IMG/VR virus record: IMGVR_UViG_3300042908_001001
Location: 12,534-76,533 of that record
Strand: one strand, 5' to 3'
Source: a virus
DNA: 64,000 nt
Shown here: positions 1-64,000 of the stretch, in pieces
Numbering within the stretch: position 1 is the stretch's first letter
Layout of the letters: the number at the start of each line of letters is the position of its first letter
Position numbers and translations under genes: made by a program
Notes under the pieces: generated by a model
Databases searched by the model: none
The model's input: only the letters and a program-made list of their open reading frames with translations
What the model was told of the DNA's origin: nothing

Positions 1-1593
1 GATAGTTTCTTCTGTGGCCCGTACTCGGAACGGATTCCCTAAAGCGGTTTTCTTGTCATAATCCAATTCATATCCGTCATGACGGGCTGGCAGATCGGGA
101 AAATTTTCTTCGATACCCTTAACCGTTGGATTCCGATGCCCAGGCATTGATAGGATTATCTTGTGAAATTCTGACTTAATTTCTTCCCCTTCCATTGGTT
201 CAGGAATTTCAAAACAATTGTTAATTTGAAGCTGACCAGCAACATGGGATTTTCCCGATCCCGTACTCGAAACATCTAGGGCATACTGCCATTCAGGATC
301 ACGGCACACCCGTTCATAAAATTCTTGATAGAGTTCATCCGATACAATCACCATCCGACCTGCCAATTGTTCTTTGGTTGGAAGATCTCCGCCCGTGTAG
401 TAATAGTTAATTGGCTTATTGAAAACAAAATCAGCATCTTGCATCATTTTATTGCTTTCTTCCATAATCGCCTTAGCAAAGCCAGTTAGGAAGGTCATCA
501 GGGATTTATTTTCTATGCAATCCTTAGCGACTTCTTTAATTTTGGGCATAGTCCCCTTAACGTACTGAGTAACTTTTTGTTGCCATGATGGTTTATTGAT
601 TTTTGGGAATTTAAAACCGTACTCTTTCCCGTAATAAAAAACCGTCCCGATATTGCAGGTTGATCGGGCCTTGTCATTACTATTAGCAATTTTGTCAATA
701 TACCATCCTATCTTTGGATTCGTAGGACTCCAACGTTCTAGCATAGCGATCGCAATGTTTCTTGGGATGCCGCTATTCAATACCCCAAATGCAACCCGAA
801 TCTGGAAATGGTATTGGTTAGCCCCTTTCATCGTCCGAGGTGGGATACGGTCTAAACAACCTTGGATTAAGGTGATTTTTTGATCCTCATCTTGCTCAAA
901 GTTTAAAAAGCTTGGTAGTTGAGCAAGCATCTTTCTCGCTTCTGCTTTTTCTTTTTCTTCTGCTTTCTTAATTTCTAGCGACGCGATCGCATCATCTACA
1001 TATTTTTGGGGTAAAGGAACTGCATTCTCATTTTTCCATCTCCACGCACTAGGATCATTATTCCCGTAAAATCCACGCCCACCCTCAACCGCCGCAAGGT
1101 CTAACCCTGGGTAGTCGTCAACAAACCTAAATTTCATTTCTTCATAAATTTCTAGGGAGACGGGATTCTCAAAAACAATGATCGCCCGAAAACGAGGCCA
1201 GTCTGGTTTTGAACTACAGGTTTCACAGACATAGGCGGTATATTTCTGATGTAATGGAGAATTTAAGATACTCCACTGGGTATTTTCAATTTTTTTTATC
1301 TTTTGATCTTCCTTTTTCCCTTTTTCGTTGACAACCTGAATAGTTTCGGTATTGTCAAAATCTAACGCGACTCCATATATAAGGTCAATATTTTCCTTAT
1401 TCCTTCTTCCATCCCCTTTATAGGTAGCCATAGAGTACGAGAAGCCCATAGACTCCGCCTCTATCAGGTCATCTATCGATCCTTGGTACGGCTGAAAACC
1501 AGCAGTAAACTTCTCATGCTGAGTCGTTTTATTGATAACTAGCGAGTTTACCGAAAATTTGAAGTTATCTAGGGATTGAGTAACATTTAGCAT
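1..1593 (-). CDS. Primase-polymerase (AEP-like) with PriCT-2-like domain, probably fused to a helicase; runs off the left edge
   Basis: Not in the ORF track. Hand translation from ATG at 1593 is open where read (1593 to ~480 and 1-60): MLNVTQSLDNFKF...GVALDFDN...ETCSSKPDWPRFRAIIVF...LDRIPP...LERWSP. DxD plus SxS..P(R/K)FR motifs and a PriCT-2-like segment. Confidence 0.75.
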   Translation of the reverse strand, partial: MLNVTQSLDNFKFSVNSLVINKTTQHEKFTAGFQPYQGSIDDLIEAESMGFSYSMATYKGDGRRNKENIDLIYGVALDFDNTETIQVVNEKGKKEDQKIKKIENTQWSILNSPLHQKYTAYVCETCSSKPDWPRFRAIIVFENPVSLEIYEEMKFRFVDDYPGLDLAAVEGGRGFYGNNDPSAWRWKNENAVPLPQKYVDDAIASLEIKKAEEKEKAEARKMLAQLPSFLNFEQDEDQKITLIQGCLDRIPPRTMKGANQYHFQIRVAFGVLNSGIPRNIAIAMLERWSPTNPKIGWYIDKIANSNDKARSTCNIGTVFYYGKEYGFKFPKINKPSWQQKVTQYVKGTMPKIKEVAKDCIENKSLMTFLTGFAKAIMEESNKMMQDADFVFNKPINYYYTGGDLPTKEQLAGRMVIVSDELYQEFYERVCRDPEWQYALDVSSTGSGKSHVAGQLQINNCFEIPEPMEGEEIKSEFHKIILSMPGHRNPTVKGIEENFPDLPARHDGYELDYDKKTALGNPFRVRATEETI

Positions 1594-1926
1594 ATATTTT
1601 ACGCTCCTAAATACATTTTAACGATAAACACAACAAAACCCTCACACCGTGTAGAGCAGGTGAAGGGCTGAAAGCTTTGATGGGCAAGGATCGGACTAAA
1701 TCTTGGATATGGCATAAGGATAATACTTGTCAGGTTAATCCAATAATAACATACATCTTATAAAGGATCAAACAAAAAATACCTCCCTTGAGAGGAGGTG
1801 AATAATAACCTAACAAAGAGAATCCAGACGCGAACTTAAATAGAATTTATCATAATAAGGAGCGTATAAGGCTTTGACGGGGATCTATCATTGTGTGAGC
1901 AATTAAAGCATCAAAGCCATATCCTT

Positions 1927-2006
1927 AAGATACACTTAAAACAAAAATATGTCAAGAAAAATGTTTTAATAATTTTATTGACTTTTTAAAATAGATCATT
2001 TATGAT
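1927..2006. promoter_or_regulatory. Back-to-back sigma70-type promoters
   Basis: Plus strand TTGACT(1978-1983)-17-TATGAT(2001-2006); minus strand TTGACA(1955-1950)-17-TATCTT; TGTTTTA box between them. Confidence 0.7.
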
Positions 2007-2042
2007 TAGGTCATACCTCAAAAAACAAAGGAGATTTAACCC

Positions 2043-2282
2043 TTGACTACATTTTCCGAAGCGTTTAAAACCATTGACAACTTGACCAGCTACCTACAGT
2101 CCCAAGGTATTAAAAACCAAGTTAAGGCTCTTGATACAGCCCGCACTCTTGTAGGTTTTTTGCTTGAGGGGAAAGAATTACCCGCTAAGTCAGAACAGGC
2201 CGAACTACCCTTGGTCGCTCCCGCTTGCCCCGCGCCCGTATCGGAAGAAACGGAAGACGAAGAAGCCGACGAAGACGAATAA
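2043..2282 (+). CDS. Hypothetical protein with acidic C-terminus
   Basis: TTG start after AAAGGAG RBS and promoter; ends EETEDEEADEDE. Confidence 0.6.
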   Translation: MTTFSEAFKTIDNLTSYLQSQGIKNQVKALDTARTLVGFLLEGKELPAKSEQAELPLVAPACPAPVSEETEDEEADEDE

Positions 2283-2406
2283 TCTTGAACAGAGGTAAAA
2301 CAAAATGAAAACTTATTACCTCTGTTTACTCCTCATTCACTTTTTACTTTTGACTAAAGTTCTGAAACGTTTTTGCAAACTTAAAACAAATTAACTAATT
2401 ACGATT

Positions 2407-3612
2407 ATGGCTGAAATTAAATTCGATCTCCAAACCTTTGCTGACTTTACTGAATTTCCTCAAGGTCTAACCGAAGACGGAAACCCTATCAAATACCGAA
2501 GATTTTCCATCGCTGAATTAGAACATTACGGACTTCACTATATCCCTACTGTTTTTTTGTTGCTTGCTGAATCCTTAGATACTGGTATTGAATTTTGGAG
2601 TACAGGGGTACTGCCAGAATCGCTCGACTCAACCAAAGGATTGTTAAAACTTGCCTACGATGAAAACGGAATGCCAAACGCATTATATGGCCCAACGATT
2701 TGTCGAAACGGTAATCAGCTTGTTTTATCCTATGGTGATTTTGAGTTTCCAGTAAACAATGAAAAAAATACTTTAATCATTGGAGGATTACAAGGAAACT
2801 TTGAAATCGAAAAAAATCAAGATGGTTCCAAAAAATTCCTAAAAGCACGATTAGCTGACAAAGATTACGCCACTGGGGAAGAATTTGTTATTTCTTGCCT
2901 ATTGGAAGATTGGGAAAATCCCCCAACACTTTCAGAGTTAAATGGCAAGTTAAATAAAAACGAGTCCATCGTTGAATTATTCAAGCCCTTGATGCCTCCG
3001 ATCACTTTAATGGATGAATTGCCTAATGGAGATTACAAGGTAATCAAAATTGGGGAACCCAAAGAAGGTCAGTATGGCTTAAATGTTGTGATTAATTGTG
3101 AGGGAATGTCAACGTTTCTACAAAAAGGGCATCCGTCCCACATGAAAGCAACAAAAGATTTTACTCCCACAACTAAAGAGACTAAAGACAAATATGCCAA
3201 AATCCAAAAAGAATTACGTAATGCTACAGACGAAGCCACTAAATCCGAACTAAAAAAAGAACTTTTAGTTCTTGCTATGGCAATGGGCGACTGGCAAGTA
3301 ATTAATTTCCATATTGAAGAAAACAATAAGGAATGGATTCTACGCATCGTTGACGGTGGACTTAAAAAAACTGGTGTCAACAAAGGGAAGCCCAAAAAGA
3401 ATAGCCAATTAATTCCTGCTTCTCAATCTTTTCCATCTACTCCAAAAGAAGCCCCCTTAATGCTTTCTGCAAGCGTTGAAACCGTTCCTTTTGAAGAAGT
3501 TGTTAAAGATGCTCAAGCGTCTTTATTCTCTCCTGAAAAAGAGTTAGTAACGGCTGGCAAGTCTGGCAAAAAAACAAAAGATAAACCCTCTGAAATTGAG
3601 CCTCCATTCTAG
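2407..3612 (+). CDS. Hypothetical replication protein, possibly ssDNA-binding
   Basis: 401-aa ORF divergent from the primase; SSB-like C-terminal tip EIEPPF; internal QASLF clamp-binding-like motif. Function is inference. Confidence 0.45.
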   Translation: MAEIKFDLQTFADFTEFPQGLTEDGNPIKYRRFSIAELEHYGLHYIPTVFLLLAESLDTGIEFWSTGVLPESLDSTKGLLKLAYDENGMPNALYGPTICRNGNQLVLSYGDFEFPVNNEKNTLIIGGLQGNFEIEKNQDGSKKFLKARLADKDYATGEEFVISCLLEDWENPPTLSELNGKLNKNESIVELFKPLMPPITLMDELPNGDYKVIKIGEPKEGQYGLNVVINCEGMSTFLQKGHPSHMKATKDFTPTTKETKDKYAKIQKELRNATDEATKSELKKELLVLAMAMGDWQVINFHIEENNKEWILRIVDGGLKKTGVNKGKPKKNSQLIPASQSFPSTPKEAPLMLSASVETVPFEEVVKDAQASLFSPEKELVTAGKSGKKTKDKPSEIEPPF

Positions 3613-3615
3613 CCT

Positions 3616-4485
3616 ATGCTATTTTTAATCATGCCCACGAACCCAAAAAGTAAAGTCGATCAAAAGATTCTAATGGATCAGTTTTTAGCTCTACGTTTAC
3701 TAATGGAAGAGTCGGGCATGATTAAATGGGTAAGCAAGAATGGCAAAAAGAATTTAGAGATTGAACCCAATTGTATCAGTCAACTAAAATCTCTTTACCC
3801 TGATAAAAAAAGAGAAATTCATTTAGGAGAAAAAGCAAAAGACATTTTAGTAATGTCTGTTAAGGGGATGGTAATCGAAGTCGCTAGATACTATCTAGCA
3901 AAGATGCGCTTAGATAATTCAAAGCTAGATGAATTGATTCAGATGGGCTACTTAGGGGCTACTTATTCCCTCTATAAGTTTAATCCAACAAAAAATATCA
4001 AATGGTCATCTTATGCTTATCTTTGGATAAAAGCCAAAATCTCTAGAGGTTCTTATCAGGATTATCTAATAAAAGCTAATTTGAAATATGAAGCCTTAAT
4101 ATTGACAGTCCCTCAAAGGATAAAACGTTTTGATTTACTGGCTTTTTCTACGGACTTACTTTGGATTTATCTTTCCCAAAAGACAATCTATCCTACTTAT
4201 CCTTTTAAGTTTTATTCGGAAAGTCCACAGGCAGATGACGGGTATACTTCTAGTATTTTTGACACTCTCCCATGTGAAAATAACAGAAATTTAGTTGATG
4301 AAATTCATTTAATTTTATCTCAGGACGAAATTGATATTCTAATGTCAGACGATCAAACCACAAAAAAGAAAAAAGACAATGTAGGTATTCTCGAAATGGC
4401 ATTAATGCAAGGGATACCGTTAGACAATTTTTACGACAAAAAACAACAAATCATCAACAAAGTAATGGAGCGTATTGAATTATGA
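3616..4485 (+). CDS. Phage-encoded sigma70-family factor
   Basis: Region-2 signature DELIQMGYLGATYSLYKFNPTKNIKWSSYAYLWIKAKI (cf. DLIQEG..GL..A..KFDP..G.KFSTYA.WWI); region 4 poorly recognisable. Confidence 0.8.
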   Translation: MLFLIMPTNPKSKVDQKILMDQFLALRLLMEESGMIKWVSKNGKKNLEIEPNCISQLKSLYPDKKREIHLGEKAKDILVMSVKGMVIEVARYYLAKMRLDNSKLDELIQMGYLGATYSLYKFNPTKNIKWSSYAYLWIKAKISRGSYQDYLIKANLKYEALILTVPQRIKRFDLLAFSTDLLWIYLSQKTIYPTYPFKFYSESPQADDGYTSSIFDTLPCENNRNLVDEIHLILSQDEIDILMSDDQTTKKKKDNVGILEMALMQGIPLDNFYDKKQQIINKVMERIEL

Positions 4486-5192
4486 TTGCATCTCAAGTAA
4501 TGATGCCTACTAATGAATATATTTTATCTGGTTTTAACAAAAAATATGGACAGTCAGCATTATTAATTGACGGGGGGTATGATTCCGATATTGGAATATA
4601 TCATTATCAAATCCATAAGATTAATAAGTACGATAAGGTTAACGGAAAGGTTTTTCTGGAAAACATAGGTTCATACGTTCCTGATGAACAAGGAAATCTC
4701 CCATTTAACATGAAGTATGGATTCTCTTTTTTTGAGGGATGTCAACACAAAGGTGTCCCATTTTATCCAATTTCAAGAAGCACTGTTGCAAGAATATCAA
4801 TAGAGTACAAACAAACTTCTTACACGGCCTATGGTGGCTGTAGTTCTTGCGAAAACATATTTGAAAGGTTTTGGGTAAAAAGCTTTGATAATCTACTAAA
4901 AAACTGTCCACAAGAATCATTGTCTGTAAAAGATTTGGTGATTTCAGAAATAAAGAAATTGTCCAATATAGCAGTTATGCGTGATTATTCTCGCAATTGG
5001 GTGTATTACAAATTTATGGACAAAGTACAAACAATAGACCAAAAAATAAATAATGAAATATTACAAAACACTCCATATTACTACTCATCTCAACTTGCTT
5101 ATAACCAATTTTCTTGGGGCTTAGTACAGTCATCAACAAAAGACAAAAAGAAAGATGATGAAAGATTGTTTGATTCTTTTTATCGGGTATGA
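4482..5192 (+). CDS. Hypothetical protein
   Basis: ATGA-coupled to the sigma gene; 236 aa; contains CxxC. Confidence 0.6.
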   Translation: MIASQVMMPTNEYILSGFNKKYGQSALLIDGGYDSDIGIYHYQIHKINKYDKVNGKVFLENIGSYVPDEQGNLPFNMKYGFSFFEGCQHKGVPFYPISRSTVARISIEYKQTSYTAYGGCSSCENIFERFWVKSFDNLLKNCPQESLSVKDLVISEIKKLSNIAVMRDYSRNWVYYKFMDKVQTIDQKINNEILQNTPYYYSSQLAYNQFSWGLVQSSTKDKKKDDERLFDSFYRV

Positions 5193-5545
5193 TCAACATG
5201 AAAAAGCAATTCTTTAAATGGCTAGAAAGTCGCATTATTAAATGCTCAGTCTTTATTCGTAACCTATGGACTGGTAAAAATACTTGTGTTATTGCAAGGC
5301 TAGTAGTCGATGATGACGGCGATCAATTTGTTCAATATATTAATCGCATTTCTGATACTGGCATTGGGTATGGATTCTCTTGCAAATTGATTGATGCTAA
5401 ATGGTATGAATCTCCCAAAAAAGCATTAGAGGATATCGTCAAGCTACCATCTTTGTATAGCTCACAAAACTGGGAGATTTTCTCTATTAGCGAATATGAT
5501 GAAAACTCGATTAAAGAAGCTTTATTAAAAGGGCAGGTTTGGTAA
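5189..5545 (+). CDS. Hypothetical protein
   Basis: Overlap-coupled ORF in the same operon. Confidence 0.55.
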   Translation: MINMKKQFFKWLESRIIKCSVFIRNLWTGKNTCVIARLVVDDDGDQFVQYINRISDTGIGYGFSCKLIDAKWYESPKKALEDIVKLPSLYSSQNWEIFSISEYDENSIKEALLKGQVW

Positions 5546-5703
5546 TGGAAATAAAGATTAAGCTAAACGTAATATTCTTGGCATTTTTTTGTATCTTGTC
5601 TATTTTTATTCCTTGGAAAACTATTCTTTTGTGGTGTGGTGCAATCTACTTATTGACAGCCATTAATGACTTGTTTGCATTATTACAAGAGGTGAAGAAA
5701 TGA
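5545..5703 (+). CDS. Small membrane protein (52 aa)
   Basis: TAATG coupling; hand translation MEIKIKLNVIFLAFFCILSIFIPW... is hydrophobic. Confidence 0.45.
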   Translation: MEIKIKLNVIFLAFFCILSIFIPWKTILLWCGAIYLLTAINDLFALLQEVKK

Positions 5704-5744
5704 CACTAGGACGGCAATCATATCGAGCCATTATTACTCGCTAT

Positions 5745-7121
5745 TCAAATCTTAAGCTTGACGATAATATTCCCGCGATCGCAAGTCACCCGCTCAACCA
5801 ATTCCCTGAAAATATCTCTCAACTCGAAATTAGTGGCAAGTCCCCAGAAATTAGGGTCGGATGTCGCTAGTAAATGCTCACTTAATAAATGATTATTTCT
5901 TTCTCCATATTGAGCATTAATCAAATTACTTAATTTAGTTTCATCTGCAAGAATAATATCATTCAGTCTAGGATCGTTTAACGATTTTAGTTGAGTGATA
6001 TTCTTTCTTAGTTCTCTAATTTCTGGACTTTCTACAATCTCAGATTCACCCTCACATCCCCATTTAGCAACCTCCTGGGAGCGTAAAATCAAGGCGTCTA
6101 TCACAGCATCAATATAATCTTGAATCTTTAGTCCGTAACTGGTTCTTATGCCACAAGTCGCACTTTTTCCGCATCTTGGGTAAGCTCCGTTACAGTACAG
6201 ATAATAGGCTTGTTTTCGTGCATTGATAACCGATTTGGCTGACATACGACTTCCACAAGTACAAAATATAGACCCTGCTAACGGATTTCTCAATGTATCT
6301 GATTTTTTCGTTGTTTTGCTTGAATCTAATATGTTTTGAATATTTAGCCATTCTGATACCGTAATCAATGGTTCATGATGATTAGGAATTTCAATTCTTT
6401 TGTTTTGTTTCTTTGGAAAATAAACCAACGTACCAATCAATGACGGGTTTTTTAGCCAGTCAATAAAAGCCGATTGGGTGTGAGGGAAATCATCCTCATG
6501 CGCCCTTAATCTCTCAGTGCCAAATCGTTTACACAATGCCCTAACCGTTCCTGAAGCTGTTTGAATTTCATAAAAGGTATCAATCGCTATTCTTACGACT
6601 TCTGGGTAGGTTATTCCCGTATCTTTGTATAGATTCCTATTAATAATTAATTCATCATTCACCATCAAATAACCAAAACAGGGTTTAAGCGGTAAATGTT
6701 TTGATCTGCGGTGTTGCATCCCTTTTAACGCTTGCTCTTGATTTAATCGCCTCTGAAAAGCATCGGTAGCCGCGATCACACTACTGGTATAAATCCCTAC
6801 TGCCGATGTAATATCAAGCTTCCCTCTGTCCAAAGAAATCATCGTCACTCGCATTCTTTCGCATCGACTTCTCAAATCAGCCCATATCATTTCATCCCTA
6901 GCCAGTCTTGATTGCAAAGGAAAAATTAATTCATCCCCTTCTCTCAAGATTTTCATCACAAAATCCAAACCAGCCCGCCCCATCTTGCCGCCACTGATAA
7001 TATCGTAATAAATATTTTCAGGCTCCACCCCCGCCGCGATCAATTCCTTGGTGTATCGCTCGCTCGCACTATTGTCTTCAAATTGATGTAACGTTGATTG
7101 TCTCCAGTAACCGATTTTCAT
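5745..7121 (-). CDS. Large serine recombinase (integrase)
   Basis: MKIGYWRQST (catalytic YxRxS), DIISG, SRLARD, recombinase domain ending HEPLI, Zn ribbon CTCG...YLYC...C and coiled coil. Start re-called to 7121 because the upstream 78 bp contain the attP-like repeat. Confidence 0.9.
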   Translation of the reverse strand: MKIGYWRQSTLHQFEDNSASERYTKELIAAGVEPENIYYDIISGGKMGRAGLDFVMKILREGDELIFPLQSRLARDEMIWADLRSRCERMRVTMISLDRGKLDITSAVGIYTSSVIAATDAFQRRLNQEQALKGMQHRRSKHLPLKPCFGYLMVNDELIINRNLYKDTGITYPEVVRIAIDTFYEIQTASGTVRALCKRFGTERLRAHEDDFPHTQSAFIDWLKNPSLIGTLVYFPKKQNKRIEIPNHHEPLITVSEWLNIQNILDSSKTTKKSDTLRNPLAGSIFCTCGSRMSAKSVINARKQAYYLYCNGAYPRCGKSATCGIRTSYGLKIQDYIDAVIDALILRSQEVAKWGCEGESEIVESPEIRELRKNITQLKSLNDPRLNDIILADETKLSNLINAQYGERNNHLLSEHLLATSDPNFWGLATNFELRDIFRELVERVTCDRGNIIVKLKI

Positions 7122-7130
7122 GGCTGTCCC

Positions 7131-7184
7131 TCTATTTGTGATTCCATTATACAGCCCACCCTGTATATTCAATGCACAAATAGA
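7131..7184. other. Putative attP site
   Basis: 54-bp imperfect inverted repeat TCTATTTGTG-N7-TATACAG-CCCACC-CTGTATA-N7-CACAAATAGA centred on CA (7157-7158), about 10 bp upstream of the recombinase. Confidence 0.7.
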
Positions 7185-7191
7185 CTGAAAC

Positions 7192-7398
7192 ATGGACAAG
7201 GAAAGGCTTCTGGCAAAATCAGCTTATCTCAAAGCAGTTAATACGATGCTACTCATAGGCATTGAATCGCAATTTTTTCCGATAGCCGAAACAACCAGTT
7301 ATGAATTTGCGATCGCGCTTTTGGAGTGCATCAAGTTGTCAAAAAATTTAGCTGAGGATATTTTGGAAATAATTGAAACGGGAGTAGACGAATATTGA
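7192..7398 (+). CDS. Hypothetical protein divergent from the integrase
   Basis: 68-aa ORF immediately across attP. Confidence 0.5.
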   Translation: MDKERLLAKSAYLKAVNTMLLIGIESQFFPIAETTSYEFAIALLECIKLSKNLAEDILEIIETGVDEY

Positions 7399-7501
7399 CC
7401 AATAAAAAACCGCCCTAAACGGACGGCTCCATTTTAAGCTACAGTTTGACATAAAAACCGATCTGATTCCTCCATAAAATTATGATCGTATTCAGTAAAT
7501 A

Positions 7502-9181
7502 TTAACCATAAAAATCAATCACCCAAGATGGATCGTAACCTTCCACAAAACTAAGAACCAAAGCATCTAAATCGTCAGGAGAGGATAAACCACGCTTTTT
7601 CATATCGTCTTTACTTTCAATCAAAATTTTACCAGTAGTGGTGTATTTTGTGATTGGTTGGGACATTTGATTGATTAAGCTTCCATCATTAGGAATTGAC
7701 AATAATTCATCCAAGGGATGGTTTTTGATCCCATGAATCACCTCATAGGTTTTCTTGGCACGTTCTCTGATCAAATACAATCCCTCTGCTCTACAGTTCC
7801 TAAATTTCTCCTTACTGGTTTTCCCTTCCCCTTCCCACACCACGTCATCGGACGGTGTACCATTTCCATGAAAAGCCGTTACATTGTATGGTCTGTTTTC
7901 AATATTCTCGAAAGGATGAGCGCATCCCTCGCCCACTCCGTCCGAGTCAAAAGCAATTTTTTCTAATTCAAATTCTCTCATCAACTCATCAGACTTGAAA
8001 ACGGTAGGAGTAGGCTTTAATCCCCGCCAACGGATCAACGGTTGAACCACGCAACCAACCCGATGACAAAAGACGGTTTGATCGCCTTTTTTGCTTACCG
8101 ATACGTCTAACCCAGCCGCTTTGGTGCTAGACGCTTCAGCTAGTCCGTCAATGCGTAAATGGCTATTCACACACGCCATGACATATTCAGGGGGGATAAC
8201 AACGCCTTGGACAGAGCTTGTGAAGTCCATATCGTATTCCTGCGCCCAAATGAGATCCCCTACTTCCCTACGCTTGGCAATCTCAAAGGGGTAAACGGCT
8301 CCTAATGGAGAATCCCAACCCCAACCAGCATCCCATTCATCCTGATTATTTATAGCCCTTTCGTAACCATCTATCATTTCTTGATCCCATACAATCTTTT
8401 CTCTTTTGGGAGCAAACCATCTTCCCTTAATAGGGTGATCTTTCCAGTGATAACTGAATACAGGGTAATCCCCCGATGTCACCTGCTCATAAAATTTATG
8501 GGCAGTCCCATAAACCGTTGACACAAAAAAGACATTATCAGCAACCGCACTAAGGGCTGAAATTTTAGCGTCTGGACGCTCGCAGTGATTCCACTCATCA
8601 ATAATTACTTCCGTAGCCCGACCGCCGCGACCAAAACTATCGCCTCCAATTCCTGCTATTTCAGACCCATTGATGGGATTCTTAATAAATCCTGTTTTGT
8701 TATTTTCACGACTATCCCATCCCTCTGGTTGCATCCATTTAGGGAGTCGATTTAAAAGCATCCTATATTTCTCCATAATGCTCTTAGAACTACCTTTTTC
8801 GTCAACGGTAGAGATTACGTTAGCACCGACCCATCCCACATAATAATCAGTGAAAAGCCATGAATGAACCTGATTAATCGCTCCTAATACCCAAGTTGCC
8901 CCAATATCCCGTGATTTGGGAACACACGCCCATCTGACTTGTCCCTCCACGCGATCGCGTTTCATGGCATCTACCCAGTTCAATAGTTCCCGTTGCCTTG
9001 GGTATAGGATGAACGGGCTAAACGGGGGTGATTCTCTAGGATTAAAAGCAGTTACAAAATTATCACACCACCATAATTTGTCACGTTTACACATCTCTAG
9101 GCACAACTGCCTAAACTCTAAATCTTTCTCGCATTTATCTATGATTTGATTACGGATAATCAGGTTTTGTATAGTGTTCAT
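7502..9181 (-). CDS. terL: Terminase large subunit
   Basis: LYPRQ, Walker A-like KSRDIGATW, GRGGR, Walker B IIDE, VST coupling motif, nuclease GLDVS...GDQT...FDSDGVG...ESKDDMKKRGLSSPDDLDAL. Confidence 0.93.
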   Translation of the reverse strand: MNTIQNLIIRNQIIDKCEKDLEFRQLCLEMCKRDKLWWCDNFVTAFNPRESPPFSPFILYPRQRELLNWVDAMKRDRVEGQVRWACVPKSRDIGATWVLGAINQVHSWLFTDYYVGWVGANVISTVDEKGSSKSIMEKYRMLLNRLPKWMQPEGWDSRENNKTGFIKNPINGSEIAGIGGDSFGRGGRATEVIIDEWNHCERPDAKISALSAVADNVFFVSTVYGTAHKFYEQVTSGDYPVFSYHWKDHPIKGRWFAPKREKIVWDQEMIDGYERAINNQDEWDAGWGWDSPLGAVYPFEIAKRREVGDLIWAQEYDMDFTSSVQGVVIPPEYVMACVNSHLRIDGLAEASSTKAAGLDVSVSKKGDQTVFCHRVGCVVQPLIRWRGLKPTPTVFKSDELMREFELEKIAFDSDGVGEGCAHPFENIENRPYNVTAFHGNGTPSDDVVWEGEGKTSKEKFRNCRAEGLYLIRERAKKTYEVIHGIKNHPLDELLSIPNDGSLINQMSQPITKYTTTGKILIESKDDMKKRGLSSPDDLDALVLSFVEGYDPSWVIDFYG

Positions 9182-9260
9182 TTAATTTGTTTTATAATTT
9201 TGTTGACATTTTCGTTGAGTTGCCCTATTCTTGGAATAACCTATAAGAGAGGCAATCGCC

Positions 9261-9428
9261 ATGACCACATCACAGTTATTTAAAGAAAAAGACAAAGAAT
9301 ATCAGCTTGCTTATGCTTCTTATATGTCGGGAAGTATGGGTTTTGAAGACCTTAAAAAAATAGAGCGAGAACGTAGTAACTTGCTTTCCAAAGTCAAAAA
9401 AGAAATCAAAAAGAGAGTTAACAAATAA
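9261..9428 (+). CDS. Small hypothetical protein (55 aa)
   Basis: AGAGG RBS, promoter TTGACA(9203)-17-TATTCT; MTTSQLFKEKDKEYQL... Confidence 0.55.
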   Translation: MTTSQLFKEKDKEYQLAYASYMSGSMGFEDLKKIERERSNLLSKVKKEIKKRVNK

Positions 9429-9433
9429 TAGCC

Positions 9434-9718
9434 ATGAATACAGGATTGCCTAAAGACTACTCAAAAAGAAATTATCCTATTTCTAAAGAGCAAAACACTA
9501 AATTCACACAAGCTAAATCAATAGAATTTGAATCATTCAGTATTGTCAAGTCATTAAAAACACCATTACTTGTGGAGATTGTGGAAAAGATAGAATCCGT
9601 AAACTCCAAAAAAGAATGGGATTTGATTTTATCTACTTACGGGCATGACGCAATTCAATATATCCAAGATGAATACTTAACAGATAAAATCAATAACAAA
9701 ATATCGTCTTTTTGTTGA
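9434..9718 (+). CDS. Hypothetical protein
   Basis: 94-aa ORF following the previous gene. Confidence 0.5.
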   Translation: MNTGLPKDYSKRNYPISKEQNTKFTQAKSIEFESFSIVKSLKTPLLVEIVEKIESVNSKKEWDLILSTYGHDAIQYIQDEYLTDKINNKISSFC

Positions 9719-10597
9719 TTATTTTTTCTTGTATTTTTCGTCAATAATACAAGGGACTGCATTACTCCATATTGGGAAATGATGTAGTCTTTTGTGTGTT
9801 ACTCCCATCATACGAATACACACAAAAGACGGAGAACAAATAAGAGTATAAAAGCTCTTAACATACGTTCCAGACATCTTATATAAATCCGACATTCCCC
9901 CTTCCGACTCCTGAGTAGTTGCCTGATTAATAGATATTAGTGGGATTGTCAAAAATACATTACCCACAGAACCCAGTCTAGTATAGGTATTTACGTCTTC
10001 ATTTATCCTGCCAAAAAACTTAAATGGGCGTTTTGTTGAGCAAATAAAACTGTTCATACACTTTCTTTTTATAAATGGATATTTCCCGTTTTTATACCCA
10101 AAGTTATTCCCCCCACCGATAAAATCACCCCTCTGAGAAAATGCAATAGACAATACTCTATCATCAACATCAAAATAGTTAATTAAAGACAAAATAATTG
10201 AATCTATATTTTTTATTTCTCTCTGTTTAAAAACACCGTTCTCATCTTCTGTAAAAGAGAAATTACTATAGTCATCATCTAACTGCATAAAATAAGCTAT
10301 GCCTAGATTCTTTGCAATATCAAAACAGGCGTTTCTAGCATAAATAATCGCCCTTCTATCTCCAAAATTATCAAACTCGTCAAATGTTTTCGAGATAGCT
10401 AACTTGTCAAACATAATGACATTTTCTTTTCCAAAATTCTCATAATACTTATCGGCTGTTTTATCCTCATTATCTATCACAATATAAACACGCCCAGTGT
10501 ATCCACATCGTTGTAATGTGCGGCAAGTCTTTACATTATCAGGTCTTCCGTGAGTGAGGATAAAAATAGCAAAGTCTTCTAGTTTACTCATCACCAT
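9719..10597 (-). CDS. GT-A fold glycosyltransferase, GREB1-like/TET-associated (TAGT) type
   Basis: IFILTHGRPD, ARNACFDIA, MQLDDDY (DxD), F.GRINEDV, EGGM motifs. Confidence 0.75.
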   Translation of the reverse strand: MVMSKLEDFAIFILTHGRPDNVKTCRTLQRCGYTGRVYIVIDNEDKTADKYYENFGKENVIMFDKLAISKTFDEFDNFGDRRAIIYARNACFDIAKNLGIAYFMQLDDDYSNFSFTEDENGVFKQREIKNIDSIILSLINYFDVDDRVLSIAFSQRGDFIGGGNNFGYKNGKYPFIKRKCMNSFICSTKRPFKFFGRINEDVNTYTRLGSVGNVFLTIPLISINQATTQESEGGMSDLYKMSGTYVKSFYTLICSPSFVCIRMMGVTHKRLHHFPIWSNAVPCIIDEKYKKK

Positions 10598-11453
10598 AAT
10601 CCTCTAAATATTGGTTAGCAATTTCTTCTTTTAATTTGACATAACCAAGTCTCAACGCTTTGTCAAAATCAATAATAACTAAAGCAGAATCTTCCATTAG
10701 AGATTGAACTTCTTTGTTTGAATGTGCATAAAAATCCGCTATATCTTGATAATTAAAAACAATATGCCTAGTCGCACATTTTATTAAAAATTCTTTTTCT
10801 TCTTTTGTAATATTAGATTCTTGAATATCATTGATCAACTCATTGTATCTGGTGTCATTATAAAGATTTTGTATTAATGGCTTATCTTCACTCGGTTCAT
10901 ATATTGGAGCGTCTATTTTATGGGAATATTGACTATCTAAAACATTATTATTTTCTTCTTCCGTAGAACCGACTACATTATTGTTGACATTATCCCCAAT
11001 AACTTGACTACCTTGAAACTCAGTTCCATTCTCCTCATCATTATTAAACCCTGCTAACAAACCAGATAAATCATTAGAGTTAAAACCCGTAAAATCAAGA
11101 TTATAATCATTCAATTGTAATGATTCAAACTCAATCTTTAATAGTTCATTATCCCACCCTGATAATTCACCAGCACGATTATCCGCAACCCTAGCCGCTT
11201 TGACCTCAATCGGTGCTAAATCATCCCTAACAATAACAGGAACCTGTTTAAGAGCTAATTTTAGGGAAGCTAAACGTCTTCCATGCCCTTTGATAATGAC
11301 ATTTTTAGAATCGACAACAATGGGAACATCAAAACCAAATTCTGCAATCATACTAGCAAGCGTTGTTATTTGCTCATCAGAATGCGTCCTAGTATTATTC
11401 ACATAGGGAATTAAATCTTTCGGATCACGATATTCAATCTTTACTTGGGACAT
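10584..11453 (-). CDS. ParB/Srx N-terminal domain fused to a glycosyltransferase-partner domain
   Basis: LIPYVNNTRTH...EFGFDVPIVVD...GHGRRLA...RVADNR...WDNELL; C-terminal PIYEP...RHIVFNY...ALVIIDF domain. Confidence 0.8.
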   Translation of the reverse strand: MSQVKIEYRDPKDLIPYVNNTRTHSDEQITTLASMIAEFGFDVPIVVDSKNVIIKGHGRRLASLKLALKQVPVIVRDDLAPIEVKAARVADNRAGELSGWDNELLKIEFESLQLNDYNLDFTGFNSNDLSGLLAGFNNDEENGTEFQGSQVIGDNVNNNVVGSTEEENNNVLDSQYSHKIDAPIYEPSEDKPLIQNLYNDTRYNELINDIQESNITKEEKEFLIKCATRHIVFNYQDIADFYAHSNKEVQSLMEDSALVIIDFDKALRLGYVKLKEEIANQYLEDYGDE

Positions 11454-11728
11454 TGCAATAAAAGCTCCTGATATTTTTCTCTTGAATCTTGCTCAATCTT
11501 TACCCCTTTTTCGATATTAGAAGTTAGTTGAGCAAATAACTTTCCATAATCATCGGTCTTGATTTCATTATTTTTTAACTTAGTCAAAACCTTCAGACCT
11601 TCCGATTGCAAAGCCCGACCTAATTCGATTTGTTGCTTTACCGATGACATGGTTTCATCATAGAAAGCTTGTCTAACTATCAACGGCGCGATCTCCGTAG
11701 CCCTTAACTGCCTTTCTGAAATTGCCAT
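11441..11728 (-). CDS. Hypothetical protein in the packaging module
   Basis: Helical 95-aa ORF; GCTATTATT motif variant upstream. Confidence 0.55.
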   Translation of the reverse strand: MAISERQLRATEIAPLIVRQAFYDETMSSVKQQIELGRALQSEGLKVLTKLKNNEIKTDDYGKLFAQLTSNIEKGVKIEQDSREKYQELLLQCPK

Positions 11729-11768
11729 AAATGAATAAGTAGAATTGTTTTAATAATAGCACAACATT

Positions 11769-12272
11769 TTAACCCTGTAATTTCTTCGTCAATTCTTGCA
11801 TCAATTCATTTTGAGTCATTTCAGAATAATCCTTTTTCCCTCCCTCTTTTTTCTGCTCAAACTCAGTCAATAACCTGACATTGATAGTATCCATCCCTAA
11901 TAATCCCTGTAAATGCTTAGTGATAACCGTCATTTGACTGATAGCGGCTGTCTTAGCCCTCATGAAGGCTACTTTATCCTTTGGACTCTCACAGTCTTTT
12001 ATTTCATCCTTTATCGTCTTTATATCCTCACAGCAAGCTTCGTATTGACTGTTGTAACGTTCCCACAATACAAAAAACTGAGTAGCACCGTCCCCCGCGT
12101 CAGGATTAATATTTGCTTTGATATGTAAATTTAGATAGCGGTAAATTCTCCAAAGTTCATCTTCTGGCAGTCCGATGTAATCGGCGATCGCGGCGTGACT
12201 CTTGCCCTCAACGTATAGCTTCCATATTTCACCACACAGACTTAAGCTAGGCTCTACCGTAATCTCACTCAT
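11769..12272 (-). CDS. Probable terminase small subunit
   Basis: N-terminal HTH (IWKLYVEGKSHAAIADYIGL), coiled coil, C-terminal DYSEMTQNEL typical of TerS; upstream of terL on the same strand. Confidence 0.55.
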   Translation of the reverse strand: MSEITVEPSLSLCGEIWKLYVEGKSHAAIADYIGLPEDELWRIYRYLNLHIKANINPDAGDGATQFFVLWERYNSQYEACCEDIKTIKDEIKDCESPKDKVAFMRAKTAAISQMTVITKHLQGLLGMDTINVRLLTEFEQKKEGGKKDYSEMTQNELMQELTKKLQG

Positions 12273-12355
12273 AAAATAAAATGTTTTATAAATTTTGTTG
12301 ACATTTTAATAGTAACCCTGTAAAGTTAATAAAGATTCAATTTTAGAGGTATCTA

Positions 12356-12559
12356 ATGCCAAAAGTTTATAGTATCGGAACTCCTGAAAAAACATTGCTT
12401 GACAACGTTTCAGGTATTGCAAAAAACAGATTTATTGAGCAAATATCTTCCGAAGACTTCTCTATCGGCTACGCTGTATCAGTTTCCAATATGGACGGAA
12501 AAACACTGATTGTCACAGATAATCACGTTTTAGTAGTTAATCCCGTAGAGGCCGAATAA
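12356..12559 (+). CDS. Hypothetical protein
   Basis: AGAGG RBS; promoter TTGACA(12298)-17-TAAAGT. Confidence 0.6.
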   Translation: MPKVYSIGTPEKTLLDNVSGIAKNRFIEQISSEDFSIGYAVSVSNMDGKTLIVTDNHVLVVNPVEAE

Positions 12560-13690
12560 ATGTTAACAATCAATGCCAGTGTTTTATTAGAGGCAATAAA
12601 AACCGTATCCCCCGCCGTTCCATCCCGTCCTACCCATCCTATTCTAGGAAATATTATCGTAGAGACAAAAGGCAATCAAGTAACCTTAAAAGCCTTTGAC
12701 TTATCCACTGGCATTATTGTTACAATCCCCAACATTGAAGTGACAGTTGAAACCGTGATCGCATTACCCGCAAAGTTATTTGAAAGCATTGTTGGAAGCC
12801 TTGAAGGTGATGTTACTTTTGTTTTTGTCGATATTGATCCCGATAGTCAAAACAAACAAATCGGATTAAAGGATAAAGATTCATACTCAAAAATCAGCTT
12901 TTTATCTGCTGATGAGTTTCCAGAGTTGCCTGAAGTTACAGAAAACTCAATTGAGTTTGATACTGAAATCTTTAAGGCCTTAGCGAGTGCAACTCTTTAT
13001 TCCTGCTCTACCGATGAAACAAAACAAGTTTTAACGGGTGTTCATATTGATTCACAGCCCCAAAAAATTGAATTTGCTTCGACCGATGGACACCGTTTGA
13101 CTAAGGCTTCACACACTTGGGAAGAACCAAATACTAGCGAACCAGTAGCATTAACAATCCCTGCAAAATCAATTTCATCCATTCTCAAGGTAGTTGATAG
13201 TACAAAATCGTTTACCCTGTTTTTTGATGATAATCAAATCGGTATTAAAACCGATAACAAAACAATCACTACTCGCAAATTAGAAGGGGCTTACCCTGCC
13301 TATAATCAATTAGTCCCTGCACACTTTGAAAAGAAGGCAATTTTTAACACCAAGGCATTCACAAAAGCCCTTAATTTTGCTTCCCTTGCAACGGATGATA
13401 AGAATCAACTTATTGTACTTTCTTTTCGGAAGGGAAAAGACATCTGCACTATTTACGCTCAAAATCAATCGGTAGTTTCTAACCAGTCAAATTGCCCCAC
13501 TGAAGTGACTGGAATTGATGATATTTTTGAAATTGCTCTTAACTATAAGTACGCATCAGAAGCAATTAAAAACCTTAAATGTGGTGAGTTTACCTTGAAT
13601 ATGAATCTTGATATTCAACCCGTCACCATGACCCCGTTAGGCGGAGCGAATATTACCGCTTTAGTTATGCCTGTAAAAATAGTGAGATAA
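12560..13690 (+). CDS. dnaN: DNA polymerase III beta sliding clamp
   Basis: AVPSRPTHPILGN, DETKQVLTGVH, ASTDGHRL, LEGAYPAY, LVMPV; cyanobacterial-type sequence. Confidence 0.95.
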   Translation: MLTINASVLLEAIKTVSPAVPSRPTHPILGNIIVETKGNQVTLKAFDLSTGIIVTIPNIEVTVETVIALPAKLFESIVGSLEGDVTFVFVDIDPDSQNKQIGLKDKDSYSKISFLSADEFPELPEVTENSIEFDTEIFKALASATLYSCSTDETKQVLTGVHIDSQPQKIEFASTDGHRLTKASHTWEEPNTSEPVALTIPAKSISSILKVVDSTKSFTLFFDDNQIGIKTDNKTITTRKLEGAYPAYNQLVPAHFEKKAIFNTKAFTKALNFASLATDDKNQLIVLSFRKGKDICTIYAQNQSVVSNQSNCPTEVTGIDDIFEIALNYKYASEAIKNLKCGEFTLNMNLDIQPVTMTPLGGANITALVMPVKIVR

Positions 13691-13693
13691 TTT

Positions 13694-14266
13694 ATGATTT
13701 TACCTGATTGGATGATTACAAGTTTATGCAAAGGTTTTATCCCCTTTGCAATAATGGAATATTGCGAAAATATTGGGTATAGCACGGGCAAAAGCTTGGA
13801 AAAGCCAATGGTGACACCGTTTGATCCTGAATTAGTTAATCCTGCTTCCCTAGATATTCGGGTTGGCAATACGGCTAAATTAAGGACTCAAAAAGGGTAC
13901 AAAGATATTGATTTGTCCAAGTATTCAAAAGAATCACCCTACGCATTAAAACAGAGCGATCGCGTCTTGATTGACTCCCTAGAGACATTTAAGCTTCCTA
14001 ACTTTATATGCGCTCAATTCAGGCTTAAAAGCTCAAGAGGGCGCGAATGGTACGAACACATGGAAGCGGGTTTTTGTGACCCAGGATGGCACGGTTCAAA
14101 GTTGACAATGGAAATTATCAATATGGATTTAGAGCCATTACCGCTTTACACAGGGTTAAGAATGGGTCAATTAATCTTTAGTTTGATGCTTGCAATTCCC
14201 GAAAAAGATTATTCTCAAACGGGAAGATATAACAATGATGAAAAAGTACAGGAGAGTAAGGGTTGA
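13694..14266 (+). CDS. dcd: dCTP deaminase
   Basis: VNPASLDIR, LKSSRGRE, AGFCDPGWHGSKLTME, GRY. Confidence 0.9.
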   Translation: MILPDWMITSLCKGFIPFAIMEYCENIGYSTGKSLEKPMVTPFDPELVNPASLDIRVGNTAKLRTQKGYKDIDLSKYSKESPYALKQSDRVLIDSLETFKLPNFICAQFRLKSSRGREWYEHMEAGFCDPGWHGSKLTMEIINMDLEPLPLYTGLRMGQLIFSLMLAIPEKDYSQTGRYNNDEKVQESKG

Positions 14267-14268
14267 TT

Positions 14269-14424
14269 ATGATGACAGCAGATGAATGTCCAGATAAAGC
14301 TAGTCATACACCATGCCCTGAAACCTATCGTAGCTTTGTTGCATGGGCTGATAATATATCTAAAACTCATAAACAAATCAAATGTCCGACCTGTAATTTA
14401 TTTGCTATTTGGATACTAAAATGA
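14269..14424 (+). CDS. Small Cys/His-rich protein
   Basis: Hand translation MMTADECPDKASHTPCP...KCPTCNLFAIWILK; ATGA-coupled to the next gene. Confidence 0.5.
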   Translation: MMTADECPDKASHTPCPETYRSFVAWADNISKTHKQIKCPTCNLFAIWILK

Positions 14425-14792
14425 CAAATCTATCCATTCCCGAACCCCCGCCTATCCCTAATGACAATCCTAGTATTCATGATTTAGTCGTGGAGGATTT
14501 AAAAAAGGATACTTACATTGTCCTAACAAAAGATATTTTAGATCGTAAAGCTTTTGGGCTTAAAAAGTATGGAGTTCCTTTACAGCAAGGCAATAGCCGA
14601 AACCCGTTAAGAGATGCTTTTCAAGAAGTATTGGATGCGATCTGTTACATCAAACAAGAAGCAATGCAGTCTAATAGTTTGGAGTCAAAAACGCTTTATT
14701 TTAAACTGATAGATATAGCAGAAGACCTTAAGGATTTAATCGAAAATAAACCAGAACAAGGAACAAATATTTCAGTATTAGGAGATAAGTAA
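14421..14792 (+). CDS. Probable all-alpha NTP pyrophosphatase (MazG-like)
   Basis: RKAFGLKKYG...DAFQEVLDAICY (ExxD); lies between dcd and thyA. Confidence 0.55.
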   Translation: MTNLSIPEPPPIPNDNPSIHDLVVEDLKKDTYIVLTKDILDRKAFGLKKYGVPLQQGNSRNPLRDAFQEVLDAICYIKQEAMQSNSLESKTLYFKLIDIAEDLKDLIENKPEQGTNISVLGDK

Positions 14793-15616
14793 TGAACGTA
14801 AACAACGAATATCAACGCCTATTAGCTACCATCTTACATGGCGGCGATCGCGTTACAACCCGTAACCATGATTGTATTAGTGACATTGACGGGATAAAGG
14901 CAAGTTTTGATTATTTCCCATTAGTTACTCTCAGGAAAATTGCGCCGAAAAAGGCTATTCGAGAAATGGAATGGTTCATAAGTGGAGATACTAAATGCCC
15001 TGATGAATTGCTTGATTGGTGGGATGGACAACTGAATCCCGATGGGCATTATATACATGGATATGGACATCAATTAAGAAATTTTAATTATGGATTTGAT
15101 CAAATTGCCTTTGTAGCTAAAGCATTAAAAGAACACCAAAATAGTCGCAGGATTGTAACGACAACTTGGAATCCTGAAGAAATGGCAGAAATAACAGAAA
15201 TAAATCAAAATCCAAACACACCCACGACTTGTCACGGAACTGAAACTCAGTTTTTTGTAAGGAATGGCAATCTATCAATTCACACTGTTCAACGGTCAGG
15301 TGATATACTCTTAGGAGTACCCCATAATTGGGTACAGTATTGGGCTTTGCTGTTGTTTTTTGCCCATCATTCAGACTTGGGAGTAGGGAAGTTAGTTTGG
15401 ACTTTCGGGGATGCCCACATCTATGATGATCCGAGCCATTTAGATTGTGCTAATGAAATTTTAAACGGTCAATCTTCAAAGGAAAAACCAGACTTAATTT
15501 ATAAATATTCTGGGGGAGTTGATCATGTTGGATTGCCCGCTTTCAAGGCTTCTGATTTTACTATTGTCGGGACTATTCCTAAACCAGTAACCACAATTAA
15601 GCCAATATTATTTTAA
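14792..15616 (+). CDS. thyA: Thymidylate synthase family protein
   Basis: FPLVT, EMEWF, SRRI...WNP, PTTCH (catalytic Cys), QRSGDILLGVPHN (Asn indicates dUMP type), GDAHIY. Confidence 0.85.
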   Translation: MNVNNEYQRLLATILHGGDRVTTRNHDCISDIDGIKASFDYFPLVTLRKIAPKKAIREMEWFISGDTKCPDELLDWWDGQLNPDGHYIHGYGHQLRNFNYGFDQIAFVAKALKEHQNSRRIVTTTWNPEEMAEITEINQNPNTPTTCHGTETQFFVRNGNLSIHTVQRSGDILLGVPHNWVQYWALLLFFAHHSDLGVGKLVWTFGDAHIYDDPSHLDCANEILNGQSSKEKPDLIYKYSGGVDHVGLPAFKASDFTIVGTIPKPVTTIKPILF

Positions 15617-15730
15617 GAAGACTTGTTTATGGAATACCTCGTTCTAGCTATCATATTCTTTGTTGCCGCTTTTATCTACATGGAAGCTTGATCGATAAAA
15701 ACGCTATAATTATTTTAAGGAGATAAAACG

Positions 15731-15997
15731 ATGATTGAGATTGAGCAACCACAACCCCATAAAATATCTGTAAGCCTAGACTCGTTTAGCCCGTCATCAA
15801 AAAATATTGTAATGATTGATGATAAGGAGATTATAGCGAGTGAGATAACGATAAAAACTGCAATCAATAAGCCAACATCAGTTACGATTACAATGCCTTA
15901 TTGTGAAGTTCAAGCATTGATTAATTCACGATCAAATATTGCCTTGATTCCAAAAGTTAAATCAACTTTTGATAAAGTTGAAACTTGCAATCAATAA
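15731..15997 (+). CDS. Hypothetical protein
   Basis: AAGGAG RBS; 88 aa. Confidence 0.55.
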   Translation: MIEIEQPQPHKISVSLDSFSPSSKNIVMIDDKEIIASEITIKTAINKPTSVTITMPYCEVQALINSRSNIALIPKVKSTFDKVETCNQ

Positions 15998-16135
15998 AGC
16001 ATCGCCAGAATTGCGGGAATGCTTAAATCACGCAAAAAGATTTGTCTAGGCATTAATCTGAATTATTTTAAATCCTGTTATTATTAAGGTAACAGGATTT
16101 GTCTAAATAAAATGTTAACGGGCTAAGGTTTAACA

Positions 16136-17941
16136 ATGACAGAAAATATTACAATAAGACAAGGGGAAACTTACTATTTTCCACCATTTGAGATTGATGG
16201 TGACTGGACAGGAGGGGTCTGTCGTGGACAAATCAGGGATGATTATAAGTACCTTGATGGTTCAGTCTTGGCTTATTTGCAATTTGAGGCTTTAACCTAT
16301 GATCCTGCTACAGAGAAAACAACGGTAAAGCCTTATATTGATCATCAGTTCACATCGTCAATTCCGCCGCATCCCAAGTGGAAAAGGGGGAGTATTCTTT
16401 CGGAAAAAAACGCTTACTTGCTCGACATTGAAATTGAAAAAGATGGGGTAGTTACGAAAACTGATACCAACCTTGTAGAGATTATTCCAGAGGTAACAGA
16501 TAACTCAATCGTAGTTGATCCCCCGATTATTTGGGACGGAAGCATTGATCGTGTTGAATTGACAGAAGCTAATGGATTGATCAAAACTTATACGGTTTGG
16601 GGGACTCCAAACGAAACAGTCAATCTTGGAACCTTTGATGTTGCGGATGGACAAGATGGTGAGGATGGAGAAGATGGTGAGGATGGAGAAAACGGCGTAG
16701 GGGTTGAGTCGGTAACTTATAACGAGTCAACGAATACATTGACTGTTACTTTAACCGATGGAACCTTAACTGAAACGGGAAGCTTAAAGGGAGGCAAAGG
16801 AGATCAGGGTGATAGTATTGACAGCGTTGATTTGTCTGAAACAAATGGATTAATTAAAACTTATGAAATAACCAGCAACAACCAGGTTATTGGTACGTTT
16901 AATATTGCAGATGGTGCCGATGGTAATAATGCTGATTTAGATCCGTTAACGATTAAAACTCGTTACGAATCAAATGCAAACACTAACGCTTTTACTGATG
17001 CTGAAAAGACTAAACTTGCAAATTTAGAAACGACCCTTAGTGCAAAAGCTGATTTGATTGGGGGTGTAATTCCTAATAGTCAAATTCCTAGTATTGCAAT
17101 TACTGAATTTTTAGGAGAAGTTGCTAATGAATCGGCAATGCTTGCTTTAGTCGGACAAAAAGGAGATTGGGCTATTCGCGTTGATACAAGCTCAATGTGG
17201 ATTTTAACTGGCAATACTCCCTCAAGTTTGGATAATTGGTTAGATGTCCCTACGCCTTCCAGTGGGGTTGCCAGCGTTAATGGTCATCAAGGGATCGTCG
17301 TTTTAAGCTATTCAGACGTAGGGGCGGCAAGCTCGGCACAAGGCACAAAAGCTGATACAGCTTTACAGCATGGTGATATTGGAGTTTCTGTTCAATCCTA
17401 TAACGTAAATACCGTAATTGATGCGTCTTATGTTCGTACCGACAATAATTATACAAACACTGAAAAGACTAAGCTCGCAGGAATTGAGTCGGGCGCACAG
17501 GTAAACGTCCGATCTGACTGGAACGCTACTAGTGGTAATGCCCAAATATTAAACAAGCCTACTCTAGGAACGGCGGCGGCAACAGACACATCAAGTTATG
17601 CTACTGCGGCGCAGGGCGCGAAAGCTGATACGGCTTTACAACCAAAACAAAAAAATGTTGTGTCTGTTAATTCAACCGTAAACCTAACATTAAACTCAGT
17701 TTATTATCAGTTTTATACCCCGACTGTTGCATCAGTTGACGTGATTTGTCCTGCCCTAACAATCGGTGATAATTTTGAGATTGAAATCTTTAATAAGCAT
17801 GAAACAAATGCTTTGGTTATTAAAGATAGTGCATCTAATACATTAGGAACCTTAAGCCCAACGTCTATTACGGAAGATCGTAGTTGTCGTCTTTTTTGGG
17901 ACGGTGCTGATTTACATTACTTGCCTTTAGGAGGTTATTAA
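16136..17941 (+). CDS. Tail fibre / receptor-binding protein
   Basis: BppU-like N-terminus (CRGQIR...LLDIEI), GED collagen-like repeats, VASVNG, duplicated AQGxKADTALQ and TxxEKTKLA fibre motifs. Confidence 0.8.
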   Translation: MTENITIRQGETYYFPPFEIDGDWTGGVCRGQIRDDYKYLDGSVLAYLQFEALTYDPATEKTTVKPYIDHQFTSSIPPHPKWKRGSILSEKNAYLLDIEIEKDGVVTKTDTNLVEIIPEVTDNSIVVDPPIIWDGSIDRVELTEANGLIKTYTVWGTPNETVNLGTFDVADGQDGEDGEDGEDGENGVGVESVTYNESTNTLTVTLTDGTLTETGSLKGGKGDQGDSIDSVDLSETNGLIKTYEITSNNQVIGTFNIADGADGNNADLDPLTIKTRYESNANTNAFTDAEKTKLANLETTLSAKADLIGGVIPNSQIPSIAITEFLGEVANESAMLALVGQKGDWAIRVDTSSMWILTGNTPSSLDNWLDVPTPSSGVASVNGHQGIVVLSYSDVGAASSAQGTKADTALQHGDIGVSVQSYNVNTVIDASYVRTDNNYTNTEKTKLAGIESGAQVNVRSDWNATSGNAQILNKPTLGTAAATDTSSYATAAQGAKADTALQPKQKNVVSVNSTVNLTLNSVYYQFYTPTVASVDVICPALTIGDNFEIEIFNKHETNALVIKDSASNTLGTLSPTSITEDRSCRLFWDGADLHYLPLGGY

Positions 17942-17942
17942 A

Positions 17943-18941
17943 ATGGGAAATATTATTTATTCAAGACAGCAACTTGTTACGGGTTCTACTTCTATTGCTA
18001 ACATGACCCCCCAAGGGGTTAGATCAACTGATTTTACGGCTACAGCTAACTCAATTTATGACATTACGGCTAGTTGTAGAATGACCTTACCAAGTAATCC
18101 TAGTATTGGCGATAGAGTAGCTTTTATTCTTACCTCAAATGCTATTTTTGACATCACATCTACCGATAGAATTGATGGCAGAGTATTGGCAACAGATTTT
18201 GTTAGAAGAGTACAAGTAACAGGTATTTGGTTTGTTTGGACTTATTCTGGATCAACTAATGGATGGATTTGGAATAGTGTTTACACCTCAAGCATAGGTG
18301 AGGTTTATGTTGGCACAGGTGACGCTAATACTGTTTTATACCTCAAATTTGATGAAGCTACTCCAATAGATTCTTCTGTAATTCCTAAAACCTTAACGGT
18401 TGTAGGTACTTCTCAAAATACGAGTGACAAAAAGATTGGTACTTCTAGTCGTTCTTTTGCACAAAGTAACAGTTATATCACCGTAAACCACCCTGATTTG
18501 ACTTTAGGGACTGGTAATTTTACGATAGAATCGTGGGTTAAATATTCTTCATTTTCTGGTTCATCTGCTAGAGGTTTATTTATGGTTAATACTGAGGGTT
18601 TAGGTGGGCCAGGGCAATTAAATATAAATCGTCAGGCTAATATGTTTCTTCAAAGTACGGCTATCCCCGAAGTGAGTGTTAGTAATACATTTGCTCCTAT
18701 AAATACATGGCATCATTTGGCAATTACAAGGAGTGGTAACACCTTTACTATTTGGGTTAATGGGGTGGCTCGCGGCTCGACAACAAGCACGTCTAACTTA
18801 ACAGGTACATTTTGGGCAATTGGGACTTATAATACTTCAAGCTATTGTTGGGGTGGGTTAATTGATTCTTTCCGAATTACAAAGGGTATTGCGCGATATA
18901 CAGGTACGTTTAACCCAGAAACGGATACGGGGCTTACTTAG
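17943..18941 (+). CDS. LamG/ConA-like lectin-domain virion protein
   Basis: GTGNFTIESWV, WHHLAITRSG, WVNG, GLIDSFRITKGIARYT. Confidence 0.85.
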   Translation: MGNIIYSRQQLVTGSTSIANMTPQGVRSTDFTATANSIYDITASCRMTLPSNPSIGDRVAFILTSNAIFDITSTDRIDGRVLATDFVRRVQVTGIWFVWTYSGSTNGWIWNSVYTSSIGEVYVGTGDANTVLYLKFDEATPIDSSVIPKTLTVVGTSQNTSDKKIGTSSRSFAQSNSYITVNHPDLTLGTGNFTIESWVKYSSFSGSSARGLFMVNTEGLGGPGQLNINRQANMFLQSTAIPEVSVSNTFAPINTWHHLAITRSGNTFTIWVNGVARGSTTSTSNLTGTFWAIGTYNTSSYCWGGLIDSFRITKGIARYTGTFNPETDTGLT

Positions 18942-18987
18942 TAATTGATTTTGTAAGTGCCAATGGGTTTGGAGATTGTTCTTTTGC

Positions 18988-19212
18988 CTAAACCCCTTCT
19001 TTAGCATATCGTTCTAATCTTTTTTCCAACATTTGCAAATACTTACTGGGATTATCTTTCCAGTATTTTTTTTGCCTCTCGTTTCTTAATTCTTTAAATT
19101 CATCCCTACTTGCGACGCATTTTGAACAGACTCCCATTTCATAAGTAGTCTTCCCTTGTAATCTTCTATCGCAAATCTGACAAGTTTTTACTGGTATGTA
19201 TTTTTTAGTCAT
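18988..19212 (-). CDS. Small zinc-finger protein
   Basis: CQIC...CSKC followed by a basic helix. Confidence 0.5.
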   Translation of the reverse strand: MTKKYIPVKTCQICDRRLQGKTTYEMGVCSKCVASRDEFKELRNERQKKYWKDNPSKYLQMLEKRLERYAKEGV

Positions 19213-19252
19213 TGTTATTATTTAGATATGTATATTAATTAATAACAATGAG

Positions 19253-28500: not shown

Positions 28501-28505
28501 ATCGC

Positions 28506-29279
28506 TCAAGGCAGAGGGGCAAAATTCCCATCGGTATAACACCCTCCCCAATGGCCAAGAGCGTTAAAATGGTCATTGCAAGTTGAATCTGTGCCATTGC
28601 ACCCAGGGTATATTGTAACCTTGTCCCCAATCTCCCAAGTATAGGGCGCATTAATTTGTAGCCCTATTCTTCCGTCATTTTGGACAAAATCAATCCAAAA
28701 CTTAATCCCAATGTTATCGCCTGAATCAGCTATTAAATAACCACCTCCAGACGTTGCATTAAAGATGTACGGATCGCCTATATTTTGGTCAAAATAAAAC
28801 TGTTTTGAACTAACAATATTATTGATTATCCCTGTTATTTTTAGTTGGTTTATATCTTTAGGGCATCGTTCATCCTCTAGCCTTTTTGTCCATCTACAAA
28901 CATTAGTAAATTTCTGCAATGCGTTGTTACTTAATAGCGCATCTTTCGTATTAATCTCAAAAAAGAAAGTATCACCACTTACTTCATACTTCCCTATGTT
29001 GCCTTTTGTAACTGCTAATCCATCCTCAAGAGTTGCAGGTAAATTAGCATAATCGACAATTGCCTTAACAATTTCAGCCCCATCATAGAGTCCCGCTCTA
29101 ATATCAACATCACGAATTAGCTCAGAGTCTAGGAATAATTCAACCTCAAAATTATCAGGAGTCAATCCTATTTGTTTCCTAAGAGCAGTCGGATCAATCG
29201 CTGTATTAGCACGATAAGTAATCCCATTAATTACTAAATCATGATCATGGGAAGTAAACCCAATCCATTCATCTGTCAT
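28506..29279 (-). CDS. Tail hub/baseplate protein (DUF2163/BR0599, GTA-like)
   Basis: GFTSHDHDL, DIRAGLYDGA, C......C, IGD.VTIYPGCN...TC...FN...GG. Confidence 0.85.
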   Translation of the reverse strand: MTDEWIGFTSHDHDLVINGITYRANTAIDPTALRKQIGLTPDNFEVELFLDSELIRDVDIRAGLYDGAEIVKAIVDYANLPATLEDGLAVTKGNIGKYEVSGDTFFFEINTKDALLSNNALQKFTNVCRWTKRLEDERCPKDINQLKITGIINNIVSSKQFYFDQNIGDPYIFNATSGGGYLIADSGDNIGIKFWIDFVQNDGRIGLQINAPYTWEIGDKVTIYPGCNGTDSTCNDHFNALGHWGGCYTDGNFAPLP

Positions 29280-29644
29280 CCTTGTAACCCATATCCTATT
29301 GCAATATATTGATCAAGTATTCTTTTTAGCCGTTGTCCATAGGTAGTTGATAGCCAACTTCCTAGATCGGAACTATTCACAGCAAACTCAACTTTATTGT
29401 TTTGGGTTTCTACTGTTTTTAGTTGCCCAAATTTCAAAGGATCAACATTCTCTGATGAAAGATTTTCTGACAAGAATAAATAATGCGCGATCGCCAAACA
29501 ATATGCTTGCTCTTTTTGAGGCGATTCAATATATTCATAATTCAATTCAATCAAAGTATTTTCGATTAACTTGGAAACAATATCAGAATCGATTGACTCA
29601 AATTCTGGAAACTTATCAATAAAAAAATTGTAGTCAATTGTCAT
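29276..29644 (-). CDS. Head-tail adaptor (DUF4054)
   Basis: F...FPEF, AHYL, W..T.YGQ. Confidence 0.8.
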   Translation of the reverse strand: MTIDYNFFIDKFPEFESIDSDIVSKLIENTLIELNYEYIESPQKEQAYCLAIAHYLFLSENLSSENVDPLKFGQLKTVETQNNKVEFAVNSSDLGSWLSTTYGQRLKRILDQYIAIGYGLQG

Positions 29645-29862
29645 TATTCAGCCTCTACTAAATTTCTTAAAACCCCGTCTTTTTGAGACAATCTTAACCG
29701 TACTCTAGAATCAGGGATAATCATTTCAGTCCCGTATCTACCCTTCCAAAGACTATCGGAATTAACGTCAAGTCCGTCTTGTTTCTTGATCATGGTGATA
29801 CCGTGTAAAGTGTGTTTTACGGTACTACCGAGGGGAATATGGACACTTTTACTCATAGACAA
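29644..29862 (-). CDS. Hypothetical protein
   Basis: TAATG-coupled to DUF4054; GGTTATTATT upstream. Confidence 0.5.
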   Translation of the reverse strand: MSMSKSVHIPLGSTVKHTLHGITMIKKQDGLDVNSDSLWKGRYGTEMIIPDSRVRLRLSQKDGVLRNLVEAE

Positions 29863-29918
29863 AAAAAATAATTGGCTACTAAATAATAACCAATTAATAA
29901 AACAATTTTATTTTGTTT

Positions 29919-30212
29919 TTAAGCTACTTTTGAAACTTTGGTATTGACAATAGCTATCGGTTCATCAGTTGCCTTGTTTTCTGTTACCTTAAACCCTTCT
30001 AATTCACCTTTTGCGGTAGGCTCTTTTGTCAAAACAACCAAAGTTCCCTCTTCAAGGTGATGATTAAAAATAGGGTGCTTCTTAAGATGGTCAATATCAT
30101 CGTCAGGGATTGCAATATTAACCCCAGGCAACAATTCGATTCGACTAATGCCTTTCCCGTTGGAATAGTCGATAGTCATTCCAGCCGCTTTGTTATTTTT
30201 AATTTGTGCCAT
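29919..30212 (-). CDS. Head-associated protein downstream of the capsid gene
   Basis: L.PG.N...KHP.F...E.G.L pattern common after DUF2184 capsid genes. Confidence 0.6.
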   Translation of the reverse strand: MAQIKNNKAAGMTIDYSNGKGISRIELLPGVNIAIPDDDIDHLKKHPIFNHHLEEGTLVVLTKEPTAKGELEGFKVTENKATDEPIAIVNTKVSKVA

Positions 30213-30262
30213 AATTTTACCAAATAAAAGTTAATAGATAGGGCTAAAGGTAGCCCATAAGA

Positions 30263-31183
30263 CTAAATACCATCAGCATATAACATTGATTGAACTTTGA
30301 TTAATTGCTGACCACCGCAACGGGTTAAACAGGGAGTGGTATATTTCCGTTTTTCATACTCAGTAGGCATAGTCATAAATCCAATCGGAACATGAAAACG
30401 AATCTTCTCAGAACGGGGCATATAGCCGACCATAATAGAAGTTCCATTAGTCCCCAAACCCTTAAGATAAGGGACTGGAATAATCCGTTTTACACCAAAA
30501 GGATTTGATACTTGAGTCTTCAGGAAAAAGCTCAAAATCGTTTCGGTTGCCGTACTGTCAGGATAGGGAGTTTCTGAAATTAGAGAAAAATTCTCATCAT
30601 CCATCAAAATCACTTCTGAAAAATGGGCATTCTTGGTATCAATGCGAGTCTTCCGAGCAAAGTTAGTTAAGTCACGGTATCTCTGCGCGGCCGTCTTGCT
30701 TGCCCACGTTGTACTAGAGCTAGTCCCGTCATTGGGGATAGTGTAGGTAGGTACGTTAGCATGACCGATAAAACCCATCAGATTATCCTGAGAACTACCA
30801 CGCCAACCCACGTTATCAAGCGTTTGCTCAATGATTTCACGGGCGGTTAGTGCTAGGGTGGAATCCAAAGGTACGTTAGCCTGTTGAGCATACTGCATAT
30901 CCTCCCAAGAATAAGAATATTGATTCCCGATGGTCTTGATCACGCCATAGCGACTTTCCATAAAAGCCGAAACTTCAGGAAAATCATCGGAGCCGCTAGA
31001 CATAATCTTGGCAGAACCTAGAGAGGTATAAAGCGAGTATTGGTAGGTCTTAGCCCATGCTGGCAATTCAGAGCTAATGGGAACCAGTGAACCGTTAGCC
31101 ATTTGTCGCTCAGGAAAATCCTGTTTTACGACAATATTTTGGACAGCCCGCAAGCTATTTTGAGCAAAAAGAGTCATTGACAT
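30263..31183 (-). CDS. Major capsid protein (DUF2184/encapsulin-like HK97 fold)
   Basis: GGAGG RBS; YSYSWEDMQYA, W.G...L.G...H.NV, WASKT, T.ETIL.F, RCGG...S..Y.DGI. Confidence 0.88.
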   Translation of the reverse strand: MSMTLFAQNSLRAVQNIVVKQDFPERQMANGSLVPISSELPAWAKTYQYSLYTSLGSAKIMSSGSDDFPEVSAFMESRYGVIKTIGNQYSYSWEDMQYAQQANVPLDSTLALTAREIIEQTLDNVGWRGSSQDNLMGFIGHANVPTYTIPNDGTSSSTTWASKTAAQRYRDLTNFARKTRIDTKNAHFSEVILMDDENFSLISETPYPDSTATETILSFFLKTQVSNPFGVKRIIPVPYLKGLGTNGTSIMVGYMPRSEKIRFHVPIGFMTMPTEYEKRKYTTPCLTRCGGQQLIKVQSMLYADGI

Positions 31184-31195
31184 AATAAAAACCTC

Positions 31196-31954
31196 CTATA
31201 GTAATTCGAGTTCAGCTAAACCAGCCGCCGCCGTTTTGCTAACCCAACGGGCAGTAGTAACTTGATCGGCGCGTGCAATAGTACCTGACTCTGACCCGCT
31301 TGCGATATTTGCGTTAGTCAGAGCAAAAGTGAACGTGGTAGTAGTCGGGGTCGCTACAATCGTGCGAGTCCCGTTTAAAACCGTATTAGTTGCCAATCCT
31401 GCGATCACGACAGATTGACCAACAGCGAAACCATGCGCGGCGGATGTCGTAATAGTGGCAACATTTGAAGTCAATGCAGTCGTCGTAATAGTTGCGGCAT
31501 CAGCATCCTTACGAAAGTTACCCGCGATAGATGTACTGTTAGTAATGCCACGCAAATAAACATCATCGGCAGGGCTAACAGCTTGCTCGGAATAGACCCA
31601 AATACGACCACGTGATCGCACAGTGATTTCTTCTTTTTCCCGATAATTGACATCCTGAGTGCCTGTAACAACCGTGAGAAAGTCAGGATTATCCCAAGTG
31701 TCTTTTTGGACTCGTTTAGCGACTCCCATAAACTTCCCACCAGTTGCGGTAGGAACCTTTACTTTAGGACTAGAACCCACATAGGTAGAGTCGCGGGTGA
31801 ACGTGCCACCATTAGCGGAATCGTAAACCAAACCAACTCCAAAATCGACAGCCAAATCAGCAAAGGCTGAAATATCAAATCGAACCCCCTCCTCCAATGC
31901 TTGCCCTTTTAAGGCAACATCGTGATCCCATACAACAGACGTTTGAATAGGCAT
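31196..31954 (-). CDS. Head decoration/cement protein with an inserted FCCH-like beta domain
   Basis: FGVGLV, F.GVA, RGRIWV, VY.R, AELEL; insert ATITTSAAHGFAVGQSVVIAG...LNG...TTFTF. Confidence 0.75.
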   Translation of the reverse strand: MPIQTSVVWDHDVALKGQALEEGVRFDISAFADLAVDFGVGLVYDSANGGTFTRDSTYVGSSPKVKVPTATGGKFMGVAKRVQKDTWDNPDFLTVVTGTQDVNYREKEEITVRSRGRIWVYSEQAVSPADDVYLRGITNSTSIAGNFRKDADAATITTTALTSNVATITTSAAHGFAVGQSVVIAGLATNTVLNGTRTIVATPTTTTFTFALTNANIASGSESGTIARADQVTTARWVSKTAAAGLAELELL

Positions 31955-31966
31955 TTAACAAACCTC

Positions 31967-33148
31967 CTATTTTAAAGTAATTAAATTTTTAGAACGACTA
32001 GAAACATCACCACGAATGGAATCGGTTCTAACCTCATCAGGCGTTAATCCGTCAAGATGTTTTTTGGTTTCTTCCGTGTGATTCTTGGGAGAATTTTGAG
32101 ATTGAAACCAAATCCCTTCAATAAAATCAGGCGACTTTTCATCCAACTTGACATCAGGGTACAAAGGAGCCAAGTAAGCTTTTTTCAACCCCAATTCGTC
32201 AAGGTCAAACGGATCGACAGAATCGGAAGTAAAAACGTCTTTGACTTTCTCAAACGTTTTAAGCCAAGATTTAATAGAAGATGAATCCATGCGGGTATTT
32301 TTAGCCGATTCAAGGTCAGATTCAAGCTTTTGAATCTTGGACTCAAGAGCGACTTTTTCACCATCCAAAGAATCGTACTTAGGCTTAAGCGAATCAAGCT
32401 CACTCTTTACCCGTTCACCTAATTCGTATTCCTTGGTAAGCGACGATTGAAGCGAGTCCAAAACAGACAAAATCTCAGGCGATTCATCTGTCTTAACTTC
32501 ATACTTCTCGCCCGTCCGAGGGATAGTATAATTTTTAATAGTTGTTACAGTCATAGATTTTTTGCTTTTTGAAACAGAATCTATTTTAATAATAACATCT
32601 GTTTCTTCACTGTCAAATCGTGCGTTATCCCCAGCCCTAGCTTTTTCGACTAACGCGATATGATTGCCTCCAATGTCTTCTTGCTCAACATCATATTCAT
32701 ATTCTTTTCCGATTATCCCCATCACGCCTAATTCATCCTTCCATATTCCAGAATCTTTTTTAAGGGTACAGGTATAACCACAAGACAACTGTCTATGGGT
32801 TGCGATTGCGGCGTTGATAGCGGTTTTGTCAGTGATATGTAGTTTTGCATGAATCCAACCATCATCACCGTAATAGCAATCAGGCACAAACCCTTTCTGA
32901 TGTTGACTAGCATTGTCAGCCGTTACCAATTCTTTAGGATGGTCAAGAGTTACCAGTGAATTTCTAAAGCTATCAACAGAAGCCTTGACGTTTTCAGGCC
33001 TTCTCAACTCTCTAACCAGCTTCCCATCTTTCCAATAATTTTGAACACCGACACGGGCGACCCGCGCATCCTCAATAGACAAAAATCCCTGCGGAGTCCA
33101 TTTAGCACTCTTAGGGATTTTTACGGTATCGTATCTTAATTCACTCAT
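31967..33148 (-). CDS. DUF2213 prohead protease/scaffold
   Basis: TPQGFL, ARVGVQ.Y, VTLDHP, QLSCGY, NHIALV..ARAG..AR.D, coiled-coil C-terminus with xDS repeats. Confidence 0.9.
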   Translation of the reverse strand: MSELRYDTVKIPKSAKWTPQGFLSIEDARVARVGVQNYWKDGKLVRELRRPENVKASVDSFRNSLVTLDHPKELVTADNASQHQKGFVPDCYYGDDGWIHAKLHITDKTAINAAIATHRQLSCGYTCTLKKDSGIWKDELGVMGIIGKEYEYDVEQEDIGGNHIALVEKARAGDNARFDSEETDVIIKIDSVSKSKKSMTVTTIKNYTIPRTGEKYEVKTDESPEILSVLDSLQSSLTKEYELGERVKSELDSLKPKYDSLDGEKVALESKIQKLESDLESAKNTRMDSSSIKSWLKTFEKVKDVFTSDSVDPFDLDELGLKKAYLAPLYPDVKLDEKSPDFIEGIWFQSQNSPKNHTEETKKHLDGLTPDEVRTDSIRGDVSSRSKNLITLK

Positions 33149-33272
33149 AATATTTACCTATAGTTTTAAGTAAATATTAACCTGTTTATTGTGCTATCAT
33201 TAATTTATTCACGCTATCAATACTAAGATTTTTAACCGCCACTTAGATGCAACTATGGCGGTCTTTTATTGT

Positions 33273-33521
33273 TCATAAAAAATCAATCAATTTCAATCCT
33301 AATTCCTTCCGATTGTCTTCGCACTTTTTACTCTGACAACGAAAACGACTTAGCTTACCTTGCAAAGCCTTATCTTTTCTTTCTTGTAGTGTATTCCCGC
33401 ACAAAGGGCAATCTCGCTTTTCTATTTTTTGAATCTCTAAATATTTAGATTCATTAAATATTAAATCTTCCCATTCAGGATCGGGGATTGATACTTGTTT
33501 AATTAATTCTTGAGTGACCAT
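33273..33521 (-). CDS. Zinc-ribbon protein
   Basis: CPLCG...C....C. Confidence 0.55.
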   Translation of the reverse strand: MVTQELIKQVSIPDPEWEDLIFNESKYLEIQKIEKRDCPLCGNTLQERKDKALQGKLSRFRCQSKKCEDNRKELGLKLIDFL

Positions 33522-33527
33522 GATTAA

Positions 33528-34205
33528 TTACCCTAAAAAGCTAATAGGACTATTCGGATTTTTGCCCTTTTTAATACAGAAAACAGCGTCCGATTCCTGT
33601 CTTCCACTACACATAACAGGCTTACCATTCTTAAATTGTGGAACCCCGTCAATTTCTTTCTGGCATTTACTCATAGGAACCCCGTCTTTTAAATAGTCAA
33701 TACGCCAAGGAATAATGTATTGTTCTGCGATATGACAATCTAGTTCTTTAAGCTCTTTTGACCTTCCTTGACTACTAAAAAAAGATATAGGAAGCAAAAA
33801 TAATAAACGACTTTCGGGCTTATCATTTAACAGTGGTAATGAATATTTAATGCCTTTGATTGCGTCATCAAATGGAGGATTTGTTATGATCAAATCATAA
33901 CTGTGAAGTTTGATAGAACGGTCAGGAAGAAAGAAATTTGAACAAGAAAAAACAATCTTCTTTCTGAGAATATCATTGTGGAAATATTTATTAAAAAAGC
34001 AATGATACCTTTCTTGATTTACTTCATTAAAATAGAGTTCAGGAATATTTAATTGATTATCTATTAAATGCTTAATAATTGCATCAAATAAATAACCTCT
34101 TCCTCCAAACGGCTCTAAAATATTCTTATCCGTTGGCAATACTAACTTAGCCATTAAATTAGCTTCTCTTGGCGGAGTTTCATAGTCGCTTTTGTTCCAA
34201 TCCAT
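33528..34205 (-). CDS. Small amino-group (N6-A/N4-C) DNA methyltransferase
   Basis: YETP, ILEPFGGRG (motif I), IITNPPF (motif IV), FLLP. Confidence 0.85.
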   Translation of the reverse strand: MDWNKSDYETPPREANLMAKLVLPTDKNILEPFGGRGYLFDAIIKHLIDNQLNIPELYFNEVNQERYHCFFNKYFHNDILRKKIVFSCSNFFLPDRSIKLHSYDLIITNPPFDDAIKGIKYSLPLLNDKPESRLLFLLPISFFSSQGRSKELKELDCHIAEQYIIPWRIDYLKDGVPMSKCQKEIDGVPQFKNGKPVMCSGRQESDAVFCIKKGKNPNSPISFLG

Positions 34206-34269
34206 AGCTTTTTATTGGTTTATTTTCTATTATTTTAATCTAAAACATTTTAATTTGTCAAGAAAGTTA

Positions 34270-35460
34270 TTAAAACAAATTAAGTTGACCTGATACATTA
34301 AAGCTAATCGCCTTTTGTTGCTTCCGAATTAATAACAACTCAGTGCGTTTAGGTCGTGTTTTAGTTTTGGAGTTGCGAGTAATACCCGCGCTACTGGCTA
34401 CGGTTTCTTTATAGTGGCGATCCCAATTTTCTTCAGGATAAAGCTCATCTAGCAAGTCGTTAGGATAATAGGAAACAATCGCACCCGCGCATTCTACTTC
34501 GTTCAATGTTTTAGCCAGTCGATAGTGCATTTCTAGGGTATCATCCTTTGATTGCTTGGCATTGTACGAATAATATTTTTCGCAGTTTAGGTACGGGGGA
34601 TCTGCGTAAAACAAGGTTTCAGGAGTTGCCCAACGCTCGATTACTTTAATGGCATCGTCGCACTCTAAATAGACTTTTTTAAGGTCGTTTAGGTTTTCTT
34701 GCAAGTGTGGGGATGCTGTCAGGATTCGGGAGGGAACGGAGTTATGTACCAATGTTGGGCAAGCGTCTCCGCCATTGTCATTGCTTGGGATTGTATGCCG
34801 ATCAGTTCTCCATCCATCCGATCCCCTAAATGACTGCCAATTATCAACCAAATACCGTCTAACTCGTTCAATCCGAAAATCAACATCAGGCTCTACGAAT
34901 TGCCTACCCACAGCATTCAGGCAAGCATAGGGATTAATCGCCTCCGATTCCCCTAAATGCGGCGCGGCGGTTAGGATTCGGGATGGGAGATTGGCAAATC
35001 CATCTGGTGATTGTAATGCCCCGATTTCTTCCCCCGTCCTAAATGCCCACCCCTTTGATGGTTCTCCTCCCATAAATGTCTGAGTGTGACCTACTAAATA
35101 CTGCCTAGCATCTTCTAAGCGATCGCCGCTTCCCCTTGATTGTGAATCCTTATGTTCTGCCCGACTGTAGGGAGTGAAATAGACAGAATAGGCTAACAAT
35201 TCAGGATAATCGCGAACCATTTTATAGAGATTCATTATCTCTCTGTCAGCATCATTCAGAACCGCCCGAAAATGACGACCCCGCGCTTTAACCTGTTCTG
35301 GTATCCCTTCATTTAAAAGGTAAAAATACGTCGCCGCGCTTCCACAAAACGGTTCACAATAAATGCTGAAATTATGCTCTTTAATAAATTGCAAAATCCA
35401 AGGGGCTAATCTTGCCTTACCGCCCACCCGTCCGATCACTGGTTTGATTTTAGTTTTCAT
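34270..35460 (-). CDS. Dam-family (D12 class) adenine methyltransferase with duplicated TRD segment
   Basis: GGKARLA, YCEPFCGS, LND, TPYSR.E, E..DA, FYADPPY, R.ELL; C-terminal QLNLF. Confidence 0.88.
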   Translation of the reverse strand: MKTKIKPVIGRVGGKARLAPWILQFIKEHNFSIYCEPFCGSAATYFYLLNEGIPEQVKARGRHFRAVLNDADREIMNLYKMVRDYPELLAYSVYFTPYSRAEHKDSQSRGSGDRLEDARQYLVGHTQTFMGGEPSKGWAFRTGEEIGALQSPDGFANLPSRILTAAPHLGESEAINPYACLNAVGRQFVEPDVDFRIERVRRYLVDNWQSFRGSDGWRTDRHTIPSNDNGGDACPTLVHNSVPSRILTASPHLQENLNDLKKVYLECDDAIKVIERWATPETLFYADPPYLNCEKYYSYNAKQSKDDTLEMHYRLAKTLNEVECAGAIVSYYPNDLLDELYPEENWDRHYKETVASSAGITRNSKTKTRPKRTELLLIRKQQKAISFNVSGQLNLF

Positions 35461-35499
35461 GATTAATAATAAAACATTTTAATTTTACATATAAAACGA

Positions 35500-36549
35500 T
35501 TAAGTGAATGTGAGGGATAGCGTCATTTGAGTTGGTAAAGCCCCGTGTTTTTTAGTGTAAAGCTTTTCGGCTTTTGTGCGATAAGGTTCATCTAGTTTTT
35601 TTAGCCAATCAGAGAAAGTTGATTTACTTTTTCTAACATTGCAGGAATAACAACAAATCACAACATTGCTTTCAGAGTGCAATCCCCCTCTTGACAAGGG
35701 AATTAGATGATCTAGGGTTTTTAGTCTCCCCCTATCGTGTGCCTTATCAGCCATTTTTATCCCACAGTAAACACACAGGCTTGTCTCACAAAAAAGCTTT
35801 GTAATAACTTCTGGAGTGAGAGAGCCATCGCTCTGACTATTTATTCTCTCACGTCTTTTCCCTTGATTGCTATTAACTTCTTCCCTGTGAGTATGACGAT
35901 AAATCCTTGCGTATTCAACGATCTTTTCTTTATTGTTTTTTCTGTACTCCTGATTATATTTATTTATTGTTTCTTTATTCCCATAGTAATACTCTTTGCT
36001 TTTTTGGTTAAGAGCTTCTTTATTTCTTACATGATATTCTTTACTTTTTGCCAGCATTTGCTCTCTATTCCTATAATGATGATTAAGAGAGGATTGTCTT
36101 CTTTTTTCTTTGTTTTCCTCATAGTCCACTTTGCGCTTTTCTGTCAAAACGGATTTATTCTTTTCGCAGTACTCTTTTCTTTTTTGTGCTAGAGACTCTT
36201 TATTTGCTTCACAATATCTCTTGTGAGACTCCGCATTTCTTTCTTTGTTGACTTCATTGTATTTTCTTTTTCGTTCTTTTATGTTTTCTTTGTTTTTTTC
36301 GTAATACTCTTTTCTTTTTTCTGCCAATACTTCTTTGTTGTTTTCGTAATACTCTTTTTTCTTTTGACAAACTTTTTCTTTGTTGTTTTCTTTATACCTC
36401 CGATGAGACTCTTTTTCTTTTTCTTTATTCTTTTTATAATACTCTTTTCTTTTTTCCTTATTCTTTTCCCTGTATAGCTTGTCTGATAGTCGTTTTGCTT
36501 CTTTTCTTTTTTCTATCTTATCAATGTCGTTTTGTGCTAGAATATCCAT
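35500..36549 (-). CDS. HNH endonuclease with N-terminal 15-aa tandem repeats
   Basis: CVYCG...DHLIPLSRGG.H...N....C.SCN.RK; repeats of the KEYYE.NKE......type. Confidence 0.85.
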   Translation of the reverse strand: MDILAQNDIDKIEKRKEAKRLSDKLYREKNKEKRKEYYKKNKEKEKESHRRYKENNKEKVCQKKKEYYENNKEVLAEKRKEYYEKNKENIKERKRKYNEVNKERNAESHKRYCEANKESLAQKRKEYCEKNKSVLTEKRKVDYEENKEKRRQSSLNHHYRNREQMLAKSKEYHVRNKEALNQKSKEYYYGNKETINKYNQEYRKNNKEKIVEYARIYRHTHREEVNSNQGKRRERINSQSDGSLTPEVITKLFCETSLCVYCGIKMADKAHDRGRLKTLDHLIPLSRGGLHSESNVVICCYSCNVRKSKSTFSDWLKKLDEPYRTKAEKLYTKKHGALPTQMTLSLTFT

Positions 36550-36657
36550 ATTGACCTCTGATACAGGTTAGTCGAATCCCAGACCCTGCAAGGTCGTGGG
36601 GTTCTCTTTTATTATAGCTTATTTTAGATGTTTTTAACAAACTAAGACAATTTATTT

Positions 36658-37287
36658 TTATTGGTAAAAAGCTTCCCAATCTTCTTTTGTGGCAAATTTG
36701 CGGTCATATTTTTGATTGTCTAAAATTAGGTGGTATTCATGCCACTCAGCCGTATCATCTCCAATCCATTGAACTTGTTTGGAATGAGTGCGTAAAACAG
36801 GATAATCATCTATTAATTGGTTAGACTTTTCGAGATAACTAAACCCGTCATCGTCTTTTTCCCAGTGCCATTTCTTCCCACCAGTCCATTCAATCCCTAA
36901 TGACTGAATGAAGGGCTTTAAAATAGCGTTACCATGATTCATTATCTGTTCAAAATTTTGATAACTATACCCATTTTTATTGATGAGATTAATCAATCTT
37001 CCATTATGAATAAAGTTGTGGCAGGGATGACATAATGCACAAGTGCCAACGTATTCGACTCTACCAGTTGAATAGTTTATGTTATAGGACTCATGGGCTT
37101 CTAACCAACTTCTCATTTTTGCTTTGGACTTATGAACACCACAAGCCCAGCAATGATCATTAAATTTAGCTTTGCATTCTTTTTTGGTTTGTTTCCACCA
37201 CTTATTCCCCTTAATTGTCCGAGGGTTTAAGGTATGCAATGGCTTGGGAATATTTGGATGACAAAGGAGGATAGGGAAGGTTTTCAT
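36658..37287 (-). CDS. HNH-like endonuclease
   Basis: IPKPLH..NPR, CWACG, LEAHE, ALCHPCHNFIH.G. Confidence 0.75.
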   Translation of the reverse strand: MKTFPILLCHPNIPKPLHTLNPRTIKGNKWWKQTKKECKAKFNDHCWACGVHKSKAKMRSWLEAHESYNINYSTGRVEYVGTCALCHPCHNFIHNGRLINLINKNGYSYQNFEQIMNHGNAILKPFIQSLGIEWTGGKKWHWEKDDDGFSYLEKSNQLIDDYPVLRTHSKQVQWIGDDTAEWHEYHLILDNQKYDRKFATKEDWEAFYQ

Positions 37288-37505
37288 TTAGGACTATTGT
37301 TTAATGCACAATAAAAGAACTTTATATTAAAGTAAAAATCACGCCTTGATGGAAGACTATTCATAATCCATTTTCTTCTGTTAAAGGCAATCTTACACCG
37401 AGTAAATCCGTACATAAAATCTTTTATTTTATCCATGTTCAATCCTCAACTTTTTATTATCTTCTCATCATTCCTGATAATTGTCAAGAAAGTTTATAAA
37501 ACAAT

Positions 37506-37871
37506 TTAAGCAGTACCGACCAAGATCCCTCGGAGAGGAGTACCAAACCATTGACTCCCCACAAGGCGATCGCTGGGGCTTGGTAGGGCATAAAAGCGGC
37601 CCGTCTTGGTCTCCCCTTGTAAGTCTATCTGTATGGGATAGAATTCGTGCGCTTTGAGGGCTACAGTCCCTTTTTGGTTGCCAGATAGTTTACAGATTAT
37701 ATTTTCGACACCAGGAAGATCGTAAACGGTCGGATCGCTGTCAGTCTCTAAACTTGCCTCGATAGTTGCCGTTGTCTCACTAAATATCGGTTCACCCGTC
37801 ACCTCGCTAAACCCTATAGGTTCACTGGACGCGATCGCGTAGGTTATTCGTGCATTTATCTTCCCTAGCAT
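37506..37871 (-). CDS. Probable head-closure/head-tail joining protein
   Basis: 121 aa, beta-rich, E.TGEPI motif; GGTTAATATT 24 bp upstream. Function inferred. Confidence 0.45.
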   Translation of the reverse strand: MLGKINARITYAIASSEPIGFSEVTGEPIFSETTATIEASLETDSDPTVYDLPGVENIICKLSGNQKGTVALKAHEFYPIQIDLQGETKTGRFYALPSPSDRLVGSQWFGTPLRGILVGTA

Positions 37872-37927
37872 TCATTTTCCCTCAATTTCTACTCAATATT
37901 AACCATTGCACGGGGTTTTGATGGTAC

Positions 37928-37964
37928 ATAGATGGTTTCTATGGTAACTATAGATAGATTTTAT
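37928..37964. promoter_or_regulatory. LysR/OxyR-type tetrad site
   Basis: ATAG-N7-CTAT-N7-ATAG-N7-TTAT. Confidence 0.5.
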
Positions 37965-38044
37965 GGATACTTATCTTAAAATGTTAATCAGTTTATAAAA
38001 TATATGTTATGATGGATTTATTGAAAGTTTAAAAGGTTTATTTT

Positions 38045-38449
38045 ATGTCAGACAAAAAAAGGTTTACTTTTTATGTAGAACGTGGACTGCTGGAAGAGGT
38101 TGAATCAATTTCTGTATTGAAAGATTGTTCGGTCGGTAGCATAGTTTGCAATGCGCTTGAATACTTTACCGACAATCAAAATGAAGTAGAGCGTTTTTTG
38201 TTAATCAAAAAATTAAATGCTTTACAGGAAAAGGCTGAATTAAGACTTAAAGAAATTGAAAATAATCGCCTTGAATTGTCGTCTGATTCATACGTTGACT
38301 TGGTTTTAAAAAACCTTGAGTCATCCATTGAAAATGGGCTACTACTAAAAGCACTTAAGTCTTTTTCGGAAGAAAAAAAAGAAGCGATCGCGGATTCGTT
38401 TTTAACTTGTTTCAATATTTTTAACTTAGGAGCTACCGAAAATGAATAA
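38045..38449 (+). CDS. Ribbon-helix-helix (CopG-like) protein
   Basis: KKRFTFYVERGLLEEVE.......SVGSIV..ALE.F. Confidence 0.6.
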   Translation: MSDKKRFTFYVERGLLEEVESISVLKDCSVGSIVCNALEYFTDNQNEVERFLLIKKLNALQEKAELRLKEIENNRLELSSDSYVDLVLKNLESSIENGLLLKALKSFSEEKKEAIADSFLTCFNIFNLGATENE

Positions 38450-39422
38450 CGAGTCACTAAATGAACGATTAGAAAAATTAGAAACTATGTTTTCTATTCT
38501 CAGTACCAAGGTAGATAATGACCTCAAGAAAGTAGTCGAACAAAGCTTGCCAGATAAAATCAAAACCGATATTTTGGAGGCAGTCGGTCTTGATGGATTG
38601 GTTGAAAAAGCTCTTGAAAATTCAGTCCCTATTCAAGAGATAAAACGGATCTCAAGAATTACTCATGAAACAAAAAAGGATTTATTCACCACTAAAGTGG
38701 AAAATCGTACCCTAAAACAAGATGCTGACTTTAAAAAATATGGAGTTGATCCTTATCGCATCAAAGTTGACGGACTAGAGAGCGAATTAAGGACGATGAC
38801 AGAAAAACTCATTGCACTCAAAAAGCAACATGAGTTGGTATTGAACAATATTCAGGCTCAGGTATTGGAATTGTTCAAATACTTATACTCAAAAGACAGC
38901 GAATTTACCATGTTTAGCGACACGATGAGTGCCATTGACAAGGCTTTACAGCAGGCGATCGCGGCTAACAGGGAATCAGAGATAAATCCCGTCATGACAG
39001 TAAACAATGAAATTGTCACAGTGTACCGTCAAGACATTGAGAACCAAGGGGAAATCACTATTTTCATGAAAGATTTCAAGCGAAAAGCCTACAGGGATAT
39101 GTTGGAAAATTACGGTATCTCAAGAAACTCACTTGCGAGGCTCTTGGATGTATCTCCTAATACCCCAGACCGTATCAAGGGACGGATACAGGATTATATG
39201 GCAGAAAAACATCCGTCTATACCAGTTCACGTCAAAATCCGTCTATCCAGATATGGAATTAAGGGGGATGACGTTACTATGTTTTTCCCATTGGAGGAAA
39301 CCCGAAAATCCAACCTGAGATTCTTCTTACCTGAAAAGTTAAACCCTTGGGAGCCTCGAATCAGACAAGCAATACTGAAAGGAACCGCAAACATAGTCGA
39401 CAAAAAAGACCAAACACATTGA
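38442..39422 (+). CDS. Coiled-coil protein with C-terminal HTH-like motif
   Basis: YGISRNSLARLLDVSPNT; AGGAG RBS. Confidence 0.55.
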   Translation: MNNESLNERLEKLETMFSILSTKVDNDLKKVVEQSLPDKIKTDILEAVGLDGLVEKALENSVPIQEIKRISRITHETKKDLFTTKVENRTLKQDADFKKYGVDPYRIKVDGLESELRTMTEKLIALKKQHELVLNNIQAQVLELFKYLYSKDSEFTMFSDTMSAIDKALQQAIAANRESEINPVMTVNNEIVTVYRQDIENQGEITIFMKDFKRKAYRDMLENYGISRNSLARLLDVSPNTPDRIKGRIQDYMAEKHPSIPVHVKIRLSRYGIKGDDVTMFFPLEETRKSNLRFFLPEKLNPWEPRIRQAILKGTANIVDKKDQTH

Positions 39423-39477
39423 AACATAAGGGATTCAGCTTATTCTATGCACTAGAAATATTTCAGTCCATAAAGAT

Positions 39478-39656
39478 GGATCACCTTTTTTGGTCTATTG
39501 ACCATTACAACCTATACACAGAAGCCGATCCAATGGGGTCAAAAAGTTATTACTAAGGCTAAAAAGATATTATATCCAAAGTAATAACTTTCTAAGGGGC
39601 TTGGATCGGCTTCTACACAAGACTCTTAACGGTCAATAGATTAAAATACCCGATCC
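39478..39656. repeat. Long imperfect palindrome
   Basis: Arms TCTATTGACC/GGTCAATAGA, AGAAGCCGATCCAA/TTGGATCGGCTTCT, AAAGTTATTACT/AGTAATAACTTT with near-symmetric spacers. Confidence 0.85.
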
Positions 39657-39860
39657 CCACTTTTTTCACTCACTATCTTGACTCATATTTCATCCTCACA
39701 CCATAGCCATGTCAATCATTGACACAAGAAAACTCACTCATTTAAGCCCGTCCCCTATCTCGCTATAGTTTCTGCCTTCCGACTACCTAGCCCGCCTAGA
39801 ATTTAATCCTATGGCCAAATGGTGAGACATTGAGTAAAGCGATCGCATTACAGGTTCACT

Positions 39861-39951
39861 CTAAAAATTAATTTGATTAAATACTTGACAAGTACAAAAT
39901 ATATTGATAGACTTGGGATATACCAAGAAAACAAGAGAGGACGTAGTAATG
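39861..39951 (+). repeat. Cassette header type A, copy 1 (promoter plus RBS)
   Basis: ~90-bp near-identical to 40616-40707; TTGACA(39885)-17-TAGACT, AGAGG RBS, ATG 39949. Confidence 0.9.
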
Positions 39952-40131
39952 ACTACCAAATTTAACAAGTCTGAAATTAAATTGATTAATCAAATCAAAA
40001 AAGCAGGAGAGTTGATCATTTACAATGAACCTAAATTTTGGGATAAAGTGCAAAGAATGATAGATAAGAGTCCTGATGCTTTTTGCTACGAAGTTCTAAA
40101 TTCTGGATTAATAGTAATAACCCTTGCATAA
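39949..40131 (+). CDS. Small cassette-borne hypothetical protein
   Basis: Start re-called to the ATG after the header RBS. Confidence 0.65.
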   Translation: MTTKFNKSEIKLINQIKKAGELIIYNEPKFWDKVQRMIDKSPDAFCYEVLNSGLIVITLA

Positions 40132-40136
40132 CCACC

Positions 40137-40168
40137 ACCGCGATCGCCTATCTCGCTTCTGATAGGCA
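40137..40168 (+). repeat. HIP1-hairpin repeat, copy 1
   Basis: ACCGCGATCGCCTATCTCGCTTCTGATAGGCA, identical at 40931-40962; variants at 41796 and 42100. Confidence 0.9.
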
Positions 40169-40183
40169 AATTAAAACAATTTT

Positions 40184-40387
40184 ATGGAGAGTAAAGCAAT
40201 GTTTAATTATGTCGAGATTGATTGTTTCCGTCTAGAAGACAGTAAATTGTGTGTTGTCGACAAAGGCAGTGAAGGCTATTTTATGGTGATTACCTCTTTG
40301 TCAGGAGAGAACATCGAAAACGAAAAGCATAGACCCATAAATCAAGCATTGTATTACGCTTTACTGGAAAGCAACCAAGATGATTAA
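40184..40387 (+). CDS. Hypothetical protein
   Basis: ORF after the HIP1-hairpin repeat. Confidence 0.5.
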   Translation: MESKAMFNYVEIDCFRLEDSKLCVVDKGSEGYFMVITSLSGENIENEKHRPINQALYYALLESNQDD

Positions 40388-40619
40388 ATGTCCTAAATGC
40401 GATCGCCCCTACCGATGCCCTAGATGCGGCGGCGATCGCTTATGGCTTGCTGGTTTTGTTTACGATACCGCAAAATTTATCTGTAGTGATTGCAAATTCA
40501 AGTCTGCTCACTGTTTCTCCTGTAAAAAGGAAAAGCAGGAAACCGAGGCAATCAAAGCAGAGCTAAAGAAGCGAAAACCTTCTAAACCTAAACGCCGATG
40601 GGGAAACACAGGATTCTAA
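40380..40619 (+). CDS. Zinc-ribbon protein
   Basis: Four CxxC motifs. Confidence 0.6.
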   Translation: MIKCPKCDRPYRCPRCGGDRLWLAGFVYDTAKFICSDCKFKSAHCFSCKKEKQETEAIKAELKKRKPSKPKRRWGNTGF

Positions 40620-40707
40620 AAATTAATTTGACTAAATACTTGACAAGTATAAAGTATATTGATAAGCTTGGGATATACCAAGAAAACAAAGAGAGGACAC
40701 AGTAATG
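40616..40707 (+). repeat. Cassette header type A, copy 2
   Basis: TTGACA(40640)-17-TAAGCT, AGAGG RBS, ATG 40705. Confidence 0.9.
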
Positions 40708-40926
40708 ACCACCGCAACTATCCCCGCCAATATTGAAAAGCAAGTAAAGTTTTTAAATCAATCATTAATCAAAGGAAAGATTACAGTCGAGCTAATCATT
40801 GAATCTGTAAAGACCTATGCCGATTCTGACAACTACGAAAACGAAGACGTACTGGATGCAATGCTTTTCTGGTTAGAAGAAAAAATGACCCCCGAATCTT
40901 ACTCAGAACTTTGTGACTCACTTTAG
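40705..40926 (+). CDS. Small acidic cassette-borne protein
   Basis: Bounded by header A and the HIP1-hairpin. Confidence 0.65.
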   Translation: MTTATIPANIEKQVKFLNQSLIKGKITVELIIESVKTYADSDNYENEDVLDAMLFWLEEKMTPESYSELCDSL

Positions 40927-40930
40927 ATGA

Positions 40931-40962
40931 ACCGCGATCGCCTATCTCGCTTCTGATAGGCA
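40931..40962 (+). repeat. HIP1-hairpin repeat, copy 2
   Basis: Identical 32-mer to 40137-40168. Confidence 0.9.
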
Positions 40963-40990
40963 GTAAATTTATTTTTGAGGATTTAGTTAA

Positions 40991-41794
40991 ATGGAAGATC
41001 TGAAGGCTATTTTTAATGACTGGCTTAAACAACAACCTCAATCTTATATGCTGTCTCAACCAGTTAAAGAATTGTTATTTAAAGCTTTTTTGTTTGGTAA
41101 CGAAGAGGGTTATAAAAACTTGCCAAAAACCGATCCAGAAAATTACGATCATTTACTTGGCGTGATGCCCGATTCTGAAATTGCAAAACAATTTTCTATT
41201 TCTCGCCACTCTGTTTTATATAGAAGAAAAAAACTAGGGATTCCTGCCTACGATCCCCCTATACCATACGATCATTTACTTGGTACAAAACCAGATTCCG
41301 AAATTGCCAAAGATTTTGAGATGTCTGTTACGGCTGTACGCAATAGGAGGATAAGATTAAATATCCCTGCCTATAAAAACCCACCATTAAACATCCCTAT
41401 TGATAAAATCCCGCCATCGTATGATCATTTACTTGGCACAATGCCCGACTCGCAAATTGCGAAAGATTTTGGCACAACCAGACAATTAGTTCGATACAGA
41501 AGGAAAAAAAAAGATATCCCAGCGTTTGATCCTGTCCCAAAAATCGATCATTTGCTTGGCACAAAATCCGATCACCAGATCGCCAAGGAGGTGGGAACAC
41601 CTGTTTGCAATGTATCAAGAAAACGCCGAAAATTAAAAATAGATGTCTATGCCCCAGATTGCTTCTATGCCCATTTACTGGGAACGATGCCCGATACTCA
41701 AATCGCAAAAGATTTCGGGGTTTCCAGTTCATCCGTTCAGCAACAGAGATCGAAACTAGGTATCCCCCCTTACAGCAAAAAAACATCAAAATAG
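40991..41794 (+). CDS. Tandem HTH-repeat DNA-binding protein (5 repeats)
   Basis: Five copies of (Y)DHLLGT.PDS.IAK.FG.....V..RR.KL.IP.Y. Confidence 0.75.
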   Translation: MEDLKAIFNDWLKQQPQSYMLSQPVKELLFKAFLFGNEEGYKNLPKTDPENYDHLLGVMPDSEIAKQFSISRHSVLYRRKKLGIPAYDPPIPYDHLLGTKPDSEIAKDFEMSVTAVRNRRIRLNIPAYKNPPLNIPIDKIPPSYDHLLGTMPDSQIAKDFGTTRQLVRYRRKKKDIPAFDPVPKIDHLLGTKSDHQIAKEVGTPVCNVSRKRRKLKIDVYAPDCFYAHLLGTMPDTQIAKDFGVSSSSVQQQRSKLGIPPYSKKTSK

Positions 41795-41795
41795 T

Positions 41796-41825
41796 CCGCG
41801 ATCGCCTATCCCAACCCGATAGGCA
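41796..41825 (+). repeat. HIP1-hairpin repeat, copy 3
   Basis: CCGCGATCGCCTATCCCAACCCGATAGGCA. Confidence 0.85.
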
Positions 41826-41856
41826 ATAAATTAATTTATTTTGAGGATAAAATCAA

Positions 41857-42078
41857 ATGATAGCCATTGACACAGCAATAGTTTTTTCTCTTTACTACAT
41901 GATAGTCGGAGTCCTTATCAGCACTCATGCGCGAAAAATACTCAAGCCAACAAATCATACAGAAAGTCTTGGCGCGACTGTCTTGGTAGTTATATGGCCC
42001 ATCGTATTAATCTTTTATGCAGTCGGATTCATGGAAGGGATGATAAAAGCCATTAAAAGACAAATGAGAGACCAATAA
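41857..42078 (+). CDS. Two-TM membrane protein
   Basis: GAGG RBS; hydrophobic helices with WP motif. Confidence 0.6.
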   Translation: MIAIDTAIVFSLYYMIVGVLISTHARKILKPTNHTESLGATVLVVIWPIVLIFYAVGFMEGMIKAIKRQMRDQ

Positions 42079-42099
42079 AGCACGAAACCCAAAAACTTA

Positions 42100-42135
42100 A
42101 CCGCGATCGCCTATCCTCACCCGATAGGCTTTTTA
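42100..42135 (+). terminator. HIP1-hairpin repeat, copy 4, with U-tract
   Basis: GCCTATC-CTCACCC-GATAGGC followed by TTTTT. Confidence 0.7.
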
Positions 42136-42214
42136 ATACAATAACCCATAGACAAAATCTATCCCAATCCACAAAACCATAGGCATACTAAATAATAGTA
42201 TCTCATCTCAATAG

Positions 42215-42283
42215 AATGAGAATGATTATCATTCTCATTTTGTTCCATAGATGGTTTCTATGATGATAATGATAATCATTCTC
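42215..42283. promoter_or_regulatory. Two Fur-box-like sites flanking an ATAG-N7-CTAT palindrome
   Basis: AATGAGAATGATTATCATTCTCATT (42215-39); GATAATGATAATCATTCTC (42265-83, 18/19 to the classical Fur box); CATAGATGGTTTCTATG between them. Confidence 0.7.
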
Positions 42284-42436
42284 ATTTTTAATACCCTTTA
42301 CGCTATATATAGGTTAGGGAGCTTGTGTGTATTTGAAAACATTTAGAATCCGAGTAGAAATGTTTTGAGATTGTAGCCTGTTTTTAATTGACAAGCATAT
42401 TTTATAATGTTAAGATGGAAAATAAAAAGGTAGATT

Positions 42437-42715
42437 ATGTTTCAATGCTGTGGCGTTTTGATGGCTAAGAATGGCCTTACCAAGGGCGGTAATCAAAAGT
42501 ATCGCTGTAAAGTTTGCAAGAAAACTAAAGTAGATAGTCCTCCCAGACTTAGTCGTGAAGAGTATCAGAGACGATGGAGGGAAGAAAACCCTGATAAGGT
42601 AAGTCAGTGGCAAAAAGACTATTTTAAACGTCATCCCGAAAAGTACGAAGAAAAGAAAAAGAAAGAAACTGAAAGACAAAGACTGGCTAGACAAGCTAAA
42701 AAACAAGCCAGTTAA
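42437..42715 (+). CDS. InsA-like zinc-ribbon protein
   Basis: CC....KNG...GG.QKYRCKVC; own promoter TTGACA(42388)-17-TAAGAT. Confidence 0.6.
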   Translation: MFQCCGVLMAKNGLTKGGNQKYRCKVCKKTKVDSPPRLSREEYQRRWREENPDKVSQWQKDYFKRHPEKYEEKKKKETERQRLARQAKKQAS

Positions 42716-42743
42716 TATTTTTTAGGGCATTTAAGGGCATTGC

Positions 42744-43145
42744 ATGGTCAAAGTCATAAGTCACAAGAAAGAAGTATTAGGACGGTATCAAAGGGCATTT
42801 AAAGCAAGTGCCGAGGATTTTGATACCGCCATGACTACCGTGATTAGAGAACCTAGAGACTGGCCGAGTGGATTCGGGACGACAATCAGGCGTGGCAGTG
42901 GTGAAACTGTAGTCGGTAGCTATCGTAATATTGTGGATTATGGCAATTTGAGAGATAGCCAGTTGATGAGTGTTGAACAATTTAAGGCGATTTATTCGTG
43001 GGATGGTATGGGCGAGACACCCGCCGCTATCGTATTTTTCGGAGCTACCTTGAGAAACGGAACCCAGATCCCGCCCAGAGACTGGGTATCAATGGCATTG
43101 AGTGAAATTAATTTGAGTGAGAAATTTAAAGACAATTTAGATTAA
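42744..43145 (+). CDS. HK97 gp10-like neck/tail completion protein
   Basis: RNIVDYGNLRDSQ, GA.......P.RDW; GTTAATATT upstream. Confidence 0.7.
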   Translation: MVKVISHKKEVLGRYQRAFKASAEDFDTAMTTVIREPRDWPSGFGTTIRRGSGETVVGSYRNIVDYGNLRDSQLMSVEQFKAIYSWDGMGETPAAIVFFGATLRNGTQIPPRDWVSMALSEINLSEKFKDNLD

Positions 43146-43465
43146 ATACTTGACAAGGATAAATTATGTTGTTAAGATGGTTAGTATAAACCAAGTAAAG
43201 GAATTAATCAGATGACCACTTCAAACGAAATTAAAAAAGCAGTCAAGGCAATCACAGGATTGAAAGTTAGAATCAAAGATAATAAAAAATTTTATACCAT
43301 TAGCAACAGCGAAAGTCATCTTCCTAATGGGTTTGGTCACTTTGCGGAAGAATTAAAATCTATGTTTGCAGTAACCCGTCTTGATGGTTGTTCTTTTGAC
43401 ATTTTGAAGTAAAAACAAAATCAATCAACTTTAACCCTTGCCCTAAAAAGTAAGGGTTAATATTT
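43144..43465 (+). mobile_element. Type-B expression cassette 1 (promoter-RBS-ORF-terminator)
   Basis: Header AAATACTTGACAAG..TAAGATGGTTAGTATAAACCAAGTAAAG; footer TAAAAAC.AAATCAATC..TTAACCCTTGCCCTAAAAAGTAAGGGTTAA. Confidence 0.75.
43212..43412 (+). CDS. Cassette-borne hypothetical protein
   Basis: Fills cassette B1 exactly. Confidence 0.65.
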   Translation: MTTSNEIKKAVKAITGLKVRIKDNKKFYTISNSESHLPNGFGHFAEELKSMFAVTRLDGCSFDILK

Positions 43466-43489
43466 TATAAAACAATCCCACCTTGTTTT

Positions 43490-43759
43490 ATGGAATTATC
43501 TCAAGCATTAACGCCCTTTATCACGTTCAACGGTTGCCAAGCCTCGCAATTAATGGTTAGGCATTTAAGGTATGGTGATAAAAGTTTTTATATTGTTAGA
43601 AGACAGTTACTCAAGAAAGGGACAAAACCCTATTATGTTTGCGAGATATTCGGGACTAAATTTTGCTCTATCTCCCTTGAGCAAATATTAAAAGACATTG
43701 AAAGCGTTTACCCCTGTAAAAATTATAAATATTATGGCAATAACACCGTTACAGCTTAA
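43490..43759 (+). CDS. Hypothetical protein
   Basis: ATG 25 bp after GGTTAATATT. Confidence 0.4.
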   Translation: MELSQALTPFITFNGCQASQLMVRHLRYGDKSFYIVRRQLLKKGTKPYYVCEIFGTKFCSISLEQILKDIESVYPCKNYKYYGNNTVTA

Positions 43760-44156
43760 GTCCGACCTTGAAAAAGTATTAGAAGTTACCCGTCATCCCA
43801 CCACCAAGAAAGTGCTTACCTTTGGATTGGTTGGTAAATACACTTATCAGGCTAACGGATTTATTGATACCGCGATCGCGATCGGTTCAGCCAAAAGCGG
43901 TGTCACAGTCGAGGGATTAGAGATTGTAATTGATTTTCCTAAAACCGAATCATCTTGTAGTACCGACAAATACGTGCAATTAACAGAGAAATTTACCGTT
44001 AGGATGATTCAACGTAGTGGCGAGAATTTATACCCTGCTAGGGAGATTATTAAAAGGCTAGGGTTAAGGGATTATACCGACTCATCTATTATTGGGGATG
44101 TGATTGGTAATTATCCCCAGTATGTTTTCAGTTTTAGATACTCGGAAGGATTTTAA
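43734..44156 (+). CDS. Probable tail terminator protein
   Basis: Position directly before the tail tube gene; ATG re-called to 43734. Confidence 0.55.
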   Translation: MAITPLQLKSDLEKVLEVTRHPTTKKVLTFGLVGKYTYQANGFIDTAIAIGSAKSGVTVEGLEIVIDFPKTESSCSTDKYVQLTEKFTVRMIQRSGENLYPAREIIKRLGLRDYTDSSIIGDVIGNYPQYVFSFRYSEGF

Positions 44157-44211
44157 AAGTTGTGGTTATTATTTAATAGCCTATTTTTAAAACTCTAGAG
44201 GTAAAATTTTT

Positions 44212-44997
44212 ATGGCTTCCGACTTTGAATTGTTTAGTAATCCGATTACAAGCAAAAACTCAGTTATTAATGCAGGATCAAAATTACTATTGTGTGCATT
44301 GCCTACTGGGTTTAGCGGTAAGACTGGGCCTCCTGAAATTACTCTCACACAAAAAACATCTACGGCGGTTTCGGTTGGGGGTACTAGCCTGACGATTACT
44401 CCCAGCGAGGATGTGATTTTAGCTGATGGTGTGATTTTGTATTTTACTGGTAACAAAAAATTTGTTGTTAACGGGACTCAGACCGTTACTGGGACTGATT
44501 TTGTGTTGGCAATCGATCCCGCCACAACTGGGAATACCCTTAGCGGTGGTGAAACTTGCCTAACGTGGGGGGTTTTGGCTTTAAACTCTCCAACCGATAT
44601 CCCCTTAAACCAAGCCTCCAACATGGAGGGTCGTGGCGATCTTAACTACGGATTCCAAAAAGGGCAAAATCTGGTTGGTACAACTTTCGCGCCCCAAATT
44701 ACCTGTTTTACGACTAATGACGATATTGCCTATGATAAGCTTATCAAGCCCTACGATGGGTCTGGTAATACTATTTTTGCAATGATTTGGAGGGGGGATG
44801 GTCGATGGGCGGCTGGTGAAGCATTAGTCGTTAATCTGACTGAAAACGGGGCTGAATCAACCCAGATCAAGCCTACTTTCACGCTTGACTTCCGACCCCC
44901 TTGGGTTATGGGGATCAAGTATTCGGAGATGACCGATCCTCAAAAGGCAGAAGCCAACTTGATTATGAAAAAATCTGGACTGCCCTTGCTTGCTTAA
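44212..44997 (+). CDS. Major tail (tube) protein
   Basis: Gly/Thr-rich beta protein, GEALV.NL.E.G......TFTL; lies upstream of the frameshifting chaperone; followed by a terminator hairpin. Confidence 0.7.
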   Translation: MASDFELFSNPITSKNSVINAGSKLLLCALPTGFSGKTGPPEITLTQKTSTAVSVGGTSLTITPSEDVILADGVILYFTGNKKFVVNGTQTVTGTDFVLAIDPATTGNTLSGGETCLTWGVLALNSPTDIPLNQASNMEGRGDLNYGFQKGQNLVGTTFAPQITCFTTNDDIAYDKLIKPYDGSGNTIFAMIWRGDGRWAAGEALVVNLTENGAESTQIKPTFTLDFRPPWVMGIKYSEMTDPQKAEANLIMKKSGLPLLA

Positions 44998-45067
44998 GTT
45001 TTACTCTTTACCCTCTCTTAACCCTTACTCTGTAGGGGTTTCTTTATATCTATATTTTATTTTCCCT

Positions 45068-45510
45068 AAATACTTGACAAGTATAAAATAAGGGTATAAG
45101 ATGGTTAGTATAAACCAAGCAAAGAGAGATTAAAGATTATGGATTTTCAAAAAGAAATCACAATCAAAGGATGCACCATTAAATTAATCCCATCATCCGA
45201 GGTTCCAGTATATGATCGTTGTCAAGGGAAAAGGATTATGGGGGCTGGCTTTTTCCCTATCCCTGAAACAAATTTAAAAGCATTATGTGTTTACACTCGG
45301 AGTTACGGAAAAAAGAGCTATTCTTTCGACTTTGGAGATACATGGAGTACGGTTAAAGAACACGCTTTTAGTTATTTCTTGGATTCATTAAAAGCTCAAA
45401 TCGAAAATGAATTATACAGCACAACAGAAGGGACTTTATACGTCAAAGAAGCCTAAAAACAAATCAATCAATCCTTAACCCTTGCCCTAAAAAGTGAGGG
45501 TTATCATTTT
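45068..45510 (+). mobile_element. Type-B expression cassette 2
   Basis: TTGACA(45074)-17-TAAGAT; same header and footer as B1 and B3. Confidence 0.75.
45139..45456 (+). CDS. Cassette-borne hypothetical protein
   Basis: Fills cassette B2 exactly. Confidence 0.65.
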   Translation: MDFQKEITIKGCTIKLIPSSEVPVYDRCQGKRIMGAGFFPIPETNLKALCVYTRSYGKKSYSFDFGDTWSTVKEHAFSYFLDSLKAQIENELYSTTEGTLYVKEA

Positions 45511-45512
45511 TT

Positions 45513-45746
45513 ATGCTTAAACTACAATCACCTAACGGAAAAGTAATTTTATGGGGTGCTACTGTAAGCGATCGCACTGTATCGGCTGAGATAGCGTTTA
45601 TCGGGTCGTCAATTCAAAACCCGATGATTCCACTATCAAAACCTAACAGCAAGACTAGGGAGTGTTTTGTTAGACTGCCAGACAACTTTTTGATGCAAGC
45701 TTTGCCCATGAAAGGGAATAATATTACGCTTGAAATTATTGATTGA
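45513..45746 (+). CDS. Hypothetical protein, possibly tail-associated
   Basis: Lies between cassettes B2 and B3. Confidence 0.5.
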   Translation: MLKLQSPNGKVILWGATVSDRTVSAEIAFIGSSIQNPMIPLSKPNSKTRECFVRLPDNFLMQALPMKGNNITLEIID

Positions 45747-45749
45747 TTA

Positions 45750-46170
45750 GAATGCTTGACAAGTACAGAATAAGGGGATAAGATGGTTAGTATAAACCAA
45801 GTAAAGAGAGATTAAAGATTATGAACGCTAGAAAATACGACGACATTCAAACAAATACAGTTACTCGCTACGAAATCGCTTTGATGGAAGGCGAAAAAAT
45901 AATCAAAGTTTTAGGTTACACAGCAAAGAAAACAAAGCAAGCTTTATTCAATACAGTAAGTAATGGGGATGACTTAACAAAATACTTTCAAGAATCAGAA
46001 TTAGATTGCGAATATTTTTATGATAAAAAATGGGGGATCGTATTTTGCCCACGATTAAGAGTCGCATTTTCTGGTAGAACAGAGAGACAAGTGGCAACAG
46101 AAAAAGTATTTGCATAAAAACTAAATCAATCCACTCTTAACCCTCGCCCTAAAAAGTGAGGGTTATTTTG
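45750..46170 (+). mobile_element. Type-B expression cassette 3
   Basis: TTGACA(45756)-17-TAAGAT; header near-identical to B2; footer TTAACCCTCGCCCTAAAAAGTGAGGGTTA. Confidence 0.75.
45821..46117 (+). CDS. Cassette-borne hypothetical protein
   Basis: Fills cassette B3 exactly. Confidence 0.65.
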   Translation: MNARKYDDIQTNTVTRYEIALMEGEKIIKVLGYTAKKTKQALFNTVSNGDDLTKYFQESELDCEYFYDKKWGIVFCPRLRVAFSGRTERQVATEKVFA

Positions 46171-46220
46171 TTTTAATAATTATGGTTATTATTTATTGTC
46201 GTTAAATATTTAAAACAATT

Positions 46221-46943
46221 ATGGTACTTGCAGTAAATAGTAATCAGAGAGCGCGATTTGTAAAAAGTTTAGGGATTGACGAAAATAGTCTCCCTTTTGT
46301 ATTATTCCCTAAACAATCTTTAATTCAGTCGGTTAGTAACTTAGTGACTGAATCGGTCGCTGGTTTTGATATTCCCATTATTAATGATTTTACGCCTTCC
46401 GAGAAACTCCTTTTTACCGCGATTGATTTAAAAGCCCGTCCTCTCTATATTGAATATCAGGAAGTCAATGAGGATCTGGCAGAAGCATTGTCTTTGGTCG
46501 TTACCGCCGATGGTTCGCCATTAGTTCCCGATGGAATTGAACCGATTAAATTCATCACTCCTGATTCTGAATTTGTGCAATCAGAGATTTATACACAAAT
46601 CACAAAATCACAGTCTTACAAGCGATTTAAACGTGACAACCGTGAGCTATTTGACGATCAGGATCAGGTCTATACGAAACTGATTATCCTTGACCTCACA
46701 ATGGGACGTGCCAAAGTTGCTTTATTCCTTTCTACTCGGATTGATACAACTTGGTTTGATCGTGCAAACGAGTTAAGTGTTGAGCAAATTAAGGAGATTG
46801 TGCAATTTATCCAGAAGGAAGGTAACGGGGGTAAAACGGAAGATGAACCAACAGAAGAAGACGAAACTAAAGGAGAGGTAGTTACCGAAAAAAACGACTC
46901 CAACAAGAAATCGAAAGATGGTCAGATCACTACTGGGAACTAG
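46221..46943 (+). CDS. Tail assembly chaperone (gpG-like)
   Basis: Acidic protein between tail tube and TMP; slippery A AAA AAC at 46889-46895. Confidence 0.7.
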   Translation: MVLAVNSNQRARFVKSLGIDENSLPFVLFPKQSLIQSVSNLVTESVAGFDIPIINDFTPSEKLLFTAIDLKARPLYIEYQEVNEDLAEALSLVVTADGSPLVPDGIEPIKFITPDSEFVQSEIYTQITKSQSYKRFKRDNRELFDDQDQVYTKLIILDLTMGRAKVALFLSTRIDTTWFDRANELSVEQIKEIVQFIQKEGNGGKTEDEPTEEDETKGEVVTEKNDSNKKSKDGQITTGN

Positions 46944-47302
46944 CGATCGCGCTTCCTAACGATGATAGATTTGATTATAGAAATTTTGCCAATCAATCAC
47001 CTAGATTAATTAGGCAAGCACTCAATCAAATCTATCAAAAAAGGAACCTTGACCAGTATTCTACGGCTTTAGGGATTTCAACTTATGCAAACGCTAATAG
47101 AGGAGAAAATAGTCAGCCTATTGAGTTTTATCAATTCTTACCTCATCCATTAGTTTGGAGACAAAATAATACTCAGAAGAAAATAAATATTAGTAAGAAT
47201 ACAGCGATTCAATTCTTAGCTGATTACTCTAGCTTTACCTCTGAAATGTTATCCGTCTTTGATGAATGGATGGATGAGATAAGAATGACAGCAAGCGGTT
47301 AA
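46895..47302 (+). CDS. -1 frameshift extension of the tail chaperone (gpT-like)
   Basis: 135 open codons in the -1 frame (RLQQEIERWSDHYWELAIAL...FLPHP...MTASG*) with no early ATG. Confidence 0.75.
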   Translation, partial: RLQQEIERWSDHYWELAIALPNDDRFDYRNFANQSPRLIRQALNQIYQKRNLDQYSTALGISTYANANRGENSQPIEFYQFLPHPLVWRQNNTQKKINISKNTAIQFLADYSSFTSEMLSVFDEWMDEIRMTASG

Positions 47303-47334
47303 CCCTATTATTTATTTGGTAGGGTTTTCTATTG

Positions 47335-47541
47335 TTAAGACGTAATACTTACTACGCAAGCAGAATGATAGGGTTTTGCATATATGTAATGGTTCCCGCC
47401 TGTATCTGTTTTCTCTCTTAAAAGAAATACAATTTTATCAAACTCTTTCATCCTATCTTTGTCAACCGAATCAATCGTGTAAAGCTTGTTTCGGATAAAA
47501 ATTTTATATCCTTCTTTTACTTGCGACCAAGGTACAATCAT
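47335..47541 (-). CDS. Hypothetical protein
   Basis: Last gene of the helicase operon. Confidence 0.5.
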   Translation of the reverse strand: MIVPWSQVKEGYKIFIRNKLYTIDSVDKDRMKEFDKIVFLLREKTDTGGNHYIYAKPYHSACVVSITS

Positions 47542-47543
47542 AA

Positions 47544-47945
47544 TTAAATCCTCTCAATTTGGTTAGGGTACACGCTTCCTTCCGTCCCGTCTTCATATTT
47601 TATATTAATATGGGGGCGAAACGAATCCATCGTAAAATAATCCTCTTTATGAATCTTTTTTAAGCTATCATCCCACTCATGACGGGAACCTCTGTAAATA
47701 CTGACAATGCCTATTTTGCCCGTTATTTTATGCCTTACCCTATCACCATTTGAGACTAGGCTAATATCCCATAAAGGATTTTCAGGATTATGGCATATTT
47801 TATTCTTTTGGCTTTTAATTCGGTTGAACTCATTTAATTTATCTTCGGGAAGTTGAGATAAAAAATGAGATAACATACCTTGGGGAATAACATCTAATTG
47901 ATTGATGTCATTGGTTGCGATCGCACGTTCCAGTAGTTCAATCAT
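47544..47945 (-). CDS. Hypothetical protein (SH3-like GDRVRH..G..G.V)
   Basis: ATGA-coupled. Confidence 0.55.
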   Translation of the reverse strand: MIELLERAIATNDINQLDVIPQGMLSHFLSQLPEDKLNEFNRIKSQKNKICHNPENPLWDISLVSNGDRVRHKITGKIGIVSIYRGSRHEWDDSLKKIHKEDYFTMDSFRPHINIKYEDGTEGSVYPNQIERI

Positions 47946-48271
47946 TTAACTGCTCTCCTTAAAATACTTAGTCCAAAATCTGTCTTGGAAAACTCTTTTC
48001 CAATCTCTTTGGACTGTTGATTAGTTAATTTTGTTTGATGGTCAACTGTGCCAAAGAATATATCACTTCCTTTTTTCTTTCTTTGAACCATTGCGACTAA
48101 TTCAAAATCCCCAAGAATTCCACTACTGACTACTACTCCAACTAGATAAAAGTTAGGGTCTGTAATGTCTTTTTTTGCCTTATTAGCTATCTCAAAAGCC
48201 TTACTATCTTCTAATGCTTTTGTGATGTGCCATTTCTTAACAGGCTGTGTTCCGAAACCTTTAGTGGTCAT
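47942..48271 (-). CDS. Hypothetical protein
   Basis: ATGA-coupled to the helicase; starts MTTKGFG. Confidence 0.55.
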   Translation of the reverse strand: MTTKGFGTQPVKKWHITKALEDSKAFEIANKAKKDITDPNFYLVGVVVSSGILGDFELVAMVQRKKKGSDIFFGTVDHQTKLTNQQSKEIGKEFSKTDFGLSILRRAVK

Positions 48272-50184
48272 TTCTTTTTAACTCCTAGTAATGGTCTTGA
48301 TAATCCGAACTCGTAGGCAATATTTAATAAATCACCATCTACATTGCCTTGTAGTAGTTTTTTCTGGTAACTATCTTTGATTAACTTTTCCTGAGCATAT
48401 TTGTGAGTCCCTACAATTTCCCACCATTTAAAAGTTTGTAGATTGTCAATCACAACTCCCTTATACTGCCTTCCGTTGGGCATATAATAGGTTTTGTCAG
48501 GATAACCAAACTCAAGATAAAGAAAGTCCTGAATAAGGTCTTTATGAACTCCCATTAACTTAAGTTTATCAGAATAAATTTGATGGTTAATGTCTGAATT
48601 TTGGAAGTTAAAAACGGCTCCTATGAACCAGTCAGGATGTGGTAAATATCCCCAACGTTCGTAAAAGTGTTCATAGATTTTATCGAGTGGTTTGTGATTA
48701 TCGGTAAAGCGTTTATAGAGTTGATAACGTAGCCATTTATAGGCTTTTTTCTTCTCAGGGGAAAGGAACTCAGAGACAATAAATCTTACTTCATAGTCTT
48801 TTGGTTCAACCTCTTTTTTAGGGAATTCATAATGGCAATGAGGGCATACCCTAGCAAATATAGGGATTGATTTTCCGCATCCTCCATCTTTTTCAGGGCA
48901 TTCCTTTTCTAATGCCATATTCTCCTTTTCAGGAGGGCATAAAGAAACATGAGATAAGTCTAAAGGATCATCAATATCAAACTTTTTGCAGATATGTTTA
49001 AAGCATTCCCCAAAATCATAAATCGTTTTAAATGGGATACCGTCAAACTTCCTTAGAACCCGTCCTGCCATTTGGATAATGAGTTGAGGTGAACGACTCG
49101 GACGACCGATCAATTCAACCTCTAGACTGGGATCGTCATGCCCTTCTGTGAACTTTCCAACCCCTACTAAAACATCAAAATCATGATTAGAATGCTCTAA
49201 GAAAATCCTATCAGCATCTTTATCATTTTCCCCTACTAAATATTTAGCAGATACTCCATTATCTAGAAATTGCTGACACAAATCCTTTGCTTGATTGACA
49301 TTAGAAGTGAACGCGATCGCTTTCTTCCCTTTTTCGGCATTGATATAGGTTTCAACTATTTTGGCATTGTACTCAGTGTTACAAGCCTTGATGAGTGACC
49401 CCATAGTATAGTCACCTGAATCATCCGTTTCTAGATTGTCTGTGACCTCCGTTTTAATGTCTAAAATTCTGTCTTGTGCTAAATACCCTTGATTGATTAA
49501 TTCCCTTGGACTAGGGCATTTAACAACAAACTGGACGTATTTACAATACCCTTCTCTACCTTTATCGGGTTTTCCGTCAGGCAAGTATAATTTGTTGCCT
49601 TGATTGTCGGTAAAATGGACAATTGATTCACTTCTCCAAGGTGTAGCAGTTAGCCACAAAAAGAAGCATTTTGAGAGTGCCATAATGCCGCCCGAATAAA
49701 AGTTTTCAATTATTCGAGAGAATCGGAAAAAACCGCATATATGCGCTTCGTCGGTAATGACTAAGCCGATATTTGGAGGCATAGCAGACTCACCTAGCCG
49801 CCTGTGACGGGCTTCTAATGTTTGAATCATACAAAGTTGAACACTTTTGCTATGATCGTTAATTGCTACGTTTTTTAATGCTTCTATGGGCATTTTTAAG
49901 TTAGTTGCAAGCCGTTCGATAGTCATCCCTGAAGCGATGATAGAAATATCATCAACTCCAATATTTAATAATGCTTTGACGGTTTGAGCTATTAGCTTTT
50001 TGCGATGGCAACAGAACAAAACCCTACGATTTTTTTTAGTTGCATCTTGAATAATTTTTGACGCAATAGCTGTCTTGCCTGATCCCGTAGGCCCATAAAT
50101 TAATCCCTGATGAAAACCTTTCTTAAAAAAACTGTAGGCATCCGAGATGACCTGTAATTGATAATCACGATAGGCTATCGACAT
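48268..50184 (-). CDS. SF2 DEAH-box helicase (RadD-like, zinc finger)
   Basis: YRDYQ, GPTGSGKT, TDEAH, LTATP, FTEGHD.P, QMAGRVLR, CP...CG...CPHC. Confidence 0.92.
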   Translation of the reverse strand: MSIAYRDYQLQVISDAYSFFKKGFHQGLIYGPTGSGKTAIASKIIQDATKKNRRVLFCCHRKKLIAQTVKALLNIGVDDISIIASGMTIERLATNLKMPIEALKNVAINDHSKSVQLCMIQTLEARHRRLGESAMPPNIGLVITDEAHICGFFRFSRIIENFYSGGIMALSKCFFLWLTATPWRSESIVHFTDNQGNKLYLPDGKPDKGREGYCKYVQFVVKCPSPRELINQGYLAQDRILDIKTEVTDNLETDDSGDYTMGSLIKACNTEYNAKIVETYINAEKGKKAIAFTSNVNQAKDLCQQFLDNGVSAKYLVGENDKDADRIFLEHSNHDFDVLVGVGKFTEGHDDPSLEVELIGRPSRSPQLIIQMAGRVLRKFDGIPFKTIYDFGECFKHICKKFDIDDPLDLSHVSLCPPEKENMALEKECPEKDGGCGKSIPIFARVCPHCHYEFPKKEVEPKDYEVRFIVSEFLSPEKKKAYKWLRYQLYKRFTDNHKPLDKIYEHFYERWGYLPHPDWFIGAVFNFQNSDINHQIYSDKLKLMGVHKDLIQDFLYLEFGYPDKTYYMPNGRQYKGVVIDNLQTFKWWEIVGTHKYAQEKLIKDSYQKKLLQGNVDGDLLNIAYEFGLSRPLLGVKKK

Positions 50185-50438
50185 TTCCCCTCATCCGTTC
50201 AATCTTGCTGACAAGTTTATCCATATCGGACTGCATGGATGCAAGATAGAAATTGTCGTATTGCAAAGTTCCAAAACGAAACTTTATGGTCGTAAAAGTG
50301 AAAACTTGCACTATTTAGTCCTCCGTACTGGCTTGCTCTTATTATAAACACGGTCTTTTTAAAATGTCAACAAAGTTTTTAAAACATTTTTAGGTTTTGA
50401 GCGTGGTTATTATTCTGTAAGGCTTTTGAGGTTTTGTT

Positions 50439-53400
50439 ATGGCGATCGCACTAGAAGAGTTAATCCTACAATTTTCAATCGACTCGGACGGACTAGAGAA
50501 AGGTCTGGACTCAGTTTCGGCTAGGGCAAGAGCCAAGGCTAAGGAGATCGAGGGAATGGCGATCGCTCCTAAAGTCGATTTGAAGGGTTTGCACGACCTT
50601 AACAAGCTTTTGGATATAAAACAGAGGCATATAAAGGAAACGGCTGATTTTGCCAAGCGCACCCCCATTGTGATGGGTGTGGATGTTAGTCAGGTTAAGG
50701 AGGCGAGAAAGGAATTACAGGGATTAAAAGCTGATTTAGGGATGAGTGGAGGTAATCAGACGATCAGGGTTAAGGTTGAGCATGATTATAAAGTCGATAT
50801 TCGAGAGTCCAATCGGGATATTGTTAGCGCGATTAATGGGCTAAGAAACGAGTTCAAAGAAGTAGCAAAATCATCTAAAAAAACAGATACTCCAAAGCAA
50901 CAAAAAGACCCTAGTAGTGATTTAGCTAAAGAGATTAAGCAGGGCTTTAATCAAATGAAGTCTGGCAATATTTTTGAGGGAATTGGCAAAATCGCCTTAA
51001 GTCCTGCCAAAGCAATCTTTACGGGATTCTATGAAGGGATAGGTTTAACCGCGTCTTCAAAGCTTACCAAGGGTGCTATTAAAAGTATTGAAAGTGAATG
51101 GAATTTTACCCTAGATGCACTAGGTAAAGGGACTGGAAAAGCTTTTGGTAGTATCGGTAAGAACGCGGCTGATTTGTTGTTGCATTCGATGGGGACATCT
51201 ACAGAACAAATTAATGGGATGTTTGAGGATTTATCCCAAGGCTTTAATGATATTTTTGATGAAAAAGAAGCTAGAACGCGAATCCAAAATATAGGGGATA
51301 CTATTAACAAAACCCTAACAAATGCTTTTAAGAATGGCACGTTTATTAGTGACGATATTGCAGAATTAAAGTCTGCTATCAACGCCTATAAGGGATTAAG
51401 GCGGGAAAATATTGACAAAAGAAGAAAGCAGTCTGTAGATGAAACGGCTAGACAGGCAACAGAACAGTCGGGAATGTATGACGCTCCTGATTTATCTGGT
51501 AAAGAAAAAGCGGTATTATATGCTGGTGGGTTTGCAGGTAAAAACAGTAAAACTCATGAACAAAATGCGGTAATGCTTGGCAAGATTTATGGAGAAACTG
51601 CCCAAGTATTTCAGTCTGGTAATGATGCAACTAATACCGATACAAGTTCAAAAGATAATCCAGTCAAATGGATGGTTGAAGCGGCTCGGAAAATTACTAA
51701 ATTGAATCTGAGTGGTGAAGTTAATCCAGACGTTGTAAAAATGGTGGCTCAGGCATTAGCTATTAGGGAAAAGAATCCTCATATTACGATTGATTTAGTC
51801 GGACATAGTGCGGGTGGCTTTATTGCTAAAGACGCGGCGGCTATACTTGAAAGATTAGGTGTTGAGAACGTCAGGGGTGTGGGTATTGGAACTCCTGACG
51901 GGGTAATGGGAAGCATTGGACAGGGTAACTATCAAGGGATACTAGGAAAAGACGATACGGTTAAAAAGATAGTAGATAACGCGGCTGTTTTAGGGTTAAC
52001 AAATCCATCAAATGAAGCCAGTCAAAATATGAGTGGGATTGCTTCTCACTCTATGATTGATTATCTATCAAATCTTGACGTTCAAAGCTTATTAACGGGA
52101 CAAAGTGGAATTACTAAAGATGAATTATTAAAAGGATTGGGTGACGATGTAACGGGTGCGGTTGCGACTGATATCAAGAAAAATATTCATGGGGTATTAA
52201 AAGAAGTCGGAGAAGGAACCGTATTGATCGCGTCGGCTGTCATCAAAGAATCGGTTAAACAGATTCAAAATCTAGTTCCCGTTGCCAAAGAAGTGGGTGA
52301 GGGTGCGTTATCTGTTGGACAGGGGATGGGAATTGGAACTAAAAAAGTAGGGGTAATCGCATTAAGCGAAAGAAGAAAAGGCATTGCTAGTAATGAATCA
52401 GTTAGACGTGCAATGGCAATGTCTGAAAATGAAGAAGCAATTCCAAGTGATAAGCCTATTGTTTTTGCGGCGGGTGGTGTTATTGGGATGCACGGTATCG
52501 GGGGAAAATTTGTTAAAAAAGATATTGAAAAAACAATTGGAAAAGATGCCGCGACCATCGTTGATTTTGCTACACCTAATACTGATTTTATTGCAAAAGA
52601 AAAAGGCGATAGAGTAAATAGTAAAAAATTTAACGAGGCTTTAAATTCGCCAATTGGAAAATGGATTGCTTCTACTACAAATGAATTAAAAACAAGATAC
52701 AGAAAAGAAGTAGAAAGCATTTTAGGAAAGGCAATAACGGCCGAGCTTTATAGTTACACCGCAAAAGATATTTTTCGGTTAAAACTACCCACTAGTGTTT
52801 ACTTAACGGGAAGCAATGAAGATTCTGTTAAGTTAGCCGCTAAAGTAATTGCAATTAAAAAAGAAAATGAAGACGCTTTAATTACTTTAATCGGACACTG
52901 TGGTGGTGGCACGATGGTAGAAGAGGCATTAGCTATTGTCGAATCTGCTGGTTATGGTAAAAACGTTACCGCAATGGGTATCGGTTCCCCTGACTTGGGG
53001 GTAAGTGCGGGGGCTGAAAAATATAAGCGATTTGTTGGGAATGAAGACGAAGCGGCGATCCGTCTTGGGAGAATTTTTAAACAAGAGCAATCAAACATAC
53101 AAAGTCAAGGCATGATTGCTTATTTAGCTACTCATGAATCCTTAGAATACTTAAGACATCCTGAAATTATCAAAGCTCTACCAGACCCACTCAAAAAAGC
53201 ATCTGTTGGGAAAAACGTAAGTTTCCAAAAAGACTTGATGTCTAAATATATTGAAAATATTCAAAAAGACCCTGATAAATTTCACTCTAGCAAGCAATCA
53301 TTTAATATGATTGAAGAAGATTTGAAGTATGCTAGACAGTTTTTAGATGAGTTCAAGAATGAAATAGATGATGATTTTAGAAGCGCAATAAATCAAATTC

Positions 53401-56400
53401 ACGATCATGTTCAAGAGTTAATTAAAAAACATCCCTTGTCTCAAGAAAGCATGATGTCAGACCCGATTTATCAGATCATGGCGGTTAATCAAGCTATTCA
53501 TCAAGGGGCGTTGAAACAGCAAGAAATATTACTTCCGTCTGTTCAAACAATTCCTTTAAGACAAAATATTTCCGATGTAAATACCAAGGCTATTGATATT
53601 ACTGCAATAGAAATAAAAGAGGATATCGCCGCTATTGAGACAGTACAAGAACAAATAGCAAAAATAAACAAAACTATCAACGAAGAAACTAAAAAACTAT
53701 TAACGGGTGGGACTCCCACAAACCCAGATTTTAATGTTAAAGAACTATCTAAACTGGGGACATCTTTATTAATTCCCAAGGAAGATGGGGTGGGTTTTTA
53801 CGGGGCTACAGACCTTCGGAAAATGAAACGTGAGGGAATGATTGATTTTATTTCCCAAAATATTCAGCCAGATGCCCTCAAAGAAATTATTGCTAACAGA
53901 GGAAAGCCCCTTCGTAAATTTGACAATGCAGACATTGCAAAATACAAAGAAGCGTTAGATACAAGATTGCGAGAAATGATTAAAAACGCGCAATCTTTTG
54001 AAGACATTGAAAATATTCAATCGACGGCATTAACACTCATTAGTAGCATTCAACAAACAAAAGTATTAGCCAATGTCAATCCTAATCAAATTAGGCAATT
54101 ATCGGGCTACGAATCCCAATTTAAAAAGCTAACTAATCTTGAAGGAATTAAGTTTGAAGCAAAAGGGATGGGTGTTGAATTACCTGAAACAATCTCAAAA
54201 CATTGGGATAAAACGATTGATCATATTTCTGGCAAGATGGAAGACTTGGAAGAAAAATCGGCTGAAGTTGGTTATGACGTTCAACACGAATTAGCGGAAG
54301 GCTCCCCTGGTCTTACTCAACGGATTAGAGACTACTGGGATAAAACAGTTAAGCATATTCAAGGAAAAATAGGAGAATTAAATAACAGTGACACGAGCAA
54401 CTTAGAGCCTAAATCTGGACTATTTGAAAACCTAAGAACACAATTCCCCATTGTCGATCAAGGCATCGAAAAGCTAAGAACCTTAAAATCTACTATCGTC
54501 ACATTAGGCGCGGCTGGTTTAGGAATTATCGGACTTGTCTTAATCGGAAAACAACTTTCTAATATTGCGATTGAATCCGTCAAAGTTTACCGTAATTTTG
54601 AATCTATTTTTATCGCCTCTAAGATGATCAAGAATGGTGATCAATTTTTAGGAGATGTCAGAAAACAGGTTAAAGCTTTGGGTGGTGATCTTGAATCTAC
54701 GATGCGTCAAGGTCAACAGTTTGTAACTGGTTTGCAGGGTACAAATTTAGAGCGTAATGCGTCCTCAATGTTCTTAGATAGCAGTAAAGCCTTAAAATCT
54801 TTAGGGCTACAAAATCAGCAATACGACGCGGCTATACTCGCATTAAAGCAAACCGCTTCAAAAGGTCGCGTGTCCCTCGAAGAAGTTTCGGGTCAGTTAG
54901 GGGAGTCCGTACCAGGAGCATTAAATATCGCGGCACAAGCAATGCAAACTAACGTTCAAGGTTTTATTCAGATGGTAGAATCTGGAAACCTTTTAAGTGA
55001 AGAATTCTTGCCTAAATTCATTGCTAAATTAAAATCACAAACCGCGTTTTTAGAACCTGAAATCAAGAAATCGTTAAATGCTTCATTGGGACGGTTAGGG
55101 GCATCTCAAACTGAATTACAGGTTGGCATTGGAGCCGCTATTTCACCCGCTATCATTCCCACTATTGACTTAATCAGCAAAGGATTAAACCTGATTAACG
55201 ACAATATGGATAAAGCGGTTATCACTGCTCAAATTTTAGCCGTTGCCCTTGCCATGCCCGCCGCCAATCAAGGTATTTTATTAATTGGGAAAGCTTGGCA
55301 ATTTGTAACAGCTAATATGATAGTCGCTAAGACGGCGGCTGACGCTGTAAACCAATCTTTAATGATAGGCAAAACCCTTTTAACGGGAGGAGCATACATC
55401 GGAGCGGCTATGGCAATAACTTCCGTCATCCAAGGGGCAATGTACTTGATGGAAGGCGGTTCTAAGAATATTAAAGACTTGAATGATGTGATTGACAGTT
55501 CAAGCAATGCTATGGCTGACAATTACGCTAGAGCCTATGGTTTTGCCGAAAAATTAGAAGATAAGGCGAGAGGTACTGGCAATTTCTTGTTAGATGGAAT
55601 TGATGGATTAATTAAGGGAATGAATGAGTTTAATCAAAAATTTACTCCCTTTTTACCTAATCTCAAGACTTACGCTGATCGCAGAAAAGAACAGGATAAC
55701 GACAATCTTGATATGGCAGTTGTCAAGATTGAATCTAACTCGTTCTACTCCCAAAACTTAGGTAACTCCGAAAAGGTCAGACAATATTTAATTAATTCTA
55801 AAAAGTCAGAAGATGTAAGAAAAACATTAGTCGGGCAGATTAGTGTTGCCAGAATGACCGACCCTGTAGGCAACGAAAAACTGATTAATAGTTTACAGGA
55901 TCAACTTTACGGATTAAACGGTTTGGTCCAGAAAAAAGAAGAATTAGATAACCGATTTGTTACGGGTGGCGCGTCTGGTATAGAGCAATCAATTAAGAAT
56001 ATTGAAAGTGCTATTCAAGAGGCAAAAGACTTAGGACGTGGTGATTTACTTCCCAGATTAAATCAAGAGTTGATAACCCAAAAATCAAACCTTGAAAAAA
56101 TCAAAGATATTAATCAGCAAGTGACAAGTGGGTTGAACGATCAACGGTTGGCTTATATTGAATTAAATGCACAGATAGCAAGGGGTGAACAGTTACTACA
56201 ATCCCGAATTGTGAGACGGGAAACCGCTATTTTAGCAAGACAGGCTAGAGGTGAAATTGGGTCTAATGTTGCATCAAATGAATTAGCTAAAGCTGATTTT
56301 GCTTCTCAGAATGAAACTTTAAACCGATTAATTAATAGCCAAAAGTCAACGCTTAATTACCTAAGAACTCGCCTTGATGTTGGCACAACTACCACGATTG

Positions 56401-59400
56401 AGGGATTGATTAAAAAGAAACTTACCCAAGCCGACGCGGGGGATTTGTCCAAGGCTGAAGCGTTGATCGCGGCTGACAATACCTTAAAACAATCGGTATC
56501 CGAGCAAGGCTTAACCGCCCTAAGAATTTTGGTTGACAATAAAGCCGCTATTGATAATGCAAAAAAAGCCATTGAACAATCGGGTGTGGCATTACGTCAA
56601 AGCAATAGCGATATGGCTGGTCAACAGAGAGATTTTGCCCGTTCCCTAGTCGATTTCAATTTAGACATGAAACGTCAAGCAATCGACTATACCCAACAGA
56701 TTGAAAGTCATCGTCGGGAAGTGGAAGACGCTGGCATACAGGCAAGTCGTGAAAATCGTGATTTAGCTGAATCGTTCTCTGATTTGATGAATGACTTTGG
56801 AACTCAGTTAAAATCGGCACAAAACGAGTTTATTGACATTCAGGACAAGATTAAAAATACCCAGTTAAAACGGGAACTATTAGAGATTAGCCCAGGAATT
56901 GATTCTTATGGAAAACAAATTGCTACGATCTTTGCCAATCTGAGAGAAGCCCTATCAGGCAACGAGTCTGAAGCCCGTTCCCTTGAGATGAAACAAGAGC
57001 AGATCGGACGGGACTATGTAAACACCCTGAGAAATATTACCCGTCAGCAAGAAAGACAATACGATGCTGAGAGAATGCGGACACGGGCGATCGCTGACTT
57101 GGCAATTAAGACGGTTCAACTAGCTATGAACCTTCAAAAGCTCATCATAGATGCGACTAATCGGGCTGACGATATAAACCGTGAAAATGAACGGAATAAC
57201 AAAGGGATGCCTTGGTATCAAGAAAAACCCGCACAAGCTCCAAACTTCCCAAAAGCCAACCTTTCTCAACAGCAAGCCCCTGTTTTAAATCCGATTGTTT
57301 ATCAGGGACAAAATAGTATTGTCCCGACTCAATCTATTCCCAAGGCTCCTAACCGTCCCCTGACCGTTGAGCAAGACATGATGCAACAGTTAGGGATGAG
57401 TCGGTCATCTATCCCAACTCCACAGGCTAAAATTGCTCCTGTCTCAATGCCTGTTACTCTCAGTCTCAATGCAACGGCTGAAGAAAAAGACCTATTCAAA
57501 CGGTTAATCTTAGCCGAGTCCAAGGGTGAAGGCTTGGCAGGAATGGCGGGGGTAGCCCGTTCCGTTCTTAACCGTCAAACCATGATCAATCAGCATGGTT
57601 TGACGCCTAGCAATTATTTTGCTAAATCGGGTAGTTTGCGAGATATTATGACGGCTCGCTCTCCTAAGACTGGGAAAGCTCAATTTAGCCCCTTTGATGA
57701 CGGGTCTATCAATAAGCCATTCACACAACAACAACTCGCAGAAGCTGAACGGGCGATCGCGATTGCTCTAAATACTCCTGAGTTTAAAGCTTTGATGCGC
57801 TCTCAGGGATTGAATGAATCTCAGGTCGGACGGATGACGAACGCCACAGGATTCAGAAATCGGAGTATTGCCACTGATGATCCTAGCCAAAACCATAATA
57901 CGGTTAAATTTAGAAACCACACTTTTAATGGTGATCAATTTAGCAAGAATAAGTTGAGAGCTAATGTCGATACTGGTTCACCTTTATCGCTTAATTTTGG
58001 AATGTCTAAAGAGTTTGAAAACATTGCAGACTTAAACGGTATGGCAATCCCTAAAGAGCCTCAATTAGTGGCTGGCAATTGGTTTACCGATGGAATTAAA
58101 GCTGGTATTAACTTTCTTCAATCTGGTCGTAAAAACTGGAAACTTGAAAACTGGATAAAAGAATATAAATCTAGAAGACCTAAAAATGCTTCATTCACTC
58201 TTGGAATGCTAAGAGATTGGTTAAAAATTGAATCTAAAAAAACTGGAAATGTAAATATTAAAGTTTTGCAAGAGATAAACAAATTAATAACAGATCAACA
58301 AAGTCTTGATAAAGAATTTAATGAAGTTTATCGTGCAGAATTAGAACGTGAAAACAAAACAAAAACTAATTCCAACGTCAAGCCATTACCCCCAGTTCGT
58401 GTCGATAGTTTCCGCGCTAACAAGCAACCTCAAGTCACGAAAAAACCAGTAGCCACAAAACCCGTTACGATGCCTAAAGTTGAGGAGCATCGACTACAAA
58501 ATGCACAACTGCAAAGAAATAATCAATTAGTCCCGTCATCATTGTTTAGTGGTGAGATGGTGTCATTTCGTAAACGAAAAATTGAAGACTTATTACGGTT
58601 AGTTGCCCATATTGAAGGGGAAAGCGAATCGTTAATTACTAAAGGCGTTGTCGATGCTTTAAACGCTGGCAAATTAGGTAAGTCAGTCAAGTTTGAATGG
58701 GTGAATTTAACACAGCAACAAGTCGAAAACTATATTAAGTCATCGGATGCAAATCGTGATGCTACTATTAAACAAATCTTAAGTAAACCTAAGCCAAAAA
58801 CACCACGATTAACCCCTGTTATTAACGAAGTTCTCAAAGCAGAACAGCAACAAAATAAAACACAATCTAAGCCACAACCTAAAGCAACCGTATCGGATCC
58901 CAAGCAACCCGTACAAGGTCAATCTGTAAACGTACAAACTCAACCTGTTTACGATCCTATCAACGTATCAGAACAGCTTAATTACGGGATGAATACCACT
59001 TATCCCCAAGTGCCAAACTTTGGATATGGCAATGCTTTTGATTTGAATGAACAGTTAGACGCTCAAAAACGAATTAATGTTGAGGCAGAAAAAGAGTTAA
59101 ATATTGGGCAAAGAAAATTAATCGTAGCTCAACAAATCGAAGAAATGGCACGGATGCAATACACTTTAATTGATGCTAATAAATCCAATGAAAGGTTTGT
59201 TAATAATGCTATTTACTCAGCAAGGGATATGTTAGCTAATGCTAAGGGTTATTTAACCGTACAAGAGCAAATAGCTAAGTCGGTTGCTGATGTCAACGGT
59301 CAATATCGCCAACAATTAGAATCTTTGGAGGATCAAAGAACTACGTTAGAAAGAATAAAAACAGGTTGGGAAAAAGAGCTTCTTAATGCCGAAAAATCCT

Positions 59401-60905
59401 TGAATGATCGTGACAAAATATTGACGGAAGAGCAAGTCAAAAATATTAACGGATATATCAAAGAACTCCGAAACAATCTAAGTAAAATTGGAGATGTTGG
59501 AATTACTGGGACACAGTTAGATGATATTGATCGAATCAAAAAAGCCCTTGAAGCCACTAATCAATTTGCGGCTACGTCTACCCAAATCCTAGAAACCGAA
59601 AACAAACGAATTGAAGCCCTAACTAAAATAGCTGATTTAGAGGCCAATATTGCAACGGCTCGGTATAATCAGGGCGGTACTTTAATCAACGAAGCGTCTA
59701 TCATTAAAGCCAGAATAGACGGGATTAAGATGGTCAGGGATGCCGAAAGAGCCTACAAAGAAGATAATAGTTTAGGGGCTGATTATGTCACCAAGACTAA
59801 GGAATTAGCTGACATTAATTTATCCCAGTCCTACGTTGACGCTATCCCATTCTTAAAAGAGTTTTCTGCTAACCTTAAAGATGTGATTTTACAAACTACT
59901 AATTGGAGAGATGCACTTAAAAAGACCTTGGATTTAGTCGCTGGTACTGTACTCGATCAAATGGTGATTAAACCATTCCAAAATACTATCGCTGGCTTTG
60001 CTCAAAACTTGGGACTGATTGGAGGTGAAACCAAACAATCTAATGCTCCTAAAATTGCGACTAATTTAATTCAGAATAACGTCGTCCCAACTAACGGTTT
60101 TAATACTGATACGATTGCACAAACTCAGCTTACTACTGACAGTTTAAAATCATTTACTGAGAATTTAAACGCAGTCCCAACGGCTACCGATTCACTCGTT
60201 AAAACCTTTACTGATGGAAGTATTACTCAGGAGATTGCAATCGCTTCCTTTACTCAGGGGCTATTACAGGCAACTATGGCTTTACAAAGCTTTAGTCTAG
60301 CGGCGGGGGGATCGTCAGTATCTAGCACGGCGAAAAGAGGGGGAGGTTTTCTTGGTAGCCTAATTGGAGGTGTTGGCAATCTAATTGGTAGTTCGTTTGG
60401 ACTGGGTGGTACTGGAGCGTTTAGCGGGTTCTCGGCGGCTAACGCGGCGGCCGGTTTGGCTAGTTCAAATATTTCTGGAGCTTTTGGCAATTTTGTTAAA
60501 CTTCCTAATTTTGCTTATGGGACGGACGGTATCGACTCGGCTCTAACCAAAGAACGGGCTATGTCAGGGAAAAAACCCTACCTAGCGGCGTTACACGAGG
60601 GTGAAGCTGTACTTAGTACCCTAAATGGAGATAGTGCCTTATATCGCAATCTAAAGCGGTCTGGGCAATGGGATGAGCTAAAGACAGGCGATCAGATTCC
60701 CAATTTTGCACGGGGGACTGATAGCGCGGTTAATTCTGGCAACCGTAGCCAGTCGAATAACGGCGGTCGCAACGGCGGCGGGGGAACCTACACGGTAAAT
60801 GTCAACCAAACTATTGTGAGTCCCAATGCTGACTCGTTCAATAAAGGGAAACGTCAACGCAATCAAGACTTAATTGTTCAACTCAATAAATCATTAGGAG
60901 GATAG
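50439..60905 (+). CDS. Tape measure protein with lipase-like and SleB-like domains
   Basis: Tape-measure core ALKQTASKGRVSLEEVSGQLGESVPGA, long coiled coils, GHSAGG and GHCGGG elbows, ILAESKGEG...VARSVLNR...QFSP, C-terminal FAxG/LHEGE.VL. Confidence 0.92.
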   Translation: MAIALEELILQFSIDSDGLEKGLDSVSARARAKAKEIEGMAIAPKVDLKGLHDLNKLLDIKQRHIKETADFAKRTPIVMGVDVSQVKEARKELQGLKADLGMSGGNQTIRVKVEHDYKVDIRESNRDIVSAINGLRNEFKEVAKSSKKTDTPKQQKDPSSDLAKEIKQGFNQMKSGNIFEGIGKIALSPAKAIFTGFYEGIGLTASSKLTKGAIKSIESEWNFTLDALGKGTGKAFGSIGKNAADLLLHSMGTSTEQINGMFEDLSQGFNDIFDEKEARTRIQNIGDTINKTLTNAFKNGTFISDDIAELKSAINAYKGLRRENIDKRRKQSVDETARQATEQSGMYDAPDLSGKEKAVLYAGGFAGKNSKTHEQNAVMLGKIYGETAQVFQSGNDATNTDTSSKDNPVKWMVEAARKITKLNLSGEVNPDVVKMVAQALAIREKNPHITIDLVGHSAGGFIAKDAAAILERLGVENVRGVGIGTPDGVMGSIGQGNYQGILGKDDTVKKIVDNAAVLGLTNPSNEASQNMSGIASHSMIDYLSNLDVQSLLTGQSGITKDELLKGLGDDVTGAVATDIKKNIHGVLKEVGEGTVLIASAVIKESVKQIQNLVPVAKEVGEGALSVGQGMGIGTKKVGVIALSERRKGIASNESVRRAMAMSENEEAIPSDKPIVFAAGGVIGMHGIGGKFVKKDIEKTIGKDAATIVDFATPNTDFIAKEKGDRVNSKKFNEALNSPIGKWIASTTNELKTRYRKEVESILGKAITAELYSYTAKDIFRLKLPTSVYLTGSNEDSVKLAAKVIAIKKENEDALITLIGHCGGGTMVEEALAIVESAGYGKNVTAMGIGSPDLGVSAGAEKYKRFVGNEDEAAIRLGRIFKQEQSNIQSQGMIAYLATHESLEYLRHPEIIKALPDPLKKASVGKNVSFQKDLMSKYIENIQKDPDKFHSSKQSFNMIEEDLKYARQFLDEFKNEIDDDFRSAINQIHDHVQELIKKHPLSQESMMSDPIYQIMAVNQAIHQGALKQQEILLPSVQTIPLRQNISDVNTKAIDITAIEIKEDIAAIETVQEQIAKINKTINEETKKLLTGGTPTNPDFNVKELSKLGTSLLIPKEDGVGFYGATDLRKMKREGMIDFISQNIQPDALKEIIANRGKPLRKFDNADIAKYKEALDTRLREMIKNAQSFEDIENIQSTALTLISSIQQTKVLANVNPNQIRQLSGYESQFKKLTNLEGIKFEAKGMGVELPETISKHWDKTIDHISGKMEDLEEKSAEVGYDVQHELAEGSPGLTQRIRDYWDKTVKHIQGKIGELNNSDTSNLEPKSGLFENLRTQFPIVDQGIEKLRTLKSTIVTLGAAGLGIIGLVLIGKQLSNIAIESVKVYRNFESIFIASKMIKNGDQFLGDVRKQVKALGGDLESTMRQGQQFVTGLQGTNLERNASSMFLDSSKALKSLGLQNQQYDAAILALKQTASKGRVSLEEVSGQLGESVPGALNIAAQAMQTNVQGFIQMVESGNLLSEEFLPKFIAKLKSQTAFLEPEIKKSLNASLGRLGASQTELQVGIGAAISPAIIPTIDLISKGLNLINDNMDKAVITAQILAVALAMPAANQGILLIGKAWQFVTANMIVAKTAADAVNQSLMIGKTLLTGGAYIGAAMAITSVIQGAMYLMEGGSKNIKDLNDVIDSSSNAMADNYARAYGFAEKLEDKARGTGNFLLDGIDGLIKGMNEFNQKFTPFLPNLKTYADRRKEQDNDNLDMAVVKIESNSFYSQNLGNSEKVRQYLINSKKSEDVRKTLVGQISVARMTDPVGNEKLINSLQDQLYGLNGLVQKKEELDNRFVTGGASGIEQSIKNIESAIQEAKDLGRGDLLPRLNQELITQKSNLEKIKDINQQVTSGLNDQRLAYIELNAQIARGEQLLQSRIVRRETAILARQARGEIGSNVASNELAKADFASQNETLNRLINSQKSTLNYLRTRLDVGTTTTIEGLIKKKLTQADAGDLSKAEALIAADNTLKQSVSEQGLTALRILVDNKAAIDNAKKAIEQSGVALRQSNSDMAGQQRDFARSLVDFNLDMKRQAIDYTQQIESHRREVEDAGIQASRENRDLAESFSDLMNDFGTQLKSAQNEFIDIQDKIKNTQLKRELLEISPGIDSYGKQIATIFANLREALSGNESEARSLEMKQEQIGRDYVNTLRNITRQQERQYDAERMRTRAIADLAIKTVQLAMNLQKLIIDATNRADDINRENERNNKGMPWYQEKPAQAPNFPKANLSQQQAPVLNPIVYQGQNSIVPTQSIPKAPNRPLTVEQDMMQQLGMSRSSIPTPQAKIAPVSMPVTLSLNATAEEKDLFKRLILAESKGEGLAGMAGVARSVLNRQTMINQHGLTPSNYFAKSGSLRDIMTARSPKTGKAQFSPFDDGSINKPFTQQQLAEAERAIAIALNTPEFKALMRSQGLNESQVGRMTNATGFRNRSIATDDPSQNHNTVKFRNHTFNGDQFSKNKLRANVDTGSPLSLNFGMSKEFENIADLNGMAIPKEPQLVAGNWFTDGIKAGINFLQSGRKNWKLENWIKEYKSRRPKNASFTLGMLRDWLKIESKKTGNVNIKVLQEINKLITDQQSLDKEFNEVYRAELERENKTKTNSNVKPLPPVRVDSFRANKQPQVTKKPVATKPVTMPKVEEHRLQNAQLQRNNQLVPSSLFSGEMVSFRKRKIEDLLRLVAHIEGESESLITKGVVDALNAGKLGKSVKFEWVNLTQQQVENYIKSSDANRDATIKQILSKPKPKTPRLTPVINEVLKAEQQQNKTQSKPQPKATVSDPKQPVQGQSVNVQTQPVYDPINVSEQLNYGMNTTYPQVPNFGYGNAFDLNEQLDAQKRINVEAEKELNIGQRKLIVAQQIEEMARMQYTLIDANKSNERFVNNAIYSARDMLANAKGYLTVQEQIAKSVADVNGQYRQQLESLEDQRTTLERIKTGWEKELLNAEKSLNDRDKILTEEQVKNINGYIKELRNNLSKIGDVGITGTQLDDIDRIKKALEATNQFAATSTQILETENKRIEALTKIADLEANIATARYNQGGTLINEASIIKARIDGIKMVRDAERAYKEDNSLGADYVTKTKELADINLSQSYVDAIPFLKEFSANLKDVILQTTNWRDALKKTLDLVAGTVLDQMVIKPFQNTIAGFAQNLGLIGGETKQSNAPKIATNLIQNNVVPTNGFNTDTIAQTQLTTDSLKSFTENLNAVPTATDSLVKTFTDGSITQEIAIASFTQGLLQATMALQSFSLAAGGSSVSSTAKRGGGFLGSLIGGVGNLIGSSFGLGGTGAFSGFSAANAAAGLASSNISGAFGNFVKLPNFAYGTDGIDSALTKERAMSGKKPYLAALHEGEAVLSTLNGDSALYRNLKRSGQWDELKTGDQIPNFARGTDSAVNSGNRSQSNNGGRNGGGGTYTVNVNQTIVSPNADSFNKGKRQRNQDLIVQLNKSLGG

Positions 60906-60906
60906 T

Positions 60907-61305
60907 ATGAGTGAGAAAATCTTATCAGTGGCCCGATCATGGCTTAATACCCCTTGGGTTCACCACCAACGGGCTAAGGGGTTAGGGGTGGATTGTGTGG
61001 GATTTATTAATGGGGTTTTTGATGAACTAGGACTCCAATTACCCTCGATTGATAACTATCGGAGAAGTCCCGAAAAAGATGAGTTACTGCTATTTGTTAA
61101 AAGCTTGCCTTTTCTAAGAGAGAAAGAATCAATAGAAGCGGGTAACATTCTAGTATTTAAAGTCGATCTAATCCCTCATCATGTAGGGTTTAGCAATGGC
61201 ACTGGCTTAATTCATGCTGATTTTGTGGTAGGTAAAGTCGTTGAAGTTTCAAGCCTTGGTACGATGGGGAATAATCTTTGTGGAATATTTGAGATTATTC
61301 TTTAA
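60907..61305 (+). CDS. NlpC/P60 tail peptidase (GTA-like)
   Basis: ARSWLNTPWVHH...GVDCVGF...HVG...IHA. Confidence 0.88.
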   Translation: MSEKILSVARSWLNTPWVHHQRAKGLGVDCVGFINGVFDELGLQLPSIDNYRRSPEKDELLLFVKSLPFLREKESIEAGNILVFKVDLIPHHVGFSNGTGLIHADFVVGKVVEVSSLGTMGNNLCGIFEIIL

Positions 61306-61409
61306 TTTGTTTGAAGGTGATTAAAACATAAAAAGTGCTATAATATAAAAATACCCCACGACTCCGAAAAAGTCTGGGGGATGATTACCACTAAGTAAGT
61401 AGAGGCAAC

Positions 61410-62201
61410 ATGAGTATTGTAACGTATGAACGGTTCGACAAAGACGGTATTGAATTAATTATTGATACCGCAACGGGTGATGTTTTCTATCCTGGGTACA
61501 AAGCCCTTGCCCGTGTAGCTTCATTGGGATTAGCAAATCCTATACAAGCTGTTCAAGCAAAAAGAACGGTAGAATCAGTATTAGAAGGGGTTACAGATTT
61601 AGGCATAAAAGAGGCTGAAGTCCTTACACAGGGCGGGTTACAAGGGGTTACACTTATCCCTCGCCAGTTAGGAACTAAGGTTATAAAACGGTATAATGAA
61701 AAGTTATATGAGCAAATGGCTGAAGCGGGTCATGTGGTGTTCTTACACAAACTAGCGGGCTATCGGGTAACGACTACCGCGATCGCCCATGAACTACCTC
61801 AAAACTACCTAGAAGCTCTTAAATGCTTAGTCGCATCAGAAGAGCAAAAAGCCTTACTCACAGCCAAGATTGAAAAAGATGCACCGCTAGTTGATTATGC
61901 TGAGCAAGTCCAATGCTCCGAGTCGGACGTTGACTTTAATGCCTTTGCAAAAATGATGGGTACGGGTCGCACTCGCTTATTTCGGGTATTGCGAGAAATG
62001 GAAGTAATTATGCAAAACTCTACGCTTCCCTACCAGAAGTTTTTTGATGCCGATTACTTTGAATGTTGCCAAGAGATTACAGGTGATGGAAAGTTGCGAC
62101 CATACGCTGTGATTACTGGAAAGGGTCAAATTTGGTTAAAGCAAAAGCTAAATCACTTCTGGCAAGAAAAAGAATCTAGTCAAATCAGTTTATTTAATTA
62201 A
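61410..62201 (+). CDS. Phage antirepressor (KilAC/ANT C-terminal domain)
   Basis: LPQNYLEAL, P.VDY, G..RLF..LR, PYQ.F....YF, ITGKGQ.WL. Confidence 0.85.
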   Translation: MSIVTYERFDKDGIELIIDTATGDVFYPGYKALARVASLGLANPIQAVQAKRTVESVLEGVTDLGIKEAEVLTQGGLQGVTLIPRQLGTKVIKRYNEKLYEQMAEAGHVVFLHKLAGYRVTTTAIAHELPQNYLEALKCLVASEEQKALLTAKIEKDAPLVDYAEQVQCSESDVDFNAFAKMMGTGRTRLFRVLREMEVIMQNSTLPYQKFFDADYFECCQEITGDGKLRPYAVITGKGQIWLKQKLNHFWQEKESSQISLFN

Positions 62202-62219
62202 TCCAAGGGAGAACAACAA

Positions 62220-62489
62220 ATGACTTTATTGAGTTTCTGTTCTGCTTATCTAAAAAGCAAAGGGTGTGATTTTGTGGATATGGGAAATCATGAAATCCCT
62301 ACTAAAAACAAGTATATCAACGTATCTTGCCTTTATTACTCAGACAATGAATACGATCAAAATATCGTATTGCTATCCACTGCGATAGACGATGGATTTG
62401 TTTACAGTGACAATGTCATGGTCAGGACTCAAAATGATGCGGTCTTAGTTATGGATACGATGCTATCAGTTCTTTCAAACCCTAGTTAA
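62220..62489 (+). CDS. Hypothetical protein (paralog of 28096..28500)
   Basis: Shared F...L..KGC.F.D.G motif. Confidence 0.55.
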   Translation: MTLLSFCSAYLKSKGCDFVDMGNHEIPTKNKYINVSCLYYSDNEYDQNIVLLSTAIDDGFVYSDNVMVRTQNDAVLVMDTMLSVLSNPS

Positions 62490-62517
62490 CAGTTAATTAA
62501 TATTGAAATCAAAACTA

Positions 62518-62553
62518 AACCCCGTCGAACTAACTCAATAGTTCGACGGGGTT
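62518..62553. terminator. Terminator hairpin between convergent genes
   Basis: 15-bp perfect stem AACCCCGTCGAACTA/TAGTTCGACGGGGTT. Confidence 0.75.
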
Positions 62554-62571
62554 ATTTGATTATAGGTTATT

Positions 62572-62907
62572 TTATTTTCCTGATAGTTTTTCGATTTCAT
62601 GAAAACAAGGTGAAATTGCACTCATGACTCCCGTTTCATAGGCTTGCACAACGGGATCATCGTCTCCTCTTGTTTCCTTAATAGACTGAATTAATTGCGT
62701 CCGATTATAGTAATAGTCGATTTGATTAATCACATAATAAGCATCGGTTAAGTTTCGCGGTTGTCCTACCTTTAGGATTACACACAGCAACTCAGTTTGC
62801 CTTTGTCCAAACAAATAAGCATCTGTAATGTCGTTTGCCCTAGCAGGTAACGCGATCGCACTCATCGCACTCAACACCAAGGGAACCAACAACAAAGATT
62901 TTTTCAT
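62572..62907 (-). CDS. Secreted/periplasmic protein
   Basis: Signal peptide MKKSLLLVPLVLSAMSAIALPARA. Confidence 0.65.
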   Translation of the reverse strand: MKKSLLLVPLVLSAMSAIALPARANDITDAYLFGQRQTELLCVILKVGQPRNLTDAYYVINQIDYYYNRTQLIQSIKETRGDDDPVVQAYETGVMSAISPCFHEIEKLSGK

Positions 62908-62926
62908 TTTGTTTTAATGATAGATT

Positions 62927-63112
62927 TTATTCTATTTTAGTGCGATCGCTCTTTACTTGGCAATCAGTGTTTTCCCTTACCGCCCTATCTAGCAGAATTT
63001 CAATCAAATTACTTAGGCTACGCTTTTGGGACTTAGCCAGTTCTTCCGCCGCTTCCTTTAGCTCAATAGGGACGTAAGCCGCGACCCGTGCCTTATCTGT
63101 ACTCACTGTCAT
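62927..63112 (-). CDS. Ribbon-helix-helix (Arc/CopG-like) repressor
   Basis: RVAAYVPIELK....ELA..QKRSLSNLIE.LL..A; AAGG RBS. Confidence 0.8.
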   Translation of the reverse strand: MTVSTDKARVAAYVPIELKEAAEELAKSQKRSLSNLIEILLDRAVRENTDCQVKSDRTKIE

Positions 63113-63303
63113 ACCTTTAAAACTCCTTGGAATAACTTAACACAATATAGTAACACTATAACACCTAACGTCACCCTAACAACATAGTTGACAAAAGTAA
63201 CGCCACTATGTTTTAATAAAAGAATAGAGAAACGAGAACGAACCCGCTCCAAGTCCAAAGTTAACCAAAAAGGTCAAATGTCCAACCTATTCAGTAAAAA
63301 GCA

Positions 63304-63888
63304 ATGATTTTATCTGACTTACCAGAGGATATTAAGAAAGAGTTCACAATCAACGAACTCGGTCAAGGTTTTGTTTCCCGTCGAGGGACTGCTCGGATGT
63401 GTGGAGTAACCGAGGGTGCTATCCGAAAACTACTCAACATTTTAAAAGATGGTGCGTACCAAAACACTCCCAAAAGCCTTCAATCCTTTATAGGGACTAG
63501 CTTTGAGGGTGCGTACCAACTCCCCGATTTATTGGTAGCGGCGATCATCAAATCTTACGCATACAAAGGAAAAGAAATCGCTCAGGATATTGATTCAGTA
63601 TTGGGAGCCATCGGATTACGGGTTTATATTCAAACCTCACTCGGATGGTCACAACCCGAAAAACAAGTCGAATCATCCACAACCACTAAATGGATGGTAG
63701 AGCGTTACCTTGAGCTAGGGGAACTCGCTTCCGACCTTCTAGACGAAAACGAAGCTCTCAAGGCTGGTAACGCGAACCTAAGCGCGATTACTCCCTATCT
63801 AGACATGGTGAATCGGTCAGTCAATACCACTCATTCCCTGATACTCCAAACCAAGGCGATCGCCGAAAATATTAAAGCCTATGCCTAA
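63304..63888 (+). CDS. Antirepressor-like DNA-binding protein
   Basis: GQGFVSRRGTARMCGV.E.AIR HTH; divergent from the RHH gene; TTGACA promoter near 63189. Confidence 0.6.
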   Translation: MILSDLPEDIKKEFTINELGQGFVSRRGTARMCGVTEGAIRKLLNILKDGAYQNTPKSLQSFIGTSFEGAYQLPDLLVAAIIKSYAYKGKEIAQDIDSVLGAIGLRVYIQTSLGWSQPEKQVESSTTTKWMVERYLELGELASDLLDENEALKAGNANLSAITPYLDMVNRSVNTTHSLILQTKAIAENIKAYA

Positions 63889-64000
63889 ACCGCTTTGCTT
63901 TTTGAATCCTAAAAATCAAATAGCGATCGCCCATCTACCAAGAAAACTGCGATCGCTACTATTAAACCAAAAGAGAGGTCTAAAACCATGATATGTCAAA

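What the first reader, a model, noticed from the sequence alone, without database searches (positions are those of the whole stretch)
3616..50439. Phage sigma factor plus a GTTAWTATT late-promoter motif may explain a scrambled virion-gene layout
Seen: virion genes are dispersed on both strands. GTTAWTATT lies 18-50 bp (mostly 24-30) before the start codon at 16077(+, fibre), 19214(+, portal), 29882(-, adaptor/hub unit), 33173(-, scaffold/capsid), 37895(-), 42711(+, neck), 43455(+), 44164(+, tail tube), 46184(+, chaperone) and 50405(+, TMP). It also occurs at 23448(-) and 24096(-), with a GCTATTATT variant at 11752(-). No shared -35 is evident. The phage sigma keeps region 2 but has a poorly recognisable region 4. 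Established: T4 gp55 recognises a -10-only late promoter. Inference: a compact -10-only promoter read by this sigma frees structural genes from operon order, which is unusual for a temperate siphovirus. Exceptions: no clean copy was found directly before terL, and copies at 1742, 1801 and 7498 lack an obvious late gene.
Basis: partly seen in the sequence, partly recalled or inferred. Interest (0 to 1): 0.8.

Follow-up and report, generated by a model that had tools for sequence, protein, structure and literature searches.

The report
Cyanophage late promoter box and sigma
A nine-letter DNA word, GTTAWTATT, sits just ahead of nearly every block of virus-particle genes in this lake-water cyanobacterial virus and is very probably a one-box late promoter, most likely read by the virus's own sigma factor; the strategy is known from phages T4 and phiEco32, but this sigma/box pair and its sister pair in related viruses are not described.

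Summary
Observation confirmed. The window is most of a 76.5-kb uncultivated lake-water siphovirus with a cyanobacterial HIP1 signature. GTTAWTATT occurs 22 times. Fifteen copies lie in the 7-8% of the genome that is intergenic (0.7 expected). All 15 point at a gene, 13 of them 16-50 nt before its start codon. No -35 is conserved upstream.

A second, canonical class (TTGACA-17/18-TAnnnT) heads the sigma operon, replication and nucleotide genes and small moron cassettes. The 9-mer heads head, portal, tail, tape-measure and lysin units.

Related phages share about 25 genes but carry a different -35-less box, TTAAKATAR, before the orthologous late genes. Each box is absent from the other lineage; the canonical class is unchanged. 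Gene order between relatives is almost wholly scrambled (2 of 22 adjacencies kept).

The sigma has a sound domain 2, no domain 3, and a diverged domain 4 whose DNA-reading helix lacks the usual basic residues.

Best reading (about 0.6): host RNA polymerase makes the phage sigma early, and that sigma then reads the box. No transcript data exist, so the sigma-box link is inferred. The scan has noted similar one-box late promoters with a phage sigma in at least 29 other cyanophage genomes. This is a new variant of a known strategy.

The parts
3616..4485 (+). Phage sigma factor (289-aa ORF; the database version starts 19 aa later). It has domain 2, an unrelated linker in place of domain 3, and a diverged domain 4.
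   Evidence: Pfam Sigma70_r2 scores 28.2 bits against a cut-off of 24. The best PDB matches are SigA region 2, cyanobacterial (Syn7942 RNAP-SigA by the title) among them. By hhalign the C-terminal 72 aa match region 4 at 94.6% probability. The AF2 model has mean pLDDT 82, high for residues 10-148 and 226-289.
1978..2006 (+). Class-1 promoter (TTGACT-17-TATGAT) heading the sigma operon (ORFs 2043-5703).
   Evidence: No GTTAWTATT copy lies on the + strand between 1978 and 5703.
1927..1955 (-). Class-1 promoter (TTGACA-17-TATCTT) facing the 1159-aa replication-type gene.
   Evidence: It is conserved in relative G001.
1742..1750 (-). GTTATTATT copy in the leader of the 1159-aa gene, 148 nt before its start.
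   Evidence: It is conserved in G001 amid diverged flanks.
1801..1809 (-). GTTATTATT copy directly before a terminator-like hairpin. It is not conserved in G001 and is possibly non-functional.
7498..7506 (-). GTTAATATT overlapping the 3' end of terL. About 85 nt downstream lie a conserved terminator hairpin and a one-mismatch copy, GTCAATATT.
   Evidence: G001 has a reshaped GTTATTATT here and an exact GTTAATATT after the terminator.
11752..11760 (-). Variant GCTATTATT, 23 nt before the 95-aa / ParB-like / glucosyltransferase-like unit.
12298..12326 (+). Class-1 promoter (TTGACA-17-TAAAGT) heading the sliding-clamp, dCTP-deaminase and thymidylate-synthase-like unit.
16077..16085 (+). Late box, 50 nt before the 601-aa tail-fibre-like gene and the 332-aa structural gene.
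19214..19222 (+). Late box, 30 nt before the portal gene.
23448..23456 (-). Late box, 17 nt before a 2OG-Fe dioxygenase gene, which is not a virion gene.
24096..24104 (-). Late box, 29 nt before a 199-aa gene of unknown function.
29882..29890 (-). Late box, 19 nt before the unit of 72-aa, 122-aa virion-structural and 257-aa tail-assembly genes.
33173..33181 (-). Late box, 24 nt before the head unit (DUF2213 scaffold/protease-like, structural protein, major head protein).
37895..37903 (-). Late box, 23 nt before a 121-aa gene conserved in all relatives.
42711..42719 (+). Late box, 24 nt before a 133-aa gene that lies next to the portal gene in relative G006.
43456..43464 (+). Late box, 25 nt before the 89-aa and 152-aa genes. 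Its first bases form the 3' arm of the preceding moron terminator (43431-43460).
44165..44173 (+). Late box, 38 nt before the 261-aa tail-tube gene.
   Evidence: The tail-tube assignment comes from the protein atlas: Phage_tail_2-type clusters at score 0.95 and TM 0.52-0.61.
46185..46193 (+). Late box, 27 nt before a 240-aa gene, about 20 nt after the moron terminator at 46138-46165.
50406..50414 (+). Late box, 24 nt before the 3488-aa tape-measure gene.
50341..50370 (-). Class-1 promoter (TTGACA-18-TATAAT) heading the helicase unit, divergent from the tape-measure late box.
43150..43178 (+). Class-1 promoter of a moron cassette. It is one of five near-identical heads (39885, 40640, 43150, 45074, 45756), each followed by a small ORF; terminators follow the three cassettes at 43150, 45074 and 45756.
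45500..45508 (+). Variant GTTATCATT, directly after the terminator at 45476-45503 and before a 77-aa gene.

Best explanation
GTTAWTATT is the core of a one-box (-10-type, -35-less) late promoter. Read as G(-14) T(-13) TAWTAT(-12 to -7) T(-6), it would place the transcript start about 6-7 nt downstream. That gives leaders of roughly 10-45 nt. The proposed cascade has two steps. First, host RNA polymerase with its primary sigma uses the canonical TTGACA-17/18-TAnnnT promoters. These drive the replication and nucleotide-metabolism genes, the moron cassettes and the operon that encodes the phage sigma. Second, the phage sigma binds host core polymerase through a conserved domain 2 and a diverged domain 4. 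The DNA-reading helix of domain 4 has lost the usual -35-contacting residues. All specificity would therefore come from the 9-mer, which the sigma uses to start about 15-18 short late units (head, portal, neck, tail tube, tape measure, fibres, lysin and a few others). Because each unit carries its own compact promoter, units can be moved, inverted and interleaved with other genes. This would explain the scrambled and non-syntenic layout in this phage family. What is shown: the box, its placement, the two promoter classes and their split by function, the lineage-specific box switch, and the sigma's domain make-up. What is inferred: the transcript starts, the late timing, and that this sigma rather than a host sigma reads the box.
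For: (1) Enrichment and geometry. Fifteen intergenic copies occur against 0.7 expected, all co-oriented with a gene, 13 of them 16-50 nt before a start codon.
(2) Two classes. The box has no conserved -35. A separate class carries a near-perfect TTGACA at a 17-18 nt spacing.
(3) Split by function. Boxes head the fibre, portal, head, adaptor/tail-assembly, tail-tube, tape-measure and lysin units, plus the 943-aa tail gene through a variant box. The canonical class heads the sigma operon, the 1159-aa primase/helicase-like gene, the clamp/dCTP-deaminase/ThyA-like unit, the helicase unit, a methylase unit and the morons. No canonical promoter heads a recognised virion gene.
(4) Restart after terminators. 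The terminators at 43431-43460, 45476-45503 and 46138-46165 are each followed at once by the box or a one-mismatch variant.
(5) Conservation in relative G001. The box is kept before the lysin and 1159-aa genes. It is re-created with different letters and a small shift at the terL end. Homology before the 943-aa tail gene begins exactly at the box.
(6) Switch between lineages. Relatives G003, G004, G005 and G006 share about 25 genes at 25-70% amino-acid identity. Before the orthologous late genes they carry TTAAKATAR, 21-37 nt before the start codon. Intergenic counts of GTTAWTATT and TTAAKATAR are 15 and 1 in this genome, 0 and 10 in G003, 1 and 10 in G006, and 0 and 5 in G004 (expected 0.4-1.7). 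The canonical class is the same in all.
(7) Sigma make-up. Domain 2 is intact, with the core-binding and melting motifs (ELIQMGYLGA, KWSSYAYLWI). At the region-2.4 positions that align with sigma-70 T440/R441, this lineage has S-R and the TTAAKATAR lineage has Q-E. The C-terminal 72 aa match region 4 (hhalign 94.6%, E 6.5e-8). The positions of the -35-contacting residues R584/E585/R586/R588/Q589 are L/D/N/Y/D. The AF2 model and Foldseek hits to SigA chains agree with this layout.
Against: There are no transcript data. No RNA run holds this phage, and it is known only from lake metagenomes. TAWTAT with G at -14 lies within what a primary or group-2 sigma can read. From general knowledge, many cyanobacterial promoters also lack a -35. 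The covariation of box and sigma rests on a single switch between two lineages, and their hosts are unknown and may differ. Some copies do not fit a simple late-virion regulon. One precedes a 2OG-Fe dioxygenase. Two lie in the leader of a gene that already has a canonical promoter. One sits at the 3' end of terL. TerL itself has no copy within its upstream 80 nt. In relative G006 the sister box also precedes a dCTP-deaminase gene. A retained domain 4 might still contact some upstream DNA that my alignment of 13 sites could not reveal.
Confidence: 0.6

Rival explanations
1. The box is a promoter, but host RNA polymerase reads it with a host sigma (primary or group 2) as an extended-(-10)-like, -35-independent promoter. 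Late timing, if any, would come from another phage factor. Candidates are an inhibitor of -35-dependent initiation, as in Thermus phage P23-45 or T4 AsiA (from memory), an activator, or coupling to replication. The phage sigma would then have another job.
For: The hexamer TAWTAT keeps A(-11) and T(-7), and a G sits at -14. The genome also has an ordinary extended -10 promoter, TGTGCTATAAT, before the RNR gene, and a hybrid, TTGACA-18-TATTAT. The sigma's region 2 is closest to cyanobacterial SigA/SigD, so its -10 preference could be close to the host's.
Against: Nine positions are nearly invariant over 15 sites, whereas the -10 hexamers of the canonical class in the same genome vary freely. T at -15, which defines the extended -10, is present in only 2 of 13 sites. 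Related phages use a different invariant box before the same genes, yet share the canonical class. This is hard to explain with the highly conserved -10 reading of primary sigmas, unless the hosts differ in an unusual way.
Confidence: 0.27
2. The box is the binding site of a phage DNA-binding regulator (activator or repressor) that sits beside an unrecognised weak promoter. It would not itself be the element read by a sigma.
For: The site is short, invariant and oriented, at a fixed place before genes, which would suit an operator.
Against: The box is not palindromic or repeated, as most operators are. It has the A(-11)/T(-7) pattern of a -10 element. No other -10/-35 candidates are conserved around it. 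The leaders are too short to hold a separate promoter downstream (16-30 nt to the start codon).
Confidence: 0.08
3. The box acts at the RNA level, as a processing, stability or translation signal within longer transcripts.
For: It always lies in the sense strand, close to start codons.
Against: Its distance to the start codon varies from 16 to 50 nt. It lies directly after intrinsic terminators, where read-through RNA should be scarce. It also appears where no upstream same-strand transcription is expected, in divergent intergenic regions at 19214, 24096, 37895 and 50406.
Confidence: 0.03

Closest known systems
phiEco32 gp36 sigma and its middle/late promoters (PMC12276001, read)
   Same: Early genes are read by the host primary sigma. 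Middle and late genes are read by a phage sigma built of a sigma-2-like N-terminal domain and a sigma-4-like C-terminal domain. The promoters are defined by one short element centred near -11.5 (AATGTA).
   Different: No sequence relationship to gp36 was seen or specifically tested. Here region 2 is closest to cyanobacterial group 1/2 sigmas. The box is a TATAAT-like hexamer with fixed flanks. The gp36 C-terminal domain still makes base contacts near -37, whereas no upstream element is conserved here and the matching helix is acidic or hydrophobic. No gp79-like partner was identified. The host is cyanobacterial and the virion is a siphovirus.
T4 late transcription: gp55, gp33 and the gp45 clamp, with an 8-bp TATA-box late promoter (PMC2988020, read)
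   Same: Late promoters are a single 8-9 bp box about one helical turn before the start, with no -35. About 40 such promoters (from memory) let late genes lie in several clusters on both strands among other genes. Gp33 is a sigma-4 mimic that binds the beta flap without reading DNA, which is what the diverged domain 4 here may do. A sliding-clamp gene is present here too (12560-13690).
   Different: Gp55 has only a sigma-2-like part and gp33 is a separate protein. Here both parts are in one chain, like the artificial gp55-gp33 fusions that paper discusses. No gp55 or gp33 family match was found. Clamp dependence is unknown. The box sequence differs (GTTAWTATT against TATAAATA, the latter from memory).
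Extended -10 (TGnTATAAT) promoters of primary sigmas, and the -35-less promoters common in cyanobacteria (general knowledge)
   Same: They work without a -35. There is a G at -14 and a TAnnnT hexamer.
   Different: T at -15 is not conserved. T(-13), T(-9), A(-8) and T(-6) are invariant here, unlike host-type promoters in the same genome. Sister phages have a different invariant version.
Sigma genes of marine cyanosiphoviruses S-CBS1, S-CBS3 and KBS-S-2A
   Same: They are the only isolated-phage matches to this sigma (22-30% identity, E 2e-7 to 4e-4). They are also siphoviruses of cyanobacteria.
   Different: The relationship is very distant and mostly confined to region 2. Their records annotate them as group-2-type sigmas. 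I know of no described target promoters for them and did not examine these phages.
Earlier notes of this scan on other cyanophages (one-box late promoters with SigF-, SigJ- or gp36-like phage sigmas)
   Same: The overall design is the same: a short oriented box 20-45 nt before virion genes, together with a phage sigma.
   Different: The boxes differ (for example GGGTAAAA, GTTGAAAGC, CGCYCAA and J-box-like words), and so do the sigma types. Here the sigma is group-1/2-like in region 2 and the box is TATAAT-like. Those notes are unchecked by me.

Membership tests
Sigma-70 family sigma factor | Domain 2 (regions 2.1-2.4) with the core-binding helix and the aromatic melting residues | tested here: met
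   Pfam PF04542 scores 28.2 bits against a cut-off of 24. A profile search of the PDB hits cyanobacterial SigA at E 6e-10 over residues 63-147. The motifs ELIQMGYLGA and KWSSYAYLWI align to DLIQEGxxGL and KFSTYATWWI. AF2 pLDDT is above 90 for residues 10-148.
Sigma-70 family sigma factor | Domain 4 (regions 4.1-4.2, helix-turn-helix) | tested here: met
   Pfam and NCBIfam models do not detect it. The C-terminal 72 aa of the family profile alone align to region 4 of a canonical sigma profile at 94.6% probability, E 6.5e-8. AF2 pLDDT is 78-96 for residues 226-289. The positions of the -35-contacting residues are not conserved (L/D/N/Y/D).
Sigma-70 family sigma factor | Domain 3 | tested here: not met
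   Residues 150-217 have no similarity to the canonical profile (hhalign probability 0.4%) and a low pLDDT of 46-64. Shorter relatives lack most of this segment.
Sigma-70 family sigma factor | Binds core RNA polymerase and directs initiation | not testable with these tools
   This needs biochemistry.
T4 gp55-type late sigma | A sigma-2-only protein, with the flap-binding function supplied by a separate gp33 | tested here: not met
   A sigma-4-like domain is present in the same chain. No gp55 or gp33 family appears among the Pfam or PHROGs matches.
T4 gp55-type late sigma | Single-box late promoter at -10 with no -35 | tested here: met
T4 gp55-type late sigma | Activation by the sliding clamp | not testable with these tools
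   A clamp gene exists (phrog_947), but any dependence on it cannot be inferred.
phiEco32 gp36-type phage sigma | Two-domain sigma (sigma-2-like plus sigma-4-like) reading one dominant element near -11 | tested here: met
   compared with PMC12276001.
phiEco32 gp36-type phage sigma | Sequence homology to gp36 and a gp79-like partner | not tested
   No gp36 sequence was at hand by reference. The only PHROGs match was phrog_351, 'RNA polymerase sigma factor'.
ECF (group 4) sigma | Match to the ECF model above its cut-off | tested here: not met
   TIGR02937 scores 25 bits against a cut-off of 42.9. The best region-2 matches are cyanobacterial SigD and RpoD models.
Extended -10 promoter (TGnTATAAT) | TG at -15/-14 | tested here: not met
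   G(-14) is invariant, but the base before it is T in only 2 of 13 start-proximal sites and G in 8 of 13.
Extended -10 promoter (TGnTATAAT) | A TAnnnT hexamer and no need for a -35 | tested here: met
   TAWTAT is present in all copies, and no conserved column lies upstream of the box.
Late (temporal class) regulon | Transcripts appear late in infection | not testable with these tools
   No RNA holder is listed for this phage. 'Late' rests on gene function only.

The most novel reading that the evidence does not exclude
This uncultivated family of cyanobacterial siphoviruses carries co-evolving, mutually exclusive pairs of sigma and promoter box: GTTAWTATT with one sigma lineage and TTAAKATAR with another. 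The pairs would act as private late-transcription codes. Because every late unit is a self-contained cassette of box plus gene, the family has lost the conserved virion-gene order of siphoviruses almost entirely (2 of 22 adjacencies kept). The two pairs would be natural orthogonal sigma/promoter parts for cyanobacteria.
Probability: 0.45. Interest if true: 0.7.

Novelty: new variant of a known kind. Interest (0 to 1): 0.55.

Why it matters
If the phage sigma reads this box, three things follow. First, it assigns a concrete function and target to an unstudied sigma type: group-1/2-like domain 2, no domain 3, and a domain 4 that has lost its DNA-reading residues. Second, two sister boxes before the same genes give a natural experiment on how sigma region 2 and the -10 flanks co-evolve. 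Third, it offers a mechanistic reason why a whole siphovirus family could abandon the otherwise very stable order of head and tail genes. In practice, the two short boxes and their sigmas would be candidate orthogonal expression parts for cyanobacteria. The boxes also allow late genes, many of unknown function, to be picked out in related metagenomic phages.

Tried and rejected
- The contigs of the closest sigma and portal relatives (P0004, P0005, P0006, and P0008 on a 56.7-kb contig) could therefore not be fetched.
- **Empty scans.** The phage collection holds no close relative by DNA, capsid or TerL.
- **Sequencing runs.** No RNA holder is listed. Contigs of four lake metagenomes were laid on 31000-50999 at 80% likeness, but only a few of 349 differences were shown. 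The result could not be used as a footprint.
- **First AF2 model.** The model from a 6-sequence alignment was poor (pLDDT 43). It was replaced by the 114-sequence model.
- **Region 4 by library models.** Pfam and NCBIfam do not find region 4. It was settled by profile-profile comparison instead.
- **Other viral contigs with weak sigma matches.** L010-L015 have no portal relative and were dropped. L005 is a true relative but too short for motif discovery. It has GTTATTATC 31 nt before its tail-tube gene.
- **The 1159-aa protein.** It has no Pfam, PHROGs, NCBIfam or PDB sequence match. Only the atlas gives primase and helicase leads.
- **TerL.** No box or small-terminase ORF was found upstream of terL.
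- **N4-like reading.** I considered and dropped the idea that the 3488-aa ORF is an N4-like virion RNA polymerase. It matches tape-measure families.

Full report
**What the window is.** The window is bases 12534-76533 of a single 76,533-bp contig. The sequence is held by many lake-water metagenomes and by no RNA run, so this is an uncultivated phage genome. It carries 47 copies of the cyanobacterial HIP1 octamer GCGATCGC against 0.3 expected, which points to a cyanobacterial host.
- It is a siphovirus-type genome. It has a portal (PF06381), a TerL (32% identical to Vibrio phage NF TerL) and a DUF2213 scaffold/protease-like protein with a major head protein.
- It also has a tail-tube protein (atlas lead), a 3488-aa tape measure, tail and fibre proteins and a glycoside hydrolase.
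- A large serine recombinase is present, so a temperate lifestyle is possible.
- These virion genes lie in at least six blocks on both strands. They are interleaved with replication, nucleotide-metabolism, methylase and HNH genes.

**The observation.** GTTAWTATT occurs 20 times in the window against 3.4 expected, and 22 times in the genome.
- Fifteen copies lie in intergenic DNA, which is 7-8% of the genome. An AT-matched Markov model expects 0.7 there and never gave more than 5 in 5,000 trials. Coding DNA is not enriched.
- All 15 intergenic copies point at a downstream gene, and 13 lie 16-50 nt before its start codon.
- In the eight intergenic regions whose flanking genes run the same way, the box always has the genes' orientation.
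- Aligning the sites shows no conserved column upstream of the box. There is only a weak preference for tg before it and ta after it.
It omits the copies inside genes and two sites outside the window: one 16 nt before the hydrolase gene, and the variant GTTAATATC 24 nt before the 943-aa tail gene.

**A second promoter class.** K-mer counts in upstream regions also bring out CTTGACA. A scan finds about 16 intergenic TTGACA-17/18-TAnnnT promoters.
- They head the operon that contains the sigma gene (TTGACT-17-TATGAT at 1978-2006).
- They head the 1159-aa gene, which has primase and helicase leads only from the atlas.
- They head the unit of clamp, dCTP deaminase and thymidylate-synthase-like genes, the helicase unit and a methylase unit.
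- They head five near-identical small cassettes; terminators were found after three of them.
- Their -10 hexamers vary freely (TATGAT, TATCTT, TAAAGT, TAAGAT, TATAAT and others), whereas the nine letters of the box are almost invariant.
- No canonical promoter heads a recognised virion gene. No exact box directly heads a recognised replication gene.
- In the tail region each cassette terminator is followed at once by the box or a one-mismatch variant (43456, 45500, 46185). This is what a restart promoter would look like.

**Close relative G001.** G001 is a 22-kb viral contig whose sigma is 63% identical, and it is a mosaic of ~73-93% identical DNA blocks.
- The box is kept before the hydrolase gene and in the leader of the 1159-aa gene, although the 1801 copy is lost.
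- At the 3' end of terL it is present with different letters and a shift of a few bases.
- Before the 943-aa tail gene, homology between the two phages begins exactly at the box, so box and gene travel together.

**Distant relatives.** A profile of the sigma family found further viral contigs. G003 (66.8 kb, complete), G004, G005 and G006 (72.7 kb) share about 25 genes with this phage at 25-70% amino-acid identity. These include the sigma, TerL, portal, tape measure, tail, lysin and replication genes. All are rich in HIP1.
- They do not carry GTTAWTATT. De novo counting instead brings out TTAAKATAR. It also lacks a -35 and lies 21-37 nt before the start codon.
- It precedes the orthologues of the tape-measure, 943-aa tail, fibre, lysin, 122-aa virion, 240-aa and scaffold genes.
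- The intergenic counts are reciprocal:

| Genome | GTTAWTATT | TTAAKATAR |
|---|---|---|
| This genome | 15 | 1 |
| G003 | 0 | 10 |
| G006 | 1 | 10 |
| G004 | 0 | 5 |

  Expected counts range from 0.4 to 1.7.
- Canonical TTGACA promoters occur in all of these genomes.
- Read as -10 elements, the two boxes are GT-TAWTAT-T and T-TAAKAT-AG.
- Gene order is almost entirely different. Only 2 of 22 (G003) and 4 of 25 (G006) ortholog adjacencies are kept.

**The sigma.** Library models see only region 2, and its closest models are cyanobacterial SigD and RpoD. PDB matches are SigA region 2, with the core-binding and melting motifs kept.
- A search of 1.8 billion representatives found a family of proteins of 225-250 aa with the same layout. 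One comes from a Xenococcus MAG; the rest come from metagenomes.
- Profile-profile comparison aligns the whole protein to a canonical sigma. The C-terminal 72 aa alone align to region 4 (94.6%, E 6.5e-8). Residues 150-217 match nothing.
- With a 114-sequence alignment, AF2 gives mean pLDDT 82. Residues 10-148 and 226-289 are confident and the linker is not. Foldseek returns SigA chains from initiation complexes.
- In the region-4 alignment, the positions of the sigma-70 -35 contacts (R584, E585, R586, R588, Q589; numbering from memory) are L, D, N, Y and D. The helix is acidic throughout the family.
- In region 2.4, this lineage has S-R at the positions of T440/R441, while the TTAAKATAR lineage has Q-E.
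- These differences are consistent with different reading of the upstream edge of the -10 element. They do not prove it.

**Interpretation.** That the box is a promoter core I hold at about 0.85. That the phage sigma reads it I hold at about 0.6.
- The sigma link is supported by the host-type promoter of the sigma operon and by the absence of a -35 together with a domain 4 stripped of its DNA contacts. It is also supported by the box switching between phage lineages while the canonical class stays the same.
- The main rival is that a host sigma reads the box as an extended -10-like promoter. TAWTAT with G(-14) is compatible with that, and the single lineage switch could reflect different hosts.
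- Some copies do not fit a pure virion regulon: a 2OG-Fe dioxygenase, two copies in a leader, and one at the terL 3' end followed by a terminator and a second, imperfect copy. TerL has none.

**Comparison with known systems.**
- The closest functional parallel is phiEco32. It has host-sigma early promoters and a two-domain phage sigma, gp36, that reads one element centred at -11.5 (PMC12276001).
- T4 late transcription is the classic single-box case. It uses gp55 (sigma-2-like) plus gp33, a sigma-4 mimic that binds the flap without reading DNA (PMC2988020). The protein here looks like a natural one-chain version of that pair, but it is not a member of either family by any test I could run.
- The scan has already noted similar one-box late promoters with phage sigmas in at least 29 other cyanophage genomes, with other boxes and sigma types (unchecked by me).
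- I therefore rate this as a new variant of a known kind. Its added value lies in the sister box in relatives and in the extreme loss of synteny.

Noticed in passing
window 39885-39913, 40640-40668, 43150-43178, 45074-45102, 45756-45784 (+): Five near-identical heads of about 60-70 nt. Each has a TTGACA-17-TAAGAT/TAGACT promoter, a small GGTTAGTATAAACC hairpin and a purine-rich ribosome site. Each is followed by an unrelated small ORF; three of them (43150, 45074, 45756) end in near-identical terminators (CCCT-GCCCTAAAAAGT-AGGG). These are plug-in moron cassettes among the tail genes.
   Followed up: partly
window 7380-7510 (-) and L002:13580-13700 (-): Downstream of terL the order is box, about 85 nt, a conserved terminator hairpin (GCCGTCCGTTTAGGGCGG plus a T run), then a second box or near-box. 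The arrangement is kept in relative G001 although the letters differ. It could be a short late RNA of about 95 nt or a terminator/restart junction. A similar box-hairpin-box arrangement lies at 1742-1809 (-).
   Followed up: partly
window 21553-22077 (+): A canonical promoter (TTGACA, then TATGAT) is followed by about 500 nt without a credible ORF. Earlier notes of the scan call this a structured RNA with tRNA-like ends.
   Followed up: no
window 50439-60905 (+): The tape-measure ORF is 3488 aa (3761 and 3736 aa in relatives G003 and G006). It carries an internal lysin-like segment (residues 2314-2501, phrog_2588 and an endolysin family) and a weak lipase/thioesterase-like nucleophile-elbow match near residues 438-486.
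   Followed up: no
window 9719-10597 (-), 13694-14266 (+), 14792-15616 (+), 33528-35460 (-); L001:1457-2470 (+): Genes suggest modified DNA: a protein like the T4 beta-glucosyl-HMC alpha-glucosyltransferase, a dCTP deaminase, a thymidylate-synthase-family enzyme that could be a pyrimidine hydroxymethylase, and several DNA methyltransferases.
   Followed up: no
window 63893-64000 and L001:403-510: The last 108 bases of the contig are repeated about 400 bases from its start, as seen through the double match of G001 931-1037. This may be a direct repeat or an assembly overlap at the genome ends.
   Followed up: no
G003 24360-24430 (-), G006 32260-32330 (-) and 17470-17550 (-) (loci L017, L021, L020): In the relatives, some TTAAGATAG boxes are followed by a conserved segment (GTGCCCCCAG...CCTGGAGGAC) and lie 64-72 nt from the next ORF. 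This may be a small structured RNA or a leader.
   Followed up: no
whole genome and relatives G003, G004, G006: HIP1 (GCGATCGC) occurs 47, 33, 28 and 49 times against 0.3-0.45 expected. This is a strong cyanobacterial signature in all four phages.
   Followed up: yes
window 22513-23430 (-): A 2OG-Fe dioxygenase (PF10014) has an exact late box 17 nt before its start. An auxiliary enzyme appears to be wired into the late class.
   Followed up: partly

What the first reader, a model, noticed from the sequence alone, without database searches (positions are those of the whole stretch)
43144..46195. Repeat-bounded single-gene expression cassettes inserted in the tail operon, with footers that may restart late transcription
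Seen: three units (43144-43465, 45068-45510, 45750-46170) share a ~70-bp header (TTGACA-17-TAAGAT promoter, GGTT-AGTATA-AACC mini-hairpin, purine-rich RBS, ATG) and a ~50-bp footer (TAAAAAC..AATCAATC..TTAACCCTYGCCCTAAAAAGTRAGGGTTA). Similarity stops at the start and stop codons, and the three cargo ORFs appear unrelated. The units fall between neck, tail-tube and chaperone genes. The 3' arm of the B1 footer reads GGTTAATATT (an exact late-motif match), B2 reads GGTTATCATT, and B3 is followed by GGTTATTATT. Inference: a cassette-exchange system in which conserved flanks let cargo be swapped by recombination, while the terminator doubles as a late promoter so insertion is non-polar. The cargo would be strongly expressed early, so host-takeover or anti-defence roles are candidates. 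It resembles morons and the promoter/stem-loop repeats of T4-like phages, but lies inside a structural operon.
Basis: partly seen in the sequence, partly recalled or inferred. Interest (0 to 1): 0.85.

Follow-up and report, generated by a model that had tools for sequence, protein, structure and literature searches.

The report
Moron-like gene cassettes sharing promoter and terminator
Three small unrelated genes of unknown function in an uncultured cyanobacterial phage each carry the same host-type promoter and the same terminator and sit between late virion-type genes; this is a fresh example of the known "moron"/PeSL-like cassette design, and actual cargo swapping remains unproven.

Summary
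Three units (43145-43460, 45069-45503, 45751-46165) share a 67-70-nt header and a ~50-nt footer. The header is TTGACA-17-TAAGAT, then a 16-bp inverted repeat and a leader. The footer is the TAA stop, a conserved spacer and a 10-11-bp hairpin with a T-rich tail. The ORFs (66, 105, 98 aa) are unrelated by BLASTP and profile comparison.

These are autonomous, moron-like transcription units set among genes headed by the phage's -35-less late motif GTTAWTATT, upstream of the tape-measure gene. They belong to a local family of six related promoters and two terminator families spanning 39.9-47.3 kb.

- The "mini-hairpin" is weak as RNA and overlaps the predicted start site, so an operator is more likely.
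- A terminator doubling as a late promoter is supported by sequence for B1 only.
- Cargo exchange is only indirectly supported. B1 cargo is 94% identical on a contig that appears, by matching length and source, to be the one whose neighbouring 261-aa protein is 61% identical. B3 cargo is 86% against 66% on another such contig. B2 cargo has no homolog anywhere. B1's promoter is chimeric.
- Relatives' DNA could not be fetched.
- The "neck/tube/chaperone" labels are unverified.

This scan has reported PeSL-like cassettes in other phages before. Verdict: new member of a known kind, with modest interest.

The parts
43145..43211 (+). Header B1: -35 TTGACA 43150-43155, -10 TAAGAT 43173-43178, 16-bp inverted repeat TGGTTAGTATAAACCA 43178-43193, leader to the ATG. 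Its 5' half is more like the family-A promoters (34/41 to A2) than B2 (31/41).
43212..43412 (+). Cargo B1, 66 aa, no family or fold assignment. A 94%-identical copy (P0006) sits on a 56,725-bp contig.
43410..43460 (+). Footer B1: TAA stop, conserved AAAACAAAATCAATCAA spacer, 11-bp-stem hairpin 43431-43460 (-14.2 kcal/mol).
43456..43464 (+). Late motif GTTAATATT formed by the 3' arm of the B1 hairpin plus its tail, 34 nt before the ATG of the 89-aa gene (43490-43759).
45069..45138 (+). Header B2: -35 45074-45079, -10 45097-45102, inverted repeat 45102-45117, leader/RBS AGAGAGATTAAAGATT.
45139..45456 (+). Cargo B2, 105 aa, ORFan with no homolog outside its own 90% cluster.
45454..45503 (+). Footer B2: TAA, spacer, hairpin 45476-45503 (-12.4 kcal/mol), tail TCATTTTTTA running into the ATG of the 77-aa gene at 45513.
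45751..45820 (+). Header B3: -35 45756-45761, -10 45779-45784, inverted repeat 45784-45799. It starts 4 nt after the stop of the 77-aa gene.
45821..46117 (+). Cargo B3, 98 aa, member of a wider family of ~95-aa proteins (46 representative clusters). Confident model (pLDDT 84.7) with no known fold match.
46115..46165 (+). Footer B3: TAA, spacer, hairpin 46138-46165 (-15.2 kcal/mol), tail TTTTGTTTTA.
46185..46193 (+). Separate late motif GTTATTATT, 36 nt before the ATG of the 240-aa gene (46221-46943).
39860..40167 (+). Family-A cassette 1: header 39860-39948 (TTGACA-17-TAGACT, palindrome CTTGGGATATACCAAG), 60-aa ORF 39949-40131, HIP1-linked hairpin 40146-40167.
40615..40961 (+). Family-A cassette 2: header 93% identical to A1, unrelated 73-aa ORF 40705-40926, and a 32-nt hairpin footer block 100% identical to A1's (40931-40962 vs 40137-40168).
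42388..42416 (+). Related lone promoter TTGACAAG-N15-TAAGATGG without the inverted repeat, driving a 92-aa Cys-rich, Lys-rich ORF (42437-42715).
   Evidence: (D8)
45020..45040 (+). Terminator of the 261-aa gene, with the same AACCCT...GGGGTT stem family as the footers. A fifth member lies at 47301-47326.
44212..44997 (+). 261-aa late-type gene between B1 and B2, with its own late motif at 44165 and its own terminator. The 'tail tube' label is unverified.

Best explanation
The three units are autonomous, moron-like transcription units of an uncultured, probably temperate, tailed phage of a HIP1-rich (cyanobacterial) host.

How each unit probably works (inferred from sequence):
- Each is read by the host's primary-sigma RNA polymerase from a TTGACA-17-TAAGAT promoter.
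- A 16-bp inverted repeat lies across the predicted start site. It is invariant in all three copies while the -35/-10 spacer varies. It most likely serves as a common operator, so that three unrelated small genes form one regulon.
- A strong hairpin terminator ends each unit and insulates the next late gene from this transcription.

The neighbouring genes each have their own -35-less late motif GTTAWTATT, probably read with the phage's own sigma-like protein. That is why terminator-bearing inserts are tolerated there. In B1 the hairpin's 3' arm supplies the first bases of that motif.

The shared flanks belong to a local family of six related promoters and two terminator families spread over 39.9-47.3 kb. 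They most likely arose by local duplication and recombination. They provide 50-70-bp homology patches at which accessory genes can be gained, lost or replaced, as with T4-type PeSLs.

Shown here: the anatomy, the unrelatedness of the cargo, the local family structure, and uneven conservation of cargo versus neighbours. Inferred: promoter and terminator activity, the operator role, expression timing and the recombination role.
For: - Exact repeats far beyond chance, and only three copies in the genome.
- Promoter and terminator scans and folds.
- A stem position changes T-A to T-G to C-G among the three footers, keeping the pairing.
- The 23-nt block covering the -10 and inverted repeat is 100% identical, while the -35/-10 spacer between B1 and B2 differs at 7 of 17 positions.
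- The inverted repeat starts at the last base of the -10 hexamer, so its 5' arm lies upstream of any likely start site. As RNA it folds at only -3.2 kcal/mol.
- Family-A headers carry a different palindrome (CTTGG-N6-CCAAG) at the same place.
- Cargos are unrelated: BLASTP E>0.8, hhalign probability below 1%, and A1 versus A2 gives no alignment.
- GTTAWTATT occurs 20 times against 4.2 expected, with 13 sites 26-59 nt before a same-strand ORF start. These include the fibre, portal, protease/capsid unit and tape-measure genes.
- A Sigma70_r2 protein is encoded at 3616-4485.
- All five AACCCT...GGGTT hairpins on the + strand lie in 43.4-47.3 kb, and all four GCCTATC...GATAGGC hairpins lie in 40.1-42.1 kb.
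- B1's promoter core is chimeric.
- Cargo GC is 33-36%, against 35-45% for the flanking genes.
- B1 cargo is 94% identical on a 56,725-bp contig where the 261-aa protein is 61% identical. Of 28 proteins that could be looked up, only the capsid pair and B1 cargo have mates at 90% or more there.
- B3 cargo is 86% identical against 66% for the 261-aa protein on a 3,185-bp contig, and B2 cargo is found nowhere else.
- Large serine recombinase and Ant-like protein.
Against: - No transcript data, so promoter, terminator, operator and timing are all predictions.
- Co-location of proteins on relatives' contigs is inferred from equal contig length and source, not seen in DNA.
- No empty site and no alternative cargo between the same flanks was observed.
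- High cargo conservation could reflect purifying selection or a fast-evolving 261-aa protein rather than transfer.
- Both terminator families also end non-cassette genes, so the footers are not cassette-specific.
- B1's tail (TATTTTATAA) is a weaker U-tract.
- The family-A hairpins mostly lack a T-tract.
- No repressor has been identified for the proposed operator.
- The virion roles of the flanking genes rest only on the shared late motif and on proximity to the tape-measure gene.
Confidence: 0.6

Rival explanations
1. Regulon only. The shared flanks are locally duplicated regulatory modules kept alike by selection for the same expression pattern or by gene conversion. They play no part in gene mobility, and the cargos were acquired by unrelated illegitimate events.
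For: Both promoter and terminator families are strictly local and are graded by distance: B1's promoter resembles its neighbours A2 and P42388. The same hairpin families terminate non-cassette genes. Functional blocks are invariant while the spacer drifts. No copy of the header or footer was found in the viral contig collection.
Against: Similarity boundaries that coincide with the stop codon and, for B2/B3, the start codon are hard to obtain by independent illegitimate insertions. The chimeric B1 header implies crossovers inside headers. Cargo presence differs among relatives, and B1 and B3 cargos are much better conserved than the adjacent 261-aa protein.
Confidence: 0.3
2. One reading: a dedicated cassette-exchange system whose terminator doubles as a late promoter, so that insertion into a late operon is non-polar. 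The cargo is strongly expressed early and has takeover or anti-defence roles.
For: The B1 hairpin's 3' arm plus tail gives GTTAATATT at the usual 34-nt distance from the next ATG, and it is the best site outside the PWM training set. All cassettes abut late-type genes. The PeSL precedent exists (PMC2839356, PMC4122927).
Against: B2's variant GTTATCATT scores within shuffle noise and lies only 14 nt from the ATG. B3 needs a separate motif 20 nt downstream. The late genes here each have their own promoter even where no cassette is present (42711, 44165, 50406), so non-polarity does not need the footer. No defence or anti-defence family matched. Header and footer are not similar to each other, so a single cassette cannot excise as a circle by homologous recombination.
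Confidence: 0.2
3. The inverted repeat acts as a 5'-terminal RNA stem-loop that stabilises the cassette mRNAs, rather than as a DNA operator.
For: The repeat is invariant in the three B headers, and family A has a register-shifted counterpart whose 5' arm differs while the 3' ACCAAG is kept. 5' stem-loops are known mRNA stabilisers (general knowledge).
Against: The 5' arm begins at the last base of the -10 hexamer, upstream of the expected start site, so it would not be in the cassette's own transcript (sequence). The fold is only -3.2 kcal/mol and no better than shuffles.
Confidence: 0.15
4. The cargos are diverged paralogs from duplication of one whole cassette.
For: The flanks are clearly homologous, and three of the five cassette ORFs (A1, A2, B1) begin with MTT.
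Against: No similarity by BLASTP or profile comparison. Lengths are 66, 105 and 98 aa. Flanks at 74-93% identity are incompatible with ORFs diverged beyond detection. MTT starts also occur at three gene starts outside the cassettes, so six in the genome in all.
Confidence: 0.03
5. The units are transposon-like or MITE-like mobile elements.
For: Repeated, sharply bounded units.
Against: No terminal inverted repeats. Header-footer complementarity is at chance level for the three B units and A2; A1's 8-nt match is nominal (3% of shuffles). No target-site duplications in the flanks and no transposase nearby.
Confidence: 0.02

Closest known systems
Morons of lambdoid/HK97-like phages (Juhala et al. 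2000; Hendrix et al. 2000; from my own knowledge)
   Same: A single accessory ORF with its own promoter and its own terminator, placed between genes of the late/virion region. Lower GC than most neighbours. The phage looks temperate.
   Different: Here several morons share near-identical promoters and terminators, and the promoters carry a common inverted repeat. Expression from a prophage is untested. Adjacency of the flanking genes in relatives could not be checked.
PeSLs (promoter-early stem-loops) of T4-type phages (Arbiol et al. 2010, PMC2839356; Comeau et al. 2014, PMC4122927)
   Same: Repeated sigma70-like promoters plus stem-loop terminators that run from the upstream stop codon to the downstream ATG. 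They are associated with ORFans and provide transcriptional insulation from late genes. A few PeSLs also occur inside virion modules. Recombination inside the repeats is proposed, and B1's chimeric header fits this.
   Different: This is not a T4-type phage. Promoter and strong stem-loop are not one composite intergenic element but two separate conserved flanks of each ORF, and the cassettes are separated by late genes rather than arrayed in a hyperplastic region. There are 3 (+2+1) copies rather than ~50. Header and footer are dissimilar, so single-cassette mini-circles are not expected. No indel between close relatives was seen.
PeSL-like promoter/terminator cassettes noted earlier in this scan in other uncultured phages (e.g. 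e1-3410187, e1-5946285, e1-5815500)
   Same: Small unknown genes bracketed by repeated promoter and terminator units, with PeSL as the closest known system.
   Different: Different phages and unrelated sequences. Here the units are few, split into header and footer, and interleaved with late-type genes. For several of those cases relatives' DNA showed gain and loss; here it could not be obtained.
Start-associated sequences and stoperators of mycobacteriophages (Pope et al. 2011; Brown et al. 1997; from my own knowledge)
   Same: Short conserved sequences placed at fixed positions relative to start or stop codons of several genes, some of which act as repressor sites.
   Different: Those are 13-17-bp single motifs without a full promoter and terminator, are present in many more copies, and do not bracket single ORFs.

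Membership tests
Moron | ORF flanked by its own promoter and its own factor-independent terminator | tested here: met
   10/12 sigma70-type matches with 17-nt spacing for all three units. The footers are the top three terminator-like sites, at -12.4 to -15.2 kcal/mol. Prediction only.
Moron | Inserted between two genes that are adjacent in related phages | tested here: inconclusive
   Relatives' DNA could not be obtained. Indirectly, B2 cargo has no homolog, although a contig of matching length and source (3,185 bp, ENA) holds homologs of both the 261-aa gene and B3 cargo.
Moron | Nucleotide composition differs from the neighbours | tested here: met
   Cargo GC is 33.3, 36.2 and 34.0%, against 34.8-45.0% for six flanking genes. 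Cargo GC3 is 27-32% against 35-43%. The difference is modest.
Moron | Expressed from the prophage while late genes are silent | not testable with these tools
PeSL (T4-type) | Repeated sigma70-consensus early promoter ending at the SD/ATG of an ORF(an) | tested here: met
   B2 cargo is an ORFan.
PeSL (T4-type) | Stable stem-loop within or next to the promoter as one composite intergenic element | tested here: not met
   The stable hairpin lies after the ORF, 200-320 nt from its own promoter, and is separated from the next cassette's promoter by late genes. The repeat next to the -10 is only -3.2 kcal/mol.
PeSL (T4-type) | Host phage is a T4-type myovirus with hyperplastic regions | tested here: not met
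   Capsid protein is below 30% identical to any GenBank phage and the top listed matches are not T4-type phages. Phage_portal_3 portal, large serine recombinase and a 3,488-aa tape measure.
PeSL (T4-type) | Insertions, deletions or replacements between close relatives map to the repeats; mini-circles form | tested here: inconclusive
   Only cluster bookkeeping is available. The chimeric B1 header suggests a crossover. Circles are not testable here.
Intrinsic terminator | G+C-rich stem-loop followed directly by a T-run | tested here: met
   Stems of 10-11 pairs with 4-5 G-C pairs. Tails are TTTTGTTTTA (B3), TCATTTTTTA (B2) and TATTTTATAA (B1, weaker).
Phage late promoter of this genome (GTTAWTATT) | Exact motif 26-59 nt upstream of a same-strand gene start | tested here: inconclusive
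   Met for the B1 footer (43456, 34 nt; PWM 14.1, best non-training site). Not met for the B2 footer (one mismatch, 14 nt, score 11.6 within noise). B3 has a separate motif at 46185. That the motif is a promoter at all is an inference.
Transposon/MITE-like element | Terminal inverted repeats and target-site duplication | tested here: not met
   Header-footer complementarity is at chance level for the B units. The inverted-repeat scan shows no terminal pair. The flanks differ.

The most novel reading that the evidence does not exclude
A PeSL-like exchange system has arisen independently in a non-T4, temperate-looking cyanobacterial phage lineage in a split form. Separate conserved header and footer would allow double-crossover replacement of single accessory genes between co-infecting phages. 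A shared palindromic operator would place all cargos under one regulator. The terminator's 3' arm would be co-opted as the start of the phage-sigma late promoter, so that cassettes can sit between virion genes without polarity.
Probability: 0.2. Interest if true: 0.55.

Novelty: new member of a known kind. Interest (0 to 1): 0.3.

Why it matters
Promoter- and terminator-bracketed accessory genes are where phages keep host-interaction functions such as exclusion, defence and counter-defence. Shared flanks give a handle to find such genes by sequence alone and to study how they move. This locus offers three (plus two) unknown small proteins that appear co-regulated, one of which (B3) belongs to a wider family with a confident but unmatched fold. 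It also offers a clear candidate operator and a candidate late promoter/sigma pair in an unstudied cyanobacterial phage lineage. If exchange at the flanks were shown, it would extend the PeSL principle beyond T4-type phages. As it stands, this is a clean but unsurprising example of a design that this scan has met repeatedly.

Tried and rejected
One alignment was too diverse to search with.
- Exact header and footer patterns gave no hit in viral contigs.
- blastn and tblastn against GenBank phages gave no hit for the region, the 261-aa protein, or the B1 and B3 cargos.
- The genome search does not draw relatives for virus records.
- Function of the cargos: Pfam, PHROGs and PADLOC gave nothing. 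The ESM Atlas gave nothing usable for B1 and B2. The PDB sequence profile gave nothing. The B3 model found no fold match in PDB Foldseek, BFVD or VIA wide (best Z 3.6).
- Identity of the 261-aa 'tail tube': the PDB profile gave nothing, the AF2 model failed (pLDDT 33.6), and PHROGs at E up to 5 gave nothing.
- The idea that the header repeat ATGGTTAGTAT is a second, late-type promoter was rejected as unsupported. PWM scores of 8.6-10.2 are below the shuffle top-five range of 11.3-13.8.
- Header-terminator complementarity (anti-termination or inverted-repeat ends) is at chance level for the B units.
- The footer-like stretch at 33264-33300 is a chance resemblance next to an unrelated hairpin.
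- Rfam gave no credible family in 39.5-47.5 kb.
- An integron-like reading was rejected: the cassettes carry their own promoters, there is no attC-like site, and the only recombinase is a large serine recombinase about 36 kb away.

Full report
CONTEXT. The window is bases 12534-76533 of a 76.5-kb IMG/VR virus record that is 88% complete. It is a tailed phage. It encodes:
- a portal (Phage_portal_3) and a DUF2213 head-maturation protease;
- a major head protein at 30263-31183, with fibre and baseplate-like proteins;
- a 3,488-aa tape-measure protein at 50439-60905;
- a large serine recombinase and an Ant-like protein, so it is probably temperate.

It carries 40 copies of the cyanobacterial HIP1 octamer GCGATCGC in 64 kb, which points to a cyanobacterial host. 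No cultured phage is close: the capsid protein is below 30% identical to any GenBank phage.

- The 23-nt header core and the 29-nt footer core each occur exactly three times, against 0.00 expected in shuffles. They occur nowhere else in the record.
- Against B2, the headers are 74% (B1) and 93% (B3) identical over 73 nt, and the footers are 80% and 85% identical over 59 nt.
- Alignments anchored on the start and stop codons show where similarity begins and ends. It starts at about TAAATAC just upstream of the -35. It runs to the ATG in B2 and B3, and to about -17 in B1. It vanishes inside the ORFs, resumes exactly at the TAA stop, and ends at the last base of the hairpin.
- Each header reads TTGACA-17 nt-TAAGAT (10/12 consensus matches). 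The three footers are the three best terminator-like sites in 38-51 kb. They fold at -12.4 to -15.2 kcal/mol, z -3.3 to -5.0.
- One stem position goes T-A (B1), T-G (B2), C-G (B3), so pairing is kept.

THE CARGOS ARE UNRELATED.
- BLASTP of each cargo against all ORFs of the genome finds only itself. B1 against B2 gives E 6.2.
- A 41-sequence profile of the B3 family matches B1 and B2 with probability below 1%.
- B3 cargo is a real protein family: 46 representative clusters at E up to 1e-3 and a confident model at pLDDT 84.7. It has no fold match.
- B2 cargo is an ORFan among 5.8 billion clusters.
- No Pfam, PHROG or PADLOC family matches any of the three.

- Two further cassettes, A1 (39860-40167) and A2 (40615-40961), have 93%-identical headers and a 32-nt hairpin footer block that is 100% identical. 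Their ORFs are unrelated.
- A lone promoter at 42388 has the same -35 and -10 but no inverted repeat.
- All six promoters share (AAATAC)TTGACAAG.
- B1's promoter core is closer to A2 (34/41) than to B2 (31/41), yet it carries the B-type -10 and repeat. It is therefore a chimera.
- The terminator families are local too. All five AACCCT...GGGTT hairpins on the + strand lie in 43.4-47.3 kb, and two of them end non-cassette genes. All four HIP1-linked GCCTATC...GATAGGC hairpins lie in 40.1-42.1 kb, and two of those also end non-cassette genes.
- The footers are therefore a subfamily of the region's general terminators.

THE 'MINI-HAIRPIN'.
- As RNA it is -3.2 kcal/mol and indistinguishable from shuffles.
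- It begins at the last base of the -10 hexamer, so its 5' arm would lie upstream of a normal start site and would not be in the cassette's own transcript (inference from spacing).
- The 23 nt covering the -10 and the repeat are identical in all three copies. In contrast, the -35/-10 spacer of B1 and B2 differs at 7 of 17 positions.
- Family A has a different 16-bp near-palindrome, CTTGGGATATACCAAG, at the same place.
- A conserved palindrome over the start site is the classic position of an operator. I take that as the more likely role, at moderate confidence and with no regulator identified.

LATE MOTIF AND THE DUAL-USE FOOTER.
- GTTAWTATT occurs 20 times against 4.2 expected. Thirteen sites lie 26-59 nt upstream of a same-strand ORF start. 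These include the fibre, portal, protease/capsid unit and tape-measure genes, and also the 133-, 89-, 261- and 240-aa genes around the cassettes.
- A Sigma70_r2 protein is encoded at 3616-4485.
- The cassettes' neighbours are therefore co-regulated with virion genes. That supports 'late genes', but not the specific labels neck, tube and chaperone. For those, nothing was found and the model failed.
- I built a PWM from 12 sites, excluding the cassettes. It ranks the B1 footer site first among non-training sites, with a score of 14.1 against a shuffle best of about 13.8.
- The B2 footer variant scores 11.6, within noise, and lies only 14 nt from the ATG. B3 uses a separate motif 20 nt past the hairpin.
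- The 'terminator doubles as late promoter' idea is therefore plausible for B1 only.
- Because late genes here carry their own promoters even where no cassette is present, non-polarity is a property of the region rather than of the footer.

RELATIVES.
- DNA of relatives could not be obtained (see Tried and rejected). Exact-sequence and homolog look-ups give contig lengths, which I used as fingerprints. This is an inference, not an observation.
- On a 56,725-bp Logan/ENA contig, the capsid protein is 91% identical and the adjacent 252-aa protein is at least 90%. B1 cargo is 94% identical, with 4 of 66 residues different. The 261-aa protein is only 61% identical.
- None of the other 25 proteins that could be looked up has a mate at 90% or more there.
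- On a 3,185-bp ENA contig, the 261-aa homolog is 66% identical and B3 cargo is 86% identical.
- B2 cargo, which lies between those two genes in this phage, has no homolog anywhere.
- Cargo content therefore varies among relatives, and two cargos are far better conserved than the structural gene beside them. This fits accessory cassettes with their own history. It could also reflect selection, or an unusually fast-evolving 261-aa protein.

OTHER CHECKS.
- Header and footer are not complementary beyond chance in the B units, and no inverted-repeat ends exist.
- Cargo GC is 33-36%, lower than most neighbours at 35-45%.
- No Rfam family is credible in the region.

COMPARISON WITH KNOWN SYSTEMS.
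- By definition (own promoter, one ORF, own terminator, between late genes) these are morons.
- The sharing of flanks among unrelated ORFs is the hallmark of T4-type PeSLs (PMC2839356, PMC4122927). Those papers describe sigma70-like promoters with stem-loops running from the upstream stop codon to the downstream ATG. They also describe insulation of late virion genes, association with ORFans, crossovers between the -10 and the ATG, and a few copies inside virion modules.
- The differences are as follows. The phage is not T4-type. The promoter and the strong hairpin are two separate flanks rather than one composite element. There are few copies, interleaved with late genes. Header and footer are dissimilar, so a single cassette cannot loop out.
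- This scan has already reported PeSL-like cassettes in other uncultured phages.

VERDICT. This is a new member of a known kind, and interest is modest. The most useful leads are the candidate operator, the B1 terminator/late-promoter overlap and the B3 protein family.

Noticed in passing
window 39860-42129: A second cassette family. Two units share a 93%-identical promoter header with the palindrome CTTGGGATATACCAAG and a 100%-identical HIP1-linked hairpin (ACCGCGATCGCCTATCTCGCTTCTGATAGGCA) around unrelated 60- and 73-aa ORFs. Two more hairpins of the same family end the 267-aa and 73-aa genes. Most lack a T-tract.
   Followed up: partly
window 40991-41794: A 267-aa protein made of five tandem ~45-aa helix-turn-helix repeats (weak hits to HTH_AsnC-type, Sigma70_r4_2 and HTH_7), sitting amid the cassettes. 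It is a candidate multi-site DNA binder and a possible regulator of the repeated promoters.
   Followed up: partly
window 42215-42286: A long inverted repeat with 19-bp arms (DNA fold -21.8 kcal/mol, z -6.6) in the 358-bp non-coding gap upstream of the lone promoter at 42388. The Rfam mir-7359 hit there is spurious. Function unknown; an origin, operator or recombination site is possible.
   Followed up: partly
window 3616-4485: A 289-aa protein with a Sigma-70 region 2 domain (28.2 bits against a cut-off of 24). It is a candidate phage sigma factor for the -35-less GTTAWTATT motif that precedes virion genes.
   Followed up: partly
window 9719-10597 (-), 22513-23430 (-), 14792-15616 (+): A TET-associated glycosyltransferase, a 2OG-Fe dioxygenase and a thymidylate-synthase-family protein. 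Together they suggest a DNA base hypermodification pathway.
   Followed up: no
whole window: Forty copies of the HIP1 octamer GCGATCGC in 64 kb at 38% GC (well under one expected from base composition, my estimate), pointing to a cyanobacterial host.
   Followed up: partly
window 9261, 26081, 39949, 40705, 43212, 48271(-): Six gene starts read ATGACNACN (Met-Thr-Thr), including cassette ORFs A1, A2 and B1. This looks like a phage-wide preference at translation starts rather than header homology.
   Followed up: partly
window 50439-60905: The 3,488-aa tape-measure protein also shows weak lipase/thioesterase-like (residues ~440-485) and endolysin-like (~2340-2440) segments.
   Followed up: no
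window 35924-36460 (-): A 45-nt periodic repeat inside the 349-aa ORF 35500-36549, giving a Lys/Glu-rich repetitive protein.
   Followed up: no
window 45499-45515: The 77-aa gene between B2 and B3 starts 10 nt after the B2 hairpin, with no Shine-Dalgarno sequence and no canonical late motif. A -10-like TATCAT lies 6 nt before its ATG, so a leaderless transcript or terminator read-through would be needed to express it.
   Followed up: no
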